Source: a virus
Strand: one strand, 5' to 3'
Virus record (IMG/VR): IMGVR_UViG_3300042387_001967
DNA: 64,000 nucleotides
How positions within the stretch are numbered: the stretch's first letter is position 1; every line of letters begins with the position of its first letter. Position numbers and translations under genes: made by a program. The notes beneath the pieces are model-generated. The model ran no database searches. It saw only the letters and a list, made by a program, of their open reading frames with translations, and was not told the DNA's origin. This document shows positions 1 through 64,000 of the stretch, one piece after another.

Positions 1-522
1 GGCCAGGAAATCCACACCCTGCACCAGATACTCCCCTGCATTCAGACCCTGAATAACGATCGGCAGGATGTGCGACGGCACGGGAACCAGATACCAGTCA
101 CGACTCTGGTCTGCCAGGAACATGTCCTGGTCCTCCTCGACCTTCGCGACGAACTCGAGCGACAGGCGCGCAAGTTTCGTCGCCAACGGATCGGCGCTGT
201 AGCCGCCAGCCCCGGACCGGTAGCCGGCGTAGATCGGCGTGCCGTCCGGCATGACGACGCGCCGGTGGCTATACTCCCGCTGCTTCTTGCCGATGACTGC
301 GAATTCGCCGTCCGTAAATTGGAAGTAGACATCCTCCACGAGCACGCGCTCGCTGTTCAGCGCGGCGGCCGCCGCCTGATCCAGCTGGGCAAGCAGCGAT
401 GCGCCGCCTGCCGCGCTCACGATGGCGCGGATGATCTGACGGGTGGGCCCGTCGACCTGGCTCTCCCAGAGCGAACCCTGCCCGCCGTATAATTTGTGCC
501 GCAGATCGTAGTCGGCTTTCAT
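1..522 (-). CDS. Partial baseplate wedge-type protein (runs off the window edge)
   Basis: Hand translation from ATG at 522 (MKADYDLRHKLYGGQGSLWESQ...) stays open to position 1. It follows the baseplate-J-like gene. Function is inferred from synteny. Confidence 0.5.
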   Translation of the reverse strand, partial: MKADYDLRHKLYGGQGSLWESQVDGPTRQIIRAIVSAAGGASLLAQLDQAAAAALNSERVLVEDVYFQFTDGEFAVIGKKQREYSHRRVVMPDGTPIYAGYRSGAGGYSADPLATKLARLSLEFVAKVEEDQDMFLADQSRDWYLVPVPSHILPIVIQGLNAGEYLVQGVDFLA

Positions 523-523
523 G

Positions 524-2278
524 TCAGGCGGTTTCGACGAAGCTCACGTTCTCAGGATCGACAGCGTAACGCACGGTGCGGTTGGTTGCTGCCCAGGCGT
601 CGGCAGGTCCTCCCGGTGAGATCTCCCCGTCGACGATCTCATACGGATTGTTGACCGTCGCGATGTCCGTAAACGTGGGGATGTAGAGCGCGTCCGATTC
701 CGTCGCCCAGTCCGCCGTGATGTCCGCATCACCAGGATCAGCGATCGCGACGCGCAGCAAGCGTGAAGCTGCCGAGACCAGTATGCGCCCAGCGACGCCC
801 ACCGCGATGATTTTGTCCGCTCCGGCGTTGCGCATGATGTCGTAGATCTCCGTCACGCGAAAATCATCCGGGTGGCCAGCGGTGCGGAGATACTCCACGA
901 TCTTGTCCCTGGCCACGCTGAGCAGCGTCTTCACTCCCTGCTTCTTCACATACGTGATTTCGAGATCATCGAGGACAAGCAGCGGGCCGGACTTCACGAG
1001 CACGTCCACGCCGGCCGGTCGATACTCCGGCGACTCGAGCAACGACGACACCGTTTCGAGCAGCGGATCAGCGTCGTAGGTGATGGTGAAAATGGCATAC
1101 TGATCGCCGTCATCCTCGCTCAGCGGAATCAGCGGCACGTCCAAACCGTCCACGATCGGCACCAGCGACAAGTAGAGCGACTCGAACCGCGTTCCGCAGT
1201 GCAGGCTGCCGTAGAGATCGGCGCGATCGGTTTTGCTGAACACCGCATAAGAACTCACCAGCGACTCGGTCGTGGTGCCGGACCACTCGATGCTGACGAT
1301 CCGCGACGCGCGGTGAAGCAACGGCAGCAGGCCGCGGAACACTTTGTCCCCGACCGACGGTTGCACGTAGTCCAGGCGGACGCTCTGCGTGATGCGCTGC
1401 ATGTCCCGAGCCGACCGGAAGTAGACGTCGACGGAGGGCGCCGTCAGCGCGAGCGCCGAACCTGCGGCGATTCGCTGCATCTCAGCGTCGCTCGGGACGA
1501 TAGGTGAGACCATGTTGGACTCCGGCCAGTTGCGATACACCAGCGCCTTCGTGGACGCGCGCGACCCGGACGTCAGCGAGCAGGCGATCTTGCGCGCCGT
1601 GCGCGCCAAGTCAGACAGTGTAGCTGACGGCACGCCCGACGTGAAAGTGATGGCCGCCGCAATGCCGACGAGCGTCGTCGCGATCTCAGTGGCTGCGCCT
1701 TCCGTGCCGATTTCGATTGGCGCGCTCAGTGTGCCTTCCACCGGCAAGTCCACCGCCCAAGTGTTGGCGGTCGTCTGCGCCAGAATGTAGGTGTCAGCCG
1801 CCCCGGTGTGCGTGCTGCCGGCGGCCAGTATCTGGACGTAGGTGGCGTCCGGGTTGACCGCCTTCAGAACCCAATCGTCGTCAGCGGCGAAGCGGAAGCG
1901 AATCGTGCGATCCAAACTGACGGCGTTTGGACTCGAGAAGGTCAGACGCACCAGACCAAACGCCCGCAGGTTCTCCACGTCGTAGACCCCGAAATTCCCG
2001 AGGTAGGCCTTCACAAACTCGCATGAGTAGATCAGCCCTTCGGCGACGTTGCCCAGGTCCAGGTCGCTCATGAACCTGCTGTGCGCTTCGTTCGTGGCTG
2101 CCCTGCGCAGTGCCAGCGGGGTGATGACGAGATCGCCGGTCGGCGTACCTGGCGCCAGGTCCACGTCGGGCATGGCGGGACGCAACTCGGCCACCTCTTC
2201 CGCGCGCGCAGCAGCGATCTGCTCCGGCGTCAGTTCCGCCACGGATGGGTAATACTCTTTGGTGAAGCTCAGGTTCAT
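524..2278 (-). CDS. Baseplate J-like wedge protein
   Basis: 584 aa. N-terminal 'PDVDLAPGTPTGDLVITP' is typical of BplJ/gp6-like proteins. It follows a gp25-like gene. Confidence 0.62.
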   Translation of the reverse strand: MNLSFTKEYYPSVAELTPEQIAAARAEEVAELRPAMPDVDLAPGTPTGDLVITPLALRRAATNEAHSRFMSDLDLGNVAEGLIYSCEFVKAYLGNFGVYDVENLRAFGLVRLTFSSPNAVSLDRTIRFRFAADDDWVLKAVNPDATYVQILAAGSTHTGAADTYILAQTTANTWAVDLPVEGTLSAPIEIGTEGAATEIATTLVGIAAAITFTSGVPSATLSDLARTARKIACSLTSGSRASTKALVYRNWPESNMVSPIVPSDAEMQRIAAGSALALTAPSVDVYFRSARDMQRITQSVRLDYVQPSVGDKVFRGLLPLLHRASRIVSIEWSGTTTESLVSSYAVFSKTDRADLYGSLHCGTRFESLYLSLVPIVDGLDVPLIPLSEDDGDQYAIFTITYDADPLLETVSSLLESPEYRPAGVDVLVKSGPLLVLDDLEITYVKKQGVKTLLSVARDKIVEYLRTAGHPDDFRVTEIYDIMRNAGADKIIAVGVAGRILVSAASRLLRVAIADPGDADITADWATESDALYIPTFTDIATVNNPYEIVDGEISPGGPADAWAATNRTVRYAVDPENVSFVETA

Positions 2279-2676
2279 TCGATGGATTTGATTTCCTGCG
2301 TGGTTTGTCCAGCGCGATTGGTCACGGTGATACCCACCTGCGCCACGTTGTCTTTGACGGTGATCAGCGTGGTTTTTATGCTGGCTACGCTGTCGGCCGC
2401 CGCGCGCGCAGGTTCGTCGTAGAGCAGCATGTCGCTGCGCGCCTTCAGCGCGCCGAAGTTCAGGATGTGCTGCAGGCCCAGCATGTCAAACGCGCCGTAG
2501 CTGAAAAGCGTGCGCGCCACTTCCGTGCCTCGGTCCGGCAGCAGCTTGTCGGACCCGAGCTGAGTCAGCAGCGAAACGCTGACGCGCTGCGCGACCGCAG
2601 CCATCCCATCCACTGAGCTGCCCCAGTCGATCGCCACTTTATTGGCTCCGCCGAAATTGATCTTGAGTGCTCTCAT
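2275..2676 (-). CDS. gp25-like baseplate wedge / sheath initiator
   Basis: 133 aa from ATG 2676 (ATGA overlap with the upstream stop). 'LLTQLGSDKLLPDRGT' resembles the gp25 motif. Lies directly before BplJ. Confidence 0.58.
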   Translation of the reverse strand: MRALKINFGGANKVAIDWGSSVDGMAAVAQRVSVSLLTQLGSDKLLPDRGTEVARTLFSYGAFDMLGLQHILNFGALKARSDMLLYDEPARAAADSVASIKTTLITVKDNVAQVGITVTNRAGQTTQEIKSIE

Positions 2677-2999
2677 GCGTAGTTGTTGCCGTCCTGGATC
2701 TGACCGCCCCCGTCGTAGATGGATCTCAGGCATTGGCTCATGCCGAAAATCTGCAGGTAAGGAGCGGAAGCCACAGCGTAGCGCGCGTCCCGCGCGACCG
2801 CCAGCTTGAAGCGCCGGACCATCGAAGAGTCGCCGTCGGCCGGCTTCACGTCAGCGAAACTGAGTCGCTCCTGCATCGTCGCGCCGCCGCTGCCTGAGAA
2901 CTCGAAAGGACCGCTTGGCAGGCGACCCTGCAGTTCCTGCCGGTGCTCTTGGAATGCGCGCGTGCGTGCGCGTTCATCTGCGAGCGCGTGCCCTTTCAT
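2673..2999 (-). CDS. Hypothetical protein, probably baseplate-associated
   Basis: 108 aa ORF translationally coupled by overlaps at both ends. Confidence 0.5.
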   Translation of the reverse strand: MKGHALADERARTRAFQEHRQELQGRLPSGPFEFSGSGGATMQERLSFADVKPADGDSSMVRRFKLAVARDARYAVASAPYLQIFGMSQCLRSIYDGGGQIQDGNNYA

Positions 3000-3760
3000 G
3001 CGTGTGCGCCCTCGATTTGACCTTCCATGTCCTGCATCTTCAGGCCGATGCGGTCCGAGCGGCGGGTCACCTGAGACGGCGAGATCCCGAGCTGCGCGGC
3101 GATGACATTCTTCGCCAGCAGCGGCGATCCGCCGTAGCCAGTCGTGTGCTCGATAATCTTGCGGTCGACGCGGTCGGACGTGTCGTAGACATACTCCAGA
3201 GCCTCACCCAGGAAGTCCGGCATGTCGTGCCCTTCGTCATACATCTGCGAGGACGCCGCCACCGGCCTGGTGATCTTGCGCACCGCGGCGATGCGCTTCA
3301 CGGACAGCCCGGAGCGGTCCGCCAGCTGCTTCACGTCCGGGTCGAACCCGAGCTCGTCCTGCAGTTCCCTCGATGAGCGTTCGATTGCCCAGGCATCGAT
3401 CGCGGCGCGATCCGGAACCTTCACCGGCCCCTGACTCTCGCGGCGGTAGCGCTGCAGCGACTGCAGCTGGTTCTGCGTCCATGTGCGCAGGTTGACGCCA
3501 GCGCCCGGACTGAATTTCCGAACGGCGTCCGCCGCATACAGCCGCGCCTGGTGCCGCATCTGCGGGTTCACGCTCACGCCCATGGAGGACAGCTTGAAGC
3601 TGATCGTAGGGTCGAGCGAGCGCACCACGCGGTTCATGTTGTCCGGCGTCGGATCCTTGCGCCACGCGCCGTAGAGCGCCTCTGACGAAGTCGGCAGCGG
3701 GGACGTTGGAATATCTGGAGTCACGGGTATCAGTCTATACGCTTTGCTGCGGCTTGTCAC
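2996..3760 (-). CDS. Sigma70-family RNA polymerase sigma factor (compact, regions 2-4)
   Basis: Region 2-like 'AADAVRKFSPGAGVNLRTW', region 3-like 'VKVPDR...LQDELGFDPDVKQLADRSGLSVKRI', region 4 HTH 'IAAQLGISPSQVTRR'. Confidence 0.75.
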   Translation of the reverse strand: MTSRSKAYRLIPVTPDIPTSPLPTSSEALYGAWRKDPTPDNMNRVVRSLDPTISFKLSSMGVSVNPQMRHQARLYAADAVRKFSPGAGVNLRTWTQNQLQSLQRYRRESQGPVKVPDRAAIDAWAIERSSRELQDELGFDPDVKQLADRSGLSVKRIAAVRKITRPVAASSQMYDEGHDMPDFLGEALEYVYDTSDRVDRKIIEHTTGYGGSPLLAKNVIAAQLGISPSQVTRRSDRIGLKMQDMEGQIEGAHA

Positions 3761-3917
3761 GCTTGAGCCGCTCGCTCAGCATGTAGCGAAATCGCTCATG
3801 CACTTTGCGCACGGCGCACTTGCTGCATCCCCCTCCTCGGGAATGCAAGGCGGACTGCAGCTCCGCGTGGTAGCGTTTCTCAAGTTCCGGGTAGCGCGCG
3901 ATACCCGGAACGCTCAC
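3735..3917 (-). CDS. Small CxxC protein
   Basis: 60 aa, GTGA overlap with the upstream gene, contains GCSKC. Confidence 0.55.
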   Translation of the reverse strand: MSVPGIARYPELEKRYHAELQSALHSRGGGCSKCAVRKVHERFRYMLSERLKRDKPQQSV

Positions 3918-4291
3918 AGCAGGCCCTTCGCCTCGAGCTTCCCCCGGAACGCGCGGATCAACTTTCCGACCTCGCAGCTGGGGCAGGGTGCGCCGCCGTA
4001 GCTCGACACGAGCTTCCGCTTCGCGGCGAAGAATTCCTCGCGAAGTTCCTCGCTTCCAGGAATCGGATTGACGTCCACTTGTTCCGTCACCCAGCGTCCG
4101 ACAACCTGCGCCTTGCGGCGCTCAGGCGACGTCTCCTGCGTGGGGGTCGCGCGCCCTTCGGCGACGTGATCGAGCGCGGTCATGTCGGCATACTCCGCGA
4201 TGACGGTGAGTTCCGCGTCGAGCTCGATCGTGTAGGGCACGCGCTGGTCGCCCTTCATCCGGAATATCCTCAGTTTGCGTGGTGCTGGCAT
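3914..4291 (-). CDS. CxxC protein
   Basis: 125 aa from ATG 4291 (MPAPRKLR...). C-terminal 'PCPSCEVGKLIRAFR' resembles the 60-aa neighbour. Confidence 0.55.
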   Translation of the reverse strand: MPAPRKLRIFRMKGDQRVPYTIELDAELTVIAEYADMTALDHVAEGRATPTQETSPERRKAQVVGRWVTEQVDVNPIPGSEELREEFFAAKRKLVSSYGGAPCPSCEVGKLIRAFRGKLEAKGLL

Positions 4292-4296
4292 GGGTG

Positions 4297-4665
4297 TTAG
4301 ATGTGGTGGAACAGGCGGTGGCCGATCCAGGCTGCGGTCGCCCATATCAGCGGCACGAGAAAGATTGGCAAGAAGAAACCGGCGACGCCGAACAGCGTCC
4401 CGACCGCGGCGACATGCGCGGACAGGCAGCCTGGACATCCGAGGACGCCACGAATGAACCCGGGGGCGTTGGACTCGGCCGCCAGGAACATCTCGAAGTC
4501 CTCCGTGTTGAGCGTCAGGATGTCCTCGCGCGTCCGGTCCGCGCGCCACGATTTCGGAAACACGTAGGCGAACAGCGCGTGACGCAGCTCGCCCTTGAAG
4601 AACCAGTGGAGCCAGGCGGCGGTCCAGCCGGCGACGAGGAACAGAATGAAGACGATGGTGAGCAT
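4297..4665 (-). CDS. Membrane protein with CxxC (DUF1360-like)
   Basis: N-terminal TM helix, 'LGCPGCLSAH', then two C-terminal TM helices. Alternative GTG start at 4704. Confidence 0.55.
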   Translation of the reverse strand: MLTIVFILFLVAGWTAAWLHWFFKGELRHALFAYVFPKSWRADRTREDILTLNTEDFEMFLAAESNAPGFIRGVLGCPGCLSAHVAAVGTLFGVAGFFLPIFLVPLIWATAAWIGHRLFHHI

Positions 4666-4729
4666 GGGGAAAGATTTACCGGATGCGCGGAGCGACGCAA
4701 GCACGATTATGACCAGCGACTAGAGCTCT

Positions 4730-5338
4730 TTATGTTAAACTTTCAAATTCCTCACATATTCTTCTTATGTCTTCTTCTGTGAATTGCTTTTTCAAATGCG
4801 TGTTCTCCTTCAGGCATCGCGGCGGTGTCCCAACATACAAACCGAAGCATTTTGGGTTCACCTTTTTGGTGATGACAGTACCCATTCCTATCATACTCCC
4901 GCTGCCTATCCTTGAGTATTGGTGACACATGCTACCAATTCCCATATTAACGTAACGCCCGATCATGGAGTGCCCGGCTATTATGACATTACACGACAGT
5001 ATGGCATTACTCATTATTGTTGAGTCATGCCCTACGTGGCTGGCTTTAAGCATGAGTATGTGATCCATCAGCTTTGTTGGTTTTTCACAACCCGCGTTTA
5101 TAGTCACATACTCTCTAAAGATGTTGTCATCTCCTATGATGACCCCTTTGTTGGGCTTGCCAAAATAAGCCTTGTGTTCTGGCTCGGTGCCGACAGAACA
5201 AAAGGCTTCAAATCTGTTGTTGTGACCAATCAAGGTATCTCCGGTGATATAACAAAAAGCGCCAACGTAATTACCGTGACCCAATTTCACACCATCGCCG
5301 ATCACAGCGGTCGGGTGTATGTAGTTTGCTTTGTCCAT
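4730..5338 (-). CDS. lpxA: LpxA-like UDP-GlcNAc acyltransferase (left-handed beta helix)
   Basis: IHPTAVI start, hexapeptide repeats, and residues matching E. coli LpxA K76, H122/H125/D126 (SHVGHD), H144 (AGH) and H160/Q161. The C-terminal helical domain is truncated. AT-rich relative to neighbours. Confidence 0.75.
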   Translation of the reverse strand: MDKANYIHPTAVIGDGVKLGHGNYVGAFCYITGDTLIGHNNRFEAFCSVGTEPEHKAYFGKPNKGVIIGDDNIFREYVTINAGCEKPTKLMDHILMLKASHVGHDSTIMSNAILSCNVIIAGHSMIGRYVNMGIGSMCHQYSRIGSGSMIGMGTVITKKVNPKCFGLYVGTPPRCLKENTHLKKQFTEEDIRRICEEFESLT

Positions 5339-5381
5339 CGTGTTCAGGTCTTTATATTACGCATTATTGGTAAAGGAGCAG

Positions 5382-6710
5382 TCACAACCACCTAATACGA
5401 TCATGATACGTGAGCGCCTTGTCAACAAAAGAGCACACTGTCGGATCTGCATCGTGTATGCGTCGAAAAAGATTTCCCTCCTCACCAAACTCAGAGTAGG
5501 ACCATCCGAAAGAATTGTAGTAGTCCGCATCAAATGCAATTTGTCCTCCGTCGACGTGCCCTCCTGTAAGATGGCTTAACCCAGCCGCGCGAAAGTGACC
5601 ATGATTCACTTCCTGTCGAAAGTGAATCATCTTGACCACGGGATTCTCTCTTACGTGAGCAACGAGGCTAGACACAAATTCCGGGTGAAGCAGATTGTCG
5701 TCTGACAGTATCAGCACCCAGGTCTTACTGAGGCTGCGGAGTGTGTCGTCCCATATACGAAGGTGGTCGCAAAACTGCATTCTCTCGGGTCTGTTCATTT
5801 TGACCAGCCACCGCAGATCCACACCGTCCGGAACCTGCGCGCTAGTAACTGAAGCAGCTACGCAAGGTAGCAACTGCGGACGACTACAGAAGGTCAGAAG
5901 TGTCACGCGCAGGGTGGTGTCTGCGGGTTGTTTGATATGAGGTGCCAACTCGCCTTTGATGTTGTTCCAATGCGTGTGCACGCGTGAACCGCTCCAGAAA
6001 TTTTCGTTTTCACACAGTAGACTGACCATGTGATGCCACGGCTTGCTACCTAACCACAGTTCTGCGTGCATGCGCGCCCATGGATTGCCGGCTATGTGAG
6101 GTCCTCCGCGCTCTCTGTAACTCGACACAGAATCAAGGCTGTTAATCCAGTCCGCTCTCGCCATCCAGAAATTACCACTGTAGTGCGGATGCTGTGGATT
6201 GTGCTGCCAGTTCACGCCGACCATATCCGCCGATTGGAGAAGCTGTAGGTTGTGCTGCCATCCGGTAACGATGTAATGCATCATCACGCGACGCCAAGCG
6301 CCTTTGCAGGAATCGTGCGGCGCACTAACACCTTTCGTGTGTAGATACATCACGACACCGGACGGATGCTCTTCGCACCACACATCCAGCGCAGCCAATG
6401 TAGGAGTTTCGTAATTATGGAAGTCGGGAGCGCTACCAACGATATCGAGATCGAATTGACGAAGCCACGCAACATCATCAGACGTCCCCAGCACGAAAGA
6501 CTTCGGCCTGCCTAACCCGGCGGCTGTCAAGTGCGCCATCTGTTCCGTTACAACTTCTTTCCAGTTACCCATACACGCTATGTGATAGAACACCTGCAAA
6601 TCTTCCAAGGTATATGACACAGCAGATTCTCGCACGCCGCGCCTGAGATCGTAACCTGCTTTGCTGTGATAATCGATCAGTGTAGTCGTAGCGAATTGAT
6701 CTACTGCCAT
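5382..6710 (-). CDS. Two-domain glycosyltransferase-like protein
   Basis: Likely start ATG 6710 (442 aa). First domain has YLHTKG and HYSGNFW motifs. Second is GT-A/GT2-like with 'LILSDDN' and 'VDGGQ'. Confidence 0.6.
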   Translation of the reverse strand: MAVDQFATTTLIDYHSKAGYDLRRGVRESAVSYTLEDLQVFYHIACMGNWKEVVTEQMAHLTAAGLGRPKSFVLGTSDDVAWLRQFDLDIVGSAPDFHNYETPTLAALDVWCEEHPSGVVMYLHTKGVSAPHDSCKGAWRRVMMHYIVTGWQHNLQLLQSADMVGVNWQHNPQHPHYSGNFWMARADWINSLDSVSSYRERGGPHIAGNPWARMHAELWLGSKPWHHMVSLLCENENFWSGSRVHTHWNNIKGELAPHIKQPADTTLRVTLLTFCSRPQLLPCVAASVTSAQVPDGVDLRWLVKMNRPERMQFCDHLRIWDDTLRSLSKTWVLILSDDNLLHPEFVSSLVAHVRENPVVKMIHFRQEVNHGHFRAAGLSHLTGGHVDGGQIAFDADYYNSFGWSYSEFGEEGNLFRRIHDADPTVCSFVDKALTYHDRIRWL

Positions 6711-7537
6711 GTCATCGCCTCCAGTTTTTTTCCACTCACGTTGGAGGTGTTGGCACGTTGCCCGCAAATCCATTTCGCAGGGCAGTAGACTGGCCAGTCC
6801 GCGCGCTGATGCGCCAACTCCAGCTGGTGGTCGATGTGCTTGTTCGTGCCGACGTAATCCGGCATGTAGGACACGTGGTTGTAGATCTTCTGGATGTAGG
6901 CGGCGCTGACTGCATAAGCGTGCGTCCTGTTCACCGACTTGCCGACGATGACATCCGGGTTTGGCGTCTTGCCGATCGGTCTCCTGTGCTGCCCGCCCAG
7001 GTAGATCTGGCCCCAATCGGCAGGCACGCTCGTCATGAAGCGTTTGAGATCCTCCAGCGCGTTGTCCAGGAAGAACACGTCGTCCTCCAGGATCAGGGCG
7101 CTGCCCCAGGTCAGCGCCTCGCGCTCGTCCCGGATGTGCATCAGGTCCTCGCATATGCGCCTGTGGCTCTGCAGGCAACCCCAAGCTCCGCGGCCGCCGC
7201 CCCACCCGGCAGGGTGCGACGTGTAGTCTCCGATGATCGCCGGGTAGACGGTGATCTTGTCGATATCCGCGAGCCCCTTGCTCGTGATCTCTTCCTTGAA
7301 TTCCGCCAGGCGGTCGGGCCGGTGCTGGCAGTTGATTACGAACACGCGGTCGAACCAGTCGGTCAGCTTCGCGGGCGCGGCGATCACCGGCTGCGGCGCC
7401 TCCGCGAGGCTGACCGTCGCGCCGTTCTTGCTGTGCGGTCTGCCCTTTGTGCTAGGTTTTAGGCTCATGCTCTGTATGGGTGTCTGCTGTTGATTTACAC
7501 TGCTGCGTGCCGCGGGTGTCGTCAACGCGAACGTCAT
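6701..7537 (-). CDS. Glycosyltransferase family 25
   Basis: 'FDRVFVIN...RPDRL', 'GCLQSH', 'LILEDDV', 'IYLGG', 'THAYAVS' are GT25 hallmarks. Confidence 0.8.
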   Translation of the reverse strand: MTFALTTPAARSSVNQQQTPIQSMSLKPSTKGRPHSKNGATVSLAEAPQPVIAAPAKLTDWFDRVFVINCQHRPDRLAEFKEEITSKGLADIDKITVYPAIIGDYTSHPAGWGGGRGAWGCLQSHRRICEDLMHIRDEREALTWGSALILEDDVFFLDNALEDLKRFMTSVPADWGQIYLGGQHRRPIGKTPNPDVIVGKSVNRTHAYAVSAAYIQKIYNHVSYMPDYVGTNKHIDHQLELAHQRADWPVYCPAKWICGQRANTSNVSGKKLEAMTWQ

Positions 7538-7628
7538 TCAGCGCCGTGGATGCTTTTGCAATTCGGGCGACAGCGCAAGCGATTTCGCAGTCCTCTCCCG
7601 GCTTCCGGTTGGTCCGCAGCACGCAGCA

Positions 7629-8807
7629 TCAGATCAGTGTGAACGTCCCGTTGTCGAACACGGTAACGGTAGCGACAGTCTTTGCGGCAGGCACGGCCGT
7701 GATGTTCGGGTTGAAGCCGGGAGTGATGGTCAGCGGAGGCGATGTGACGCCGTTATATGTGACGGTCACGGTTGCGGTCGAACCCCTCCTGAACCACCAG
7801 TCCGCCTTGAGGTCCAGCACGGTTGACGTGGTCCACGCTCCGGCCGTAAGGGCGTCCTCGGCGCTGATGTAATAGTCCTCGTGCCCGCCGGTCCATGGTA
7901 CAGAGAAGTCCTGCCAGAGCATATACGCGGCAGAAATACCGTTAGCATACCAGCCTAGTGTGTTACCCAGAAACGCAGTGCTGGTGATCAGGTCGTACCC
8001 GCCGGTCCATTCGTATTTAATCACCATGACTTCGCCGCAGTCCGTGCAGGGAGTGCAGCCCATCTCATTGTCACACCAGATGCCGCCGCCTGCGAAGACT
8101 GAACCTGCGTCCAACCATGCTCGACAGTCGTCGTACGTCACCTCGATGTGCGCTAGAGATGTTACCGAAGGGCCTGGATCTGATGCAGTGACGGCGATGT
8201 TGCCCGAAAACACCAGCATCCCGCACGCATCTACGGCCTGCACTTCAAGCGACGTGTAAAGCCGGTCGAAGATGGTGTGAGTCCCGGACTGTGTACCGCT
8301 TGTATTTATGGCAGCGCCTCCCAACGTCGCGGATAATTCAAAGGTATTTGCCGTCTTGTTCTTTACATAGTACCCTACATTTGCGGCCAAACCCGTTGGC
8401 AAAGAACCCGTGGTCTCGAAGGAGACGCGCCGGTTATTGGCGTAGCCGTGACTGGCCTTTGATACCACGCATGGAGATGCGATGGTCATTGTGACCGTTC
8501 CTCCGGCGACCGCCGCGCCGTATACGTCTACCGTTGAACCGGCACCTAACACTGTGGTGATTTGCTCTGGTGCGCCTACTGGCGCTAGCACTGGCTCACA
8601 GCCATCGCCCGTAACAGGGTCGCTGAGGTTGGCTGGTAAGTAGCCGGGGGTTCCGGTGTATCCGCCAGTGATATACACATCGATCGGAAGCAGGATCGCA
8701 GGACCGCAGCAGCAACAGCCGGAGCTGCCGGAACCAGAGCCGCTACCAGAGCCGGAGCCGCTACTTGAGCTGACTGAACCGGATGACTTGGAGCTGCCGT
8801 AGCTCAT
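7629..8807 (-). CDS. Tail fibre / tail-tip protein with Ser-Gly linker and CCCC
   Basis: N-terminal (SG)n plus CCCC. Internal 'TIASPCVV...HG...TTGSLPTGL...YYV...FELSATLGG' module of the kind common in phage fibres (E1-FCCH-like). Confidence 0.6.
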   Translation of the reverse strand: MSYGSSKSSGSVSSSSGSGSGSGSGSGSSGCCCCGPAILLPIDVYITGGYTGTPGYLPANLSDPVTGDGCEPVLAPVGAPEQITTVLGAGSTVDVYGAAVAGGTVTMTIASPCVVSKASHGYANNRRVSFETTGSLPTGLAANVGYYVKNKTANTFELSATLGGAAINTSGTQSGTHTIFDRLYTSLEVQAVDACGMLVFSGNIAVTASDPGPSVTSLAHIEVTYDDCRAWLDAGSVFAGGGIWCDNEMGCTPCTDCGEVMVIKYEWTGGYDLITSTAFLGNTLGWYANGISAAYMLWQDFSVPWTGGHEDYYISAEDALTAGAWTTSTVLDLKADWWFRRGSTATVTVTYNGVTSPPLTITPGFNPNITAVPAAKTVATVTVFDNGTFTLI

Positions 8808-11800
8808 TCAGGAGGGTAGATGGAGTTCAGGAAGTTTTCGTTGGCGTTAAACTGAGCCACGCTGCGCTCGGGCATGTTCATCCCGGCGAATCCGCGGCGA
8901 ACGCCTGTCAGCTTCAATGTCACTTTGCTGGGTAACTTTTTGTGCCACGGCTTCCACCAGCACGCAGTCGGCTCCGCCTCAATCACCAGATAAGCTCCTT
9001 CGATTCTCGCAGACATGTTCGCCGGGACATCAGGATTGGGCTGTCCAGCGACTACGAGGCTGTTCGGCTCGCACACGAAACGATACCGGTGGTCCAGTTC
9101 GTATCTCGTGCGGCGACCAGTCAGGGGGATGTCCCGCAGCACGAACTCGAAGAGCACCTCGTTACTCTCCATGGTGAACAGCGCACCAAACTTCTTGGCG
9201 TGCCACGGCATCGGCACGATGGCGGTGGATTTGTCCGAGCCGCTGCCGCCAGTGCTGCCACCACCACCAGAGCCGCTGCCGCTGCCGCCAGTGCTGCCAC
9301 CACCACCAGAGCCGACGCCGCTCCCTCCGCCGCTACCAGAGTCGCCGCCGCCGGAGTCGCTGCCAGAGTCGCCGCCGCCGGAGTCGCTGCCAGAGTCGCC
9401 GCTGCCCACGCCGCTACCAGAGTCGCCGCTGCCGGAGTCGCTACCAGAGTCGCCGCTGCCGGAGTCGCTGCTGCTGCCATCAGGGCAGCATGTGTCGTGC
9501 AGGATGATCGGACCAGAGTGAGCCTGGCTTGTGATGCTGCGCCATTTTCCAGCGCCCATGTCCGTGACATGATACGACCCGATGTAATACACCTCTGCCA
9601 CGCCGGTTTGCCGCAGCGTTCCCACGAAATCAGTGCCCTTTTCGATGCCGAGGCGTCCCTTCTGGTTGGCGCCGCGAATGCTCTCGTAAGTCACGCCGGG
9701 ATCTGCGGAGACGGTCAGGATCAATTTCTTCGCGCCGGACCCGCCTGAGCCGCTGGTAAACGATCCGTCGGGAGTGCACACCGCGTAAACGACGACGTGG
9801 CCACCGCCGGCCGCAATCGCCCGGTCCGTGACTTTCGCCGGTGTGATGCCATCGGGATCGTAGAGCGTGGCCTGGCTGAGCCCCAGCGGATGACACTCCG
9901 TCTCCGACTTGCCGACGACAGCCATCGCTGGCCCCGGCAACGAGAGGAGGTTGTCCGTGAACGTCAGCATGAAGTTGTGCGTGTCGCGGCATTCCAGCAG
10001 CGTCAGCAGCATCGTCTCCAGCGTCTGATCGGCATCCCCAGTCGTCGCACCTTCCGTGATGACATCCAGAGCGGCGCTGCCTCCCCACGGTTTCTGGTTG
10101 GGCTGCGCGCAGGTTACGATGTGACGCGGCCACGCGATGTGTGTGCAGTCCAGCTGGCCTACCGCGGCGTTCCTGGCCTGCTCCGCCAGTCCGTGCGGAT
10201 CGAAGGATTCCGCGACTCCCTCCGCGCAGTGATAGAATCCCCACGGGTCAGGCGCAGCCACAGTGTCGCCCTCCGCCGCTTTGTGGCAGGCCTTCACTGT
10301 CCCAGGCAGCCAGAGCGTGTCCGGATCTTCCTGGACGCCGTCCGAAGCGGGTTCCGCCCACTGCTGCCCCCACTTCAACAGTCCGCCGTATTTGAACCTG
10401 GCGGGCATGCCTGGGCCGTGCCCGTCGTTCGGACCTGGATGCACGATGGCCGCAGCTGTGCCCATGTCTCCGTCAGGGTCGATCACGTTGTCACCGAGCA
10501 CCGTCAGCTCGCAGTCATCAAACTGATCCGGCGAGAACACGATGGTGCCGCCTGACAGCGCGCACGCGTCGATGGACCGCGTGCTCAATTCGAGGAACCA
10601 CTGATCCATGAACAGTTCGTGCTGCGTCTGATTCGATTGCGTGCCGGCCAGATAAGAGGCGGTCGTGGAAGCGAAGTTCGGCGCCTCGTTGATCAGGTTC
10701 GGACGATCATCCGGACGCGGCTCGCAGCAGGCCATCTTGCACGCGACGAACATGCACGACAGCGCGGACTGACACAGCGTTGCGAGATCCGGCCACTGAA
10801 AATCTCCCTCGTAACCGTTCGCGACGTTCGGATACTCCAGGCTGCTGATGAGTCCGCGCGGAAGCACGTTCGTGTGGACGGACCGCGTCAGGTCCAGCTT
10901 GACGGCCAGCGGACTTCCGCCAGGCGCATCCAGAATCGACTGCGCGTCATCGGGGTCCGTTTGGTATTTGCCGGAGATGTCGACATCCGACACGGCGCCG
11001 CCCTGCTGGGACAGCAGCCCGTAAGTCTGCTCGGCGTCGCCCTGTTCATCCACGGAGCACGCGCACTGGTGCTTCGGCGAAATCCAGCTGCACGCCAGAA
11101 AACCAGCGCCATGCAGCGCGGCCTGCGCGTCGGCCTCCGCCTCGGTGCTGCCTACGAAAAGACCAGGCCAAACCCACACCTCGAACGCGGGGTTCACGTC
11201 GAGCGATTCCGTCGCATCCCCCAGATCCTGCAATCCTTTGTTGCAGCGCTCGTAGGCCGGCCCGCCGAAGTCGACCGGGTCTCCGCCGCGCAGCTCCTCA
11301 TACATCGCCTGCCTTCCGTCTTCGTCGTTCTCGCGCTCGGGTATCACTGCAGCGGCACGCAGCGCCACGGCCGCGTTGCCGTAAGTCTCCGTCATGCACG
11401 AGATGACCCGCGGACGGTTCGGAAAAAAGCAGTCGAGTCGCGCCGCGGCCAAGTTGTAGGCGATGGCATTCGCTTCGTCCTGCGTGCGCGCCGCGGCGGT
11501 CGGCGTGTTCGCCGGCGTGACGGCGGTCGTGCGCAGGACGCGCAGCAGGTTACTCCCGACCTGAGACCGCAATTTGAACTCCTGCCCGTTCAGGTCGTTC
11601 AACGCGATCGATACCAAGTCGAACTCGAACGACTGCCACGCGTCCGGACTGTTCTCGCCACCCGCGGTGCCGATGGCCCCGGCCAGCGTCTGCATGTCGC
11701 TCGTTGTTGGATCGATGTTCGGAAGTGGCCACTCGGTCGGCCAGTCGATCAGCGTCGTCTCGTCGAGTATCTCCTCGGTGCCGCAGGTCGCCGTCTGCTC

Positions 11801-12637
11801 CGTGTTGCCGACCAGACATTGCAGATCAAAGGCAGCGTAAATGGCAGCCAGATTGTCCGCGTCTACCTGGCTGACCGTGGACTGATGCACTCCCGCAGCC
11901 ACATACTCAAACTCATCGCCCGGCTCGGCGTAGAGAATCGCGTAGCCGGGATCCTCGGTGTCGCACACGACCCACATCTCACGGTTCCTCCATCCGCACA
12001 CGATGCTTGCTTCAGCAGTCGCCTGGGCGATGTCGTCAGCCACGCCTTGCGCAATTACCAGCGCCTCCCGGATTTTCGTGGCGAGCAGCAGCGGCACTCC
12101 GACGAGGGCGACCAGTCCGTCGTCGAAATCCCCGAGGGTCGCGCCGCCGGTGCCGTTGATCGAGTCGATCAGATTTGCCGTCACGTAGGCCTGCAGAGCC
12201 TCGCTGTATGTTGCCAGCCGGAACAATTCGGACTGCGCGATCGCAGGCACGAGATCGTCGGGCGGCGGCAGCATGATGTCATCCAGGAACACCTCCTGAA
12301 CCGCAGCGCCGGCGTCCACGACAAACGGATACGCGGCCCCGCTCAGCTCGACCTGTCCCTCTGCGCACAGCGCTGTGGCTTCCTGGCTGTAGATAATAAT
12401 CGCATCCGGCAGCAGATCAGGATCTGCAGGCACAGCAGGCGGCAGGTTCGGCGGGCTGAATACAGCCTTCGGCGTCGCCTCCGGCTCGTCGCACTTGCCG
12501 GCTGGCGCCGCCGGAGTCGTGTCCGGGGTGAGTGTGACGACGTCCGCTGCGCAAGGCGTCGCGCCGCGGACCCGTGCCCGCTCTGCGAACAGACGGGCGG
12601 CGCTCGATGCTGAAGTGTCCTCGGGTTCCAGTGGCAT
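8804..12637 (-). CDS. Large Cys-rich tail-tip / fibre protein with degenerate repeats
   Basis: 1277 aa, about 30 Cys. Repeated 'SQxDADxxA...LxC...N...C' units and a Ser/Gly/Asp linker near the C-terminus. Lies downstream of the hub genes. Confidence 0.55.
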   Translation of the reverse strand: MPLEPEDTSASSAARLFAERARVRGATPCAADVVTLTPDTTPAAPAGKCDEPEATPKAVFSPPNLPPAVPADPDLLPDAIIIYSQEATALCAEGQVELSGAAYPFVVDAGAAVQEVFLDDIMLPPPDDLVPAIAQSELFRLATYSEALQAYVTANLIDSINGTGGATLGDFDDGLVALVGVPLLLATKIREALVIAQGVADDIAQATAEASIVCGWRNREMWVVCDTEDPGYAILYAEPGDEFEYVAAGVHQSTVSQVDADNLAAIYAAFDLQCLVGNTEQTATCGTEEILDETTLIDWPTEWPLPNIDPTTSDMQTLAGAIGTAGGENSPDAWQSFEFDLVSIALNDLNGQEFKLRSQVGSNLLRVLRTTAVTPANTPTAAARTQDEANAIAYNLAAARLDCFFPNRPRVISCMTETYGNAAVALRAAAVIPERENDEDGRQAMYEELRGGDPVDFGGPAYERCNKGLQDLGDATESLDVNPAFEVWVWPGLFVGSTEAEADAQAALHGAGFLACSWISPKHQCACSVDEQGDAEQTYGLLSQQGGAVSDVDISGKYQTDPDDAQSILDAPGGSPLAVKLDLTRSVHTNVLPRGLISSLEYPNVANGYEGDFQWPDLATLCQSALSCMFVACKMACCEPRPDDRPNLINEAPNFASTTASYLAGTQSNQTQHELFMDQWFLELSTRSIDACALSGGTIVFSPDQFDDCELTVLGDNVIDPDGDMGTAAAIVHPGPNDGHGPGMPARFKYGGLLKWGQQWAEPASDGVQEDPDTLWLPGTVKACHKAAEGDTVAAPDPWGFYHCAEGVAESFDPHGLAEQARNAAVGQLDCTHIAWPRHIVTCAQPNQKPWGGSAALDVITEGATTGDADQTLETMLLTLLECRDTHNFMLTFTDNLLSLPGPAMAVVGKSETECHPLGLSQATLYDPDGITPAKVTDRAIAAGGGHVVVYAVCTPDGSFTSGSGGSGAKKLILTVSADPGVTYESIRGANQKGRLGIEKGTDFVGTLRQTGVAEVYYIGSYHVTDMGAGKWRSITSQAHSGPIILHDTCCPDGSSSDSGSGDSGSDSGSGDSGSGVGSGDSGSDSGGGDSGSDSGGGDSGSGGGSGVGSGGGGSTGGSGSGSGGGGSTGGSGSDKSTAIVPMPWHAKKFGALFTMESNEVLFEFVLRDIPLTGRRTRYELDHRYRFVCEPNSLVVAGQPNPDVPANMSARIEGAYLVIEAEPTACWWKPWHKKLPSKVTLKLTGVRRGFAGMNMPERSVAQFNANENFLNSIYPPE
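9236..9480 (-). repeat. In-frame Ser-Gly-Asp low-complexity repeats (GSGDSGSDSG / GGGSTGGSGS)
   Basis: Imperfect tandem copies of gagtcgctgccagagtcgccg and ccgccagtgctgccaccaccaccagagcc within the CDS. Confidence 0.85.
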
Positions 12638-12638
12638 A

Positions 12639-14120
12639 TCAGCTGAACTTTGCGTGGCTCAGACGCACCTGCGTGAACGAGTTCATTTGCTTGCCGGCGC
12701 GCAAGTCCACGCTGTGCGTAAAGCCCTGCACGAACGCCGTGAATTCGGTTTTCTTTGCTCCCGGCTTTTCGTCGTCAGCTCCTCGAATTCGAAGTATCAC
12801 GCGCTTACCTAGATACTTGGTCAGGTTGAAATCCAGCGGAATCGTCATACCGACAGATGAGTGTGCAAGCTGCAGTTCCTTGAACATGAGCTCGCACATC
12901 TCAGTCATGACGCGAGACGACGCCGCATCGACTTTGTTCTTCTGCGCCGCGGCGGCGACCGCGGCCTTCGCGCGCTGTGCGAGGCTCAGATTCACCTTGG
13001 CGCCTGGATCTTTCTTGCCGTCCATTTCGCTACCGAAGATAGGGACGCCGCCGCCGCGCAACAACCAGAACGGAACTGCTTCGTGCTGGATGAAGCCCTG
13101 GAGAAGAGGATCAGGCGCAAAAGCGACCGCAGACGGAGTCCGGCCTCCTTTCTCTTTTCGCGCCCACTCCGGCGCCATGGCATACATGACCACCCCGCCA
13201 GGTTGGAGGATGCGTGCGCTGCCGTCCGACACGCTGAAACCCGACACGCTGACTTCCATGACGTCGGTCGTGTCAGCCACTTTTTTGTCCACGCGTTCGA
13301 AGTGCCCGAAGCCTGCGAACGACGGCACGTAATACATCTGAAAGCTGGACATGAGCGCGCGGACCTTGTTCCAGAACCCGGGCATGAGGGCGATCAGCAC
13401 GTCATGCACGCTCTTCGAGAGATGCTTGGCAATTTCGCCGTGCGCCTTGAAAGCGGCCTCCCAGCTCTGGAACTTGACGTCGCTGTCTGTGAGCATCTGC
13501 CGCCACATCCTGAGCGGTCCGTTCGTGTTGATGCTGTGCTGCCTGACGATCTGCTGCCTCTCCATCGCGCGATGCTGAATGCTGGCGATGGTCGCCGCGT
13601 AGTTCGAGACGAGAAGGTCCGTGATCGCCAGTATGGTCCCCGGCGCGTCCCCATTTCTCGCTGCCGGAACAGGCTTCAGCAATGGTCCGGATTCTACACG
13701 CGGAGCGCCCGGCGTCTGGGCGGCATACAGCCCGGTTCCGTAGATGCTCAGGTCCATGGCATCCAGCAGCGCCGCCTGTCCGACAGTCGCGAGCTTTTCA
13801 GACGTGCTGACTTTCGTCAGCTCCAAGATCGGGGACGAAATAAAGCCCGAGTAGTTGACGGAGCCGCCGATGCCGTCTTCGGCGAACACCTCGAAGTCCG
13901 GCGTGGTCCGACCAGCCAGACGTGCTGTCTGCAGCTTGCCGATGCGCGCGATGACCTCCGGCGCTATCGGCGTCTTGACGGATACCTTTCCGGAGGTCTC
14001 GGCGACGTTCGCGCTGACCATCGGAAAGCTGTTCACGTCGATCTCGAAAAGTAGTCCCTCGGGGGACACGTTGTCCCCGTTGATGCTTGCCGAAATTTTC
14101 GCCGTGGTCGCCTTAGACAT
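12639..14120 (-). CDS. Baseplate hub-like protein
   Basis: 493 aa with beta-rich termini, in the block after the tape measure. Function is inferred from synteny. Confidence 0.45.
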   Translation of the reverse strand: MSKATTAKISASINGDNVSPEGLLFEIDVNSFPMVSANVAETSGKVSVKTPIAPEVIARIGKLQTARLAGRTTPDFEVFAEDGIGGSVNYSGFISSPILELTKVSTSEKLATVGQAALLDAMDLSIYGTGLYAAQTPGAPRVESGPLLKPVPAARNGDAPGTILAITDLLVSNYAATIASIQHRAMERQQIVRQHSINTNGPLRMWRQMLTDSDVKFQSWEAAFKAHGEIAKHLSKSVHDVLIALMPGFWNKVRALMSSFQMYYVPSFAGFGHFERVDKKVADTTDVMEVSVSGFSVSDGSARILQPGGVVMYAMAPEWARKEKGGRTPSAVAFAPDPLLQGFIQHEAVPFWLLRGGGVPIFGSEMDGKKDPGAKVNLSLAQRAKAAVAAAAQKNKVDAASSRVMTEMCELMFKELQLAHSSVGMTIPLDFNLTKYLGKRVILRIRGADDEKPGAKKTEFTAFVQGFTHSVDLRAGKQMNSFTQVRLSHAKFS

Positions 14121-15018
14121 GGAATCCGATGGGTGAATCAGGATCGACTGGCGCCTCGGTCATCCCGACGAGCCCCGGAGCGATCGTGTAGAACGTGTCC
14201 AACGGCTCGCGCGCGTCGACGCTGTCGTTCGCAGACACGCTGTATCCCGCCTGTTCTTCGGCAGTCCACTTGAGCATCCGGCGGATAATCGCCAGGCCAG
14301 CCATCCCTACCCTCATGGCTGGATTTGCAGGCGAAGATTCAAAAGCGGCCAGCGTGCCTTCGCTGTTCATCAGCAACACCATGGCGCGGTCCTTGCGAAG
14401 TCGCTCCGCGGTGTCGACAAACGGATAGCGGGTCGGCGCCAGGCTCACCGACACGGAGTCGTCCGATGTCCACTGCGTCACCTGGAAGTCTGCGAAAATT
14501 CCGTATAGCGGCGCGGCGGCGACGCTCAAGCGGAAGTCGCCGCCGTCCAAGCTGGTCAGCGTCGCCGAAGATGTCGCACGGATGCCGTTGCTGGTCTGGA
14601 TATCCACAGCAGTGTCTGACGTCCGGGTGATGGAGAGGCTGTTGAATCCGCGCGCGCCGGCGACCGAGCCGTCGACGTAGCCATCCGCGCGGTCCGAACG
14701 TCCGAGCATCGGGGCCGAGGTAACGATCTTGCGCAGCGCGAGCAGTCCCGGCACGAATACCGCGGCGACGTCGCGCGGCATCTCGCGCAGCATGGCCTTG
14801 GACATCAGCGACGCGGCGTAAACCGACAGCGCGTTGAAGTCGTCACCCAGCGTGTCCAGCTTCAGGAAGCGGCGCGCGTAGGTCACCTCAGCCGGCGTCG
14901 AGTTCACGACGTAGTTGATCGACGTGTTCAGCGCCGAATTGGCAAAGCCGGTCGAGCGTCCGGTGAGCAACCACAGGAAAAAATTGGAACGAATGTTGAT
15001 GTTGGGTAGCGCGCTCAT
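14113..15018 (-). CDS. Baseplate / tail structural protein
   Basis: 301 aa, overlap-coupled to both neighbours. Confidence 0.45.
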   Translation of the reverse strand: MSALPNINIRSNFFLWLLTGRSTGFANSALNTSINYVVNSTPAEVTYARRFLKLDTLGDDFNALSVYAASLMSKAMLREMPRDVAAVFVPGLLALRKIVTSAPMLGRSDRADGYVDGSVAGARGFNSLSITRTSDTAVDIQTSNGIRATSSATLTSLDGGDFRLSVAAAPLYGIFADFQVTQWTSDDSVSVSLAPTRYPFVDTAERLRKDRAMVLLMNSEGTLAAFESSPANPAMRVGMAGLAIIRRMLKWTAEEQAGYSVSANDSVDAREPLDTFYTIAPGLVGMTEAPVDPDSPIGFHV

Positions 15019-15548
15019 GCGACGTCGGCGGTGACCATCTGGATGGAAAACATCTGAGTGTTGACCCTTGGTTCGGCCGTCTCCAGACGCAGACCGACTA
15101 CATAGGCGTCGATGGCCGAGGTTCCAAGCGAAACTCTCACCGGCCCCCGCTTCTTGCTGACTCGATTCTTATCATACCACTGCAGCAGTTTCGTCAGCTG
15201 CAGGCCGCGGGTGCTGGTGTTACCGAGCAGCAGGATACCAGCCACGGAAACGTCGTTCCAGGCCGTCCCGAAGAGATAGAGCACGCGCTTGTCGTCCAGC
15301 GTGGTCGTCGGCTGCACGATCTCCACGAAGTTCAGCGGTACTCCCAGCACCAGAGCCCTGGAACCGGGGGCGTCGTCGATCTTCGGGTCCAGCCTGTAGA
15401 ACCCGTTGGACGGTCCATCGAACGCGTGGACCCACCCCTTGCAGTCTGCCAGCGTCGTCGAGGATGAACCTCCCGTGAACGCGTTCCCGGTGAGCAACGA
15501 CGCGCCTTGCAGACTTCCGATTTGAAGAGATCCGGTGAGTAGTGCCAT
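15015..15548 (-). CDS. Tube-initiator / baseplate hub protein (tube-fold)
   Basis: 177 aa directly after the tape measure. 'VQPTTTLDDKRVLYLFGTAWNDVSVAG' resembles tube-fold proteins. Confidence 0.5.
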   Translation of the reverse strand: MALLTGSLQIGSLQGASLLTGNAFTGGSSSTTLADCKGWVHAFDGPSNGFYRLDPKIDDAPGSRALVLGVPLNFVEIVQPTTTLDDKRVLYLFGTAWNDVSVAGILLLGNTSTRGLQLTKLLQWYDKNRVSKKRGPVRVSLGTSAIDAYVVGLRLETAEPRVNTQMFSIQMVTADVA

Positions 15549-15552
15549 GATT

Positions 15553-18500
15553 TTATTTGGGACTTTTTTCGACGTTGCCGGTTACCAAGATGTTGCCGTT
15601 TACGACAATCTGCGTCGTGGTTGTGCCGCCGTTTTCCTCGACAGCCTGATTCATGAATTTGCGCTTGGCAGCCTCCAGCTGCCTTTTTGCGTCAGCGATG
15701 AGCACGTCGTGAGGCTTACCTTTATCATCCTTGAGATCGAAGGTCGTCTTCCCGGCATCTTCTGCCTTCTGGAGTTGCTTCAGCTGCGCGTCGATCTTGT
15801 TGACCATCTCCCCGCCCTCGTTCAGATGTCCAAGTGCTTTCATTTCATCTTTGGTGGCCATACCGATCCGCTTGGTCATCGTCATCATATTGTGGAGTCC
15901 GCCGCCTTCAAACTCGGCCTTCTTCCCGCTGAACCACCCGCCCGGTTTGAAGTTGACCGCCTCAAACGCTGACAAATTCGGCGCTTCGCCTTTCGCGATT
16001 GATGTCATGAGGGAAGTCTGCAAGTCGTCGTCCAGACCCATGGCCTGAGCGAGCATTTTTGCGGCGCCCTGACGCTGCCCAATCTTGTTGAGCTCTGCGG
16101 CGCCGGACTCCTTGGCAGAATCCGTTATGGCTGTCATTCCGCCCCTGCCGTCCGCGTCGAGCCCCAGCGTAGGATCACCAGTCAGATTCATCCCCAGGTA
16201 TTTTTTGTCTGTCTGCATCAGCTTGATGGCGTCGGCCCGCAGATTCTTATCCGTCACGGTGGCAGCCATCAGATCCTTCATATTCTCAAACCCCATCGCC
16301 TTGGAAATATCGATCTCCTTGCCGTGCACCTTGGACAGCTGCGCCATTCCTTTTTCGGTCAGTCCATTGCTGAAATCAATGCCGGTCTCGTATTGCGAAT
16401 CCGCAGCGACGAGCTTGCCGTCCTTGTCCAGCACTTGCGGCATCTTTATGCCTTCTTTTTTCATGGCTTCGAGCATCAGCACCATCGATTCGGGATCGCT
16501 GACGCCGCCCTTCATGCCCCCAGTCGCAAGCGCCGTCGCGATGCTGTTGAACGAGATGCCGCCATCTGCAGCAGAGAGCCGCCGACGGGAGGACGCCGCT
16601 CCAAGCATTTCGAGTCTGTTCTGTCCCGACTCGGCCTGCTCAAATACGGACATGCCGGGCTCGTAGTTGGCGTCGTTCAGCATGCTCACGGCCTGGCCGA
16701 ATGCCTTCTCGTCCTTCACCTGCCCGTTCTTGTCGAAGAACTGGCTCATGAACTTATCCGCCGCGGCGCCAGTCACGCCGGCCTTCTTCAGGACGTCGCG
16801 CTGCATACTCGCACGGTCCGCCCCGGTGATCAGATCCGTTTTGGACGGCTTTCCGTCCGGGCCGATTCTGGCGGTCTGCTTGGACAGGTTCAGCATCTGC
16901 CCCAACCCGCCGGTCCCCAGGTTCTTCAACATGGTCTCGCTGACGGCGTCCGCGTCTTTTACTCCGCTGCCCTCCAGGTAATTGGTCAGCATATCTGTGT
17001 CGATGGCATCCAACCGTTCCGCGGCTGCCTGTTTTTCCATGGCGCGAGCTTTCGCAGGGTCCTTGTATGCCTTCGCCAGCATGCGTTTCCCGGTGAGCGA
17101 GGATGTCAGCTCATCGAAGCCCGCTTCATTCCCGGGACGTCCGGCGGCTGATGCCAGCAGGCTTCGCATCTGCTGCTCCAGATTGTAGCGCGTCCCTGGG
17201 TCCTTTTCGCTGTCGAATTGCTGCAGCAGATCCTCGGCGTCCTTGCGTCTCGCTCCAGACAGATTGTCCATCCCGCCCCTGGCCATAGTCATCCCCTGAT
17301 ACTTGTCCAGGTATTGCAAGCGGCCCTCCTTCTTGTCTTCGTAAATTTCCTCGAAGGTCTGCGAGTCGGCCATATCCACGCCGAGCGATCTGCCCAGCAT
17401 CACAGCACGGTTGGACTGCTGGTAGGCGATGGCCGAGTCGCCCATGATCTGGTTGTGGATGTTCGCGTTTATTCCGGTGACCAACGAGCTGTGCCGCCCG
17501 TCCGCTCCGATGACGCCAGCCACTTGCCCGCGCATGGACGCCTGCATGTCGCTAGACCAGTCCATGAACGCACGAGGATCCATGCCGCTGATCACTGCTG
17601 CGCCGCGCAGTTGCGCCACCTGGGCGGATGCTTGCGCCGCCTGCTCTCGGTTGGTAATTTTCATGCCGGAGATGGACTCCAACTTCTGCTGCAGCTCCGG
17701 CGCCGACATCTCCTGGTAGACGTCCGCGAGTCCCGCCAGTCCGGCAGTGATGTCCTTCACGACTTGTCCGACGCGTCTGACCTCGTCCTTGTTCCCGATG
17801 AGCGCGTCGGGCGACTTGATCACCGCCTTGACTTCTTTCTGCAGCTTTTTGTCCCCTGTGGCGTCTGCCATCGCCTGCAGTTCTTCGGCCTGCTTTTCCG
17901 GTGAGAGGTCCTTGTTGACGCTGAGCTTGGCCAGCCCAGCCCGCAGGTCGGGACTCACGGCGTTGTCGGCCGCGGCAGACAACCGGGTCTGCAGGTCGGC
18001 GTTCTGCTGCAGGTGCGCGACGTGTCCGATGCCGCCGCGCTGTGCGAGCGTCTTGAACACGCCGGAAACTTCCTGCGAGTTGAAGCCGTGCATGCGGCTG
18101 GTGTCCCCGGTGCCGCCATACATGTCGCTCATGATCTTCTTCATGAACGTCGCCGAGACATGCTCAGCGACGGCCCCGGAACCGCCTACGCGCCCGATCC
18201 CGTATTCTCTGCCCCCGGATCGTCCGGTGCCGCCGATCGACATACCAAAGCCGCCGCCAGCCACGCCTTGCGCAATGTTGGCCGCTGCGGTGATCGGATC
18301 CCCTTGGCCAATCATGCCGGTGGTGCGCATCAGCATGGCAGCATCCATCGCCATCTGCCCAGATGTGGACTGGAACATTGCGCGACGCACCTGGTCGGGG
18401 CCGGCGCCGGACATGCCATGCTGGAGGCGCACGATCCTCTCGGCTGCGGCCAGCGCGACTGGGTCGGTGAGCGCCGCGGCGCGCGCCATCTGCGCGGTCA

Positions 18501-18609
18501 TGTGCAGGTTGCGCTGCCGCTGCTGATGCTCCGCGGCCGTCGGCGCTCCGCCGGTGCCGGTAGGTCCGTAACCAGTCCAGTCTATTGGGTTGCGGTCGTA
18601 AGGGTTCAA
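15553..18609 (-). CDS. Tape measure protein
   Basis: 1018 aa, Ala/Gly/Met/Lys-rich and helical. Lies downstream of tube and chaperone genes. Confidence 0.72.
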   Translation of the reverse strand: MNPYDRNPIDWTGYGPTGTGGAPTAAEHQQRQRNLHMTAQMARAAALTDPVALAAAERIVRLQHGMSGAGPDQVRRAMFQSTSGQMAMDAAMLMRTTGMIGQGDPITAAANIAQGVAGGGFGMSIGGTGRSGGREYGIGRVGGSGAVAEHVSATFMKKIMSDMYGGTGDTSRMHGFNSQEVSGVFKTLAQRGGIGHVAHLQQNADLQTRLSAAADNAVSPDLRAGLAKLSVNKDLSPEKQAEELQAMADATGDKKLQKEVKAVIKSPDALIGNKDEVRRVGQVVKDITAGLAGLADVYQEMSAPELQQKLESISGMKITNREQAAQASAQVAQLRGAAVISGMDPRAFMDWSSDMQASMRGQVAGVIGADGRHSSLVTGINANIHNQIMGDSAIAYQQSNRAVMLGRSLGVDMADSQTFEEIYEDKKEGRLQYLDKYQGMTMARGGMDNLSGARRKDAEDLLQQFDSEKDPGTRYNLEQQMRSLLASAAGRPGNEAGFDELTSSLTGKRMLAKAYKDPAKARAMEKQAAAERLDAIDTDMLTNYLEGSGVKDADAVSETMLKNLGTGGLGQMLNLSKQTARIGPDGKPSKTDLITGADRASMQRDVLKKAGVTGAAADKFMSQFFDKNGQVKDEKAFGQAVSMLNDANYEPGMSVFEQAESGQNRLEMLGAASSRRRLSAADGGISFNSIATALATGGMKGGVSDPESMVLMLEAMKKEGIKMPQVLDKDGKLVAADSQYETGIDFSNGLTEKGMAQLSKVHGKEIDISKAMGFENMKDLMAATVTDKNLRADAIKLMQTDKKYLGMNLTGDPTLGLDADGRGGMTAITDSAKESGAAELNKIGQRQGAAKMLAQAMGLDDDLQTSLMTSIAKGEAPNLSAFEAVNFKPGGWFSGKKAEFEGGGLHNMMTMTKRIGMATKDEMKALGHLNEGGEMVNKIDAQLKQLQKAEDAGKTTFDLKDDKGKPHDVLIADAKRQLEAAKRKFMNQAVEENGGTTTTQIVVNGNILVTGNVEKSPK

Positions 18610-19001
18610 AATAGCGGTTTGGATTTCTCCTCGGTGTAGTGAGCGTCGAGCGCGGAGAAGATACCAGACTTCTCTGCAATTTGGTAGAGCTGATAAAGGG
18701 ACACCTCGTCTTTCGTGCTGCGCTTGAGTTTTCCGGCGATTTGATCAGCCACTTTGTAGATGTCGAACATCCGCAATTCGCTCGCGCGCACCAGCCGCGT
18801 GTTCGACTTGTTGATCGCATCGTTCAGCCCCTTCTGGTTGAGCACCGGGATCAGTGCCAGGTCCGCCGCGATGGACGCCTGCATGTTGCTGGCGATCATC
18901 TCGGACGTGAGCACCTCGATCACGATGTCTTCCGTGACGACGGAACGCTGACCGAATTTATGAGCAGGACGAAGAAGGCCGCGCAGATACGCGACTACCA
19001 T
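18606..19001 (-). CDS. Second tail assembly chaperone (T-like, -1 frame)
   Basis: 131 aa in the -1 frame relative to the upstream chaperone (TGATG overlap), directly before the tape measure. Confidence 0.55.
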   Translation of the reverse strand: MVVAYLRGLLRPAHKFGQRSVVTEDIVIEVLTSEMIASNMQASIAADLALIPVLNQKGLNDAINKSNTRLVRASELRMFDIYKVADQIAGKLKRSTKDEVSLYQLYQIAEKSGIFSALDAHYTEEKSKPLF

Positions 19002-19858
19002 CAGTCGGTAGCGGCCCCAGTAAAAAAAGATCGGTTTTTCCAGTTCTGCAGGCAGACCTTGTATTTGAATTCCGCCGTGCGGACCGCATCCAGCAGCATG
19101 CGCCAGCGCGCCGCGCTCATGCGAAAGAAAGGCTCAAACGAGTCGTGCTCGCGCATCCGCTTCCGTATCGCGCTCAGTGGAGGCATGCCATCCACCCAGA
19201 AATCCGACCACGCAGTGGGCTCCCCATTGATCGCCCGCACTTGGTACCACGCGTGCATCTGCTGGAACGCCAGCAGCCATTGCAGGTCGCTGTCCTTGTC
19301 AATGTGCCCGTCGCGGCCCCACTGGTTGACCGCGGCTGATGCGCTGGTGGTGAATTCGTCCGGCGCCATGGCGATCTGCACCGTCGCCTGCAAGCCGTCC
19401 AGTTGGATGTCGAAAATCAACTCGGTGTCGTGCATGGCTGCGCGGACGAACGCATCCCGGTCTGCGCCCGTGACCTGCACCTTCATGTCCCCCACTTCCA
19501 GCTGGAACCTGCGCTCCATCTCATCCTGCAGCCGGTCCGTCGCGCTCATCATCATGTTCGGATTCCGCAACTGCGTGACATCGTCTGTCGGCATCGGAGG
19601 CGGCGCCACGCCGTCCTCTTTCTTCTTCGCGTCGATCGCGTCCTGTTCTGGCTTGTGATCGAACGGATCCACACCGCCGAGCGGGAGGGTTGCCTTCAGT
19701 TGCCCTCCGTCGACGACCACTTTGGGCGCGGTCGGATCTTCTGCCTCGTCGACGCGCTGAGCGTCCGGAGCCGGATCCTCTACGACGGTTCCGAAGATAC
19801 TCTGAAATGGTGGCGATTTAGGATCTGCTGGTTTGGTGTCTGCTGGTTTGTCGGACAT
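19001..19858 (-). CDS. Tail assembly chaperone (G-like)
   Basis: 285 aa with an acidic disordered N-terminus. It ends in a T-TTT-TTT slippery site. Confidence 0.55.
   Translation of the reverse strand: MSDKPADTKPADPKSPPFQSIFGTVVEDPAPDAQRVDEAEDPTAPKVVVDGGQLKATLPLGGVDPFDHKPEQDAIDAKKKEDGVAPPPMPTDDVTQLRNPNMMMSATDRLQDEMERRFQLEVGDMKVQVTGADRDAFVRAAMHDTELIFDIQLDGLQATVQIAMAPDEFTTSASAAVNQWGRDGHIDKDSDLQWLLAFQQMHAWYQVRAINGEPTAWSDFWVDGMPPLSAIRKRMREHDSFEPFFRMSAARWRMLLDAVRTAEFKYKVCLQNWKNRSFFTGAATD
19022..19028 (-). other. Candidate -1 ribosomal frameshift heptamer T TTT TTT
   Basis: Minus strand reads TCT TTT TTT ACT...GAC TGA. The -1 frame reads TTT TAC TGG GGC CGC TAC CGA CTG ATG into the next ORF. Confidence 0.6.
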
Positions 19859-19870
19859 GCGGTTTTGTGT

Positions 19871-22468
19871 TTAGGGTTGGACTTCTTCCTGACGCTTGAG
19901 AGCCTTCATGACAGCATTCGTCGTGGGGCGCCACTCAATGTTGACGTCGTCGAACGATGACGCCGCGCTGGAGGACGGCACGTGCAGATTCTCGCCCGTG
20001 TCCGATGCGCGGTAAAGAATCTCGTGATACCCGAACCCGCCCGACTCGCGGATGCGCGTTCCGGTCACAGACAGGCGCAATCTCCAGTCCGCGTAGCCAG
20101 GACCTCCCCATCGGTCAGGCGGTCCCATGTCGGCATCGAGGCGCAGATACTGTTGCGTCAGCGTCTCAGGCACCCCTGCGGCGGTTTTCTCGCGGTTGTT
20201 CCAGACATACTCATCCCGAGACGGGAAGCCCCACAGCGGGCCGCCTGCGGAGCTAGTCCACGCCAAGTCCGGCGCTGCGGATGAAAGGGCAGCAGCCTCA
20301 GCCAGCAGTATCCGCTGCGCCGCCGACGCTCCAGCAGGCGTCGCCGGCGGCGTGTCGTCCACGAACGCGTCAATGTGATTCAGATGGTTCTTGAGCTGCA
20401 GCGTGGGCTGCGAATCCGGGATCGGAATGATGGGTCCGCGCTTGGGTCCAGTGATGCGATTGCCTTTGATGTCGTCCGCTTGCAGATTATTGCACCACAC
20501 CAGTCCATTGCGCAGCACCAGGTCCGGGATGGTCGGGTTCGGTCCCACGATGACCTCGCTGGAACTCGCCAGGAGCGTCTGCGTTGCGATGACCACCTGA
20601 CTGCCGCCTGCCACCCTCACTGTCGACGAAGACCGTAAGTCAGCGCCCGTCTTGCCCCGCAAATCGAGAGCGCCGTTCGTGGAGACCACCAAGCCGTCCG
20701 AGCCGTCCACGACGACAGCCATCCCCAGTTCCGAGCGATACGCGGAACGGCCGGCCGCCGCTTCGCTCAGGATGGCGAACCCGTGCTTCTCGCCCTGCAC
20801 CCTCCCAGCTACTTCCGGCGCAGGCATGCCGAGCGACGCCGGCTCTGGCGCGTCCCCATCCTTGTCGGTGACCGCATTCGAGCGGAGCCACAGCGTCCCT
20901 TTCTCGCAGAGCATCTTCAGCCAGGCGTAGCTGTGCAAAATGAGTCCTCCAAACGTCGCAGAAATCTCGATGCAGCGGCGGGCTTTCATGTAGATGCTGC
21001 CGCCGCTCACCATGCGAATGTCGCCGGCCGCTTCGAGGTCGATGTGCTTCGCCGCGCTGATCTGCACGTTGCCGTTGCTCATCACGACAGACGACCCGTA
21101 GCCGTCGTGCATCACAATGGAGCCGTCGCGCATGATCGTGAAGCAGGCGTAGGCATCGTAGTAGAGAACCTTCTGCTCCGGGTCTTCGCCCTCGCCCTCC
21201 GGCGTGTAATTGGCACGTCCGTTCGCCTCGTCGCGATCGCTCTCGAGATTTCGCCAGTCGGGCGTGGGCGACGCAGCCTCCGAGGGGATCGCATACTCAG
21301 TGTCCTGCTGCAGCATCCGCGCGAACGCGTGATACCGACTCAGCCACCTCGAATAGCTGCGGATGTGGTAGGCAGCCTGGTACATGTCCTTCTCGTCGAC
21401 AGGCTGAATGGCGGACGGCAGCTTCAAAAATGCCGCCGTCAGTTTGTCATACTCGCGCTCCTTGGTAATCGCAGGGTCTTCGTGGTGGGCGATTCTGACA
21501 GGCACCGGGATGCGCGTGGTGCGCTCGATGCGGATGTCTGCGACCGACTGGATGATGAGCGATCCGTCGCTGTTCCGGTGTATCCAGTTTTTGCCTGCGC
21601 CGGATTTGGCTGTGCTTGCACCGAGCGACACAATCGCCCGCGGCGGGTCAGACACGAAGCTGTGAATGAAGTCACCGGCGAACCCCAGAAATTCCTTGAA
21701 GCGCATGCGCCCGAGTCCGGTGACGCGACGCTCTTCCAGCTTCGTCCGGTCAACCTCGTCGCCGTTCATCTCCGCGAACGGTTCCTTCTCTTTTTCGATC
21801 CCGAGCACCTCGTGCCTGTAGGATGACCAGGACCGTTCCATGGTGGGGCGTCCGTGATCGTAAATCAGATCCTCGCCGAGCCCGCTGATGTGGCGATACT
21901 GCGCGGAGATGACGCGTACCATGTCGTTGATCAGATGACACTCGACGACCGCTCTGTCGCTCGCCTTCATGCGGATCAGCGTGGTCAGGAATTCCAGCGC
22001 GATGCCGAACATGTTGGAAATCTCAACCTCGCCCTCGATCATGTCCTCCGCGTGATCGGACACGACGTTCCCGGTGACTCCCTCCGCTGCGTCTGTCGCC
22101 GGCCCCCACAGCAGCGAGCGGCTGCGTGCATTCAACCAGTCGACGCTGTGCTCCGGCAGCACTTGCGTGATGAACGTCGGGGCGCCGTAAGCGATCTTCA
22201 CGCGAGTCAGCGGCGGCAGGTTGCACCGGAGCTGAAGGCCGAACAACCCTCCCAGCACTGGCAGCGCCAAGCGCACGCCGCTGATCTCCTGTCTTGGATC
22301 CTCTGTCGTGACGTGATACGTACCGTCGATCTCCCTAGCCCGCACCGTGGCCGTGTAAAGCGCGCCGGGGGTGAGACGCTCGGACATGATGGCGCCAGTG
22401 GCCTGCGCGGTCCTCGAAGGATCTACGTCTGGAAACCCGTCCCCCGGTTTTTCTGTGCTTATGGCCAT
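19871..22468 (-). CDS. Baseplate spike / hub protein (gp5/VgrG-like)
   Basis: 865 aa with an OB-fold-like N-terminus and beta-helix-like repeats ('IVMHDGYGSSVVMSNGNVQISAAKHIDLEAAGDIRMVSGGSIYMKA'). Confidence 0.6.
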   Translation of the reverse strand: MAISTEKPGDGFPDVDPSRTAQATGAIMSERLTPGALYTATVRAREIDGTYHVTTEDPRQEISGVRLALPVLGGLFGLQLRCNLPPLTRVKIAYGAPTFITQVLPEHSVDWLNARSRSLLWGPATDAAEGVTGNVVSDHAEDMIEGEVEISNMFGIALEFLTTLIRMKASDRAVVECHLINDMVRVISAQYRHISGLGEDLIYDHGRPTMERSWSSYRHEVLGIEKEKEPFAEMNGDEVDRTKLEERRVTGLGRMRFKEFLGFAGDFIHSFVSDPPRAIVSLGASTAKSGAGKNWIHRNSDGSLIIQSVADIRIERTTRIPVPVRIAHHEDPAITKEREYDKLTAAFLKLPSAIQPVDEKDMYQAAYHIRSYSRWLSRYHAFARMLQQDTEYAIPSEAASPTPDWRNLESDRDEANGRANYTPEGEGEDPEQKVLYYDAYACFTIMRDGSIVMHDGYGSSVVMSNGNVQISAAKHIDLEAAGDIRMVSGGSIYMKARRCIEISATFGGLILHSYAWLKMLCEKGTLWLRSNAVTDKDGDAPEPASLGMPAPEVAGRVQGEKHGFAILSEAAAGRSAYRSELGMAVVVDGSDGLVVSTNGALDLRGKTGADLRSSSTVRVAGGSQVVIATQTLLASSSEVIVGPNPTIPDLVLRNGLVWCNNLQADDIKGNRITGPKRGPIIPIPDSQPTLQLKNHLNHIDAFVDDTPPATPAGASAAQRILLAEAAALSSAAPDLAWTSSAGGPLWGFPSRDEYVWNNREKTAAGVPETLTQQYLRLDADMGPPDRWGGPGYADWRLRLSVTGTRIRESGGFGYHEILYRASDTGENLHVPSSSAASSFDDVNIEWRPTTNAVMKALKRQEEVQP

Positions 22469-22504
22469 GCTGCGAATCTACGCGTGCCGCGCGCTTTTGT
22501 GCAA
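22469..22504 (-). promoter_or_regulatory. Sigma70-like leaderless promoter TTGCAC-18-TAGATT-6-ATG
   Basis: -35 at 22499-22504, -10 at 22475-22480, ATG at 22468. Confidence 0.55.
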
Positions 22505-22510
22505 GCACGC

Positions 22511-22541
22511 AAAAGCGCGCGGCCCCCGACCGCGCGCTTTT
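22511..22541 (-). terminator. Intrinsic terminator after the tail tube gene
   Basis: AAAAGCGCGCGG, 7-nt loop, CCGCGCGCTTTT. A third arm at 22487-22499 allows an alternative hairpin. Confidence 0.65.
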
Positions 22542-22564
22542 CCCTTGCTTCCAGCCTAGATTGA

Positions 22565-23008
22565 TCAGGCCGTGCGCATGCTGGCGGTCCTGATGGTCGC
22601 GCCCTGCGTGATTGTCTGTCGTCCTGTGGAGAGGTTTGCAGTGAGCTGCTCGACGATGGCGCCGCTGAAGAACAGCGAGCCCTTGCCCTCGAACTGGCAC
22701 TGCCCGCCTTGAATCTGGATGCTGGCTGTGTCGATCTTGCCGCACGCGGCTTGCCAGTCGCGGAAGAATCCTTCGGAGCCGACGAGCGAGCCCATGGTGA
22801 TGCTGCCTTGCGGGCGACCCGGCAGCCAGAAGATCTGCGTTGATCCCACCTGGGTGATCTCCTCGATCTGCTGCCTGTATGAGACGTCCACCGACTGAAC
22901 GAGCGAGTTCTTGCCGCCGCCCGCCTTTACGGAGATTCGGGCGAAGTCGGAGGACGCGATCTGTCCGCTGGTTTTGATGTTGTTGTCGTAGCTGAAGACA
23001 TCCTTCAT
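22565..23008 (-). CDS. Tail tube protein
   Basis: 147 aa, 'LVQSVDVSYRQQIEEITQVGS...GRPQGSITMGSLVG', directly after the sheath gene. Confidence 0.72.
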   Translation of the reverse strand: MKDVFSYDNNIKTSGQIASSDFARISVKAGGGKNSLVQSVDVSYRQQIEEITQVGSTQIFWLPGRPQGSITMGSLVGSEGFFRDWQAACGKIDTASIQIQGGQCQFEGKGSLFFSGAIVEQLTANLSTGRQTITQGATIRTASMRTA

Positions 23009-23041
23009 GGTATGGTGTGGTGGTTGAGTTGCTGGCTGGGT

Positions 23042-25885
23042 TTAGGTATTGTCGGCGCTGGCGAGCACCTCGGCCACGCCCACGTCGATGTAGTGGTTGA
23101 TGCCGTTGAGCGGCAGCGGCACGCGCAGCTTGACGTAGGTCATCAGCGTGTCGGCCAAGTCGCCGTCCTGGCGCACGGTCACTTCGCCTTCGTTGCCCTT
23201 CTCGTCGAAAAATGTCATCACGGGCGGTCCGATGTCGACGTTGGCGAGCTCGACCTGCGTGAAGTCGGTGGCCAGTGCCTTGAGCTTGTCGTCGATTTCC
23301 GCGATGGTGTCCGGAGTGGCATTGCGGCGTCCGACATAGCGCTTGAAGGCGTCCTTCTCAGCGTAGCCGAACTCGTCCACGATGACGCCGACGTTGTCCT
23401 CGTATGCCAGCGCGCCCTCTTCGGTGCCGGTGGTGAGCTGATGGCGGATGAAGACGTCGCCGCCTTCGGATTCCTGCGTGACGATGAAGGTGCCAGCCGA
23501 TGCGACTCCGTCGAGATCCGCGGGGTCGAATGACGTGAACATGGACGGCGCGGCTTCCACGGAGGTCACTTCGGTCATCGTCAGGCCCTGCTGCGGCAAC
23601 AGCGCGCAGCGGAGGCCGGCGATTTCGGCCGCCAGGAATTTGGCAGGAAGAACAACGGTGACGCCGTTCTCGGTGACAGTCGGATTGTCGCACCAGACGT
23701 TGCTGATGCGGCGCGAGCCGAGTTTCACACTGCGCGCCTGCACGTAAAGCGCAGTGTTAGCCGGCGTGTCCGCGCGCGTCAGGATGAGGTTCGAGTTCGA
23801 CACCGTCAGCACATCCGCGGCATCAGTCAGCACTTCGAAGTCGGACAGCACTTCCAGAATTGTGTAAGTCTGCCCCACGGATTGCAGCGTGATCGTGGAG
23901 CCCACGTCCGTCGCTGCAAACTTCCACGCGCTGCGGAATGCCGCATCCAGAGTCACTACCGAGGATGCTAGGTCGCCGGTGCGGTAACCGCCGCCGGTGA
24001 GTGCGCCCCACTGGACGTAAGTGCCGGGTGAGTCGGTGCCGATGTAGGCACGCCGGAAGTTCTTGTTGAACTTGTTCGACATGGTCGTGCAGTGGTCGCG
24101 CAGCAACTCCATGACGGCTTCGCTGTCGGTCATGCCGGCGAGTGCGTAGACGCGGTCCGTAGTCTGGATCTTGCGCAGCGCTGTCGTGAAATCCGCCACG
24201 GTGTCGCCACCGGTGCGCAGCGCGTAGACCACGCGATTCTGATTTCCGGTAAACGCTTCGAGCGTGCCGCGTCCGAGCCAGTTCTCGATGCTTGTCTCGC
24301 CGACCTTCGTGACGATATCCACGTCGCGGTTGATCTCGATCATTGTCTCCCCGGCGAGCGGGATCACCAGTGCCTTGAAGGACAGGTAGACGGATCCGTA
24401 GCCGCCGGCAAACAGGCTGAAGTCTGAGCCGTTGCGTCCTGTCGCGGTGCTCGGCAGTCCCAAGTCTGCGGCATAGTCCCAGTCTGCCGCGTTCGCAACG
24501 AGCGCAGCGTCAACGCCCGCTGTGTTGGTGTCGTCCAGCAGCCCGCTGTAGGGTTGGAACACCGTAGTGGAGGTGAACGTGATGCTACTCGCGCCGCCGG
24601 CCGCTGCGACTTCCGCAGACGGCACCGCGGGTCCGTCCAGCAGCAGGCCGTCGAATTCCGTGGTGGACGCCGCGGCTGCGACGCAGTCGATGTAGAAAAT
24701 CTGACCCTTCGCGAAGCCGCCGATCGTTGTCGGGTTAAAAATCAACCCCGAGGTCCCGATGTCCAAAGCCGAGCCCGCGATGGCGTCCGTGTATGCCACT
24801 GTCGGGTCTCCGCCGGTCACGTCGTAGACTTCCACGTCGATATCCGTGGCGCCGCGCTCCGTCACCTCGATCGCGTATCGGCGGTCCACGGTGCCCGTGT
24901 AGGTGCCGGTGACAGCGAGTTGTGTGTCGGTGTTTGGTGCGAACACTGGCTGCAGGATCACGCGGATTTTATTGCCGGCGACCATGGCGGATGCCTTCGT
25001 GAGAATCACGTCAGTCGCGCCTGCGTAGCCAGCGGTGGTCAGGTCGATGGAAAATTCAGTCCCGCCGCCGCCCGCCGCAGACGTCACCGGACTCGGCGTG
25101 GTGATGCCGGTCGCCAGGGAGGTGACATTGAACGTAGCGACGGTGTTGGCGCCGCCTACGACACAGGTGAAGTCCAGCACATCGCAGAGCTGGTAATCGC
25201 TGCCCACGAGATACACCTTGCCGGCGCCCTTGAGCATCGCGACGTCGGTGGCGTGAATCGTCGGCGGTGTCACCACGTCCAGCCCGGATGTGGTGTTCGC
25301 GCTGACTTTGACCGCCGCCGCGGTGGCGAGGGCGACCGGGTTCAGCAAGCCGACAGCCGTGTCGTCATACGAGGACGCCGTCACTTTGCCAAGAAGGCCG
25401 ACCACCTTGCGGCGTGTCGTACCGGTGGGTGTGCCACCATCCCAATCGCTGGAGATGATGTCGCCGATGCTGATCGGGCGCCCGTCCAGCCCGGTGTTCA
25501 GCGTGCCAGCGCCAGCGAGATCGTCAGCCGGACTGCGCAGGGTGCGGAAAGTGGTGTCGTTCTCGTCCAGCGTCCAACCGTTCGGTGCGCCGGTGAACGT
25601 GGCCACCAGAGCCTGCAGCCCGGAGCCATACAACGCCGCTGTGGCGTTCTGCGGCTTGAGCTCAGTCAAATCCAGCGCCACACCTTTCGTGTCAGTGTAG
25701 AGGTTGTCTGTCGCGCCGGCAGAATCGAAGTCGAGATACGCACCGGAGAGATCGCGCCCGTCGTTGAGGTAAAGGTTGAACTGCGGACCGATGACGATTG
25801 GATTCCTGCGTGACGTGGTGCGCACAGCAGTCTGCCTCAGGATCTGAGTGATGGTGTCTTGAGGACGAACGTATGGAGTGATCAT
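23042..25885 (-). CDS. Tail sheath protein
   Basis: 947 aa. C-terminal sheath-like region 'HCTTMS...FRRAYIG...AAEIAG...GTFIVTQ...IRHQLTT...EDNV'. Precedes the tube gene. Confidence 0.75.
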   Translation of the reverse strand: MITPYVRPQDTITQILRQTAVRTTSRRNPIVIGPQFNLYLNDGRDLSGAYLDFDSAGATDNLYTDTKGVALDLTELKPQNATAALYGSGLQALVATFTGAPNGWTLDENDTTFRTLRSPADDLAGAGTLNTGLDGRPISIGDIISSDWDGGTPTGTTRRKVVGLLGKVTASSYDDTAVGLLNPVALATAAAVKVSANTTSGLDVVTPPTIHATDVAMLKGAGKVYLVGSDYQLCDVLDFTCVVGGANTVATFNVTSLATGITTPSPVTSAAGGGGTEFSIDLTTAGYAGATDVILTKASAMVAGNKIRVILQPVFAPNTDTQLAVTGTYTGTVDRRYAIEVTERGATDIDVEVYDVTGGDPTVAYTDAIAGSALDIGTSGLIFNPTTIGGFAKGQIFYIDCVAAAASTTEFDGLLLDGPAVPSAEVAAAGGASSITFTSTTVFQPYSGLLDDTNTAGVDAALVANAADWDYAADLGLPSTATGRNGSDFSLFAGGYGSVYLSFKALVIPLAGETMIEINRDVDIVTKVGETSIENWLGRGTLEAFTGNQNRVVYALRTGGDTVADFTTALRKIQTTDRVYALAGMTDSEAVMELLRDHCTTMSNKFNKNFRRAYIGTDSPGTYVQWGALTGGGYRTGDLASSVVTLDAAFRSAWKFAATDVGSTITLQSVGQTYTILEVLSDFEVLTDAADVLTVSNSNLILTRADTPANTALYVQARSVKLGSRRISNVWCDNPTVTENGVTVVLPAKFLAAEIAGLRCALLPQQGLTMTEVTSVEAAPSMFTSFDPADLDGVASAGTFIVTQESEGGDVFIRHQLTTGTEEGALAYEDNVGVIVDEFGYAEKDAFKRYVGRRNATPDTIAEIDDKLKALATDFTQVELANVDIGPPVMTFFDEKGNEGEVTVRQDGDLADTLMTYVKLRVPLPLNGINHYIDVGVAEVLASADNT

Positions 25886-25903
25886 GGATTGTCGGCTTGG
25901 TGG

Positions 25904-26572
25904 TTATTTCTCGGCGGTTAAAATTTGCGAAATCATTCGAATGCGATGCGATTCCAAAGTGCGAGTGACGGCCATACTGTAGGTGATCCGCACGGCGATG
26001 GCAACTGTGTAATGGTCTTTCGGCGCAGGTTTCTTCTCCTTCGGTCGCTGCATACTCACGACTTCGAATCCGGTGGCGCCTCCGTTGCGCGCCATCACCG
26101 ACCCCATGGCCAGCAGCACGCGTGCAGTCAGATCGGCCAAGTCGTAAGCGTCCGACGCGTTCTTGGCCATGTGATGCACCTCGTAGTCAGCAACGGCTTC
26201 CTTCGTCACATGCGACCCGGCCAGGTCCTGCGTATTGCCTGCGTGATTGCCGATGCCGACCTTGTTGAAAGTTGCCTCGGCGAAGCCGATGAACACACCG
26301 GGATAATTGTCGGCTTTGCGATCGTCCGCGCTGTGCGTGAACTCCACCGCCAGCTTGGACTGCTTTTCGTCCGGATGCCACACGAAGCACTGCAGATGAT
26401 CGAAGCCCATGTAGTTGGCGGACGACGCGTAGTGTCCACGCAGGAACAGCAGCAGCATACGCCGGAACGCATCCGCAGTGGGAGGTCCCGACAGGCAGTG
26501 CAGCAGCGACTCCGTCGTCTCGACTTCGTGCCCTGAGAATGAGCTGAGCAATTCGGATTGGCGATCGTTCAT
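25904..26572 (-). CDS. Tail terminator / tail completion protein
   Basis: 222 aa between the neck and sheath genes. Confidence 0.55.
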   Translation of the reverse strand: MNDRQSELLSSFSGHEVETTESLLHCLSGPPTADAFRRMLLLFLRGHYASSANYMGFDHLQCFVWHPDEKQSKLAVEFTHSADDRKADNYPGVFIGFAEATFNKVGIGNHAGNTQDLAGSHVTKEAVADYEVHHMAKNASDAYDLADLTARVLLAMGSVMARNGGATGFEVVSMQRPKEKKPAPKDHYTVAIAVRITYSMAVTRTLESHRIRMISQILTAEK

Positions 26573-27429
26573 GGGAGTGTGTCCGGCGTCCAGTGAGCAA
26601 TGCGGCGATATGCCTTGGTGTCGATGACCGGCAGCGGAAACTGGTATCGCTCGTCCGACTGATTCAGGTGCTCGAGCGTCGCGTCGTAAGCGACCGGCAG
26701 CACACTGCGGAAGCGATACGGCTTGATCTCGTCGCTGATCAAGTAACGCACGTCTGTCGTGGGATCCACGAGCATGTGCCCGCGGGCCGGATGCGGAAAT
26801 GCCATGAGCCGGGCAGAGACCCTGAGCGTGTCTGCCGGCGAGAATTCCTCCGGATCATCCTTCAGCCCCTCGCCGTGCGCCGTGATGCTCATCCACGTGA
26901 GCACCGGCCGGTAAAAGCCGCCCTGAAATGCCATGCCGTAGGAACGCAGCGCGGGGTCCTCGACCGCGCACTCGCCTCCCTCCTTCTTGCCGGTGTCCGG
27001 GTCTGTCGCCAAGGACGGCGTGCCGAACTCGCGCGGGATGCAGTGCCACACAGGGAACCCGTTCACGACTCTCATCTGCGTGAATTCCTGGTGGATCATG
27101 GCGCGGATGATGCCGTATTCGCGCCGCGTGATGTCGCCCATGATCTGGAACGGCTCGGACAAAAAATCGCCGACCGACGCGATCAGCAGCAGCCGGTAAA
27201 ATCCCTCGGCCGAGCCTTTGTTCATGAACAGCGTCGCGTCCTGATACACTCCCACGCCGGAGGCAACGGGCGCGTCCGGATTGAGTTCTTTCCATGTCCC
27301 CTGCGTGCCGGTGGTCGAGAACGCGGCATACACGTTCCCCGCGGGCGCGTCGGACGCCATCTCCCAGGTGATCGCAGCGTTACGCGTTCCGTGGTTCGGA
27401 TAAATGCGGACGTTGCGGAATACGCTCAT
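26569..27429 (-). CDS. Neck / head-closure protein
   Basis: 286 aa with an Ig-like N-terminus and 'SYGMAFQGGFYRP'. Function is inferred from synteny. Confidence 0.5.
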   Translation of the reverse strand: MSVFRNVRIYPNHGTRNAAITWEMASDAPAGNVYAAFSTTGTQGTWKELNPDAPVASGVGVYQDATLFMNKGSAEGFYRLLLIASVGDFLSEPFQIMGDITRREYGIIRAMIHQEFTQMRVVNGFPVWHCIPREFGTPSLATDPDTGKKEGGECAVEDPALRSYGMAFQGGFYRPVLTWMSITAHGEGLKDDPEEFSPADTLRVSARLMAFPHPARGHMLVDPTTDVRYLISDEIKPYRFRSVLPVAYDATLEHLNQSDERYQFPLPVIDTKAYRRIAHWTPDTLP

Positions 27430-28028
27430 TGCGACTTAGGCAAGCCGAGGCTGTCGATGTGTTGCGCGGCCTGTTCGTATGGGTCAGATGACGTCTGCGC
27501 TGCGGTCGCGGCAGGCGCCCCTGTCGGAGCTGGCTTCTCACCCTCTCCCGTTAGATAGCCGCCAGCCATACCTCCGAACCCGGCAGTCATACCGCCGGCA
27601 AGGAGTTTACCGCCTACCCCGGCTCGCTCCACGGCTTTTCCGGTTTGCATGGCTTTGATCACGCGGGGAGTTGCATTGGCCGCAAGACGAGAAGCTCCTC
27701 CGAAGAAGCCTTTGGCGGTTGACGCGACGCCTGGCAGAAACGACAGCGCCCCCCATCCGAGGTTGCTGACGCCCGACCAGAAGTTGCCGTTCGAAAAATC
27801 CTTGACCGCCTTGTAGCCGTAGTAAGGGACGCCGGTGACAGGATTCGAACCGGCGGCTATATCCAGCGCCAACTCGCCAGTGTCACCCCATGTCCACCCT
27901 TTGCTGGGTGCGCCCGGCGCGACGGGCTGCGGCGCGCGGCCAGGCTGATACATCGGCGCGAACGGAAACGGCTCCGTGTTTGCGGCTTTCACCATCGGAT
28001 CCAATAGAGCAAATGGCGTCGGTGTCAT
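27426..28028 (-). CDS. Putative internal head protein with TPFAxL-KxA leader and Gly-rich hydrophobic segments
   Basis: 200 aa from ATG 28028 (ATGA overlap): MTPTPFALLDPMVKAAN. Confidence 0.55.
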   Translation of the reverse strand: MTPTPFALLDPMVKAANTEPFPFAPMYQPGRAPQPVAPGAPSKGWTWGDTGELALDIAAGSNPVTGVPYYGYKAVKDFSNGNFWSGVSNLGWGALSFLPGVASTAKGFFGGASRLAANATPRVIKAMQTGKAVERAGVGGKLLAGGMTAGFGGMAGGYLTGEGEKPAPTGAPAATAAQTSSDPYEQAAQHIDSLGLPKSQ

Positions 28029-28447
28029 CCTACGGCCCCCCATGCGCCTTCGAGGTTGGCGGTGACCTTCAAGTTCGTTGCAGCTTCCATAAATTCCGCC
28101 TCCAGTTTGTCGCGCAGGCGTTCGAGGTTCCTGAGCAGCGATCCCTGCACGCTGGCGTTGACGCCGCCGGCAGCGTAATCGAAATCGTTGATGCTCACGT
28201 TGCCGTGCCACCGGCGGTAGAGCGCCCACGCGATACCGTCGAAGAACACCGAGGAGTTGATCGGCAGTTTGTCCGACGTCACCTCGAAGCCCAGCGGTCG
28301 GATGGAGTTAAATTTTCGCGCACACTTGCTCATCGCCCACTCGATGTCAGGATCAGTGAACGCCAAGTCTGCGAGCACCAGGTGGTCCTCCGCCTGGCGA
28401 TCCATCATGTCCTCTCGGACGTCAGCGATAGCGATGTAGCTAGCCAT
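28025..28447 (-). CDS. Head-tail adaptor
   Basis: 140 aa. 'ADVREDMMDR...LAFTDPDIEWAM...FNSIRP...DFDYAAGGV' resembles adaptor proteins. Two genes after the MCP. Confidence 0.6.
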   Translation of the reverse strand: MASYIAIADVREDMMDRQAEDHLVLADLAFTDPDIEWAMSKCARKFNSIRPLGFEVTSDKLPINSSVFFDGIAWALYRRWHGNVSINDFDYAAGGVNASVQGSLLRNLERLRDKLEAEFMEAATNLKVTANLEGAWGAVG

Positions 28448-28450
28448 GCG

Positions 28451-29545
28451 TCAGTAGGTCGGGAAGAAGTCCCTGGTCAGTTGCTCACCGGAGCGCGGCG
28501 GGTGAGTTCGCCCGGTGGCGCCACCGCGCAGCAGCTTGGCTCTGTCTCGCGCCAGCCTGGAGTTTAACTCGTGACGTGCGAGACTTTCCTGGAGCGGCCC
28601 GATCCGGCGGTCCATTCCGCGCTGCACAGCGCCTGAATCGGCGAAAGGACCACGCCAATCACCTTCGCTCGCGGCCGCGGCCCACCGCCTCGGCGCGGCC
28701 CACCACGCCGTGCGTTGGTTCTCCAGATCCGCCTTACGCTTGGCGATCTGATCCATCATGCTTCGGCTGTGATCCTCCTGCATGTCCAGGCGGTCCACGG
28801 TCTTGTTGAATTTTTTATCGTAACCTTCGTGAGACCGCTCAAGTTCCTTCAAGTCGTAGTAGTCGTTTGAGCCGGCCCGGATCGTTCCTCCGTCGAGCGC
28901 CTCGCGCAGTTTTGCCATGCGAGCGACAGAACTGTCGCGATTCTTGTTCATGTCGAAAATGCTAGGCTCGTGCTCGCCAAGGCGGTTCGCATACATCTTC
29001 TCGTATTCGCTCGAGCTGAGACCGCCGGGGGGCAGGAACGAGTCTGCGCCATATCCGCCATATCCGCCCGTCAGCATGTCGTCCTTGTTCCACCACTTGG
29101 TGCCTGCGTATGTGCCGCCAATACCTCCCGCGAGGAGGCCCATACCGCCGATGAACGGATGCTTGGTCAGGAACGAAGGTTTGACTTTTGACGGGCCGAC
29201 CGCCGCCGCAGTCGCCCGACCCACGCCGCTCAGGGCGCCCCAGCCGGCTGTGGCGGCTGCCCGTGGCGCATCCCAAAGCACCGCTTTACCCAGGCGTCCC
29301 AGACCGCCCCAAAATGGACCTGCCGCCTTCTCCATATCCGCGTGCGGAATCAGCATCGCACGCATCTGCCCGGGGAACGAGGCAACCTTCGCCAGATATC
29401 CGACGGCGAATGCAGGCCGGGCATCTAGCTCCTGGTCGAGCGACTCGCGCTGCAACAGCTGCGCGGCGGCCTCCTTGCTTAGTCCGTTCTCGAAGCAAGT
29501 CGTCAAAAATGCAGTAACAAATCGCTGAGTCATGGGCTCTCTCAT
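28451..29545 (-). CDS. Putative internal head protein (KxA motifs, Gly zipper, coiled coil)
   Basis: 364 aa with SKEAAA and EKAAG. Confidence 0.55.
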   Translation of the reverse strand: MREPMTQRFVTAFLTTCFENGLSKEAAAQLLQRESLDQELDARPAFAVGYLAKVASFPGQMRAMLIPHADMEKAAGPFWGGLGRLGKAVLWDAPRAAATAGWGALSGVGRATAAAVGPSKVKPSFLTKHPFIGGMGLLAGGIGGTYAGTKWWNKDDMLTGGYGGYGADSFLPPGGLSSSEYEKMYANRLGEHEPSIFDMNKNRDSSVARMAKLREALDGGTIRAGSNDYYDLKELERSHEGYDKKFNKTVDRLDMQEDHSRSMMDQIAKRKADLENQRTAWWAAPRRWAAAASEGDWRGPFADSGAVQRGMDRRIGPLQESLARHELNSRLARDRAKLLRGGATGRTHPPRSGEQLTRDFFPTY

Positions 29546-29580
29546 GTGGGAAGGCTACTTTGAAAATCGGCGCGTGGCAA
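29546..29580 (-). promoter_or_regulatory. Sigma70-like leaderless promoter TTGCCA-17-TAGCCT-6-ATG
   Basis: -35 at 29575-29580, -10 at 29552-29557, ATG at 29545. Lies just after the MCP terminator. Confidence 0.62.
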
Positions 29581-29602
29581 TGCGAAAGGAACTTCGACGC
29601 AC

Positions 29603-29636
29603 AAAAAGAAAGCGCCGGCTGTTTCCAGCCGGCGCT
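29603..29636 (-). terminator. Intrinsic terminator after the major capsid gene
   Basis: 11-bp stem AGCGCCGGCTG, GAAA loop, CAGCCGGCGCT, followed by TTCTTTTT. Confidence 0.85.
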
Positions 29637-29661
29637 CCTTGTTGAATGGTGGAGGCGATCC

Positions 29662-30630
29662 TTACGCGATGCCAGTCATCGTGTAGGTCAGCTTCTGCAC
29701 GCCGAGGGTGTTGCCGATCGTGAGACCGACCTGCTCCTGGGCACGCATGCGGATGATGTCGTACTCCTTCTTGATGGTGACGGTGATGTCTTCGAGCATC
29801 AGCGCGTTGCCAAGGAATTCCTTGGGCGCGAACTGATACATGACGCCGTTTGCGACGAGTCCGTTCTTGATGGTGCTGACGAACGGGACGCCGAACATCT
29901 CGAACTTCTCGAGGGCCTTGAGACCCTTGCGGGCCACGTCCTGCGACAAGTCGCCGCCCATCTCCAAACGCTCCCAACCGAGAAACTCGTTGGCAGTGCG
30001 TTGATTGACGAGGACGACACCGATCGGCAGCTGGCGCTCAATGAGGTAGCTGACGGCGCGCTTCAGGCCCTTGCGGGAGAAGGTAGCGCTGGTCATCGTG
30101 ACGTTCTGGTAGGCGCCCGGAGAGGCACTTTCCACCGTCGCGTAGGCCGTGGCACCACCCACGATGCGGTCGATCTCCGTAAGGAACGAAGTGTCTTCCG
30201 CCGTGTGGATGTCACGCAGCATGTTGTCGTTGACGATCTGCCGAAGGTCCGTCTTGTAGGTCCGGAGCTGGTTGATGTTCTTCGTCGCTTCCTCGGTCGT
30301 GATCACCGACAGGAGCACCACATACTTCTCCGCGCGATACGAGAAGGAGTTCGGGGTGTCGTTGTAGGGGATGACGCGAGCAGGCGGCGAGTCCGGTTCG
30401 AGTTCGTACCAAACTCCGGGGAGTTCCGAGTCCCCGAAATAATCGAGGTCCTCGTTGGTAATCATGTCGAATGACAGAATCGCGCGCTGGAAGCCCTCCT
30501 CCCGGATTTGTGTCCGGGTGGCCTTCGAGGTCGCGGTGGATGCTTTCTTCACAACGCCGTCGTCCGATGAGAGGACGTCGTCGATGAGTTGCTTCTTGAT
30601 GAGCAGGTCTTTTGCAGCTTGTTCGTTCAT
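29662..30630 (-). CDS. Major capsid protein (HK97-like)
   Basis: 322 aa, 'TKNINQLRTYKTDLRQIVNDNMLRDIHTAED' backbone helix. Strong terminator follows; decoration, scaffold and protease genes precede. Confidence 0.72.
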   Translation of the reverse strand: MNEQAAKDLLIKKQLIDDVLSSDDGVVKKASTATSKATRTQIREEGFQRAILSFDMITNEDLDYFGDSELPGVWYELEPDSPPARVIPYNDTPNSFSYRAEKYVVLLSVITTEEATKNINQLRTYKTDLRQIVNDNMLRDIHTAEDTSFLTEIDRIVGGATAYATVESASPGAYQNVTMTSATFSRKGLKRAVSYLIERQLPIGVVLVNQRTANEFLGWERLEMGGDLSQDVARKGLKALEKFEMFGVPFVSTIKNGLVANGVMYQFAPKEFLGNALMLEDITVTIKKEYDIIRMRAQEQVGLTIGNTLGVQKLTYTMTGIA

Positions 30631-30652
30631 GGTCGTTTGTTACCGGTTAGAG

Positions 30653-31222
30653 TTAGGCTGCTTTGATCTGTCCATGGCGGGCCGTCTTGAACTGGAGCAC
30701 TTCGGCGTCTGCTGCTGTCGCCGTAGGCAAAGTCTTGCCCACATACGGGAGCGAAGCATCCGAGCCCGTGCCGATCTTGGTCACGTAGCCGATGATGTAG
30801 TCGCCCTCGGTCGCGTGCGTCACGAGGCCGCCGACCTTGATGGCGAGGGGCTCGTTCAACACGTAAGCGCCGCCGCTCTTGTCGAAATATCCAGTTTGGA
30901 CTTCGTAATCGTCGGAGCAATCAAGCCCAACGATTCCGCCGGCCGCCTGCACGTCGTGAGAATCCTGGTCGTGGGTGGCGATAAAGACGGACAGGGCTTC
31001 GACGACTGCATCAGCGTCGACTCCCTTACGGAACGCGCCGGCGGTCGAAACCGCGTTGACGAGTCCTGTGTCCTTCACTATCACCATTCCAGACCGGATC
31101 GCTTCACCGTCGATAGGCGGGGCGAGAGACGACAACTTGACAGGTTCCGTGGGTTGATTCCCGCGGATGATCTGTAGGGGCACTCGATCGCGCGAATAGC
31201 GCCGATTAGTTCCGTATAACAT
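30653..31222 (-). CDS. Capsid decoration / cement protein
   Basis: 189 aa beta-tulip-like ('AIRSGMVI', 'YVLNEPLAIKVGGLVTHA...IIGYVTK'), directly before the MCP. Confidence 0.55.
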   Translation of the reverse strand: MLYGTNRRYSRDRVPLQIIRGNQPTEPVKLSSLAPPIDGEAIRSGMVIVKDTGLVNAVSTAGAFRKGVDADAVVEALSVFIATHDQDSHDVQAAGGIVGLDCSDDYEVQTGYFDKSGGAYVLNEPLAIKVGGLVTHATEGDYIIGYVTKIGTGSDASLPYVGKTLPTATAADAEVLQFKTARHGQIKAA

Positions 31223-31261
31223 GTTGTTGTTTCAGGTATGTGGTGTTTTTGATCCGGCACC

Positions 31262-31675
31262 TTAGCCAAGACCAGCCTCAGTGCAGCACCGTTCCCAAAG
31301 GTCGGTTCTGCTTTCGGATGATCCGGCTTCAGTCCGGGTTGCGGCTGGCTTATCGACCAGGTCCCCGTCCTTGCCGAACAAGTCGACGTAGAGCGGAAAC
31401 ACGGCCCTGGAGGCCAGCTTCTCCAGAAACTCGAGCAGTTCAGCAGGGCCGGCCTGCTCGAGAGATTTTGCGAGGTCCTTTCCAGTGTTGTCCTGGAAGG
31501 CGCCTGTCTTCATGAGTTCCTTGGCGACTGCAGCGCAGCGAACGGACGCCACTTTCACCAGGGTCACTGGCTCGGGGCGGCGGTGCGCGAGTTCTGCAGA
31601 TTTCACGGCTGTTTCAGCGAGGTCGATGGCATCATCGATCACACTGAGCATCTCCGTGAACGCCTTGTTGTTCAT
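31262..31675 (-). CDS. Small head-associated protein
   Basis: 137 aa helical protein with VKSA, VKVAS and EKLAS. Confidence 0.5.
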   Translation of the reverse strand: MNNKAFTEMLSVIDDAIDLAETAVKSAELAHRRPEPVTLVKVASVRCAAVAKELMKTGAFQDNTGKDLAKSLEQAGPAELLEFLEKLASRAVFPLYVDLFGKDGDLVDKPAATRTEAGSSESRTDLWERCCTEAGLG

Positions 31676-31699
31676 GTCGTAAATGAGTTGCGAATGGGT

Positions 31700-32821
31700 T
31701 TAGACTGCTGCTTCCTCCGGCATGCCTTCGGGCGCGGCACCTTCGCCGCCGGACGTCGCTTGAACAGCTTCGAGGATGTCCTCCTCGGTGATCTGACCGC
31801 TGGCGAGCATTTCCTGCAGCAGCGCCATGATCTCTTCCTCGCTGAGGGATTCGCCGCCCATCGGCAATGCTTCGTCGGCTGGCGAGGCGCCATCGGCTGG
31901 CGGCTCAGCACCTTCCGGGGCTCCGGCTTCGTCGGCCGCGGCCATGAGCGCCGCATCGTCCATGCCCTGCGCGTAGGCTGCCTTGAGCAGCGGATGATCG
32001 AGTGACGCGAGCGTCTCCTGATGCAGCGCGGCCTGCTTGATGATGGCGTCCGCGTGCGCCTCGGTCACGCCAGCTTCCAGCAGGCTCTCATGAATTTCGT
32101 GCACCTTGCGTCCGAGATCGTCGTAAGCGGCCTGCTTGATCTGTTCACCCTCGCCGAAGACGTGCGAGGCGTCGATGGCCTCGAGAATCTGCGCGCGGGC
32201 TGCGTCCTCGCCTGCCTGCTTCTCTAGGAGGTCATGCGCCATGCGGATGCCCTCGTCAGTGCTCACGAACACGCGGGCGATTTTGCACAGCACTTCCGTG
32301 CTGAGGTCCAGCGTGGAAGCCCCGGTGCCGGCCTGCTTCTCAGTCTGCCGTGCGGGCTGTCTTGCGGGAGCGGACGCAGCGAAGCGCTGAGCGAGCGCGG
32401 GATTCGACTGCACCAGCGCTGCGCGGATACTCGCGGCGCGTTTGGAAAGGTTTGCGGCTTTCAGCGTCGTGCCGTCTGCGGGCTGGTCCGCCTTCAACTC
32501 CGCTTCACCCGGATCCTTGGGAATGCTGGCCTTGCTCGCGGTGATACCGCCCTGGCCGTCGGCGACGGTCATACGATCGGGTCTGCCGGCCGGAACCTGG
32601 GCCCCTTTGCGCGCCGTGCCGTCTGCCGGCTGCAGGCGCTTCAGTTCAGCTTCGCCGACATCCTTGGGAATGCTGGCCTTGCTCGCGGTGATACCGCCCT
32701 GGCCGTCGGCGACGGTCATACGGTCTGGTGCGCCTTCTCCGGCTGCGGATTTCTCGGCTGCGATCTTTTCCGCATACTGGCGAAGCGCGGCAGCCACTCG
32801 GTGTTGATTGGGTTTGGACAT
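31700..32821 (-). CDS. Scaffold-like protein
   Basis: Likely start MSKPNQ at 32821. Many KxA motifs, acidic C-terminus, lies between protease and MCP. Confidence 0.55.
   Translation of the reverse strand: MSKPNQHRVAAALRQYAEKIAAEKSAAGEGAPDRMTVADGQGGITASKASIPKDVGEAELKRLQPADGTARKGAQVPAGRPDRMTVADGQGGITASKASIPKDPGEAELKADQPADGTTLKAANLSKRAASIRAALVQSNPALAQRFAASAPARQPARQTEKQAGTGASTLDLSTEVLCKIARVFVSTDEGIRMAHDLLEKQAGEDAARAQILEAIDASHVFGEGEQIKQAAYDDLGRKVHEIHESLLEAGVTEAHADAIIKQAALHQETLASLDHPLLKAAYAQGMDDAALMAAADEAGAPEGAEPPADGASPADEALPMGGESLSEEEIMALLQEMLASGQITEEDILEAVQATSGGEGAAPEGMPEEAAV
32513..32722. repeat. 63-bp identical direct repeat with a 147-bp (49-aa) period
   Basis: atccttgggaatgctggccttgctcgcggtgataccgccctggccgtcggcgacggtcatacg at 32513 and 32660. 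Confidence 0.9.
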
Positions 32822-32878
32822 GTTAGTCGTGGGTTTGTTGGTGTGGAGGCTTTCGCCAGTGGATGTGATCTTGTGGTG

Positions 32879-32907
32879 AGTATGTATCAAAAATGGGCGG
32901 ATGGCAA
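32879..32907 (-). promoter_or_regulatory. Sigma70-like promoter TTGCCA-17-CATACT for the scaffold-decoration-MCP unit
   Basis: -35 at 32902-32907, -10 at 32879-32884, followed by an A/C-rich leader. Confidence 0.5.
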
Positions 32908-32910
32908 TCT

Positions 32911-34377
32911 TTATGCGCGACGAATCATCAAACTCGCGGCGAGCCCTCGAAACAGTGTGCCGGCGTTGACGTCCGGCAGGTCTTTGATCTGGTGTGCGGC
33001 TTTCACTAAGTAGTGTCCGTAAGCTTCTATCAGACCGCCGTAGTAGTCGTCGATATTTTTTTTGAGGCCCGGACGCGCAGCGATGCTGCCGCTCTTGATG
33101 ATCACCACGCGCATCGCACGATCAGACGCCTGACCTGTGCCCATTCCAAGGTCGCCGCCAACCTCGTCCATGAGACGATCGATGTTGTCCTTGCCGGGCG
33201 AGAAGGAGCAGCCTGTTTCGTCCGGCGCCACAGCGTCAGCGACATCCTCGCCGCACGCGCAGCCGCCGCTGTGCATCATCCCCGCCAGCAGCGAAGGCAG
33301 CTTGATTTCAGCAGCGTCGCACAGTGCCGCGTTCTTCTCGATGTCGGCTATCTTCTGTCCGGTCACGAGCGAAGCGAACGTGTAAAAATTGATGACCATG
33401 GCGCGCTTGGCCAGCTCGCCTCCGGCGTTGCGGAAGTCCACCTCGGCCAGTGTGTCTATCTGGTCGGCTGAAAGATCTTGCGGCGCCAGCTTGCACAGCA
33501 CTTCCCGCGTCACCGCGTCAGCACGCTTCACGAATTCATCAGCCGCGGCGAGCTTCTGCAGTGTGAGATTTTCCCACTCGCTGAACGGCACGACGCGCGC
33601 ATTGCCGAACTGAAACGCGGCCCATTGTGCGCCGGTAATGATCGCGTCGCCCGACGCAGCCTTCGCCATCTCGCCCTCCGGAAATGTGTAGCTCAGGAAA
33701 GTGGCGATGCGGTCAGCGCGTCGTTTGACTTCGCTGATGTCGAAGAACTTCACGTCGTCCTCGTTGCGGGCGTAGGCATACTTCTCAAACCCATCCACGA
33801 ACCGCAGCATGTTGTTCTTCAGATGGCTGCAGTAGTCCGTTGTGCGCTTGCTCTTTTTCTTGCAGCACGAGCACTCGTCATGCGGGAGGCGCATGGACAT
33901 CGACCAAGACAGCTCCTCGCCGGCCTTCGCCTTCTTATACATGTCCGGCGCCTTGTCCTTTTCCACCCAGGCGATCAACTCGCCGCGGTGCATCTTCGGA
34001 TTCACCCGGGCCAGTCGGACGGTGCCGATGCCCTGAGTCACGGGGTTGCGATTTTTGTGTTCGCGGAATACGCATCCAAATTTTTCGAACGTGCCGTGGT
34101 GACGGTCCAGCGATCGCCGGCTGGCTGAGTCGCCGTTGCGGTTCGGCCCAAAAGTTTCTTCCTCGCCCATCGTGATCAGATGCACGCCAAACTGATCATC
34201 CGGAGGCATGTGCTCCTGCAGATCCAGGCGCGAGATGACGTCCGATGCCGACTTCGTAAATCCACTGCGGCCCCGGTCGCGCTCGAAGAATGTGAAAGCC
34301 TTGCCGTCAGCCGCCCGCAGCAGCTCCGCGTGGTCGTCCGTGGCGAATGATTTTTCGAGTTCGCGTTCGATGTGCAT
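32911..34377 (-). CDS. Prohead (capsid maturation) protease, HK97/assemblin-fold type
   Basis: PNRNGD, FREHKN (His), SWSMSM (Ser), a CSCC...YCSH zinc site and FFDISEV...ADRIA. Lies upstream of scaffold and MCP. Confidence 0.7.
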   Translation of the reverse strand: MHIERELEKSFATDDHAELLRAADGKAFTFFERDRGRSGFTKSASDVISRLDLQEHMPPDDQFGVHLITMGEEETFGPNRNGDSASRRSLDRHHGTFEKFGCVFREHKNRNPVTQGIGTVRLARVNPKMHRGELIAWVEKDKAPDMYKKAKAGEELSWSMSMRLPHDECSCCKKKSKRTTDYCSHLKNNMLRFVDGFEKYAYARNEDDVKFFDISEVKRRADRIATFLSYTFPEGEMAKAASGDAIITGAQWAAFQFGNARVVPFSEWENLTLQKLAAADEFVKRADAVTREVLCKLAPQDLSADQIDTLAEVDFRNAGGELAKRAMVINFYTFASLVTGQKIADIEKNAALCDAAEIKLPSLLAGMMHSGGCACGEDVADAVAPDETGCSFSPGKDNIDRLMDEVGGDLGMGTGQASDRAMRVVIIKSGSIAARPGLKKNIDDYYGGLIEAYGHYLVKAAHQIKDLPDVNAGTLFRGLAASLMIRRA

Positions 34378-34379
34378 GG

Positions 34380-35189
34380 TCAGGCTTCGGAAGTCTTGTT
34401 GGTGATCAGCGCGCCGATGATCGCCGGAATGCCGGCGGCCGCCAGTCCTATCGCGCCGCGTCCGATCGCGCGCGGCGTCGACTGGCCCAGGATGCCCAGT
34501 CCACGGCGTCGCACGGTCGACAGAGCGCCTTGCGCACTCTGCGCCTTCTCAGACGAGAGTCCGGCGCGCTCCAGTAGTTTGCCCACGCTGCCCTCCGCGA
34601 CGTTGGAGGATGGAAGACCGGCCATGCGGCGAAGCTGGTCAGCTTGCGGTTGCTGCGCGGTCGGGAGAGCGCGGATGGCATCCGCGATTTCGTCCGCGCT
34701 CGCGGTGTTCGCCCAAGCAGTGTCCTTGTTCAGCAGCGGAAGCAGACGCTTGCTGTAGTCATCCGTCGAGCCGGCCCCGATGACAGAGCGACCGCGCGTC
34801 GCCGCCAGTGCGCCCAGGCCAGACGAAGCGGCGGTGATCGGCGAGAACGCCACGTTCTTCACTGTGGTGGACAGCGGCCCTTCGTCGTTGGGTGCTCCTG
34901 ACAAAACCTTGGAACTGTCGGACATGTTGCCCACGGTTTTCTCCAGCCCTTTCGCTCCCAGGTAATGCGCGCCGCCGGCCAGGCCTCCCGCGATCAGCGC
35001 GTTGCGCAGGATGCGGCCCAAGTAGCCCACGCGGCTCTCGCCCGAATCAGCGCGCCGCCGGCCCGACAGCGCACCGCCCGCGATCGCGCCGACGCCGCCG
35101 GACATGAGGTAGGGAACCAGCGATTTGAAGGCGTCCGAGTTCAGGTAGCTCGCAGCCTGATCGCGCAGATTGGTAGGTTTGTCAGTCAT
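34380..35189 (-). CDS. Gly-zipper membrane-like head protein
   Basis: 269 aa with four Gly/Ala-rich hydrophobic helices. Confidence 0.55.
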   Translation of the reverse strand: MTDKPTNLRDQAASYLNSDAFKSLVPYLMSGGVGAIAGGALSGRRRADSGESRVGYLGRILRNALIAGGLAGGAHYLGAKGLEKTVGNMSDSSKVLSGAPNDEGPLSTTVKNVAFSPITAASSGLGALAATRGRSVIGAGSTDDYSKRLLPLLNKDTAWANTASADEIADAIRALPTAQQPQADQLRRMAGLPSSNVAEGSVGKLLERAGLSSEKAQSAQGALSTVRRRGLGILGQSTPRAIGRGAIGLAAAGIPAIIGALITNKTSEA

Positions 35190-35196
35190 TGAAATG

Positions 35197-36765
35197 TTAC
35201 GCTCGCTTGTTGCTGTCGGAACGCACCAGCGACAGCGGACCGGCGCCGCCGACAGTGTAGCGCGATTTCTCGTTGATGTCGGAAAGTTCGTCCGCCTGTT
35301 CGCTGTTGCGGCGGATTTCAGAAAGCAGCTTCTGCGAGTCCAAGGTGAGCCCTTCGTAACTCACTGCCTCGCGCAGGATCAAGCGCAAAGCAGCCATGTC
35401 GCCCGCGAGTTGCGGGTTCCTGGCGGTGACCGAGTTGTAGATCTCCAGCACGACTTTCGGGTCCGCTTCCTTCAGCACGGGATCTGTGCCGATCAGTCGG
35501 CGAATGGCCATTGCGCGCTTGATGTCCTCCACGGACACATCAGCGGAAATCTGCGCCTTGTTCAGCCGCGGCTTGGACGTGATGCCGGTGATCACTCCTT
35601 CGGCTTTGTCCGCGGCAGCCTGCGTTGCTCCGGCTACTGCGGCGACTGGCTTTCCGAGCAGATCCATCAGGCTGATGGACTCCTGCTTGTTCTCGGGATC
35701 GCTGGTGCTGCGCTTGTCTCCAGTCGACTTGTCGCCGCCGCCGCCCACGGGCGGTCCGCTGGCGCGCGGCGGACCACCAGATCCAGCGGCGGGCTGTGCT
35801 GTTGTCGAGATCGAATCGACATTATCCAGCGACTTCTGCGCGTCGTCCACCTTGGCCTTGTCCGCCTTCTCAGGTTTAGGGACGTTGAATATATCGCTGA
35901 CGTCTGCATCATTGTCCACCTGGTGGACCTCGACCGCGGTGCCGTCGCTGGCCTTGGCGGCCATCTTGATCAGCACTTCCAGCGTGCTGGCGGCCTTCGC
36001 CAGTTCTGCAAATTTCTGCCCGAGCGCGTGTCCGATGTCGTAGGCCCGCTGCGGCACGCGGACGTCATAAGCAAACCGCAGCAGCTTCGTGCGATGCGGC
36101 GCTGCGAACTTCTCCATGAACGCGCCGGCCGCTTTGACCGCGGCGGGCGGCTGATACTGCAGCGCCTCTTGTTCGAACTCGGAAATGTCGCGCTGGAAAT
36201 GCCAGTCGCCAACACGCGGCGCCGCTGTAAAAATCTCACTGGCGAGTTTGGACATCTCGTCTTCGAGATCAACTTCGAGCGTCAGCAGCGCATCCTGCAA
36301 CTGCTCGCGCGACACCGCCTGCTTGAATGTTTCGTGCACCTTCGCCGGCTGGTCAGTCACCTGCGCGGCTGCCTTTTCCAGATTCGCCTCACGCCTCATT
36401 GCGGCGGCCAAGTCGACGGTGCGCGGATCGTGCGTCGAAAAAGAATGCGGACCGGCCGCTGCCTTCTCGTGATTGAGTCCGGTGGCGTAGCCGACCACAA
36501 GCGTCGGAACATCCACCAGCGGCACCGTCTGACCGCGCGCGTCGTCCGCAGCGTGATCGATGTAACTGACGGTGCGGAGAGTGTTGTAAACCTGGGCGAG
36601 CTTCTCGAGCTGCGCAGGCGGCAGATCCTCGCGAGCGGCATACTCTGTGAGGACAACCTCGGCCCCGCGCTTCTCGATGTCGGGCACGAGATTCACCACG
36701 GTTCGAACAGCGGAATCATGCGTCATGCTGTAACCATATCCGTTCTCTTGCTGCGTGTCCATCAC
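35197..36765 (-). CDS. Head-associated protein with multiple KxA motifs
   Basis: 522 aa with EKAAAG, EKAAAQ, AKAAS and AKAS. Confidence 0.55.
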   Translation of the reverse strand: MMDTQQENGYGYSMTHDSAVRTVVNLVPDIEKRGAEVVLTEYAAREDLPPAQLEKLAQVYNTLRTVSYIDHAADDARGQTVPLVDVPTLVVGYATGLNHEKAAAGPHSFSTHDPRTVDLAAAMRREANLEKAAAQVTDQPAKVHETFKQAVSREQLQDALLTLEVDLEDEMSKLASEIFTAAPRVGDWHFQRDISEFEQEALQYQPPAAVKAAGAFMEKFAAPHRTKLLRFAYDVRVPQRAYDIGHALGQKFAELAKAASTLEVLIKMAAKASDGTAVEVHQVDNDADVSDIFNVPKPEKADKAKVDDAQKSLDNVDSISTTAQPAAGSGGPPRASGPPVGGGGDKSTGDKRSTSDPENKQESISLMDLLGKPVAAVAGATQAAADKAEGVITGITSKPRLNKAQISADVSVEDIKRAMAIRRLIGTDPVLKEADPKVVLEIYNSVTARNPQLAGDMAALRLILREAVSYEGLTLDSQKLLSEIRRNSEQADELSDINEKSRYTVGGAGPLSLVRSDSNKRA

Positions 36766-36774
36766 AATGGAGGG

Positions 36775-37722
36775 CTAGACATCCACGTAACCGCCGCCGC
36801 TGTCCGCGACCAGCTGGTCCAATACCATCTCCTTGTTCATCGACAGCGCCTGGCGGAACGCCTCGCTGTAGATCGGGACGATGCCTGTGAGTGTCGGCTC
36901 CTCCTTGTCCGCGCCGCTTTGGCGGGACGCCGCGAGCAACGTCAGCGCGCGGCTCACGCCGACGTTGCGCTGATTCAGCAGACTCGTGTGCGCCAAGATG
37001 AGACCGTTACCCATCAGGAACCGGGTCAGCTCGGATTCGCGATCGTTGCTGGCCGCCAGCTTCCGCAGATACGTGTGGTCGCCGATCCCGGACAGATAGG
37101 CCGTCAGGTCCATGTCGCGGTGGTTGTAAGCCACCCGCTTGATGAGGTCCTCGTGAGTCGAGTTGCGCAGGTAGTGCTCGTCGAACTCAACCAGGCGCGT
37201 GTTGGGATACACCTCCTGGGCGAGATACAGCGCGTCAGACCTGCGATCGATGACGTTGAAAAACAGGACCTCAAACGCGTCCAGCGTGCCCACCGACACC
37301 CCGGTCTTCAGCGAGACCTCCCTGAGATGTGTTTCGGCGTTGCCATCCGGGCGGAACGCCAGCAGCATCGCCTTGAGGTGCTGGCGCAGGTTTGGGGCAC
37401 CGTTCACGAACTGTGCGAGATGGTAGGCTTCGACGACGTGTTGGTCGTAGTTTTTCCACGGATCCATGCGCAGCAGATACGCCTTGTGCACCCAAAGATC
37501 GCGCCCTTGCAGCATGAGCGGAAACTCCATGCCCCGGTTCGCGAACTGCAGCGCGATATACCAGCCGTAGTTGGTCTGGATGTATTTCGCCAGGAACCGA
37601 TCTCGCGCGGTATCGTGCAGCGGAGAGAAGCGCCGCTGTTGTCCCAGCAGCCCAGCCCGCTCGATCTTCGTCGTCCACTCCGGACTCATCGACGCAAGCA
37701 AATCAATCGTGTAGGCGTTCAC
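36775..37722 (-). CDS. Hypothetical protein
   Basis: 315 aa, GTG start, coupled within the head block. Confidence 0.55.
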   Translation of the reverse strand: MNAYTIDLLASMSPEWTTKIERAGLLGQQRRFSPLHDTARDRFLAKYIQTNYGWYIALQFANRGMEFPLMLQGRDLWVHKAYLLRMDPWKNYDQHVVEAYHLAQFVNGAPNLRQHLKAMLLAFRPDGNAETHLREVSLKTGVSVGTLDAFEVLFFNVIDRRSDALYLAQEVYPNTRLVEFDEHYLRNSTHEDLIKRVAYNHRDMDLTAYLSGIGDHTYLRKLAASNDRESELTRFLMGNGLILAHTSLLNQRNVGVSRALTLLAASRQSGADKEEPTLTGIVPIYSEAFRQALSMNKEMVLDQLVADSGGGYVDV

Positions 37723-37726
37723 GGTG

Positions 37727-40297
37727 TCAGTTTTCCTGCGCCGAATACTGATCCGGTTTGAACTGCTGCAGCATGCGCAGCAGATTTTCGCCAGCGCGGG
37801 TCGCGAGTTCCGCGAGTTCCTGCTCGAAGTCGATCAGGTCTTCCTTGCCGTAGATCTCCTCGAAGTCCGCCGGCCGGTAGCGCAGCAGAAACAGAGTGCG
37901 GAAGTAGCGGTCCACGCCGGCCTCGAAGTCCGGGATGTAGAGCTTGATCTGATCGACAATGCCGTGACTGGTGGTGGCCATCTGCGACACAGCGCCGTGG
38001 TCCAGGATGTGCGGCATACCATACTGACTCGACATCTGCGCCAGTTCCTCGGGCGAACTGTTCATGATCATGTCCATCGGCAGCAGCGACTCGGCGGTCT
38101 CAGAATTCCTACCGCGCGGTCCCTGATAGGTGTCGCCGTAGCGTGACTGCTGGTCCGGGCGTCGCGGTGTGTGCGTGGAGAGAATCTGCTGCTGAGGCGC
38201 GTCCAGCCGGACGTTCAGCTCGGGATCAAAGCTCTGCACCCACTGCTCCATGCCCTCCGGCCTGGTCAGGTATGCCTGCTTGGTGACGGAGTCGAAGATG
38301 CGGTAGGTCACGTCGCCGTCGACAGCCTTGTTGAGAATCTTGCCTGCGACATCGGTGCGCAGCGAGAAGTCTTCCGCCAGTGCGAGATGCGCCTCCAGCC
38401 ACCCGAGGTTGCGAGCCGCCTTGAGCAGCGTGCCGTCCTCGCGATGCTCCACGTCGAATGTGGGCCCGGCCTTCGGACGCACCGTCACCTCGTTGGCGGT
38501 CGTGATGCCGCCGGCCGTGCGCATCCACTGCTCGACGCCGGCTGACGACATCGGGAACCGTGTGCACTTGGGCTCGACCTTGCGGACTCCGTCGTCGTCG
38601 TCACGCTTCACGTCACAGTCCACTTCCAGGAAGAACGTCTCATCGCTGAGGTATCGACCGGACGTCTCACCGCGACCAGGCGCGTAGAACAGCTTGGTCT
38701 GGTCGCCGTAGCCGATGGAGATCGTGATCACGGAGCACTCACCGTCCTTCGCAATGTCGGCCACGTGAAATGGGCGCGAGATGCTGAGGTCCCGGGTGTC
38801 GAGCGCGACGTAGCACTTCCCGGTCGAAATGGCGTCGCCAGTCACTGCCTTGGCATTTGTGTCCTGGTCGATCGTTTCATCGCCGAACACATCCTCGCCC
38901 GAGGGCAGCCTGAACAACTGCTTGTCGCTCGGGAAGTAGGCATACTCGATTTTGCTGGGCGAGCCGCTGCCGCCGCAGGGCGACGGTCCGCTGTTGTCGA
39001 AAAGCAGGTGGTCGCTCTCGCGCAGCAGGAGTGCTTCCTCCGTGTCACCATTTGCCATGAGCAGTTGCACCTTGCCCGGGGACGACAGTTCCTTGATGGT
39101 GCCGGCGCCGACTTCCTCGATGACGGTGTTGACGCTGTCGGCGAGCCGGTGGTCGACCAGGTCGTAGCCTTTGTCGAAGATGCGCTCGCGCTGGGCCGCG
39201 GATTTGGCCAGCTCCGGCGACAGGATGATGGAGATCGCAGGACGCGGGCCGGACGCCTCTTTGGCCAGCCAGCCGTTCACCGTCTCGAGATCCTCCTTCG
39301 TGTAATTGGATGCGACGGCCGCGGCGACGCCCGGACTGTTGCCGATGAATGCGGCGAGCTTCTCCAGTGCCTCGGGGCCGTGCGCGTCGATCACCAGCGG
39401 CAGCAGCTTGCGCATCGGCGCGTCGTCCGCGCTGTGCAGCATGAGCTCCCTCCAGATCGAACCGTCGGCCGCGGCCTTCTTGAAAGCTTCCGCGTGCGGC
39501 GCGTTCTCTTTCTTCTGCGTCGTAACGCGAAGAGCGTGGTGGCGCATCAAATCGCGCAGCTGTTCGCGAGTAAGTAGATTTTTCTCTTCGATGTGATCCA
39601 GCTTCAGGCCAGTGATGGCTTTGTCGGCCAATTCGTCCGACATGAGATGGCGGTTCTGCTTGCCGCTTGCGATTGCTTCATGCACCTCGTCATCAGACTC
39701 GTAAATTTCCGCGTCAGCATGCGTCTCGACATCCTCCGCGCCGGGCTTCTTGCTCTGTTTGTCCCCAGCATACTTCTCGGCGAGATACTCGCGCGTCTCA
39801 GCGTCCGCCTTCTCATTGATATCGGCTAATGTCAGACGATCAGCCGCATACTTGACGCGCTGCGGATAGGCCAGCCGGTCCATGTAGGCATCCGCCTGTC
39901 GATACCGGTTGCGGTCGACGGGCTCGCCGGCGCTCTCGTGATTGCCGCGCACCAGGTATGCGCACCAGTCCTCGGTGAGTGGGACGAAGCGTTTGACGTC
40001 CGTGCGGTAGAGCATGTCGGCCGCCTTGATCTCGCCGTTGACGAAAAACACCGGGGCGTAGAGCAGGTTGCTGTTCACCCGGAACGCGAAGATGCCGACC
40101 ATCTTGGTCGCCTTCTCGTTGCGATGCACGATCTCGAAGCCGAGCCGGAACGGATCCTGGAACAGAATCTTGGCCTTGTTGGCGACGATTGCGTAGCTCT
40201 GGTCCATGAAGGACTTCTGGACAGCGCCGTAGTCGACGCCCTCCTGCGAGGCCGCCTGCTTCCACTGGTAGTTGGGGTCGATGATTTCGGTGGTCAT
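37727..40297 (-). CDS. Large head-associated structural protein of unknown function
   Basis: 856 aa with WKQAAS, VKYAA, FKKAAA, AKEAS, AKSAA and TKQAY. Confidence 0.58.
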   Translation of the reverse strand: MTTEIIDPNYQWKQAASQEGVDYGAVQKSFMDQSYAIVANKAKILFQDPFRLGFEIVHRNEKATKMVGIFAFRVNSNLLYAPVFFVNGEIKAADMLYRTDVKRFVPLTEDWCAYLVRGNHESAGEPVDRNRYRQADAYMDRLAYPQRVKYAADRLTLADINEKADAETREYLAEKYAGDKQSKKPGAEDVETHADAEIYESDDEVHEAIASGKQNRHLMSDELADKAITGLKLDHIEEKNLLTREQLRDLMRHHALRVTTQKKENAPHAEAFKKAAADGSIWRELMLHSADDAPMRKLLPLVIDAHGPEALEKLAAFIGNSPGVAAAVASNYTKEDLETVNGWLAKEASGPRPAISIILSPELAKSAAQRERIFDKGYDLVDHRLADSVNTVIEEVGAGTIKELSSPGKVQLLMANGDTEEALLLRESDHLLFDNSGPSPCGGSGSPSKIEYAYFPSDKQLFRLPSGEDVFGDETIDQDTNAKAVTGDAISTGKCYVALDTRDLSISRPFHVADIAKDGECSVITISIGYGDQTKLFYAPGRGETSGRYLSDETFFLEVDCDVKRDDDDGVRKVEPKCTRFPMSSAGVEQWMRTAGGITTANEVTVRPKAGPTFDVEHREDGTLLKAARNLGWLEAHLALAEDFSLRTDVAGKILNKAVDGDVTYRIFDSVTKQAYLTRPEGMEQWVQSFDPELNVRLDAPQQQILSTHTPRRPDQQSRYGDTYQGPRGRNSETAESLLPMDMIMNSSPEELAQMSSQYGMPHILDHGAVSQMATTSHGIVDQIKLYIPDFEAGVDRYFRTLFLLRYRPADFEEIYGKEDLIDFEQELAELATRAGENLLRMLQQFKPDQYSAQEN

Positions 40298-40314
40298 GGT
40301 GTGTAATTGGCGGG

Positions 40315-40995
40315 TCAGAACAAATTGGTGCTCCCGGGGTGCTTCTCTCGATGCTTCCTTGCTGCCTCGATTATTGCGTGCTGCTTGTCGGACATCTGAG
40401 CACCTCCGTTTCCTTGCTGTTCCTGCTGTTTGAATAATTTGCTTCTCAACTGCTCCAATCCGGTGACCCCGCCGACGCCAATCGCGCCCATACCGGCCAG
40501 ATTACCAGCCTGTCCTGCGCGACCAAGCGCCGTCGGCAACGGTGTCATTTGCGTTCCGTGCAGCAGATGGGAACCGCTTTCTATCATATCCCTAGGAGCG
40601 CGCAAAGCGCCGCGTCCAAAGTTGAGAAGCGCCTTGAGGATGTTGCTTCCTGCGCCTGCACTTTTACCCATTCGCCGATGCTCCATGCCGACGGTCGGCA
40701 CCAGCGGATCCAGGTCCGCGTAATCCGAGATCGCGTTGCTTACGGCCGCGCCGCCAACACCGACCCCGCCGCCGATCAGCGCGCCGACCAGTGCGCGCAG
40801 CAGGACGGACTTCTGATCCTTGCCGCCCAGCGCAGAAGGCGCTCCAACAGCTGAAGCCGCACCCAACATCGCGCCTGGTATCGCGCCGGCCAGTCCACCC
40901 GCCGCGAGTTTTAGGTTTTTCCTTCGCTGCCTTACTTCGTCGTAGGAGCGTGCGGATGCTGATTTTTCGAGCAGTGCGAAAGGTGTCATGATCAT
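40315..40995 (-). CDS. TPFAxL-KxA leader protein with Gly zippers
   Basis: Starts MIMTPFALLEKSAS; internal GKSAG; two hydrophobic modules. Confidence 0.58.
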   Translation of the reverse strand: MIMTPFALLEKSASARSYDEVRQRRKNLKLAAGGLAGAIPGAMLGAASAVGAPSALGGKDQKSVLLRALVGALIGGGVGVGGAAVSNAISDYADLDPLVPTVGMEHRRMGKSAGAGSNILKALLNFGRGALRAPRDMIESGSHLLHGTQMTPLPTALGRAGQAGNLAGMGAIGVGGVTGLEQLRSKLFKQQEQQGNGGAQMSDKQHAIIEAARKHREKHPGSTNLF

Positions 40996-41037
40996 GGATG
41001 GTAGTCGGTTTTGCGGCGAAGGGAAGGTTGACGTTGA

Positions 41038-42081
41038 TCAAATGTAGTGACGGTTCTCGTTCGCGTCATACTCGTAGTAGTTGGTGTCGCCGCCTTTTTT
41101 CCAACTGCGTGCGATCCCACTGAGGAACCCAGGCTGAAACCGGCGGCTGTTCTGTTGCTCCCACGTTCCGATGGTGCCGGGCAGTTGTTTCTCGATTCGG
41201 TCAGCCAGCAGCGTTGGGTCCATCTTCAGCGCCATGCGCTCGAGTCCCGTCATCTTGTCCAGCCCCTGCTGTATCTTGGCCTGGGCGCCGGCGTAGCCGC
41301 GCGTGCGGACGCTCTGCTCGTCGTAGGGCTTGTCGCGTAAAATGGAGTGCCCCAGCATTCCTGCTCCAATCGTTGGAAACAGCCACGGAAACACGTTGGA
41401 GAAAACCTTGCCGAAACTGCCGGACTTCAGCATCGCTTGCGGCAGCATCAGTCCGTGCATGCGCCGGTCCACGCGGTCGTTGATCAGCGTGTCAGGATCC
41501 TCGAACAGCGACTGGATATACTTCAATTTGGACAGCGGCTTGTAGGGCTTGCTGGAGTATTGATCCGCCAGGTCCGCAGTCGCCGCGTCGTTCTGGCGAA
41601 GATACTGCCGCGCCAGTCCGGGGCGAGTGAGATAGTTAGAATCCATCTGCCCAAGGGACATCATGTCGGCCCCGGCCCCGCGCGCGCCGATGAGCACGTC
41701 CTCCTGCAACCTAGCCCGGTTTCCCGGGCGGTTCGCGCGATACGCGCTGATCAGGCTCGGCGCCGTCATCAGTGCCCCCAGCACTGGCATGGAGGCATTC
41801 ATCGCAAGGTTCGATCCCGGCACGTCGTATCCGGCGAGTCCCGCCGCCATCCCGCCAAGGCCGTAGCCCATCAGCCCCTTGTTGAGCGTGGTCATCTTGT
41901 CCGTGACCGGGTCGTGAAACAGGCGCGACGCTTTCCCCCAGAAGCTGCCTGGTTGTGTCTTCGTCGCTACGCGCTTCCAGAGACCGTCGCGCACCAGACT
42001 GTGCAGGCCTCGCAGAATTGTTCCGCCGGAGGACGACTTGGTCATGTCAGCCTCGCTCGCGAGTTGGGCGAAAGCAGTCAT
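41038..42081 (-). CDS. Leader-bearing head protein with hydrophobic segments
   Basis: Starts MTAFAQLASEADMTKSSS. Confidence 0.55.
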   Translation of the reverse strand: MTAFAQLASEADMTKSSSGGTILRGLHSLVRDGLWKRVATKTQPGSFWGKASRLFHDPVTDKMTTLNKGLMGYGLGGMAAGLAGYDVPGSNLAMNASMPVLGALMTAPSLISAYRANRPGNRARLQEDVLIGARGAGADMMSLGQMDSNYLTRPGLARQYLRQNDAATADLADQYSSKPYKPLSKLKYIQSLFEDPDTLINDRVDRRMHGLMLPQAMLKSGSFGKVFSNVFPWLFPTIGAGMLGHSILRDKPYDEQSVRTRGYAGAQAKIQQGLDKMTGLERMALKMDPTLLADRIEKQLPGTIGTWEQQNSRRFQPGFLSGIARSWKKGGDTNYYEYDANENRHYI

Positions 42082-42092
42082 ACCCGGATGGC

Positions 42093-43754
42093 TCAGATGG
42101 TCTGGCGCAGTCGGGCCAAGATGGATGCCTTGTTCTGCTCGAGCATCGCCTGCAGCGCTGCGGCCGACGGCTGCTCGCCCTGTCCCCTGAACACATTCAA
42201 GATCCTTCCCAGGATGCCGGGATCTTGCGGCGCGTTCTGCAGCGCTGCCTGAATGCCGTAGTCGACGCCGGTGTTGTAGCCTTTATCGAGACCTTCGGTC
42301 AGCCCGCTGTTGCGGCCCATGCGGTTGCTGCCGTAGAGCGCGACGCCGCCTGCGCCGGCGCCGAGTCCCAGTTTAACACCCGGCGAAAGGCCTTCCCTCT
42401 CTATCTTGTTCAGAATTTCACGAGCTTCCGGCGACGCCTTCGCAGTAGCAGTCCCTGGCAGCGCCTTCGTCACAGGATTCGGAAGCATCGTCATCTTAAT
42501 CTCGGGTCCTGCACGTCTCGTCGCGGCGCTTACGGCGGGTTGCCCACGTTTCGCAACTGCCGACCCCACCCGTTTCAACACCTCCAGCCCGCCTGCTTCC
42601 TTCTGCATGTCGAAGCACGCGAAGGGCGTCAGGCTGGCGCGCTTCGTTTGCCAGGGAGCATTCGCAGCCGCCAGCACGCTGCCGCCGCTACGCTGAGCAT
42701 TTTGCATGTTCGTCCACTTGGCGACGTCCATTTTACTATTTGGATTATAAGCGTTCGCTTTGCCTTTGCCGTGATATTTGGCCCACATTGCAGGATCTGG
42801 AGCGCCACTAGGTGCTGGCGCAGCGCCCGGCCGGGCCGCTGTCGTTCCCGCCCACGCCGGTGCGGCTGCTGGGGGACTGCCCGCTCCAAGGGCCGCCATT
42901 GCCGGGGGTGCAGGTGTGTCACTCGGTCCGGCTGCCGGGGGCTGGTTCAGCTTACCTTGCCACTGCGGCTTACCATACGTATCCGGAGTTCCGTAGGCCC
43001 ACGACGGCTTGGCTCCGGAATCGCCTCCAAGCGGCGACGAACTCGGCGAAATCGGCGACGGCGAAAGCGGCGGTGAACCGCCTCCAAGAGTTATCAGCTG
43101 CGGCGAACTAGGTTCACTGGTTGCGCCACCCCCAGTTCCGGTCGGCTCATCGAAGCCGCCTGCACTGCCGCCGCTGGTCATAGGGGCGGCAGCAGGGGCG
43201 GCAGCTGGTGCCGCTTTTCCAGAGGTGGCATCGATGAGGCCTTTCCCCATATTCGCAGCCCCATCACCCAATGCACCGACGGCCCCGGGAATCAGTCCAG
43301 CAGTGTGTCCAACTGCCCCGACTACGCCGCCAGCCGCTTGTAATCCCCCACCCACAGCCTGTCCCACGTTGCGACCGACAGCCTGCAGGCCATCCCTGCC
43401 GCCATTCCATGCACCATCCGCCGCGCCCTGCCCGACCGCTCCCCAGTCGATGTCACCAGGTTGTTGAAATTGCCGCTTCAGCGCGTTCGCGCCGCCCGAT
43501 ATCATACCGCCAGCAGCGCGAAAAGGAGTCGCTATCCCTTGAGCGGCGGCACCTAGAGCGCCTGACGCCGCATTACCCACGCCTGATACGGTGTTACCGA
43601 TCGCGTTACCGATCGGTTTGATATTGTTGTTCCAAAAATTGTCGAACGCCGGTCCCGCCTGTTTCACGAGCGGATTCAGATGTCGTGCGTGCCGTCTGCC
43701 GGCACTTTTTGGCATGAGTTCGAGCTTAGCAAACGGCGTGATGTAGCGATTCAT
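42093..43754 (-). CDS. Gly/Pro-rich KxA polyprotein-like head protein
   Basis: Likely start MNRYITPFAKLELMPKSAG at 43754. Internal TKRASLTPFACFDMQKEAG. Confidence 0.58.
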   Translation of the reverse strand: MNRYITPFAKLELMPKSAGRRHARHLNPLVKQAGPAFDNFWNNNIKPIGNAIGNTVSGVGNAASGALGAAAQGIATPFRAAGGMISGGANALKRQFQQPGDIDWGAVGQGAADGAWNGGRDGLQAVGRNVGQAVGGGLQAAGGVVGAVGHTAGLIPGAVGALGDGAANMGKGLIDATSGKAAPAAAPAAAPMTSGGSAGGFDEPTGTGGGATSEPSSPQLITLGGGSPPLSPSPISPSSSPLGGDSGAKPSWAYGTPDTYGKPQWQGKLNQPPAAGPSDTPAPPAMAALGAGSPPAAAPAWAGTTAARPGAAPAPSGAPDPAMWAKYHGKGKANAYNPNSKMDVAKWTNMQNAQRSGGSVLAAANAPWQTKRASLTPFACFDMQKEAGGLEVLKRVGSAVAKRGQPAVSAATRRAGPEIKMTMLPNPVTKALPGTATAKASPEAREILNKIEREGLSPGVKLGLGAGAGGVALYGSNRMGRNSGLTEGLDKGYNTGVDYGIQAALQNAPQDPGILGRILNVFRGQGEQPSAAALQAMLEQNKASILARLRQTI

Positions 43755-43790
43755 GCCGGGCATTCTACGCGAAACCAAACACGCAGGCAA
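43755..43790 (-). promoter_or_regulatory. Sigma70-like leaderless promoter TTGCCT-17-TAGAAT-7-ATG
   Basis: -35 at 43785-43790, -10 at 43762-43767, ATG at 43754. Confidence 0.65.
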
Positions 43791-43802
43791 TATCAATTAC
43801 GC

Positions 43803-45656
43803 TCAGAATTTGCCAGTCGTCTGCACGTGTTCGCCGAAGCCGCCCTTGCCTGCGTCTGCTCCGAACGCAAGTCTGGGCCCGAAGTGATAGTTCTCGGCCA
43901 CGTTCGTCTCATCGCCGCGCTCCAGCGAGCCGCGCAGCTGACTGGACAGGTAAGACGTGCCCAGCGACGCGAGCCAGTCATCGGACGCGTGCGAGGCGAC
44001 GCGCAGCCGCTGCATCTCCGGGCGGAACCACGGCTGTTGCGACGACACCGGCACCTTGGTCACGCCGGCGCTCTCCAGGTTCTTGGCCATGCTCGGCGTC
44101 AGCTTTGTGCCCACCGTGTAGTGCAGCGCCGGCGCCTGCAGAAATTTGCCGACCGCCTTCGCCGCCGGCATCTCCGCGGTGTCCTCCGGCGGACGATACT
44201 TGGCGAGGAACTCGCTCTCGTGCACCAGGTCGTCCGGCAGCCACGGCGAGTCCTCGTCGGGGTCCTCGATGAGATAGTTGTCCAACGCGGCGCGTGTGAT
44301 CATCTCCACATTCCTGGCATCTGGACTCTGTCCGGAATCACGCAGCATTTGGGATAGGCGCGTCGCGTAATACTTGCGCCCTTCGCCGAGCCCGCGCAGC
44401 CGGACGATGTCGGCAGGATTCACCAGCCCGTCAGACAGGGTGTCGCCGGCCTCCACGCGCTGTCCCACTTTCACAGTCGGCTGAAATCCAGGCAGGGCAA
44501 AATGCTGCGTGCCGTTCACGTTGATAAACGTGCCGCCCTGCGGAGCGTCTTCGATCTTGTCCACGGTCCCCTCGTTCTCCGCAACGGTCGCGCGGTCTTT
44601 GAACTCCTCCGGGATCGACAGGAACTGCGTGATGTAGTTGAGGCCGGAGAATGACTTCCTTCCCTTGGCTACGCCCGCTTCGTGTTTTACATTTAAGGCC
44701 CCCTGTACGATGGGCTCGTTGATTGCGGCGGAGGCGGTGACGACAGCAGACTCACCGATGGACGGGAACTGTCCGTCGGCTTTGACGCCGGCACACTTGG
44801 CGCACAGCCCGTGCGGCGCGCGGCAAGTCAGCGCGCTGCGCACCATGATCGGTTTCTTCTGCCGCCGCAGCTGCGCGAGCAGGTGCTTGTCGATGACAGT
44901 GCCGCCCGGGATGTCACCGACGCCGCGAGCCAGCACGCGTCCTGTCAGGTCGTCGTCGGTAGCCTCGGCGGCCAGTCCGTTCGTCACGCCGCAGTCCTGC
45001 GTGGTGATGTTAAAATCCAGACCTGCCTGTGTGGTAATCTTGAGCAGGTCGCCGCCCTTTGCGGTCGCTTTTTTCGTCGATACGACCGATGCGCGCGCGC
45101 CGTAGGTGCCGGCCAGCGTCTCCGCGGGCCGGACGCCGTCGCCGTAACTGCTGCGCACGAACAGCGGGATGACGCGTCCTTTGGCGTCCTGGAACACACC
45201 CGGCGTGGAAAGGATTGCCTTGAGATTGCTGGCCTTGCCGCGCGCGCCGGAGGCCACGGCCAGCGCGAACGCGTTGCGACTCTTCATCGCCGCCGTCATT
45301 GTGTCCTTCTCGATCAGGTCAGAATAGCGGGTGAGGATCTCGCCGCGCTGCGCTTCGAAGTCCTCGGTCGGCAGCTTCTGCTTGCGCAGTCCAGCAAGCT
45401 CCGCGTCCATCTTGGCGTAGTAGGATGAGGTGTCGATGACCTGCCGCGTATCAGAGGGGCCGGTGGTGTAGCCCTGCCGCCAGCTCGCGCGACGTCCAAG
45501 GTCGCCCAGTTGTTTTACGATGCGCGGGAATTCATACGGGTGGTGCGCGGCGACCTCGGCCATGATCTCCGACATGCCGCGCTTCCCCAGGTCGTAGGTG
45601 TCCTTCTGCATCTCCGGAGGTAGGATTCGTGAAACGGCGAAATCGACAGCGCGCAT
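43803..45656 (-). CDS. rpoC: RNA polymerase beta' subunit, C-terminal half (split rpoC)
   Basis: SGARG, bridge helix 'YGARASVVSTKKATAKGGDL', Zn ligands DCG...LTC...LCAKC, trigger loop 'INEPIVQGALNVKHEAG'. No NADFDGD motif. Confidence 0.85.
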   Translation of the reverse strand: MRAVDFAVSRILPPEMQKDTYDLGKRGMSEIMAEVAAHHPYEFPRIVKQLGDLGRRASWRQGYTTGPSDTRQVIDTSSYYAKMDAELAGLRKQKLPTEDFEAQRGEILTRYSDLIEKDTMTAAMKSRNAFALAVASGARGKASNLKAILSTPGVFQDAKGRVIPLFVRSSYGDGVRPAETLAGTYGARASVVSTKKATAKGGDLLKITTQAGLDFNITTQDCGVTNGLAAEATDDDLTGRVLARGVGDIPGGTVIDKHLLAQLRRQKKPIMVRSALTCRAPHGLCAKCAGVKADGQFPSIGESAVVTASAAINEPIVQGALNVKHEAGVAKGRKSFSGLNYITQFLSIPEEFKDRATVAENEGTVDKIEDAPQGGTFINVNGTQHFALPGFQPTVKVGQRVEAGDTLSDGLVNPADIVRLRGLGEGRKYYATRLSQMLRDSGQSPDARNVEMITRAALDNYLIEDPDEDSPWLPDDLVHESEFLAKYRPPEDTAEMPAAKAVGKFLQAPALHYTVGTKLTPSMAKNLESAGVTKVPVSSQQPWFRPEMQRLRVASHASDDWLASLGTSYLSSQLRGSLERGDETNVAENYHFGPRLAFGADAGKGGFGEHVQTTGKF

Positions 45657-45691
45657 CCCGGAACGATACCCGCGAATGTCGCAAGCGGCAA
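45657..45691 (-). promoter_or_regulatory. Sigma70-like leaderless promoter TTGCCG-17-TATCGT-6-ATG
   Basis: -35 at 45686-45691, -10 at 45663-45668, ATG at 45656. Confidence 0.6.
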
Positions 45692-45704
45692 GCTCAGAAC
45701 GCTA

Positions 45705-45718
45705 TTCAATCAATTGAA
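45705..45718. promoter_or_regulatory. Candidate operator TTCAAT-CA-ATTGAA
   Basis: 6-2-6 inverted repeat in the divergent intergenic region between the beta' fragment and the MarR-like gene. Confidence 0.4.
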
Positions 45719-45769
45719 CGAAAAACCTTGCTGGGCGGTATTGCATCTGACAAGCTGCTCCGTCGAAAC

Positions 45770-46180
45770 ATGAAAACCATCACCGCCATCCTGCGTAAGA
45801 TCACAGCCTGCAAACTCATCAAAATGCCGCAGTTGATGTTGCTGCTCATGGCCAGCAAGGACAAGACTGGCTGGAACGTGGCAGACATCGCTGACGCCAC
45901 CGGAGCCAAGCCGTCCGTGATCACGATGGCCAAGAACAAGCTGATCCGCGACGCGCTGATCATCGAGCATGTTCCGCATCGAGACCGGCGAAGAACGAAA
46001 GTCTACCTCACAGACGCTGGGCGATATTCGACCAGATTCATGTGGAAGGCTCTGCGCGACCTGGTCGACGCCGAAGAGATCATTCGACCCGCACTCGGCG
46101 GGCTACGGCGCAATCTGCGCGACCTGCAATCTACGCTGCCCAAAGCCTGTTGCGTTCTTAGAAATCCTCCCCGTCAATGA
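45770..46180 (+). CDS. MarR-family winged-helix regulator
   Basis: 136 aa, 'NVADIADATGAKPSVITMAKNKLIRDALI...DRRRTKVYLTDAG' (HTH plus the DRR wing). Confidence 0.75.
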   Translation: MKTITAILRKITACKLIKMPQLMLLLMASKDKTGWNVADIADATGAKPSVITMAKNKLIRDALIIEHVPHRDRRRTKVYLTDAGRYSTRFMWKALRDLVDAEEIIRPALGGLRRNLRDLQSTLPKACCVLRNPPRQ

Positions 46181-46439
46181 CCGAGAGAAAGTAAGGAGAC
46201 GCAGGAGCGCCGGCGAAGTTCAACCGCATCGTGCCTGAGATGCAGCGCAATTCCTGAATCACCACGCCATTGGTGATCGTCCCGCTGAAGCCTGGATGCT
46301 CGCGCCAAGTCGTGTCGCCCGCGTGTTTGAATTCCAGCTTCGGAATATCGGCCACGTTCGTCAGCACGATGGTCATGAGATGACCCTGCTCCAGGTAGGT
46401 GAGGTTGATCTGCTGCAGCTGGCCGGTGTATTGCATCAT
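46158..46439 (-). CDS. Hypothetical beta-rich protein
   Basis: 93 aa, preceded by a promoter-like TTGCAT-17-TACACT. Confidence 0.5.
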   Translation of the reverse strand: MMQYTGQLQQINLTYLEQGHLMTIVLTNVADIPKLEFKHAGDTTWREHPGFSGTITNGVVIQELRCISGTMRLNFAGAPASPYFLSVIDGEDF

Positions 46440-46477
46440 GGCTTTGAAAGTGTAGGGACAACCGGTAAAATATGCAA
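46440..46477 (-). promoter_or_regulatory. Sigma70-like promoter TTGCAT-17-TACACT-9-ATG
   Basis: -35 at 46472-46477, -10 at 46449-46454. Confidence 0.55.
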
Positions 46478-46485
46478 CCGCAGAT

Positions 46486-46734
46486 TCACCGACCCTCCGA
46501 GCCCAGGCTGTGCTGCACCTCGAGTTCGTCGTGTCGTTGGACGCGCGCGGCGCCCAGGCCGTGAGCGTGACAATAGGCGGTGAAAACCGGGTCGCCCGGA
46601 ATCATGGCGCGGATGAGGTTGCGATGATCGGTGAACACGACCATCGCGAGACGACCGTCACCGTCCAGAACCTCGACTGCTGCCGTCGCGGGCACAGCCT
46701 GCGACGTCCCGTCCCGGTTGCGGATGCGCACCAT
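46486..46734 (-). CDS. Hypothetical protein
   Basis: 82 aa from MVRIRNRD, coupled to the upstream stop. Confidence 0.5.
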   Translation of the reverse strand: MVRIRNRDGTSQAVPATAAVEVLDGDGRLAMVVFTDHRNLIRAMIPGDPVFTAYCHAHGLGAARVQRHDELEVQHSLGSEGR

Positions 46735-46735
46735 G

Positions 46736-47377
46736 TTACATTCCCTGCTGCGGGCCGCTGAACATCTGCGCGAGGCGCTGCTCGAGTTCGTCGAAGTTCG
46801 CCATGACATCTTCCAGCTGCTGCTTCATTCCCTGCATCTCTTTCTCGTGTTGCTCGCTGCCGGCCGCCAGTTGCTCGATCACGCCGATGATCTCTTCGAG
46901 CATCTCGGGCGTAATCGGAGACGCCGGAGGAGGCTGCTGCTGCGGAGGCATCCCGCCCTGCATCATCGAAGGGTCCATCGGCATGCCGGTGTTCGGATCG
47001 ACTGGCATACCCTGCGGAGGCATGCCGCCCTGCATCATTGACGGGTCCATTCCTGGAGGCATCCCCTGCGGAGGCATACCCTGCGGAGGCATACCACCTT
47101 GCATCATCGATGGGTCCATTCCTGGAGGCATCCCCTGCGGAGGCATACCACCTTGCATCATCGACGGGTACATCGGCATGCCGGTGTTCGGATCGACTGG
47201 CATACCCTGCGGAGGCATGCCGCCCTGCATCATTGACGGGTCCATGCCTGGAGGCATGCCGCCGCCAGGCATCGGCGGCGCGGCCATGAATGCTTCTTTG
47301 CGAATGGTTTCGAGGTCGGCCCGCTCCTGGCGCAAACGGGCGAGGCTTTGTTTCATGCTGGCGAGATCTGCGGACAT
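46736..47377 (-). CDS. Pro/Met/Gln/Gly repeat protein with flanking coiled coils
   Basis: 213 aa from MSADLAS. RKEAF motif, then five MDPSMMQGGMPPQG-type units. Confidence 0.6.
   Translation of the reverse strand: MSADLASMKQSLARLRQERADLETIRKEAFMAAPPMPGGGMPPGMDPSMMQGGMPPQGMPVDPNTGMPMYPSMMQGGMPPQGMPPGMDPSMMQGGMPPQGMPPQGMPPGMDPSMMQGGMPPQGMPVDPNTGMPMDPSMMQGGMPPQQQPPPASPITPEMLEEIIGVIEQLAAGSEQHEKEMQGMKQQLEDVMANFDELEQRLAQMFSGPQQGM
46941..47275 (-). repeat. In-frame tandem repeats encoding MDPSMMQGGMPPQG / MPVDPNTG
   Basis: Repeated gggtccat...ggaggcat...ccctgcatcat blocks. Confidence 0.85.
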
Positions 47378-47413
47378 GAGTGGGAGTTTGGCAGAATCAG
47401 CGGCGCTCGTCAA
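47378..47413 (-). promoter_or_regulatory. Sigma70-like leaderless promoter TTGACG-17-CAAACT-7-ATG
   Basis: -35 at 47408-47413, -10 at 47385-47390, ATG at 47377. Lies just after a terminator. Confidence 0.55.
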
Positions 47414-47420
47414 TCGAAGT

Positions 47421-47468
47421 AAAAAATCGGAGCACCGGCGCGGAGTTGCCCCCGCGCCGGTGTCGATG
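47421..47468 (-). terminator. Intrinsic terminator
   Basis: Core stem CACCGGCGCGG/CCGCGCCGGTG, extended by ATCG/CGAT, then a T run. Confidence 0.65.
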
Positions 47469-47472
47469 ATTT

Positions 47473-47799
47473 TTACGGGACCACTGCCGGATCGGGGGCA
47501 GCGGCTGCCTCCGCGTTCGTCTGCATCTGCCCCTTGATCGCGACGAGCGCGAGCGCTGCAGCCGCCACCGCGTCGGGGTCCGCTTGCTGCAGATCTCCGA
47601 TGGCGTCGACGAGCGCCTCGCGCTCGTCGCGTTGCTTCGCGATGTGATCGGCGCCGGAGATCATCTCCGCGCCGAAGTCCTTCATTTGCTTTTGCCATCC
47701 TGTGAAGTTCAGGACCCCGACCGCTTCAAGAGCGTGACCGGCAGCAGCGATGGGAGCGCCGAGGAGCAGACCTCCGGCGCGTATGATGGAACTAATCAT
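47473..47799 (-). CDS. Hypothetical protein
   Basis: 108 aa with an A/C-rich leader and upstream TGT-CATAAT extended -10. Confidence 0.55.
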   Translation of the reverse strand: MISSIIRAGGLLLGAPIAAAGHALEAVGVLNFTGWQKQMKDFGAEMISGADHIAKQRDEREALVDAIGDLQQADPDAVAAAALALVAIKGQMQTNAEAAAAPDPAVVP

Positions 47800-47891
47800 T
47801 TAGTATTGGTGTTGTTGTTGGTGTTCGTGCGTTGGGCGGTATGCCCTCAGCAACATATTATGACACCGCAACACCCCGAATTGCAGACTGC

Positions 47892-50429
47892 TCAGTCCTT
47901 GTTCAGCTTGCTGGAGATACCAGCGCCGGCAGTCCCCAAGCCGGCGAGTCCAAGCAGGGCCCCGACTGTTTTCAGTTTGGGCGACAGCTTCGTGCTGACC
48001 GCCGAAAGCAGCGAGCCGTAACCTCTGACGCTGTTTGCCTGCAGAAATTTCCGCAGCCCTTTGCCCGCCATAAACGGAGCATCGTCGGCATTGACGCCGC
48101 GCATCATCCGCCGCTCGCGGTAGAAAAACGGAGCCAGCTTATCGAAAGTGCTCCCTTGGACTTTACCCTCTTCCAGTCGCTTGAGATAAGGCTCGAACCG
48201 CTGAAGCATAGACACGTCTTCCGGCGCGCGGGCAATACGCAGCGCCTCGTCGGCCCCCATGACTCTCGATACTTCCGGAGTCAGGCGCAGTTGCGGATCT
48301 GCGGCGTGCGACAACATCTCGCGCGACAGCAGCGCACGAGGCGTCTTTGCCCCTTCAGCGTAGTGCGTCTGGTTGTCCATGATTGCCCAGCGCTTCTTCT
48401 GATCCACTATGTCTCCCATACCGAGTCCAACCTTCAGCGTAGTCTTCCAGTCATCCGACAACGACGTCAGCGGAAACCTGGAAGTAAGCACGTGCGCCGG
48501 GACGCCCATGATCCGCAAGTTCGACATGGCCTTCGCGGCGTCAGCATACTTGTCCACGATGCCCAGGTATTCCCGGATTCTGGGCGCGTCGGCAGTCCAA
48601 AGATGATCCGGATATTTCTGCGCGTAACGTCGCGTCGCGTTGACGTAGTCACGAGCCAGCGGTCGAATTTTCGCAAAAGAACGTCCAGTGTCGTAGATGC
48701 CTGCGCCGAGCACGGCGGCGCCGCCACCTGCGCCGATGGCGACGTTGTCTCGAGTATTCGTCGCAGCCGCCTTGTTCAGCCGCAAGTCAATGGGCGCCTG
48801 CGCCGTCTGGTTGCCTCCGAACAGTTTCGACAGCAATGCTCCACCACCTGCCAGCGCGCCGGCGCCGAGTGCCAGTTTACCGGCGCCATGCCGCAGCGCC
48901 GCGCTCCGGCCGGCGCGCAGCTGGCCCTCCAGCAGCGACTTGAACATGCCGCGACCGCCTTGAATGTCCTGCAGCGTCAGCGCGGCCTGCTGCGCGCGTC
49001 CGCCTTGGAGCTGCGGCAGTTCTTTCAGCAGATTGGCGAACCCGTCGTAATCGCCAGACTGCAGCGTCTTTACACCGCGCAGTTCGAGATAGTCACGAAT
49101 ACCATCCAGTCCGCGGCGGACGACGCTCTCCCCTTTTGCGTCCTGGAACACCGAAGGGTTCATCCAGTTCCTTGCCGCCGATTCAGCCAGATGCTGGTCC
49201 GCGGGAAGTCCCTGGTTGATCGTCGCCCGCAGTTTATTCTCGAACCCATGAATGCCTCGGTCTGCGATCAGATCCGACTCCGACCACGGAACATTTTGGC
49301 GGGCCTTGAAAACCTGCTCATCGTCGATCAGCGCGATCGGTGCGCCGCCGTGAGCCAGAGCTTCGAACGGACTAGACCCGCCCATCCCCATGACGTGCAA
49401 GTCGGAGTTACCGATCAGCGAGTTGAACCCGGACGGCCCTCCAGTCTTTGCAGTCGTACCTGGAACGATGAAAATGTTCTTCTGCGGTCCGCCTGCGTGT
49501 GCGATCGCCGTTTCGCGCGCCAGATTTGGACCCTGGCCTCCGACTCCGAGAATGACGTAATCGTCGAGGTTGTGACCTTTGGCCTTCAGCGCTTCGGCAA
49601 CCCACCGCGCGCGGGCGCCGACAGTATCGCCGCGGGTCGCGCCGGAGACTGTGATGATCTTCTTGCCGCGGAAGGTGTCGGGCGTGATCCCCTGGAACCC
49701 GCCGTGTTGCGTCATGTGCTGCGCCAGAAATTTCGAGTAGGCGTCGCGGTCCATGAGCGGGCTGAGATTTTTCGTCTCCACCAGCGGGTGTGCGCGCCCC
49801 ATGTAGTGCAGCTTGCCGCCGGACAGCACATGCGACGGCCCTGGGTCGAAGTTGCCGTAAGTCGCCGCGTGCGTGTCGCGCAGCCCGGAAATCCGGCGCG
49901 CATCCCCAGTCGCCATGTAGCCCGTCGCGTCGTTGCGTCCATCCGGTTGGAATTGCAGAAAGTTTTCGAACCGCTGCCGAAAATGAGGATCCTGCTGTCG
50001 CACATTCTCCCCGCGCATGCGATCCATCCAGCTCGCGCGCGTCGGCGTGACATCGTGTGCGCGTTCCGGATCCAGCAGCCCCCATCCCGTGTCGACGCCA
50101 GTCAAGAACCGCTTCCCTTTCATGGCCTTCGCCGCCTCGTCTGATATCTTGCCCTCGTAGGAAATCACCGGGGCGTCGTTGACGTTCATTCGTCCCAAAA
50201 AGTTGTCGCGATTTTGCGCCTTCAGTTCCTCCAGGATGCGGCGGATCTGCGCCGCCGGCTCTTTGTGCCCGCCTCCCATAGGAGCTGCGGCGCCGTAAGT
50301 CAGCAGCACGTTGCGGTTGTTCAGGTCCGCCAATCCAGAACGACCCAGCGCGCCACCGAGCCCGAGCATGCCAGCGCCAGCGATTCCGGACGGCCATGGA
50401 TTCTCGGAGGTTGAAGCTTGCTTGCTCAT
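47892..50429 (-). CDS. KxA polyprotein with a GT-B (GT28, UgtP/MurG-like) glycosyltransferase module
   Basis: 'VLLTYG...GGGH...A..I', 'KKIITVSG', 'SDLHVMGMGGSSPFEALAHG.PI'. Starts MSKQAS; internal NKAAA; Gly zippers. Confidence 0.6.
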   Translation of the reverse strand: MSKQASTSENPWPSGIAGAGMLGLGGALGRSGLADLNNRNVLLTYGAAAPMGGGHKEPAAQIRRILEELKAQNRDNFLGRMNVNDAPVISYEGKISDEAAKAMKGKRFLTGVDTGWGLLDPERAHDVTPTRASWMDRMRGENVRQQDPHFRQRFENFLQFQPDGRNDATGYMATGDARRISGLRDTHAATYGNFDPGPSHVLSGGKLHYMGRAHPLVETKNLSPLMDRDAYSKFLAQHMTQHGGFQGITPDTFRGKKIITVSGATRGDTVGARARWVAEALKAKGHNLDDYVILGVGGQGPNLARETAIAHAGGPQKNIFIVPGTTAKTGGPSGFNSLIGNSDLHVMGMGGSSPFEALAHGGAPIALIDDEQVFKARQNVPWSESDLIADRGIHGFENKLRATINQGLPADQHLAESAARNWMNPSVFQDAKGESVVRRGLDGIRDYLELRGVKTLQSGDYDGFANLLKELPQLQGGRAQQAALTLQDIQGGRGMFKSLLEGQLRAGRSAALRHGAGKLALGAGALAGGGALLSKLFGGNQTAQAPIDLRLNKAAATNTRDNVAIGAGGGAAVLGAGIYDTGRSFAKIRPLARDYVNATRRYAQKYPDHLWTADAPRIREYLGIVDKYADAAKAMSNLRIMGVPAHVLTSRFPLTSLSDDWKTTLKVGLGMGDIVDQKKRWAIMDNQTHYAEGAKTPRALLSREMLSHAADPQLRLTPEVSRVMGADEALRIARAPEDVSMLQRFEPYLKRLEEGKVQGSTFDKLAPFFYRERRMMRGVNADDAPFMAGKGLRKFLQANSVRGYGSLLSAVSTKLSPKLKTVGALLGLAGLGTAGAGISSKLNKD

Positions 50430-53400
50430 CGGTTTCGGTTGTGCGGCATCTGCGCGGCATTATGATACCTGAGCACGTCGGGATCGACAACTCCTTTCGG
50501 CATGTGCAGCCGGAAGCCGGTCGGGATGTGCGTCACACCCACGATGCCTTTGCCGTCGTCCGAGTCGATCGACCAGTCCTCCGCGTGCCGACGCATGTTC
50601 TGCCGAATCAGCTTGTGCTTCATCGAGTAGTCGCCGGCGTCCGAGTGCTCCTTGGCGGCTCTCAGCGCCGGGAGCGCCGGATGCGCCTGGCCCTGCTTGA
50701 ACAGGTCCAGCATTCCCTGTATCGGCGCCGCGGGAGGCGGAGGCGGAGGCAGCGCCGGGATTGCCGGTGGCGTGACCAGCCCTTTGAGCATGTCCTGGAT
50801 CTTCTGCGACGGCATGCGCGACTTTATTCCCAGCCGCATGACATCTGGATGCTTAAAGAAGTATCGACGCAGAACTTCGGGCGTGGAGTCGAATGCCGCA
50901 GCGAACGACTCTGCGCCGCCCACGCCTGACTTCCGAACATTCCGGATATTCTCCAACGCCTGTGCGATGCTCTGCAGACGCTTGGCGCTCGCCTGCTTGG
51001 CGAACTTCTCCTGCACGGGGGCAGCCTGCTGCACGATGCCTGGAATGACGCGACGCTGCCACTGCTTCAGCGACTTCAGGTAGGCAGGATCGGCGGCTGG
51101 ATCACGCATCCCGCGCAGCATACGCTGCGCATCTACCGGCACCGATTTAATCGAATTCTCGAACACCGCCGGGTCTGCGTGATGCACATTCATGGATTCC
51201 AACCATTTGTCGTAAGCCTCCGGACTGGTGATTCGACTACCTGTATCCTTGAACTGCTGCGCCTGGATCGTCGACATGTAACCGCGATGCTCACCGGGCT
51301 TCAAATCGTGCGGAAGCTTGTCCATAAAGTTCTGACGCTCCACGTATCCCGGGTCTTTGGCTGGTCCTACAAAATAAGCGTCGTCATGCTCACCAACCGC
51401 CCAGTTATCACCCGCAGCGTGGTTGACTTCGTGGGCCAGCACGTCCGCCGGCTTGGCCCCTGCTGCCGCCATCTCTGGCGACTCGTCGCGTAAAAATTTA
51501 CCCGCATCCGCAGGCATGAAAACAGCGCTGCCGTGTATGCCTTGCTGCACAAACGGAGCGTATTGACTGTTTGATGTCGGATTGCTAGTGACCACGGTCA
51601 CCGGACGCTGCCAGCCGTCCGTCGTGTTCGGCAGCTTGTTCTTCAGATTGTATTGCGCTGCCTGTTCCAGCTGCGCCGGAAATTGATCCCCGTAATATGG
51701 CGTTTTGAAATCGGCTGGATTTACAGTCGATTTTGAATCCATCAGGTTTACCTCGGCACCTGGCGGCTTTCCCGGCGCGGTAGGCCGTGGCTTGGCGTTC
51801 CAGTTCATGGGAATTTTACCCGTAACAGTCCGCGGACGCCTTACCGGCTCCAGCATTCCGACAGTTCCTGCCTTGTGCATCTCCTGCCACGCTGTCGCGG
51901 CTTTTTCGAATGCGTTTTCCACGGGGACGTAAGCGGCGGATTTCTCGACGCCTTCCTCCTCATCTTTCTGGCGTCGCCGGCCGGAGATCCAGCCGCCTGC
52001 CATGCCCGACAGCACGCTGGGCAACACCCCGCCCGCAAGGTAGGTCGACAGCGCACTCAGCAGGTCCTTCTTCCCCTCGGCGCTCAGCGACCCGTCGCCA
52101 AGACCCTTCAGGTGCCGCAGCGCGTGGTAGCTGGCGCCCGCTTCGGGGCCGACCGTTCCCAGACTGGACAGCAGGCCGATGCCGGTGCCATACAACCCGC
52201 CCTTCAGCGTGCTGCCGCTCGCCAGGCCGGCCGCCATCGAACCAGCGGCCGCCATCGGCGCCACCCATCCCTGGTGAGGGTAGATGTGCCGCTGTAGGAA
52301 GCGCAGCATGCCCGGGGTCTCCTCGATCTTCGCATGCCCTGCCTCGTGTCCGATGACCGGCGCTCCGGCGCGCTCGTTCGCCACCATGACTCCGCTGCGC
52401 ATCAGCCGCTGCAGCTTCTCCATGGTGCGTCCGTATTCCCCCTTCGTCGTCGGGGTGCGCGGCGTGACATCCCGCAACCCGGAGAATTGCCGCATGAACT
52501 GCAGCCCTTCCTTCTCGGTGTTGGGCTTGTAAAAAAATGCGTTGGCCGTCCCATCGGCGTTCGACGCCAGCATCAGCGGCTCGGTACCTGAGATGCTTGC
52601 GATCGTGCCTGGCCACTTGTCGACACCAAGCGGCGGAGTATTCGACACCTCGCGCACCGCCCAGTTCTGCGAGGCGCTGCGTCCGAGCGATCCAAGCAGC
52701 GCAGCAGCGATAGTGAGCGGGATGACCGGGGAGTTGCGCTGTTCGGCGAATTCGGCCTGCTTGTACAAATCCGGCAGCCCCTTGTATCCCGGCGTGAAGC
52801 CGTGCGGTCCGGCGGCCAGGATACGCTGCTGCACCGGGTTGCCAGTCTGCGGAAGATTGCGGACGTATGACGAAAACGATGGCGCTCTGGCTCCCTTGAA
52901 GTATGCCATCGCTTCCGGCCTCGCTCCTGCTTGCTGCAGAAATTGCAGGGCTGAGTTGTTGGCCCCCAGTTCGTTCATCACCTTGTCCATGTGCGGCAGC
53001 CCCGGCACTTCGTGTCCGCCCATGCTGTCACCGATTCCAGCGCGGCGCATCGCCCGGTGGTTCATGTGGTGTCCGCCCTCATGGAGGAGCGAAGCGATTG
53101 GCGACGGGTTGGTGCCGCCAGGCGTCCCTTGCCCGTATGTGAAGCGGAAGGCGCCGGCGTCTGGCTGCATGGTCATCGTGTTTCTTGGTCGACCTTTTCC
53201 GACGTCGAGAACAGTGTCCCGGAACGCCTGCTGCGTGGGGTCCCAGGATCCTCGCGAATAGCCGGACGTTCCAACCGGAAGCTTCGCGCCGGTGTTCGGC
53301 AGTCGCGCTCCGACCGTTTCCGGAATCACCCGCCGCACCGCTGCGCCTTCGTTTCGCAACTGCCGAAGGAATGCCTTGATCGGTCCGGTGTGTCCGGTGA

Positions 53401-54007
53401 GCGCCTTGAATCCAAGCACCGCCTTCTTGTGCATCTGGCGGCGGGCCTGTGCCTCCTCGTTGTCCAGTGCGCTCACAATCCCTGACATCGACACGCCCAG
53501 GAGCGGGTGCAGTCCGGACGCGGCGAGATGAAACGCGTCGCCCGCTTCGGCGATCGAACTGTAGCCCTTGTATTTGCGGTCCCGCATCGTCTCGTAGGCG
53601 TTGACCGCGCCGAGCCGGTTGCTGCCGCCGAACCAGCCCGGGTTGTCCAGCAGCGCCTTGTCGTCCAGCTCGCGCAGCCGCTTGCGCTTCTCCGTGTCGT
53701 AGGACTTCTGGATGCTCCGCAGCTCCAGGTGTCGCAGCAACTGCACGATCGCGAGCGGGCCGAGCATTGCCGCGGCGCGCACCGGTTTGGACTGGTCTGC
53801 CGTGTAGGCCCCGCCGACGGCACCGAGGCCCATGGCCAGCAGCTGCGTGACCCGAGGATTGTCGACAAGCACCGAGGGATCGCGACCCACCCGCGCAGCC
53901 ATCACCTGGGCTGCGCCGGCACGACGGGCCCCCGAAGGCATCAGCGGAATAAAGTCCGCGAGCAACGGGCCGATTCCTGTTCCTAGCGATTCGGGAGTTT
54001 GCGACAC
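50426..54007 (-). CDS. Polyvalent protein with three HExxH zincin modules
   Basis: Likely GTG start at 54007, supported by a leaderless promoter. HEGGH 53069-53083, HEAGH 52334-52348, HEVNH 51419-51433, with KxA motifs between modules. Confidence 0.65.
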   Translation of the reverse strand: MSQTPESLGTGIGPLLADFIPLMPSGARRAGAAQVMAARVGRDPSVLVDNPRVTQLLAMGLGAVGGAYTADQSKPVRAAAMLGPLAIVQLLRHLELRSIQKSYDTEKRKRLRELDDKALLDNPGWFGGSNRLGAVNAYETMRDRKYKGYSSIAEAGDAFHLAASGLHPLLGVSMSGIVSALDNEEAQARRQMHKKAVLGFKALTGHTGPIKAFLRQLRNEGAAVRRVIPETVGARLPNTGAKLPVGTSGYSRGSWDPTQQAFRDTVLDVGKGRPRNTMTMQPDAGAFRFTYGQGTPGGTNPSPIASLLHEGGHHMNHRAMRRAGIGDSMGGHEVPGLPHMDKVMNELGANNSALQFLQQAGARPEAMAYFKGARAPSFSSYVRNLPQTGNPVQQRILAAGPHGFTPGYKGLPDLYKQAEFAEQRNSPVIPLTIAAALLGSLGRSASQNWAVREVSNTPPLGVDKWPGTIASISGTEPLMLASNADGTANAFFYKPNTEKEGLQFMRQFSGLRDVTPRTPTTKGEYGRTMEKLQRLMRSGVMVANERAGAPVIGHEAGHAKIEETPGMLRFLQRHIYPHQGWVAPMAAAGSMAAGLASGSTLKGGLYGTGIGLLSSLGTVGPEAGASYHALRHLKGLGDGSLSAEGKKDLLSALSTYLAGGVLPSVLSGMAGGWISGRRRQKDEEEGVEKSAAYVPVENAFEKAATAWQEMHKAGTVGMLEPVRRPRTVTGKIPMNWNAKPRPTAPGKPPGAEVNLMDSKSTVNPADFKTPYYGDQFPAQLEQAAQYNLKNKLPNTTDGWQRPVTVVTSNPTSNSQYAPFVQQGIHGSAVFMPADAGKFLRDESPEMAAAGAKPADVLAHEVNHAAGDNWAVGEHDDAYFVGPAKDPGYVERQNFMDKLPHDLKPGEHRGYMSTIQAQQFKDTGSRITSPEAYDKWLESMNVHHADPAVFENSIKSVPVDAQRMLRGMRDPAADPAYLKSLKQWQRRVIPGIVQQAAPVQEKFAKQASAKRLQSIAQALENIRNVRKSGVGGAESFAAAFDSTPEVLRRYFFKHPDVMRLGIKSRMPSQKIQDMLKGLVTPPAIPALPPPPPPAAPIQGMLDLFKQGQAHPALPALRAAKEHSDAGDYSMKHKLIRQNMRRHAEDWSIDSDDGKGIVGVTHIPTGFRLHMPKGVVDPDVLRYHNAAQMPHNRNR

Positions 54008-54042
54008 TCCGGGAGAGTAGCGGGATTGTGCAACGAGTTCAA
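54008..54042 (-). promoter_or_regulatory. Sigma70-like leaderless promoter TTGAAC-17-TACTCT-6-GTG
   Basis: -35 at 54037-54042, -10 at 54014-54019, GTG at 54007. Confidence 0.58.
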
Positions 54043-54063
54043 CCACGTAAAGAAGAGCGACCA

Positions 54064-54092
54064 CCGCCGGCTCCCAGGGCGGGAGCCGGCGG
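54064..54092 (-). terminator. 12-bp GC hairpin (terminator-like)
   Basis: CCGCCGGCTCCC, 5-nt loop, GGGAGCCGGCGG just after the stop at 54109. The U tract is weak and displaced. Confidence 0.5.
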
Positions 54093-54108
54093 GCGCGGCG
54101 GAAGCGGC

Positions 54109-54618
54109 TCAATAGCCACGCGGATGAGGCGGCGGCTCCCCGCGCTTCCACCAATCCTCGTCTGTTGGGTCCATGTCGCGCATGTCGCGCATGCCGTCCT
54201 GCAGCATTTCCGGGTGGTTCTTCGCGATCTCGTCGTATGCTGTCCGCGCCTCCTTCTTGAGCGCGATCTCCTGCGTGTCGGAGATGTAGCCGCCGTAAGA
54301 GGCGAACCACAGTGCCCCGGCGACGTCCACGCCGACGACGTGGGTCGATCCAAACGCCATACGGCCTTGCGGCGTCGTGACCACCAGGTGCAGGAACACC
54401 TGCTCCGGCTGCTCCGGATCGGTCAAGTGCCTCGTCGCCGTGATGTCATACTCGAGCGTGCAGAACTCGGCGTGATCCGGCGACGGGCCGTCCACAAACT
54501 GGAGCGGGCGCAGCGCGGTCATGTGGTCCTCGACACGGGTGATGTCTCGCGCGGCGTCGAACGGGCGCAGCGCGTCAGGGGGCGATGGACTGACGTATTT
54601 GGCGATGATGTTGATCAT
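54109..54618 (-). CDS. Hypothetical protein
   Basis: 169 aa from MINIIAKY, with its own promoter and downstream hairpin. Confidence 0.55.
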   Translation of the reverse strand: MINIIAKYVSPSPPDALRPFDAARDITRVEDHMTALRPLQFVDGPSPDHAEFCTLEYDITATRHLTDPEQPEQVFLHLVVTTPQGRMAFGSTHVVGVDVAGALWFASYGGYISDTQEIALKKEARTAYDEIAKNHPEMLQDGMRDMRDMDPTDEDWWKRGEPPPHPRGY

Positions 54619-54652
54619 GTGGTAATTGTAGGCCGATGCTCGGCGTTGGAAA
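54619..54652 (-). promoter_or_regulatory. Sigma70-like leaderless promoter TTTCCA-16-TACAAT-6-ATG
   Basis: -10 at 54625-54630, -35 at 54647-54652, ATG at 54618. Confidence 0.55.
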
Positions 54653-54667
54653 CATAAAATGAGGGTT

Positions 54668-54701
54668 GCAGCGGGGCCGATGTCACCACCGGCCCCGCTG
54701 C
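54668..54701 (-). terminator. 12-bp GC hairpin (terminator-like)
   Basis: GCAGCGGGGCCG, 10-nt loop, CGGCCCCGCTGC right after the stop at 54707. Confidence 0.5.
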
Positions 54702-54706
54702 GTTGA

Positions 54707-55330
54707 TTACCTCTCGATGAGACTGAGATGGTAGGCCATCTCTTCCATCGCCACAGTGACGCTGCCGCCACTGAATTGGTCGAATGCGGGGCGGAAGAAA
54801 CCAGTGCGCCGGTTGACGCCGAAGCGCCCGCCGGGGCAGACCTCTGCCCACACCGTGTAGGTGCCGGCGAAGACTCCGCGCCGCACGCGTGTGGTCATCT
54901 CCACCCGCTCGCGCGCGTGGTTGACGACCGGTTCGCCGTCCTGGCGGATGTCCGCCTTCCGGTCGCGCCGGTCGACGAATGTCGTCAGGCCGGCCGTGAC
55001 GAACCGCACGGCCTCGCGCGCCTTCGACACTCGGCGGCGAACGTCGAGATCCGCCGCGGTGTAGACCTCGGCGAATGCGACGGCGCCGCGTTCCTCGGGG
55101 GTGCGCCGGAGCAGCTCTTCTTCGACGCGGCCGCGCAGCGCTTCGAGCTGGATGTCGTCCAGCTCGCGCACGCCGCCGCCGAGTGGCGACGGCGTCGACG
55201 GGTCGGCGCCGTCGCGCGGCGGGTTGTCTTCGCCCGGACGTTCGTCCGGGTCGAAGTCGTTATCTTCAGGGTGGACCGGCGGGTTCATGACCCCCGGCTT
55301 TTTGGATTTGTGAGTAGTGGACGTGTTCAC
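54707..55330 (-). CDS. Hypothetical protein with acidic N-terminus
   Basis: Up to 207 aa. Start is uncertain (GTG 55330 or a downstream ATG). Confidence 0.55.
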   Translation of the reverse strand: MNTSTTHKSKKPGVMNPPVHPEDNDFDPDERPGEDNPPRDGADPSTPSPLGGGVRELDDIQLEALRGRVEEELLRRTPEERGAVAFAEVYTAADLDVRRRVSKAREAVRFVTAGLTTFVDRRDRKADIRQDGEPVVNHARERVEMTTRVRRGVFAGTYTVWAEVCPGGRFGVNRRTGFFRPAFDQFSGGSVTVAMEEMAYHLSLIER

Positions 55331-55369
55331 AATTTCTTATGACGCACCACGCCTCGGAATTGCACCGGA

Positions 55370-58300
55370 TCAGCCGAAACGGCTCGCCGCTTGTCCCGTC
55401 TGGCTCGGCGCAGCAGGAAGTGGCGTCGCGGCTGACCCAGCTGGGTCAGCAGGAAGTGGCGTCGCGGCTGACCCAGCTGGCGCTGCGGGTTTGTCGTAGC
55501 CGCCCATCCATTTTTTGGCGTAGTGACCAACCAGCGGCATCGCAGCAGCCATCAGATAGGTAGGCAGACCCGCGAAAGATTTCAGCGCCGGGAGGCGCTT
55601 ACTGCCGAGCGCGCGAAGACTCTTGTATCCGCGACGACCAGCGTCCAGCTCACTCGCCAGTGTCGCACCACCGAAAGCAGTGCCTGCCAGCGCGATGTTG
55701 CGCCCAGTTGTCTCGTCCTTCGCAAACAGCCCTGCCTGTCCCAGTCCCAGCATTCCGCGCGCGCCGATTAAGTTGGCACGAAATAGCGCGCGCCCACCTT
55801 GTGCGTGCCCGAGCTCATGCGCCAGCGCACCCGGGCGCATCATTCGTTCGGACAGGCCAATTTGTGGTCTGCCGTTTGGTTCGTGGTAAAATGCCTCTGG
55901 CGCCGCTGGCTTAAAGAAATTCGCCGCGGAATAACGAGGCTGTTCGACACGCCCCAGCCTGACTCCGCTGCTGACGGCTTGATTGGACAGACGATTAAAA
56001 ATTTTCTGCTCCGCCCGTGTGTTCTCCGCTCCGTGAATCCACGGCGCTACGCGCGTCGCGTAGGCGAGGCTCGCCGCAGCCGCTGGCACCTGCACCATCG
56101 AACCGCCGAGTAATCCCCAACGCCAATCCAGTCCCTCGTTGTCCCCCTTCAGAAACTCGCCGACTGCCGCCGCCTTCACCATCTGCCCCGCAAACGGCTT
56201 CTTGTGGTCCCCGTCCTTCAGCCACTCCTTGAACTGCGCAAAGGTGCACGTGCTCGCCGGCATCTCCGGCCATCCCCGCTGGTAGTTGCTGCGATACAAC
56301 CGGACACCCTCGTCCTGGCTGTCGCACCCGAGTAAAAATTTCGACTCGTCGTATTTACCCCCGAGATGCTGATCGATCACGACCACCAGCTCGCTCGCCT
56401 TGTTGGGACCGACGAACACGTCGAGGTGATCCCCGTCGATGGCTTTCGGTCGCACGCGCTCGCCCGACTTCCCGCCGGCCGCGGAGCGAATGTATCCGTA
56501 GGGGCACGTCAGCACCGACTCCCATTTTTTACCTTCCTTGGTGGTGCCACGGCGAATGCTGCCTTTCTCGTTCTCGATCGTGATGTCGATACCATGGAAG
56601 TCCACGTGGCCCATCTTGAAATTTTGAGACTCGATTTGAGCCTGGCTGGGATTCGGGCGCGCGTGGTCGATCCGACGATACCGGGCCAGCTTCTCGAACG
56701 GTGTGATTGCGGCGATGGCCGCAGACTTGAGCATACTCCCCGGACGTTGAAATGGCACCGCATAATTCGCCGCCGCATGTGCCCGCGCAGACAATACGCG
56801 ACCAAGCAACCCGTTCGACATGCCAGGATACTGCTGCCGCAGAAAGTCACGCGTCGCCGTCAATCCTTCGCGATCTTTTTCCAGCATGTAGGCAATCGGT
56901 AACCTCTTAGCCTGCATACCGCCGAGCGAAGCAGGCAACCCCGTAGCTCTCAGATGTCCAACCAGTTCTCCAGGGACTTCATCCAACGAGCCAATTACCG
57001 GGCCCATAGTAGGACTCAACATGGCCGACAGGCGCCGGCGAAGATAGTTTGAAAACTGCGGCTCCAGATTTTCTTTTTGATGCCCCAGCTCGTGCGCGAG
57101 AACTCCCATGATTCCAGGTCTCGCCGGCGCTCCAGGGTCTATGGCTCCTCCGCTTACGACCACGCGGGCGCGGGGTCCGGCGACCCTGTAAGACACCCGA
57201 CCGCGATGGATGCGCCGCGGTCCAAGTCCTTCAAAATAAGAATGCGCAGAGTCGAAATTGCCGCGGCTTGCCCACCCTCCACTCTGGTCGTATTTCCGGG
57301 ACGCCAGCAGCTTGATCTTCGGCGGTAAAAGCTGCACATCTCGCAGATCTTTTGTCGACTTGTTTGCTACGCGCAGCAGAGGATGTGGCGGCGTTCCTTG
57401 CAGCTTAAACCGAAGCTCTTGCAAGGGCGCGACGCCTGCCGTCTCCTGCAGCTTAAACAACTGCGCAGGAGAAATTCCGATTCCTGGTTCGTATTTCCGC
57501 GCCCCATTGTAAAGTCTCCACAGTCCCGGCGCTTGCGGACTGAACGCATCCTGCATCACTGGGGACAGATTCTGATGCACAGCCGCACGCAGGTTGTGCG
57601 AAGTCTGCACAACCGAAGGCAGAGCAAGTTCGGGCATTCCGAGTCTTTGTAGCGAGTCCTTGCCGAGCTTTCCGGCGCGCAGCAGATCAGTCAGACGGTT
57701 GGCCGACTTCGTCCTCGGCGGTCCGTAACGCTCGCAGACCTCGCACATCTCGACGTCTGGTAACGGCTCGCCCTTGGGCAATTCATTGCCGCATCCTGGG
57801 CATTTGGCTGCTGCGCTTTTGGTCCTCACCGAATCGGCGATGTCGTCTGCCCATTTATCCACGGTATCGTAGCGGGCGTCGAATCCTGGTAGAGCCGCAA
57901 TCTCACTGTCGAGGCTGGCGGCGGACTTCTCCTGTGTCAGTTTGTCCGCCGTTCGCTTCCCCGTGCGGACGGCATCCAGTCCTGCCAGGCCGGCGACGCC
58001 CAGGGCTCCGAGGCCGAATGCTGCTCTGAATGCGCCGTTGGCCTTCAAATTCTTCAGTATCTCAGGACTGCGACCGCGGATCAGCGCCCACAAACTGGGT
58101 GTGCCTTTGTAAACACGACGACTGGGAATCGTCCAATCCACGGAAAAATTATGTATGTCCGGTTTGTTCCAGGCTCCAGGCCGTGACGTTATTACATCCG
58201 GGACTGCGCGCCGTAACTCGTCGGGTGTCAGCGTAGTTGACAAAACGACACCTTGACTTCCGGGAGTAGCATGAGCCGCTGATTCTGCGTAGCTCTTCGC

Positions 58301-59143
58301 CTCTGTCTTCCCCCCAAAAAATCCTTTTGAGAGAAATGTCTTCGGTGTTGATAGGTTTTGCTTAATCTTTTCCAGTCTCGTCAGCTCTTCCGCCACGTCG
58401 CGCTGAATAAGGTTTTCAGGGACGCCGTTTCTCTTTGAGGCATCCTGAAGCCTGCCGATTTCTTCAGCCTTCAAAGCGACCCACTTGTCTACGTTGTTGT
58501 GCGGCTTTAGACCGTCCCGTATGATGCCAGGCAGATGTTCGGTCGACGTGCCGTGATACATCTCCGATGGATTCAACAGTGTGCGCGCCGCGCCCTTCAA
58601 AGCCTTGTAGCCGACGAACGAGTCTGCGCCGATGCGCAGCGGATTGACGACGCCCTCAGATACGGAGAGACCATCGTGTTCCGCAGCGGACTGCTTCTCC
58701 ATAGACGCTATTTTTTCCGCAAGCGTCGCCGCGCCGCGCACAGCTGCGGTTCCCAGTGTTCCGACCGCCTGGCGGACATCTGGGTTGAGCAAGCCGCGCA
58801 TCATGTCCGTTACAAACTGCCGGCGGTCCACGGGTCTATTGCTCATGCCTTTGACCGCCGCCTCGCGGGAACGCATCTGCAGCAGACGCAGCGGGTCGTG
58901 CGCCTTCGCTGCGTGATCGACTTTGGACGCCACGCCCATCACGCCAAGGGCCGGCGCGAGCACTGGGGCGGCCACTGCCTTGCCAATATTTTCAACGGCG
59001 CTTCGGCGCCCCATCGCGACAGGATTGGTTAGGGCATGCTCGACTTTGCCCAGGCCGACGCCGCGCAGAGAGCGCATAGTGCGCAGAAGATCGCCCACCG
59101 CCAAAAATACGTTGGCCGACTTGGTATGCGCCGTTTTGTTCAC
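55370..59143 (-). CDS. Polyvalent protein: ART-like + Zn finger + zincin + InPase-like + membrane zincin
   Basis: Likely GTG start at 59143 (GTGA overlap; MNKTAHTKSAN). MYHGT..GL.P (about 58130-58565), CPGC..CEVC, HELGH 57080-57094, InPase-like 'SQAQIESQNFKMGH..YGYI..DGDHLDVFVG..DESKF..Y..GW' (about 56190-56660), HELGH 55805-55819. Confidence 0.72.
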   Translation of the reverse strand: MNKTAHTKSANVFLAVGDLLRTMRSLRGVGLGKVEHALTNPVAMGRRSAVENIGKAVAAPVLAPALGVMGVASKVDHAAKAHDPLRLLQMRSREAAVKGMSNRPVDRRQFVTDMMRGLLNPDVRQAVGTLGTAAVRGAATLAEKIASMEKQSAAEHDGLSVSEGVVNPLRIGADSFVGYKALKGAARTLLNPSEMYHGTSTEHLPGIIRDGLKPHNNVDKWVALKAEEIGRLQDASKRNGVPENLIQRDVAEELTRLEKIKQNLSTPKTFLSKGFFGGKTEAKSYAESAAHATPGSQGVVLSTTLTPDELRRAVPDVITSRPGAWNKPDIHNFSVDWTIPSRRVYKGTPSLWALIRGRSPEILKNLKANGAFRAAFGLGALGVAGLAGLDAVRTGKRTADKLTQEKSAASLDSEIAALPGFDARYDTVDKWADDIADSVRTKSAAAKCPGCGNELPKGEPLPDVEMCEVCERYGPPRTKSANRLTDLLRAGKLGKDSLQRLGMPELALPSVVQTSHNLRAAVHQNLSPVMQDAFSPQAPGLWRLYNGARKYEPGIGISPAQLFKLQETAGVAPLQELRFKLQGTPPHPLLRVANKSTKDLRDVQLLPPKIKLLASRKYDQSGGWASRGNFDSAHSYFEGLGPRRIHRGRVSYRVAGPRARVVVSGGAIDPGAPARPGIMGVLAHELGHQKENLEPQFSNYLRRRLSAMLSPTMGPVIGSLDEVPGELVGHLRATGLPASLGGMQAKRLPIAYMLEKDREGLTATRDFLRQQYPGMSNGLLGRVLSARAHAAANYAVPFQRPGSMLKSAAIAAITPFEKLARYRRIDHARPNPSQAQIESQNFKMGHVDFHGIDITIENEKGSIRRGTTKEGKKWESVLTCPYGYIRSAAGGKSGERVRPKAIDGDHLDVFVGPNKASELVVVIDQHLGGKYDESKFLLGCDSQDEGVRLYRSNYQRGWPEMPASTCTFAQFKEWLKDGDHKKPFAGQMVKAAAVGEFLKGDNEGLDWRWGLLGGSMVQVPAAAASLAYATRVAPWIHGAENTRAEQKIFNRLSNQAVSSGVRLGRVEQPRYSAANFFKPAAPEAFYHEPNGRPQIGLSERMMRPGALAHELGHAQGGRALFRANLIGARGMLGLGQAGLFAKDETTGRNIALAGTAFGGATLASELDAGRRGYKSLRALGSKRLPALKSFAGLPTYLMAAAMPLVGHYAKKWMGGYDKPAAPAGSAATPLPADPAGSAATPLPAAPSQTGQAASRFG
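55411..55480. repeat. 34-bp tandem direct repeat (period 36) with a 20-bp palindrome at the junction
   Basis: cagcaggaagtggcgtcgcggctgacccagctgg twice; gctgacccagctgggtcagc at 55431-55450. Confidence 0.85.
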
Positions 59144-61062
59144 AGTCCGTAAAAACGATTCAGGACTTCTTGTGCAGCCTCCAGGTGCGACGGCAGCGCA
59201 TTCTTCGACCATTTTCCATGTCCAGCCGCGACGGCGCGAGTGTGTGCAAGATTCTCACGGATCAGATTGCCCTGCGCGTCCACCATGTTCACATGTTTTC
59301 CTAGCCACGACGCATCGTTCGAGGCGCCTGGAATCGCCGGAGCGACCGGCAACCGGGCGGCAAGACGCGGGTCGGACGCGTGCAGGCGTCTGACAGCCGT
59401 CGCTGCGTTGGCTGGTGCGTGCACCTTACTGAACGGCACCCAGCGACCCGCTGATTCGGCGCCGCTGCCAGTGCCGCTGGACACATACATCGGCTGCTTC
59501 ATGACATCCACGTTGGCTTTGTCGTATATCGCTTTGCCGCTCGGGTCATACCCGGTGCGGTAGCGCTGCCGCATTACCATCGGGGACATCTGACGCCCGC
59601 CAGCGGTTCCCACGTCGTCGACCCCAGCTTGAAAGTAATCGACCAAACCGACGCCGTGCTGCTTGGCACCGGGCAGCCTGGCTTCGGCAGACCCCATGTA
59701 GCGCAGGTTCGGATTGCGACGCGTGACGTCATCCACGCTGTTGATCATCCCAAGCCCTCGGCGCCCGATGAGGCGGCTGTTCGTCGCAAGCGCATCCTCG
59801 ACGGCGCCTACGAACTGGTTTGGGATACCGTGGTTCTTGGGAAGTCTGGATGTCGCGCGCGCCAAACCAGCCCCGGCAGCTCGCAGGCCACTGCCTGCAG
59901 CCCGCAGAAGGGCGGTCGCGGACTTCTCCATCGGCGCCGCGATTCCGCCGAGCCGTTCGATCGTGCTGCCGGACTTGAACATCAACGCGGGATCCGGTCC
60001 GAGGATACGATCGGCACGGCGCGACATCAGTTCCCGGAGAGCCTCCGGGTTCTCAGCATGCATGCGCATCATGCGAGGATTCCGCCTGATCGAGTCCGTC
60101 CACGGCGTCGTGTTCAGTCCCGATACCTGCTCGAACTGTGTTGCAGCCGGACCGCCCTGCGTCCACCGCACCGACTGAGCTGTCTGGTTCCTGTAGTTCT
60201 GCGCGGCGCGTGAGGCGCGACCGGCAGGGAAGTATCCGTGCTGCTTGGACAGCCAAAGCGGTTCACGATCGAAGCCGGACGCACGCAACTCGGTACCGAG
60301 AAACGGATTGTGCCGCGGCATGACAGTCGTCTCCGCATTACCGAGCATCTGCGAGTAGTTTTGACTGGCGTTGCGCGCGCGGTTGCGGGCAGTCCCTGTG
60401 ACCGCTTCCTCGGGACCCCAGGGTCTCCAGACCTTCTGTCCTGGCGCCGACCCGTAGTGGTGGATCGCCTCCATCGTGTTGGCGGAATACAGCGGCGACC
60501 GCGCTAACCGCTTCTCGGGCTCCAGAAACGGCGTGTGCAGCCGCCCATACAAGCTCGCTGTTGCTTTGTCAGGCGCTGCGTAATGGAACGCGCCGCCAAA
60601 AGATCCACCTCCCCAGGGGTCGCCGCCGACGGTGCCGCGAAAGAGTCGCCCATCCGCTGCAGGCACCGGCTGCCCGTGGCGCCGGAACAGCTTTTCGTGT
60701 GTGGACGGCACGTGCATACGGTCGAGCTCTGCCAGCCAGGCACTGTCGCCCTGTGCCTTGAACGGAGCGAGGCGAGTCTGCTTCGCGTCTGCTGCGATGT
60801 TGGCCACCCGCCTACTGATCAAATCCCGGCCCGGCTCGCGCAGCGTGGTACCCACGGCTTGCTTGAGCGCGGACAGATTCGTCCAATGCGGCTTAGCTTC
60901 AATTCCCATGCGTCCGAGAAGCTCAGGCAAATGACTCAGCATCCGCCATTTCTTCTGCGCCTCCTTCTCCATCTCAGGCGACGCACCGAACACCCGCAAA
61001 TCTCGCGGCATCGCCTGCGCGAGCGCTGTGCTGTAAGCGTGTGAGTTTCGTGTCAGTCCCAT
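59140..61062 (-). CDS. KxA polyprotein with an ADP-ribosyltransferase-like module
   Basis: Likely start ATG 61062. EKEAQ, 'RLFRGT...FHYAAPDKATASLY', FKSG, EKSAT, then a second unknown module. Confidence 0.55.
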   Translation of the reverse strand: MGLTRNSHAYSTALAQAMPRDLRVFGASPEMEKEAQKKWRMLSHLPELLGRMGIEAKPHWTNLSALKQAVGTTLREPGRDLISRRVANIAADAKQTRLAPFKAQGDSAWLAELDRMHVPSTHEKLFRRHGQPVPAADGRLFRGTVGGDPWGGGSFGGAFHYAAPDKATASLYGRLHTPFLEPEKRLARSPLYSANTMEAIHHYGSAPGQKVWRPWGPEEAVTGTARNRARNASQNYSQMLGNAETTVMPRHNPFLGTELRASGFDREPLWLSKQHGYFPAGRASRAAQNYRNQTAQSVRWTQGGPAATQFEQVSGLNTTPWTDSIRRNPRMMRMHAENPEALRELMSRRADRILGPDPALMFKSGSTIERLGGIAAPMEKSATALLRAAGSGLRAAGAGLARATSRLPKNHGIPNQFVGAVEDALATNSRLIGRRGLGMINSVDDVTRRNPNLRYMGSAEARLPGAKQHGVGLVDYFQAGVDDVGTAGGRQMSPMVMRQRYRTGYDPSGKAIYDKANVDVMKQPMYVSSGTGSGAESAGRWVPFSKVHAPANAATAVRRLHASDPRLAARLPVAPAIPGASNDASWLGKHVNMVDAQGNLIRENLAHTRAVAAGHGKWSKNALPSHLEAAQEVLNRFYGL

Positions 61063-61158
61063 TTGCCGAACGTGTAACAGACAATGCCGATGATTGCCAC
61101 ACCTGAAACACACGCAATGATCAGGCACGCCGCTTGCACGCTCGCGATCATGAGTGGT

Positions 61159-61503
61159 TTATTTGGGGGCGGGGGTTGGGGCGGCGGGCGGCAACGTCAT
61201 CGCGTCGCGCCATTTCTTCAGTGCCTCCATGTCCAGCCAGAGCTTCCCGTAATCCGCGTCGAGCCGCACCAGCGCTGTCCGACTCTCCTTCATCAGGTTG
61301 ACCATGCCGGGCTCCTTGTCAGTGCCGAGCAGCATCTCCTTGAACTGCCGGTGCTCATTCTGCCAGTCGCGCTTCGCCACGGCATTGTCGATGGTCCAAT
61401 TCCAGGTCTTGTATCCGATGACCACGGCGGCCGCAATGGTCGAGACCACCTTGAAGGTTTTGTCGGTGACGGTGAAGCGGAATTGCGACGTCTCCTCGGG
61501 CAT
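61159..61503 (-). CDS. Single-TM lysis-cassette protein (holin/antiholin-like)
   Basis: N-terminal TM plus coiled coil, next to the endolysin. Confidence 0.45.
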   Translation of the reverse strand: MPEETSQFRFTVTDKTFKVVSTIAAAVVIGYKTWNWTIDNAVAKRDWQNEHRQFKEMLLGTDKEPGMVNLMKESRTALVRLDADYGKLWLDMEALKKWRDAMTLPPAAPTPAPK

Positions 61504-61509
61504 TTGGAT

Positions 61510-62442
61510 TTACAACGGTGAGCGGTGGACGGCGGGCATGCCGACAAATCCACACGCCTCACGGATGGCGAGCAGATGCTCCTCAAATGCCGGACCAGGG
61601 TCGTTCTTGCGCTGTGTGATTCGGTCGTGGCCGGTCACGTCATGCAGTTCGTAGCGGGCGACCAGCAGCTTGCTGAGCGCCAGCACCGAGGCGATCTGTG
61701 CCGGGTAGAAAATCTCCCACTCATCTCCGCCGTTTTGTTTTCCCGACCAGTGCGGTGCGAGCACGGTGGCGAATCCGGGGACGTTTTTGCGTCCCCATCC
61801 GAACGCGCCTTTCGAGTCGCCCAAGTTCGCAATCTCAATTCCGATGGCTTCGTCGTTTCCGCCTTTACCATTGGCGGAACTGTAAAGTATGCCGGTTGCG
61901 GGATCGACCCACTGGCTCCTGCCTGCGTGAAATGCTTTTTGATTGCAGGGAACGTGCTGCACGATTGTTCCGTCCCGATCGATCGTGAAGTGCGCCGAGA
62001 CGCCTCGCGCCTTCATAACGTCCACAGCACCGTCAACGTCCTTGATGCAGTCGCCGTTCAGATCCCCGTCCCCATCCGCACCTCCGGTGAAGTGCTCGAC
62101 AAGGTAGCGCGGCTTGAGAGGGCCTCCACTGGAAAGCGGCTGCCGCCACACACCAACGAGCCAGTGATCCGACCCCATGTTCAGCCCACCGGGAATCAGG
62201 ACGTCGATCTTGGGGGCTTCCTTCCCTGCAATTGCAGCCTGAAGGCGACCCTCGGACTTCACGCCCCAGCGTCCGTCCACATCGTCACCCTCGAATCCGA
62301 GGACGGCCTGCACGAGCTTGATTGTCGCCCCGTCCGCCTGGGTGAGGGCCGTGCGTGACTTCCGTCCGAAGTCGTTGTCGATTTTGAATGCGTAAAAACC
62401 CGCGTCCTTCAGGGTCTGTTGGATGCGTTCGATCTTGGTCAT
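61510..62442 (-). CDS. Endolysin: N-acetylmuramoyl-L-alanine amidase (Amidase_2) with N-terminal PG-binding domains
   Basis: 'VEHFT', 'SAHFTIDRDG', 'AFHAG', 'IGIEIAN', 'GHDRI..RKNDPG'. Two PG_binding_1-like repeats (IDNDFG, VDGRWG). Confidence 0.88.
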   Translation of the reverse strand: MTKIERIQQTLKDAGFYAFKIDNDFGRKSRTALTQADGATIKLVQAVLGFEGDDVDGRWGVKSEGRLQAAIAGKEAPKIDVLIPGGLNMGSDHWLVGVWRQPLSSGGPLKPRYLVEHFTGGADGDGDLNGDCIKDVDGAVDVMKARGVSAHFTIDRDGTIVQHVPCNQKAFHAGRSQWVDPATGILYSSANGKGGNDEAIGIEIANLGDSKGAFGWGRKNVPGFATVLAPHWSGKQNGGDEWEIFYPAQIASVLALSKLLVARYELHDVTGHDRITQRKNDPGPAFEEHLLAIREACGFVGMPAVHRSPL

Positions 62443-62654
62443 GATTTTTTTTCGGTGACTTTTTGAGCGACCTTTCCGCCGAGCATCAGGCCGGAGAAGG
62501 TGAGCAGGCTGTTTGGAATCTCAGGCAGGCCCGGCTGCGCGAGGCAGACGATCAACCAGGCAAAGATCAGTGCGGCGAACCACAGGACCATGCAGAAGCG
62601 CATGGCTGAGACGGCGCCGTCCTCGGACAGCATTGAGAGGATGAATTTTTTCAT
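62439..62654 (-). CDS. Holin-like two-TM protein
   Basis: 71 aa from MKKFILS, two TM helices, basic C-terminus, overlaps the endolysin start. Confidence 0.55.
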   Translation of the reverse strand: MKKFILSMLSEDGAVSAMRFCMVLWFAALIFAWLIVCLAQPGLPEIPNSLLTFSGLMLGGKVAQKVTEKKS

Positions 62655-62656
62655 AA

Positions 62657-63181
62657 TTAGATGAGTCGGGTGATGATATAAAAAAGTCCGCTCGATGCCG
62701 CCACGCCGGCGGCCAGGCAGATTGCAATGCGCACCGCCCACAGCATCCACGATGGCTTGTCCTTGGTGATGTTCTTGGTGGTGAGGAAGGCGCCGAGGAA
62801 TGCCAGCCCAAACAGGACGGTGAGGACTGTGTTGCCGAAGACCTTCCAATTGCGCAATTGCTTCTCCAGCTTCTCATTCAAATCCTGCATCACCTTGAAA
62901 TTCTCCGCGGCAATTACGGCAGCGTCGCCGGCCGCCTTCAATTGCGCAGCGAGGAGACCTGACTTCCCTTGCAGGCTCAGGATCGTCCCGGCCTGGTCGA
63001 TGATCGTCGCATTCAATGCTTCCCGGCCCGCGCTGATTGCCTCCGTCACCTGCTGGAGCTGCTCGAACTGCTCGATGGGCACCATGATGAACCGCGGCTT
63101 GGGCGGCTCGTCCTGGCAGTAGGCAGCCTGCAGGAGCCCCCATGCGAGGATGGGCCAGAGGAATGCGCGAACGGAGTTCAT
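62657..63181 (-). CDS. Membrane-anchored coiled-coil protein (i-spanin candidate)
   Basis: Signal peptide, long coiled coil, two C-terminal TM helices. Confidence 0.45.
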   Translation of the reverse strand: MNSVRAFLWPILAWGLLQAAYCQDEPPKPRFIMVPIEQFEQLQQVTEAISAGREALNATIIDQAGTILSLQGKSGLLAAQLKAAGDAAVIAAENFKVMQDLNEKLEKQLRNWKVFGNTVLTVLFGLAFLGAFLTTKNITKDKPSWMLWAVRIAICLAAGVAASSGLFYIITRLI

Positions 63182-63435
63182 TTGGATTTGGGGCGCAGGC
63201 TGTTCAGGATGGACTGCAGAATATCGATGTCGTCGCCCAGCTTGTCGGAGCTGGCTTTGAGTTTCGCATTGCTGCGCTCAAGGGTGCCGCCGATTCTCAG
63301 GATCTCCTTGCCGCTGCCTCGGGCCTCGCCGATGTGCTGGCCTGTCGCGGTGATAGCGCGGTTGGAGCCCACGGGCGCCGTGGCGCAGCCGGCGAACGCC
63401 AGGCCAACCAACATGGAGAGAAGGCGCAGTTGCAT
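63178..63435 (-). CDS. Lipoprotein (o-spanin candidate)
   Basis: Lipobox LAFAG-C followed by a coiled coil. Confidence 0.5.
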   Translation of the reverse strand: MQLRLLSMLVGLAFAGCATAPVGSNRAITATGQHIGEARGSGKEILRIGGTLERSNAKLKASSDKLGDDIDILQSILNSLRPKSK

Positions 63436-63501
63436 TGGGTGACGCTGCCGTATTATCGGAGGACTGTCCAGCCTGGAATTGCCTTGCCGCCGCTCAGGGT
63501 T

Positions 63502-63825
63502 TCACCGCTTCACCGCACGTTGCAGCTCCTTCAGATCCTCCTGCTGCGCCTGGGTCAACGTGCGCAATGCCGAGATGGCCTTATCGTTTTCACGGTCGAC
63601 TTTCTCAATCCGGGAGTGCAGTTCGATTTGCACCCTTTTCGCTTCGATGAAATCGTGCTGCAACCGGGAGACTCGTTCCCCCGTGACTGCATTCCCGGCC
63701 CAGAACGACAGGAACCCGGAGAGGATGCCGACGGCGATGCCGAGATACGCAACGGTTTCTTTTTTGCCGTTGGCGTTCGTCCGCATCTCCCGCAGGAGCT
63801 GGAGGATTTCTTCATTTCCGGGCAT
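63502..63825 (-). CDS. Single-TM coiled-coil protein (holin-like)
   Basis: 107 aa with TM 'VAYLGIAVGILSGFLSFW'. Confidence 0.45.
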   Translation of the reverse strand: MPGNEEILQLLREMRTNANGKKETVAYLGIAVGILSGFLSFWAGNAVTGERVSRLQHDFIEAKRVQIELHSRIEKVDRENDKAISALRTLTQAQQEDLKELQRAVKR

Positions 63826-64000
63826 ATTGTCTAGGCAAGCAGGCTTTCAGCATGACGATGCACTCCGTTCGATCACCCTCGACGAACTTGCGTTCCATGC
63901 TCTGCGAGAATCGGATCACGTTTTCCTTTGTGCGGGAGTAAGGCATTCGCTCGTTCCAGCCGAGCATCGCGACGGGTTCTCCGTCACGGTAGAGCCACCA
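63812..64000 (-). CDS. Partial hypothetical protein (3' end only)
   Basis: Open frame WWLYRDGEP...QYARK* from the window edge. Confidence 0.35.
   Translation of the reverse strand, partial: WWLYRDGEPVAMLGWNERMPYSRTKENVIRFSQSMERKFVEGDRTECIVMLKACLPRQYARK

Follow-up and report, generated by a model that had tools for sequence, protein, structure and literature searches.

A short tag, K-x-A, marks the head proteins of an uncultured phage of 184 kb; judged from sequence, it is most likely where a T4-like (gp21-fold) capsid protease cuts. We consider it rather probable that K-x-A serves as the cut code of this prohead protease for the head proteins and also releases modules from two large mosaic proteins, which would subsequently be ejected. 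The window, i.e. the whole stretch of 64,000 nucleotides analysed here, represents the structural half of the phage genome. The lineage is large and almost wholly metagenomic; the only cultured relatives that we found are Salmonella phage Arash and the Vibrio phages D69, D148 and D181, and a description of the K-x-A code of this lineage was not found in the published literature.

Based on per-protein shuffles, K.A[ASG] occurs 54 times in the head block compared to 19.4 ± 4.2 expected copies (z 8.2), while the downstream tail-side structural block is at chance level (6 vs 8.7 expected), which confirms the enrichment proposed in the original prediction; the remainder of the genome harbors 61 copies vs 42 expected. 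If a preceding hydrophobic residue is included ([LIVMF].K.A[ASG]), the head block shows 36 copies vs 4.7 expected (z 13.8). Six control motifs (A.K, [ASG]A.K, R.A[ASG], K.G[ASG], KA.[ASG] and K..A[ASG]) were flat in shuffles of the window. An unbiased scan of 1600 gapped dipeptides placed K.A at the top for the core head proteins (66 vs 34.3 expected), with L.K and EK also among the top five, and revealed no comparable signal in the tail-side set; K.A was not among the top-enriched dipeptides of the large proteins as a set, where two proteins account for the signal. A motif weight matrix trained on relatives alone identified, at a counting threshold of ≥ 10 bits, 24 sites in the core head proteins (1.1 expected), 6 in the large proteins (0.7 expected) and 1 on the tail side (1.2 expected). 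The fuller consensus reads [L/M/I/F]-[E/x]-K-x-A-[S/A/G], in which the position two residues before the lysine is the only enriched hydrophobic one, glutamate directly precedes the lysine in about 30% of the sites and glycine is accepted after the alanine. However, the claim that nearly every head-block protein carries the motif was overstated, since the strict motif of the original prediction is found in 10 and K.A[ASG] in 14 of the 23 head-block ORFs, and 9 of the 23 have none. The sequences quoted as examples are all present at the places given (including MSKQAS, MNKTAHTKSAN, WKQAAS and VVKKAS), but KTAH, KSAN, KKAV, KQAE, KAAT and K-Q-S-A deviate from the pattern as it had been defined.

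The K-x-A enrichment was repeated in all seven relatives examined (GC content 42–64%), with z values of 7.3–11.4 for head proteins and about 0 for downstream genes, and was seen both in the relative with 42% GC and in Arash. In addition, motif lysines are more conserved than other lysines of the same alignments (0.69 vs 0.38, p 2.5e-7). These results support the conclusion that selection maintains the motif throughout the lineage and that it is restricted to head-module proteins.

The candidate enzyme and the sites flanking its core are the following.

32911..34377, (-) strand: prohead (head maturation) protease, 488 aa (phrog_18299 head maturation protease, E 1.6e-4)
34243..34254, (-) strand: protease site K42-S-A-S, N-terminal flank of the core, K.A[ASG] in 115/115 homologues
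33652..33663, (-) strand: protease site K239-A-A-S, C-terminal flank of the core, motif in 115/115 homologues

The AF2 model of the protease (pLDDT 72; core blocks 76–90) matches T4 gp21 (5jbl; Foldseek E 4.6e-4; VIA Z 13.0, rmsd 2.6, 147 residues), followed by herpesvirus proteases with Z 5–6.4. Its layout comprises a gp21-like core at residues ~46–238, a Cys-x2-Cys...Cys-x-His insertion and a helical C-terminal region. We identified 346 metagenomic homologues; in 115 homologues, H66, H107, S157, S159 and S161 show no or almost no variation. The fold and the location of the gene in the head module agree with the earlier assignment, and we regard the gene product as a predicted prohead protease of the gp21/assemblin fold. 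In the model, the sites at residues 42, 239 and ~428 are located in coil or low-confidence linkers: K42 in a coil between strand 28–31 and helix 50–55, and K239, which like A241 is invariant in the 115 homologues, within the linker 220–259. Some conserved copies are located in confident helices, e.g. K275 in helix 267–284, which an extended-substrate protease would not cut unless they unfold. Since the gp21-like alignment covers residues 5–220, a cut at residue 42 would strip strands that the model places inside the fold.

The other head proteins and their putative sites are listed below.

28451..29545, (-) strand: 364-aa protein just downstream of the major capsid protein (MCP), sites K24 and K53 (11.6 bits each)
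29662..30630, (-) strand: MCP, 322 aa (phrog_2522, E 4e-6)
30538..30549, (-) strand: MCP site K28-K-A-S (GVVKKAST), equivalent site in all seven relatives
31262..31675, (-) strand: 137-aa head protein, two high-scoring sites K41 and K86 (14.7 and 13.9 bits)
31700..32821, (-) strand: scaffold-like protein, 373 aa, 7–8 motif copies, directly downstream of the protease
35197..36762, (-) strand: 521-aa site-rich head protein, 7 copies at residues 100–266
37727..40297, (-) strand: 856-aa head protein, 8 copies from K13 (WKQAAS) onwards, all in the first 370 residues
40315..40995, (-) strand: 226-aa protein, N-terminal leader TPFALLEKSAS (site at 40954-40965, 14.7 bits)
42093..43754, (-) strand: 553-aa protein, N-terminal TPFAKL...KSAG (K16) and KQAG (K31)
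43803..45656, (-) strand: RNA polymerase beta'-like protein in the head module (phrog_25354, E 1e-36)

The gene order protease, scaffold-like protein, two small genes and MCP is kept in seven relatives. The MCP matches Arash gp226, the "major capsid protein" (tblastn E 3e-19), and the motif that had been noted near its residue 29 indeed lies at residue 28 (VVKKAS); it is located at residues 26–33 in all eight phages, with a lysine that is 100% conserved in the orthologue alignment. The motif lysines of the 137-aa protein (conservation 0.92) and the sites K24 and K53 of the 364-aa protein are conserved as well. In the 373-aa scaffold-like protein the sites are located at residues 19, 24, 127, 162, 201, 229 and 262, and its orthologues harbor 7–11 copies each (motif-lysine conservation 0.71); orthologues of the 521-aa protein harbor 5–8. 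The N-terminal Y-x-W-K-[QK]-A-A of the 856-aa protein is kept in six relatives. Products of the syntenic genes gp216–gp226 were detected by mass spectrometry of Arash virions, and gp218, syntenic with the 856-aa protein gene, was abundant with 1149 spectra (PMC10585845).

From the arrangement of these sites we propose that the gp21-fold protease reads a short linear motif, [L/M/I/F]-[E/x]-K-x-A usually followed by S/A/G, and probably cuts at or just past the motif alanine. Cuts on both flanks of its core would free the active protease, a cut at residue 28 would trim the MCP, the 7–8 sites per scaffold-like protein would allow the core to be digested and cleared, and in nine proteins short leaders would be removed at sites in the first 45 residues. 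This reading as a cleavage code is well supported by comparative evidence.

Alternatively, the motif could be a docking signal, i.e. a peptide that binds the protease, the scaffold or the inner capsid and thereby recruits proteins to the prohead while staying uncut. Short N-terminal tags can direct packaging, as known from the capsid-targeting sequences of T4, which provide a precedent; furthermore, several conserved copies lie in predicted helices of scaffold-like regions, and cuts at N-terminal copies at residues 3–6 would free merely a 5-residue peptide. We nevertheless regard docking as unlikely, because scaffold-like proteins carry up to 8–11 copies and the protease core is bracketed in 115/115 homologues, a pattern that corresponds to that of processed substrates in T4 and SPN3US (PMC10052503), and because glycine is tolerated after the alanine and sites are located in disordered linkers. 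Moreover, the RNA polymerase beta'-like protein (PF04998, 27.8 bits at a gathering cut-off of 28.5, E 2e-6) has no weight-matrix site, whereas its syntenic Arash counterpart gp216, annotated as RNA polymerase beta' subunit, is abundant in virions (PMC10585845), from which it follows that the motif is not needed for incorporation; this point also counts against the cleavage reading.

The cleavage code would extend to two large proteins, whose homologues in relatives are found at the same place upstream of the head module; the small accessory genes surrounding these homologues have no hit.

55370..59143, (-) strand: mosaic polyvalent protein, 1257 aa (InPase PF18823, E 3.7e-35)
58703..58714, (-) strand: junction K144-I-A-S, then MEK-Q-SAA, end of the conserved N-terminal module
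57917..57928, (-) strand: junction K406-S-A-A, end of the ART-like module (13.5 bits)
57809..57820, (-) strand: site K442-S-A-A before a Cys-rich segment (10.9 bits), conserved in homologue P0127
57698..57709, (-) strand: junction K479-S-A-N, start of the first HELGH module, HSP starts in homologues
56717..56728, (-) strand: junction K806-S-A-A between HELGH module and InPase, HSP ends/starts at residues 809 and 811
56216..56644, (-) strand: InPase domain, residues 834–976 (Pfam PF18823)
56165..56176, (-) strand: junction K990-A-A-A (QMVKAAA), end of the InPase module (12.9 bits)
50426..54007, (-) strand: second mosaic protein, 1193 aa, three HExxH modules, GTG start at 54007
53417..53428, (-) strand: junction MHK-K-A-V, end of the conserved N-terminal module; its Ala is the exact endpoint of nine homologue HSPs
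52751..52762, (-) strand: junction LYK-Q-A-E, end of the inserted cassette, six HSPs begin here
51932..51943, (-) strand: junction VEK-S-A-A (11.6 bits)
50987..51007, (-) strand: double junction QEK-F-A-K-Q-A-S before the C-terminal module (10.9 bits)

HSPs between these proteins and their homologues show high identity, cover 13–57% of the query and contain permuted or alternative modules, which demonstrates mosaic domain shuffling and shows the modules to be distinct. The 1257-aa protein is composed of a conserved N-terminal module (residues 1–150), an ART/Tpt1-like lead, a Zn-ribbon-like segment, a HELGH module, InPase and a second HELGH module, and its homologues harbor the same modules permuted (P0122), in subsets or with extra cassettes. 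The module borders were defined by homologue breakpoints; the AlphaFold model of the large protein is too poor for mapping them (pLDDT 38.7). In line with the proposed position of the motif at module borders, these breakpoints fall on K.A in 7 of 12 clusters for the 1257-aa protein (8% expected, p 1.2e-5) and in 4 of 16 for the 1193-aa protein (5.5% expected, p 0.01), for which the modal endpoints 231 (nine times) and 449 (six times) lie exactly at Ala. At K144, HSP ends cluster at residues 150–159, and homologues read MEKSAA, MEKTAN or MEKRAG; at K406, HSPs of two homologues stop at residue 409. HSPs of two homologues begin at 479 with differing upstream context (SMEKTANR, GLEKTANR), and around K806 homologues vary upstream, while the sequence after KSAA is conserved. 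Five homologues stop 3–6 residues past QMVKAAS, where the 1257-aa protein runs on into another module. Its InPase region (residues ~826–1001) has tblastn matches to InPase modules of 459 phage records; the InPase modules of unrelated phages lack K-x-A flanks.

The GTG start of the 1193-aa protein agrees with homologue N-termini (M-P-x-D-P-E-S-L). At its MHKKAV junction an inserted HEGGH cassette begins; the homologues whose HSPs end there continue with the residues found after the LYKQAE site, and the cassette between both sites recurs, K-x flanked, in P0157. At VEKSAA, HSPs of three homologues end at 726/727 and diverge directly past K-x-A, and at QEKFAKQAS residue 1038 is an HSP end and 1039 an HSP start (both junctions numbered from the upstream TTG start, 54112). 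Regarding module identities, the InPase named in the original prediction stands and is the only large-protein module with a significant family match, but ART/Tpt1, Zn ribbon and zincin remain sub-threshold leads (Tpt1/ART, zinc ribbon, M48 and Zn_peptidase_2 matches; Atlas ART clusters score only 0.80). The 1193-aa protein has no Pfam match above threshold.

Both mosaic proteins thus resemble strings of exchangeable cassettes, each ending in hydrophobic-x-K-x-A, so that cleavage inside the prohead would split them into individual modules, which might then leave the capsid together with the DNA. We only tentatively extend this to a cassette grammar, which we judge somewhat likelier to fail than to hold, in which K-x-A is both the in-frame joint for swapping effector modules between phages and the point where they are cut free within the capsid; a module of any kind that ends in hydrophobic-x-K-x-A could plug into the conserved N-terminal delivery module and be delivered as a separate enzyme. 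If true, such cassette behaviour would explain how these phages renew their injected repertoire.

In an alternative that we regard as unlikely, the two large proteins would cut their own joints through their HExxH metallopeptidase modules, either within the capsid or once injected, with the prohead protease confined to the core head. Five such motifs are present (two HELGH in 55370-59143, three HExxH in 50426-54007), some junctions of the 1193-aa protein have E, V or K instead of S/A/G after the alanine, and E, V, K or N at P1' of some joints is unlike the core-protein consensus; furthermore, Iyer et al. 2017 proposed a cutting role for the MPTase domains of polyvalent proteins (PMC5512222). 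However, the HExxH modules lack a significant family match, and the non-prime side of the joint sites is the same as in the MCP, scaffold-like and protease sites, which points to the prohead protease and not to an embedded metallopeptidase as the processing enzyme. The motif is also present in relatives without detectable homologues of these modules, including Arash and the Vibrio phages, in which the zincin-like modules have no tblastn match, and a zincin is therefore improbable as the cutter.

Very unlikely, in our view, is that the motif in the large proteins is only a flexible linker and recombination joint, offering microhomology for in-frame exchange in proteins that remain uncut. Breakpoints do fall inside the four-residue motif, and the virion RNA polymerase of bacteriophage N4 is a precedent for packaging without processing (PMC5512222), but twelve bases of degenerate codons provide poor microhomology, and the conservation of the motif on both sides of the protease core and in core proteins that are not mosaic would be left unexplained. 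Finally, the idea that the pattern simply follows from a helical composition rich in Lys and Ala in a GC-rich genome, conceivable given 12.5% Ala and 5% Lys in the head proteins, is rejected as extremely improbable by the excess over per-protein shuffles, the six flat register and composition controls, the first rank of K.A among 1600 patterns and the enrichment in relatives including Arash and the one with 42% GC.

The prohead protease gp21 of T4 recognizes the motif (L/I)-x-E and processes internal proteins and capsid-targeting leaders, and phiKZ gp175 and SPN3US gp245 recognize A/S/G-x-E and process ejection proteins in a head that contains a virion RNA polymerase. All of these short-code enzymes, to our knowledge, cut after glutamate, and a gp21-fold enzyme reading Lys-x-Ala would, if true, represent a new specificity. 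Both codes were ruled out here, since the enriched motif has a fixed Lys and Ala, with Glu only before the Lys and none at the cut position. The system resembles T4 in the protease fold (Z 13.0), in the location of the gene beside scaffold-like genes and the MCP, and in its logic, i.e. many core or scaffold sites, a short N-terminal MCP trim, sites around the protease and cargo leaders. It differs from T4 in the 488-aa protease with its Cys-x2-Cys...Cys-x-His insertion and long helical C-terminal region, and in a cargo that includes mosaic multi-module proteins. Like phiKZ and SPN3US, the phage is large and its head module encodes RNA polymerase-like subunits, but the cleavage code is another, the MCP is far smaller (322 aa) and no sequence relation is detectable past the protease fold. 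Multiple motif copies per protein are also reminiscent of the SPN3US propeptides, which hold several copies (PMC10052503), although SPN3US cuts nearly all remove N-terminal propeptides and do not separate modules. Herpesvirus assemblin, with (V/L/I)-x-A↓S sites, has a related fold (Z ~6) and likewise a small residue, such as Ser, after the Ala. Its substrate consensus was ruled out as well, since Lys by definition stands two before Ala, where the consensus has a hydrophobic residue, which here is found two positions further back.

Polyvalent proteins (Iyer et al. 2017, PMC5512222) resemble the mosaic proteins in having InPase and HExxH modules and an ART-like lead, in the extensive shuffling of their domains and in the late or virion context of their genes, but the joints here additionally share a conserved short motif with the capsid, scaffold-like and protease proteins of the phage. 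How polyvalent proteins are split into functional parts has been a matter of proposal since 2017, and a joint tag identical to the capsid and scaffold-like tag would offer the prohead protease as a specific answer, testable in the cultivable Arash. If true, the packaged proteome of a large, nearly uncultured lineage would become predictable from sequence alone.

Two further large proteins had been included as processed precursors.

59140..60972, (-) strand: 610-aa protein, not supported as a substrate
47892..50429, (-) strand: 845-aa protein, weak member, sole good copy N-terminal M-S-K-Q-A-S (50412-50423)

The first has neither K.A[ASG] nor a matrix site of ≥ 8 bits, and its proposed processing is dropped. 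For the second, which has no other good site, the proposal holds for the N-terminal tag and not beyond; comparable N-termini, M-N-K-T-A-S and M-Q-K-T-A-A, are found in large proteins of the relatives.

The analysed stretch corresponds, in reverse complement, to bases 4365-68364 of one contig of 184,016 bp with a GC content of about 62%. Its minus strand holds almost all genes, including the following:

29662-30630, minus strand: major capsid protein (MCP; phrog_2522, E 4e-6; tblastn to gp226, the annotated major capsid protein of Salmonella phage Arash, E 3e-19)
32911-34377, minus strand: head maturation protease (PHROGs match)
43803-45656, minus strand: RNA polymerase beta'-like gene

Upstream of these genes are several very large ORFs; an InPase domain was detected in one of these ORFs (E 3.7e-35). 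When 8 kb from the head module was compared with 50,697 phage records by megablast, zero matches were returned, and an IMG/VR scan with the protease as query gave no confirmed match. At the protein level, the only cultured relatives are phage Arash and the Vibrio phages D69, D148 and D181, to which the MCP is about 28% identical; the protease has 346 metagenomic homologues, and the gene order is common to the six contigs sampled around such homologues. Since a PHROGs search of the downstream block resulted in a weak baseplate-wedge match and nothing else, this block is referred to as the tail side mainly because of its synteny with the Arash annotation. A low-GC stretch at 4001-6000 (0.53 vs about 0.62) spans an LpxA-like acyltransferase gene (4730-5338).

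According to the original prediction, nearly every head-block protein carries a K-x-A motif. All of the quoted motif strings were found in the sequence, several of them not matching the pattern stated along with them, and the extent was overstated, with the strict pattern occurring in 10 and K.A[ASG] in 14 of 23 ORFs. One proposed carrier, 59140-60972, lacks any site, and 47892-50429 contains the N-terminal M-S-K-Q-A-S and no other site. The composition count showed 54 K.A[ASG] sites in the head-block proteins, compared with 19.4 ± 4.2 in per-protein shuffles; the same procedure gave 6 (8.7 expected) downstream of the capsid gene and 61 (42 expected) in the rest of the genome. Requiring a hydrophobic residue two positions before the Lys resulted in 36 sites vs 4.7 expected, and six control motifs (reversed, register-shifted, Arg for Lys, Gly for Ala) were flat. 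In an unbiased count of 1600 gapped dipeptides in the core head proteins, K.A ranked first and the top five include L.K and EK, all three of which are pieces of the single consensus [L/M/I/F]-[E/x]-K-[S/Q/A/x]-A-[S/A/G]. A mere by-product of composition is excluded as an explanation of the motif.

Arash and six metagenomic relatives show the enrichment as well, with z 7.3-11.4 for their head genes and z about 0 for the genes that follow these in the same seven relatives, and the pattern persists over a GC content of 42 to 64%. A weight matrix trained on these relatives only was applied to the window at a threshold of ≥10 bits. It identified 24 sites in the core head proteins, where 1.1 were expected; the observed and expected numbers were 6 and 0.7 for the large proteins and 1 and 1.2 for the tail side. 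In orthologue alignments, the conservation of Lys was 0.69 within the motif and 0.38 for other lysines (p 2.5e-7), and every capsid protein has one motif copy at residue 26-33. The observation behind the original prediction is confirmed, and the interpretation given there is partly supported.

The AlphaFold model of the protease (pLDDT 72) matches T4 gp21 with Z 13.0 and an rmsd of 2.6 over 147 residues, well ahead of the next-best structural matches, herpesvirus proteases with Z about 6. Both flanks of the core, at residues 42-45 and 239-242, carry K.A[ASG] in 115 of 115 homologues, which are 33-98% identical, and additional copies near residues 275 and 428 occur in 83 and 88 of these, respectively. 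A pattern of this kind, with the motif on the flanks of the protease core as well as in the putative substrates, would be expected for a prohead protease that processes itself; it has been documented for SPN3US gp245, with A-x-E sites (PMC10052503). In the model, sites 42, 239 and 428 fall in coil or low-confidence linkers. Some conserved copies are located in confidently predicted helices, and cutting at residue 42 would take away strands that the model places within the fold. A less likely alternative is that the motif is an uncut docking tag. Within the gp21-like core, Cys169, Cys172 and Cys183 are invariant and His185 is nearly so (residues 169-185, window 33820-33873), a set that looks like a metal-binding insertion. 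Two protease homologues (P0057 and P0114, 834-852 aa) contain Hint/intein families, and the RNA polymerase beta'-like gene reaches about 990 aa in some relatives through a LAGLIDADG insertion (L007:1-1731, L009:20559-23525); the genes of the head module are therefore targets of inteins or homing endonucleases in this lineage.

The evidence that adds most to the original prediction comes from the two large mosaic proteins. Homologues of 55370-59143 share segments with it that are 80-98% identical and span only 13-41% of its length; in one of them, three modules are identical in kind with their order changed, and others retain the first 150 residues as well as the InPase module, with different modules between them. 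Five homologues stop 3-6 residues past the site closing the InPase module, where 55370-59143 goes on into another module. For 7 of 12 clusters, segment ends lie at most 4 residues from a K.A site (8% expected, p 1.2e-5). In 50426-54007, the Ala of MHKKA is the exact end point of nine homologue segments, and LYKQA is the start of six. The two flanks adjoin directly in those homologues, and therefore 50426-54007 holds an inserted HExxH cassette with K-x-A at both ends, which was found again in another protein. Further joints of this protein are located at VEKSA and QEKFA (breakpoint clusters on K.A 4/16, p 0.01). The sequence preceding a joint tracks the upstream module, and that past the Ala tracks the downstream module. 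In two relatives, large homologues occupy the equivalent position; zero matrix matches were obtained for the small accessory genes beside large homologues in relatives. InPase modules of four unrelated phages are without K-x-A flanks. The idea that an intrinsic K-E-A-G once stood at the InPase N-terminus and was purged in this clade was rejected, as two unrelated lineages share Ile there. Of the module names proposed originally, InPase is backed by a significant family match, and ART/Tpt1, zinc ribbon and metallopeptidase are leads only. An AlphaFold model of large-protein residues 140-1257 from a 10-row mosaic alignment had a mean pLDDT of 38.7 and was unusable for domain borders.

We regard it as about an even bet that both mosaic proteins are cut within the prohead, at their joints; ejection of the cut modules would be a step drawn only from analogy. 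The cassette boundaries, together with the analogy to assemblin, favour a putative cut after the Ala, and the following residue at the 50426-54007 junctions is E, V or K. The motif at the joints could also, though less probably, be a linker and recombination joint and nothing more. A further possibility is that the joints of the large proteins are cut by the embedded HExxH modules, as proposed by Iyer et al. (PMC5512222), but Arash and the Vibrio phages carry the motif without a detectable homologue of these modules. Unlike this published view of polyvalent proteins, the sequence evidence presented here points to the capsid protease as the probable processing enzyme. This putative processing resembles the T4 gp21 and phiKZ/SPN3US systems in its way of working and differs from them in its code, which has a fixed Lys and Ala and no Glu at the presumed cut. 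Full-text literature searches for a K-x-A prohead motif found no publication describing it. The Arash virion comprises 116 listed proteins, the syntenic gene products gp216-gp226 among them, and the "coverage" given in Table 2 of that study (100% from two peptides) provides no basis for inferring missing propeptides (PMC10585845).

Outside the window, other proteins of the genome have 2-4 high-scoring copies each, with 20 sites ≥10 bits vs 4.2 expected. Judged by their motif content, the following are candidates for further head cargo:

G000:C1:73001-74068: motif-rich protein
G000:C1:117448-118935: motif-rich protein
G000:C1:126512-128471: motif-rich protein
G000:C1:132197-134293: motif-rich protein

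One such protein (698 aa) begins with M-I-K-V-A-A and has an N-terminal GNAT domain, the single match obtained with Pfam and PHROGs for these proteins. An element T-P-F-x-x-L precedes or overlaps K-x-A at the N-termini of 40315-40995 and 42093-43754 and is also found right behind the KSAA joint opening the InPase module (ITPFEKLA, window 56675-56716), where it is kept in homologues; it may represent a second, longer tag.

The large mosaic genes (47892-61128) have a third-position GC content of 0.64-0.73 vs about 0.8 in typical genes of this phage, which would fit recent acquisition or frequent exchange. In the relatives, the surroundings of the large proteins form a variable island that includes AcrVA2-like, Sequestin, MYG1-exonuclease and GH16 genes, which suggests that a hot spot for anti-defence or host takeover lies upstream of the head module. 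The island genes are located at:

L008:7010-7924
L009:1932-2363
L009:5383-6312
L009:7088-8056
L009:14734-15483

Follow-up and report, generated by a model that had tools for sequence, protein, structure and literature searches.

What does a short peptide do when it stands at the start of otherwise unrelated phage proteins, just ahead of a KxA? Four such proteins, encoded beside the capsid gene and the probable portal gene of an uncultured 184-kb phage, share a leader of this kind, and a sequence-only reading of the window (the whole 64,000-nucleotide stretch of DNA that was analysed) had listed five instances of it and likened it to the capsid-targeting sequence (CTS) of phage T4. All five were found at the positions given, on the minus strand of the window, as are all the genes concerned. 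The leader consists of box 1, [ST]-[PA]-F-A-x-L, a spacer of 0-10 residues, and box 2, a six-residue motif hydrophobic-x-K-[SAQE]-A-small (small = [SAG]). The instances, together with one further box 2, are as follows.

27978..28028, minus strand: leader of the 200-aa protein (gene 27426-28028), MTPTPFALLDPMVKAAN, read as MTP-TPFALL-DP-MVKAAN
40954..40995, minus strand: leader of the 226-aa Gly/Ala-rich protein (gene 40315-40995), MIMTPFALLEKSAS, read as MIM-TPFAL-LEKSAS
42028..42081, minus strand: leader of the 347-aa helical protein (gene 41038-42081), MTAFAQLASEADMTKSSS, read as M-TAFAQL-ASEAD-MTKSSS
43698..43754, minus strand: first leader of the 553-aa protein (gene 42093-43754), MNRYITPFAKLELMPKSAG, read as MNRYI-TPFAKL-EL-MPKSAG
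42591..42644, minus strand: internal leader of the 553-aa protein, K-R-A-S-L-TPFACF-D-MQKEAG, with a K-box-like KRAS upstream and box 2 downstream
43653..43670, minus strand: second box 2 of the 553-aa protein, LVKQAG, where relatives have a second complete tandem leader

The leader and its recurrence

The ATG of the 200-aa protein, at 28028, overlaps the stop codon of the upstream gene (ATGA); its leader scores E 1e-4 with a leader HMM, and its orthologue in G001, a relative whose portal is 65% identical, begins MTPFARLEPMMLKRAG. The 226-aa protein has an additional box 2, MGKSAG, at residue 109. In the six-frame translation of the 184-kb genome T[PA]FA occurs 17 times, five of them at the leader sites, while a composite pattern of box 1, up to nine residues and then K-x-[AS], which was defined post hoc and refined on the same data, gives 7 matches against 1.15 +/- 1.0 expected (100 shuffles, maximum 4), so that the recurrence is not random. 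The two matches beyond the five instances fall in non-coding frames. G001 also has 7 matches, all in orthologous genes. At the DNA level the leaders have codon positions 1 and 2 in common and differ at the third, which argues for selection on the leader peptide and not on a DNA element; a conserved promoter or repeat at the leaders was rejected, the upstream DNA being dissimilar and the third positions variable. With the leaders removed, the best BLASTP pair among the leader proteins has an E-value of 0.013 and is Gly/Ala-rich, and the description of these proteins as otherwise unrelated holds at that level.

A motif scan of relatives had been suggested as a check. Orthologues with as little as about 36-40% identity still have the leader, and so do 10 related contigs. 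The stretches examined have 2-5 leader genes per genome, always between the RNA polymerase beta' gene and the portal gene or just 3' of the capsid gene, and the order of leader genes followed by probable portal recurs in L003-L006 and L022-L025. The leader HMM applied to two complete genomes returned the known leader genes alone at E <=0.035 (next match 0.58) and no additional leader genes elsewhere in either; the leader is thus confined to the head gene block. Across 11 related genomes it heads about 10 protein clusters that BLAST keeps separate, including variable small Gly-rich proteins and, in L023, three tandem paralogues with identical leaders. Such a variable leader gene set resembles the variable genes for CTS-bearing internal proteins of T4-type phages. 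The 347-aa protein has 26 homologues, and a profile scan of IMG/VR added only one further relative; T, F, A and L of box 1 are retained in 21 of 24 full-length homologues, and Lys15 of the leader in 27 of 27.

Residues 1-24 of the 347-aa protein have pLDDT <50 in its AF2 model, and its leader is predicted to be flexible. The model as a whole is of moderate quality (pLDDT 65), and a Foldseek comparison with viral models gave no match to its fold. PHROGs and Pfam searches with the four leader proteins gave nothing beyond weak tape-measure-like matches to Gly-rich sequence. It is gene position and the Gly/Ala-rich hydrophobic segments that suggest that the leader proteins are internal or ejection proteins.

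An internal leader in a polyprotein-like protein

The internal copy in the 553-aa protein (..KRASLTPFACFDMQKEAG.., T codon at 42629) had been taken as a sign that two leader-bearing genes were fused. A leader copy it is, and a conserved one: it lies at stop-to-stop ORF position 389 in the window and in G001 alike, and KRASLTPFACFD is retained in homologues. It occupies the same junction in all five orthologues where it was found, and is therefore not a recent fusion. A search with the C-terminal piece found no stand-alone gene starting with the internal leader, only fragments and gene calls from internal Met codons that still bear the upstream residues, and a recent gene fusion was rejected. 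A K-box stands upstream of the internal leader in 5/5 junction copies, compared with 7.8% of background windows, and K-boxes occur on either side of internal leaders in 5/5 cases; because cut-site motifs flank the internal leader on both sides, the 553-aa protein looks like a polyprotein. Two to three leader copies (HMM E <1) are present in six of its orthologues (L003, L004, L006, L021, L024 and L025), and up to five in L004 if weaker pattern matches are counted; the tandem leader reads HPFAQLDPFLKEAG in L003, and L024 and L025 have tandem copies too.

Box 2 as a genome-wide motif and the head maturation protease

The second element of the leader had been described as KxA. It is present, but this description understated it, since box 2 is a six-residue motif common across the head module and not specific to leaders. 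It occurs 33 times in the genome against 4.7 +/- 2.0 expected and 34 times in G001 against 4.5 +/- 1.9, an enrichment of about 7-fold in both genomes, and many sites hold their position between the two. Control motifs (reversed, K-to-R, K-to-E and shifted) occur at expectation. Most box 2 sites have no box 1, and across 83 sites no position upstream of box 2 is enriched. These observations, together with the leader HMM recovering no genes beyond the known ones, mark box 1 as a distinct signal. Besides the leaders, box 2 is found in the following head-module proteins.

30538..30555, minus strand: N-terminal box 2 of the major capsid protein, VVKKAS, residues 26-31 (gene 29662-30630)
28451..29545, minus strand: 364-aa head-module protein, box 2 LSKEAA (residue 22) and MEKAAG (residue 71)
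31700..32890, minus strand: scaffold-like 396-aa protein, box 2 LEKQAG and IIKQAA, both conserved in G001
37727..40297, minus strand: probable portal protein, 856 aa, three box 2 sites; leader genes immediately upstream
32911..34377, minus strand: head maturation protease, 488 aa, gp21-fold domain and helical C-terminal domain
34243..34260, minus strand: protease site 1, FTKSAS, residues 40-45, conserved, in a low-pLDDT loop (37-39)
33652..33669, minus strand: protease site 2, MAKAAS, residues 237-242, conserved, in a disordered linker (222-244)

The capsid protein is assigned by phrog_2522 and a tblastn match to the capsid protein of Salmonella phage Arash, and all of five capsid proteins compared, that of Arash included (30% identity), have G25, V27, K28 and A30. 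The 364-aa protein has no full leader, and its LSKEAA is conserved in G001. Position and composition suggest that the 396-aa protein is the scaffold. The 856-aa protein is the probable portal by size and position; it has no family match, and tblastn against cultured phages gave none either.

The gene order runs from the probable portal through the protease and the scaffold-like protein to the capsid protein, which places the protease in the head module beside the scaffold and capsid genes. It matches phrog_18299 (E 1.6e-4), and its AF2 model (m1c5a78718ff9, pLDDT 83) shows a T4 gp21-fold domain at about residues 45-220 followed by the helical C-terminal domain. T4 gp21 (5jbl) is the best Foldseek match (probability 1.0, E 1e-3) and aligns with Z 12.6 and an rmsd of 3.5 A over 151 residues in VIA-align, where the next rows are herpesvirus proteases with Z 5-6.5; the domain hence has the fold common to gp21 and the herpesvirus assemblins. 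The family comprises 2183 representatives, which are clusters at 50% identity, and includes that of phage Arash. Among 50 members the candidate catalytic residues H107 and S159 are invariant and H66 nearly so. Nearly all of the 50 have the Lys-[SQ]-Ala core of site 1, a probable N-terminal self-processing site; at site 2, conservation is 90% or more for K239, A240 and S242 and complete for A241 (50 members, 27-80% identity). This second site, which separates the protease domain from the C-terminal one, is likewise a probable self-processing site. What is enriched in the genome is a Lys motif and not the L/I-x-E after which gp21 cuts. The specificity of the protease therefore appears to be changed, since the Lys version is enriched (33 against 4.7) and the Glu version, hydrophobic-x-E-[SAQE]-A-small, is not (8 against 5.7 expected). 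Judged from sequence, box 2 is very probably a protease cut site, and the protease appears to work like gp21 but as a Lys-type variant that would also process itself. A literature search for Lys-type gp21-like cleavage returned nothing relevant.

Proposed mechanism and its alternatives

We propose, with moderate confidence, that the leader is a two-part removable propeptide on internal head or ejection-type proteins, in which box 2 is cut and box 1 serves for docking. Box 2 would be the site that the phage's own head maturation protease, of the T4 gp21 type, recognizes and cuts; cutting at this motif would also trim the N-terminus of the capsid protein, cut the scaffold-like protein and process the protease itself. 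The cut would most likely fall directly after the Lys of box 2, because this is in register with T4 (L/I-x-E, cut) and SPN3US (A-x-E, cut); the alternative lies two residues on, after the Ala. Box 1, 0-10 residues upstream, occurs only on leader proteins and is therefore a separate element from box 2; it would be a docking element that most likely keeps these proteins in the prohead core, on the scaffold, the protease or the portal, until the protease releases them. By analogy, box 1 is most likely a docking or targeting signal akin to the T4 CTS. We infer cleavage, the exact cut position, the head location of the leader proteins and their targeting. The 553-aa protein would be a polyprotein that is cut first at the K-box just upstream of the internal leader, giving a C-terminal piece with its own N-terminal leader, which a second cut would remove.

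An alternative that we consider unlikely, though worth serious attention, is that box 1 is a protease-docking exosite that makes some box 2 sites better or earlier substrates, while the proteins reach the prohead in some other way, such as by virtue of their mature domains. Box 1 is also internal and in tandem, always 0-10 residues upstream of box 2. Since an N-terminal leader alone would already meet any need for targeting, the internal and tandem copies are superfluous for that purpose, and a protease-docking role therefore fits them equally well. The N-terminal propeptide of the protease, moreover, has a loosely similar hydrophobic-x-x-L-hydrophobic-acidic stretch ahead of site 1 (one family member reads YRFALIE...MTKSA). 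This resemblance is by eye, however, and the leader HMM does not score the propeptide as a leader, so that a disguised leader there was rejected. It also speaks against docking to the protease as the only role that most predicted cut sites, including those in the capsid protein, the scaffold-like protein, the portal and the protease, have no box 1, and that a variable spacer of 0-10 residues is a poor fit to one continuous binding groove. Internal leaders with cut sites on both sides would, furthermore, be excised as free peptides just like N-terminal ones.

The clustering of leader genes beside the portal gene would also suit a leader that is never removed and acts as a permanent N-terminal interaction peptide, binding the portal or its fellows in an ejection complex, with the likeness to box 2 incidental. 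We regard this as very improbable, given that all leaders end in a motif that is 7-fold enriched genome-wide and found also in the disordered linkers of the protease and at the capsid N-terminus, and that its Lys is invariant in 27 of 27 homologues in the 347-aa protein family. Quite improbable, too, is that the leader is a relic of descent in diverged paralogues that kept their N-termini, or that some host factor, for instance a chaperone or a host protease, reads it, as in the case of the L27-type leader in staphylococcal phage 80alpha. Distant paralogy is conceivable for the small Gly/Ala-rich proteins, and the three tandem paralogues of L023 do have identical leaders; yet conservation is limited to the leader, the mature parts have no detectable similarity, and the synonymous codon differences argue against recent duplication. 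A host factor, for its part, is disfavored by the fact that the phage encodes its own matching protease bearing the same motif.

Comparison with known systems

The proposed removable leader has its closest functional counterpart in the T4 CTS, and the parallel drawn by the sequence-only reading stands on every point that sequence can address, namely a gp21-fold protease, a terminal cut motif, conservation, restriction to the head block and bipartite build. The T4 tag is itself bipartite, with residues 4 and 7 for targeting and residues 8 and 10 for processing, and gp21 has N- and C-terminal self-cleavage motifs (PMC9026906). In both systems a short N-terminal peptide is common to otherwise unrelated proteins of a variable gene set, with a separable targeting part upstream and processing part downstream, and ends at the cut site of a gp21-fold protease; here the targeting and the cleavage are predicted and gene position suggests the head-internal location. 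By inspection the leader has nothing in common with the T4 CTS, just as had been noted, and the relation is one of function and not homology. In place of the Glu of T4, the cut motif here has Lys, with a conserved Ala and a small residue further on; the spacer is variable, copies occur also in tandem and within a polyprotein, and the leader-bearing genes number only 4-5 per genome, all of them in the head gene block.

In the giant phages phiKZ (gp175) and SPN3US (gp245), gp21-related proteases cut at (S/A/G)-x-E or A-x-E (PMC10052503, PMC9026906). Many head proteins are likewise cut there at a short P3 and P1 motif, as we predict here. The protease itself is among the substrates, alongside portal, capsid and ejection proteins, and several motifs are possible per propeptide. 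Those cuts follow Glu, however, the propeptides are mostly long (111-254 residues), and no common leader like box 1 has been described. In phage P1 the N-terminal ~30 residues of DarB suffice to load a reporter into the capsid, but neither a short motif common to several proteins nor a coupled cut site is described (PMC9024508).

The nearest cultured relatives are Salmonella phage Arash (OQ632216; PMC10585845) and Vibrio phages D69, D181 and D148, which have a homologous capsid protein (28-30% identity), the protease family and RNA polymerase beta'. The present phage carries a multisubunit RNA polymerase; that of Arash is virion-borne (PMC10585845). Arash head proteins have the Lys-type box 2 too (e.g. 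MEKSAG, LTKQAA, MTKQAS and LVKEAG), and the 21 kb of the Arash head region that were examined contain no box 1 (TPFA). The Arash paper does not mention proteolytic processing, and its virion proteome was rejected as a check on propeptide removal, since a "coverage" column that gives 100% with two peptides is not sequence coverage (PMC10585845).

Significance

The sequence-defined two-part leader, together with a predicted protease code, belongs to a distant phage lineage carrying RNA polymerase genes. To our knowledge, T4 is the one phage in which cleavable capsid-targeting leaders have been put to experimental test, P1 having a comparable signal, and we know of no earlier case of Lys-type specificity in a gp21-fold protease. 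If the cut falls after the Lys, this would be the first such case known for the gp21 fold and a natural one in which to study the change of the pocket. The code predicts which proteins are trimmed, including RNA polymerase pieces and other motif-bearing proteins elsewhere in the genome, and with the box 2 motif the ends of mature proteins could be annotated better in more than 2000 protein clusters. A broader scenario, which we offer tentatively as plausible, is that the T4-type head protease has been switched from Glu to Lys in a large and almost wholly uncultured phage group, and that one branch has added a portable box 1 that directs swappable membrane-active cargo proteins, along with parts of polyproteins, to the prohead. 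In that case box 1 would be a genuine capsid address that can be transferred, would have a receptor of its own in the core and could be used to load foreign proteins. The leader may become a capsid-loading tool once a cultured host-phage pair exists.

A Conserved Two-Part Leader

The sequence-only reading had reported one short peptide at five places, at the starts of otherwise unrelated proteins (28028, 40995, 42081, and 43754) and once internally (about 42594-42640), and a check of the sequence finds all five copies at these coordinates. The four proteins, of 200, 226, 347, and 553 aa, show no significant BLASTP similarity to one another once their leaders are removed, in line with that reading. 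Every gene of the leader and head region is on the minus strand of the window, which is the reverse strand of bases 4365-68364 of an IMG/VR record of 184,016 bp with direct terminal repeats.

Genes of the leader and head region (window coordinates, strand, product)
43803-45656, minus, RNA polymerase beta' piece (Pfam RNA_pol_Rpb1_5)
42093-43754, minus, 553-aa protein
41038-42081, minus, 347-aa protein
40315-40995, minus, 226-aa protein
37727-40297, minus, probable portal, 856 aa (by size and position; without a family match)
34380-37722, minus, three genes, role unknown
32911-34377, minus, protease, 488 aa
31700-32890, minus, scaffold-like protein
30653-31675, minus, two small genes
29662-30630, minus, major capsid protein (phrog_2522)
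28451-29545, minus, 364-aa protein
28025-28447, minus, 140-aa protein
27426-28028, minus, 200-aa protein

The leader is made up of box 1, [ST]-[PA]-F-A-x-L, and, after 0-10 spacer residues, box 2, hydrophobic-x-K-[SAQE]-A-small; where the leader is shortest, as in TPFALLEKSAS, the Leu of box 1 doubles as the hydrophobic residue of box 2. Translated in all six frames, the whole genome contains T[PA]FA 17 times, including the five leader sites, and the composite pattern matches seven times, compared with 1.15 ± 1.0 in shuffles, with the two matches beyond the leader sites lying in non-coding frames. At the DNA level, the five sites have only first and second codon positions in common, and their upstream sequences are unrelated; hence, it is the peptide that is the conserved entity.

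The same leader is found in related phages. In a 200-kb relative (G001; loci L003 and L008) whose portal is 65% identical to that of the window, it is present on the orthologous genes and on two more, and all seven matches to the composite pattern fall within leader genes. The 347-aa protein has 26 homologues with identities down to 36%, and of the 24 with a full N-terminus, 21 retain the T of box 1, 21 the F, 20 the A, and 23 the L. The spacer in this family is variable and gapped, and in box 2 the hydrophobic residue plus Lys and the Ala/Ser at Lys+2 are each seen in 27 of 27 sequences. The leader also occurs in eight more contigs (L004-L006, L021-L025), each of which has two to five genes with it; in the stretches examined, these genes are always located after the gene for RNA polymerase beta' and before that for the portal. 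The leader is thus real, conserved, and two-part.

Without their leaders, these proteins cluster into about ten BLAST-separate groups. Four families are conserved, namely those of the polyprotein-like 553-aa protein, the 347-aa protein, and the 200-aa protein and one that is Gly-rich; another cluster has two members (in L005 and L022), and the remainder are small, variable proteins, three of which are tandem paralogues in L023. These paralogues (L023:11146-12682; 226, 123, and 116 aa) all start with one and the same leader, MTPFAALGELEKSGA, and look like a locally expanding leader-bearing set. At L005:12272-13111 and L022:11822-12307, the leader MTPFALLEKSA has in frame upstream of it a small domain containing Cys and His, as well as a box 2-like LTKSS[NS]; the domain is either further cargo fused before the leader or the product of a mis-called start. 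Leader proteins have a high content of Gly and Ala (20-34%), those of 226 and 553 aa have glycine-zipper-like hydrophobic stretches, flexibility is predicted for the leader of the 347-aa protein, and no known fold was found by Pfam or, for the 347-aa model, by Foldseek. From their composition, the hydrophobic stretches, the flexible leader, and the place beside the portal, we infer that they would be internal or ejection proteins.

Several other features of the region were observed. The start codon of the 200-aa gene overlaps the stop of the upstream gene (ATGA), and start codons of the head genes examined (window 27975-45700) have no obvious Shine-Dalgarno sequence upstream. The probable portal (37727-40297) is 856 aa compared with 683-811 aa in relatives, and residues 150-270, just before the first of three box 2 sites within residues 272-370, account for much of the difference. 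The RNA polymerase beta' piece of contig L004 (L004:4626-7592) is 988 aa, compared with 617 aa in the window, has a LAGLIDADG_3 match, and probably contains an intein.

Box 2 and the Head Protease

Box 2 is not confined to the leader. In the 178-gene set, hydrophobic-x-K-[SAQE]-A-[SAG] occurs 33 times, compared with 4.7 ± 2.0 (maximum 10) in within-protein shuffles, while reversed, K-to-R, K-to-E, and shifted-Lys controls gave counts at expectation; in G001 the values are 34 versus 4.5 ± 1.9. The sites are mostly in head-module genes, with some elsewhere, and many have the same position in both genomes. Carriers include the portal, a 522-aa protein, the protease, the scaffold-like protein, the 364-aa protein, and large proteins at 47892-59212, and G-V-V-K-x-A-S at residues 25-31 of the capsid protein is invariant across five capsid proteins, including that of Salmonella phage Arash (30% identity). 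The 845-aa protein (window 47892-50429) has a box 2, MSKQAS, right at its start, followed by a glycine-zipper segment, and genes far from the head module (genome 126512-136468, outside the window), among them those for 73-aa and 159-aa proteins, have conserved box 2 sites near their N-termini. From their sequences, these proteins, which have no box 1, may also be protease substrates.

The 488-aa protein has a weak match to a 'head maturation protease' PHROG, and its family has 2183 representatives in a library of 1.8 billion proteins. Its acidic residues D83, E133, D167, and D213 are invariant in the family. Its AF2 model (pLDDT 83, with a confident N-terminal domain) is structurally closest to the T4 head protease gp21 (Foldseek probability 1.0; VIA-align Z 12.6, rmsd 3.5 Å over 151 residues), followed by herpesvirus proteases (Z 5-6.5). 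An alignment of 50 members (27-80% identity) shows two conserved box 2 sites: near residue 42, a Lys-[SQ]-Ala core with a small residue behind it, and at 237-242, M-x-K-A-A-S, in which K239, A240, and S242 are at least 90% conserved and A241 is invariant. Both lie in low-confidence stretches of the model (residues 37-39 and 222-244), which are probably disordered. The arrangement, with motifs near the N-terminus and beyond the protease domain, resembles that of gp21, which has cut motifs near both ends (PMC9026906). Box 2 is very probably the cut site of this gp21-fold protease with the key residue changed to Lys. For the T4 and SPN3US proteases, specificity is defined by P3 and P1 of a tripeptide motif with Glu at its end (PMC9026906; PMC10052503), and since the cut in that register follows this Glu, cleavage of box 2 would by analogy fall after Lys, although the Ala and small residue conserved behind it would also be compatible with a cut two positions farther on. 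Among the top 150 family representatives, approximately 25 have a length of 850-930 aa and a match interrupted near query residues 161-173, directly after the invariant Ser159; they probably carry inteins inserted beside the putative catalytic serine.

Box 1 as a Separate Signal

We propose that box 1 and box 2 are two elements, because the spacer between them varies and many predicted cut sites, including those in the capsid protein, scaffold-like protein, portal, and protease, lack box 1. Among 83 box 2-like sites of the two genomes, no position upstream of -3 was notably enriched. The genes recovered by a leader HMM (11 matches, E ≤0.035) are all known leader genes, a circular result for its top matches as it was built from the same sequences, and the next match (E 0.58) fits box 2 only. 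This division parallels that of the T4 capsid targeting sequence, where residues 4 and 7 serve targeting and residues 8 and 10 processing (PMC9026906). Among cultured phages, Arash and three Vibrio phages are the nearest relatives; their capsid proteins are 28-30% identical to that of the window phage. Arash shares box 2-like sites in its head proteins with the window phage, but no box 1 was found in the 21 kb examined. The Arash paper lists head proteins and RNA polymerase among virion components and does not address processing, for which its proteome 'coverage' column is unusable as a check (PMC10585845).

Judged from these sequence patterns, box 1 would most likely be a capsid-targeting or anchoring element, its main rival being a protease-docking element, and the internal copy in the 553-aa protein bears on this choice. 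The sequence-only reading saw here two leader-bearing genes fused. The internal leader is confirmed, but a recent fusion is not upheld, since the junction is shared with G001, the leader being at position 389 of the stop-to-stop ORF in both; the copy would fit a polyprotein better. L004, L005, and L021 also have a full leader ahead of a C-terminal domain of approximately 160-200 residues, and KRASLTPFACFD is kept in homologues. A K-x-[AG]-small box ends 1-3 residues ahead of box 1 in 5/5 junction copies, versus 7.8% of background windows, so that with box 2 downstream the internal leader is bracketed by predicted cut sites. The first cut would give the C-terminal piece its own near-N-terminal leader and the second would remove it. 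Hence, the internal leader would behave exactly like the true N-terminal leaders, which lends modest support to an anchoring role for box 1 over pure protease docking.
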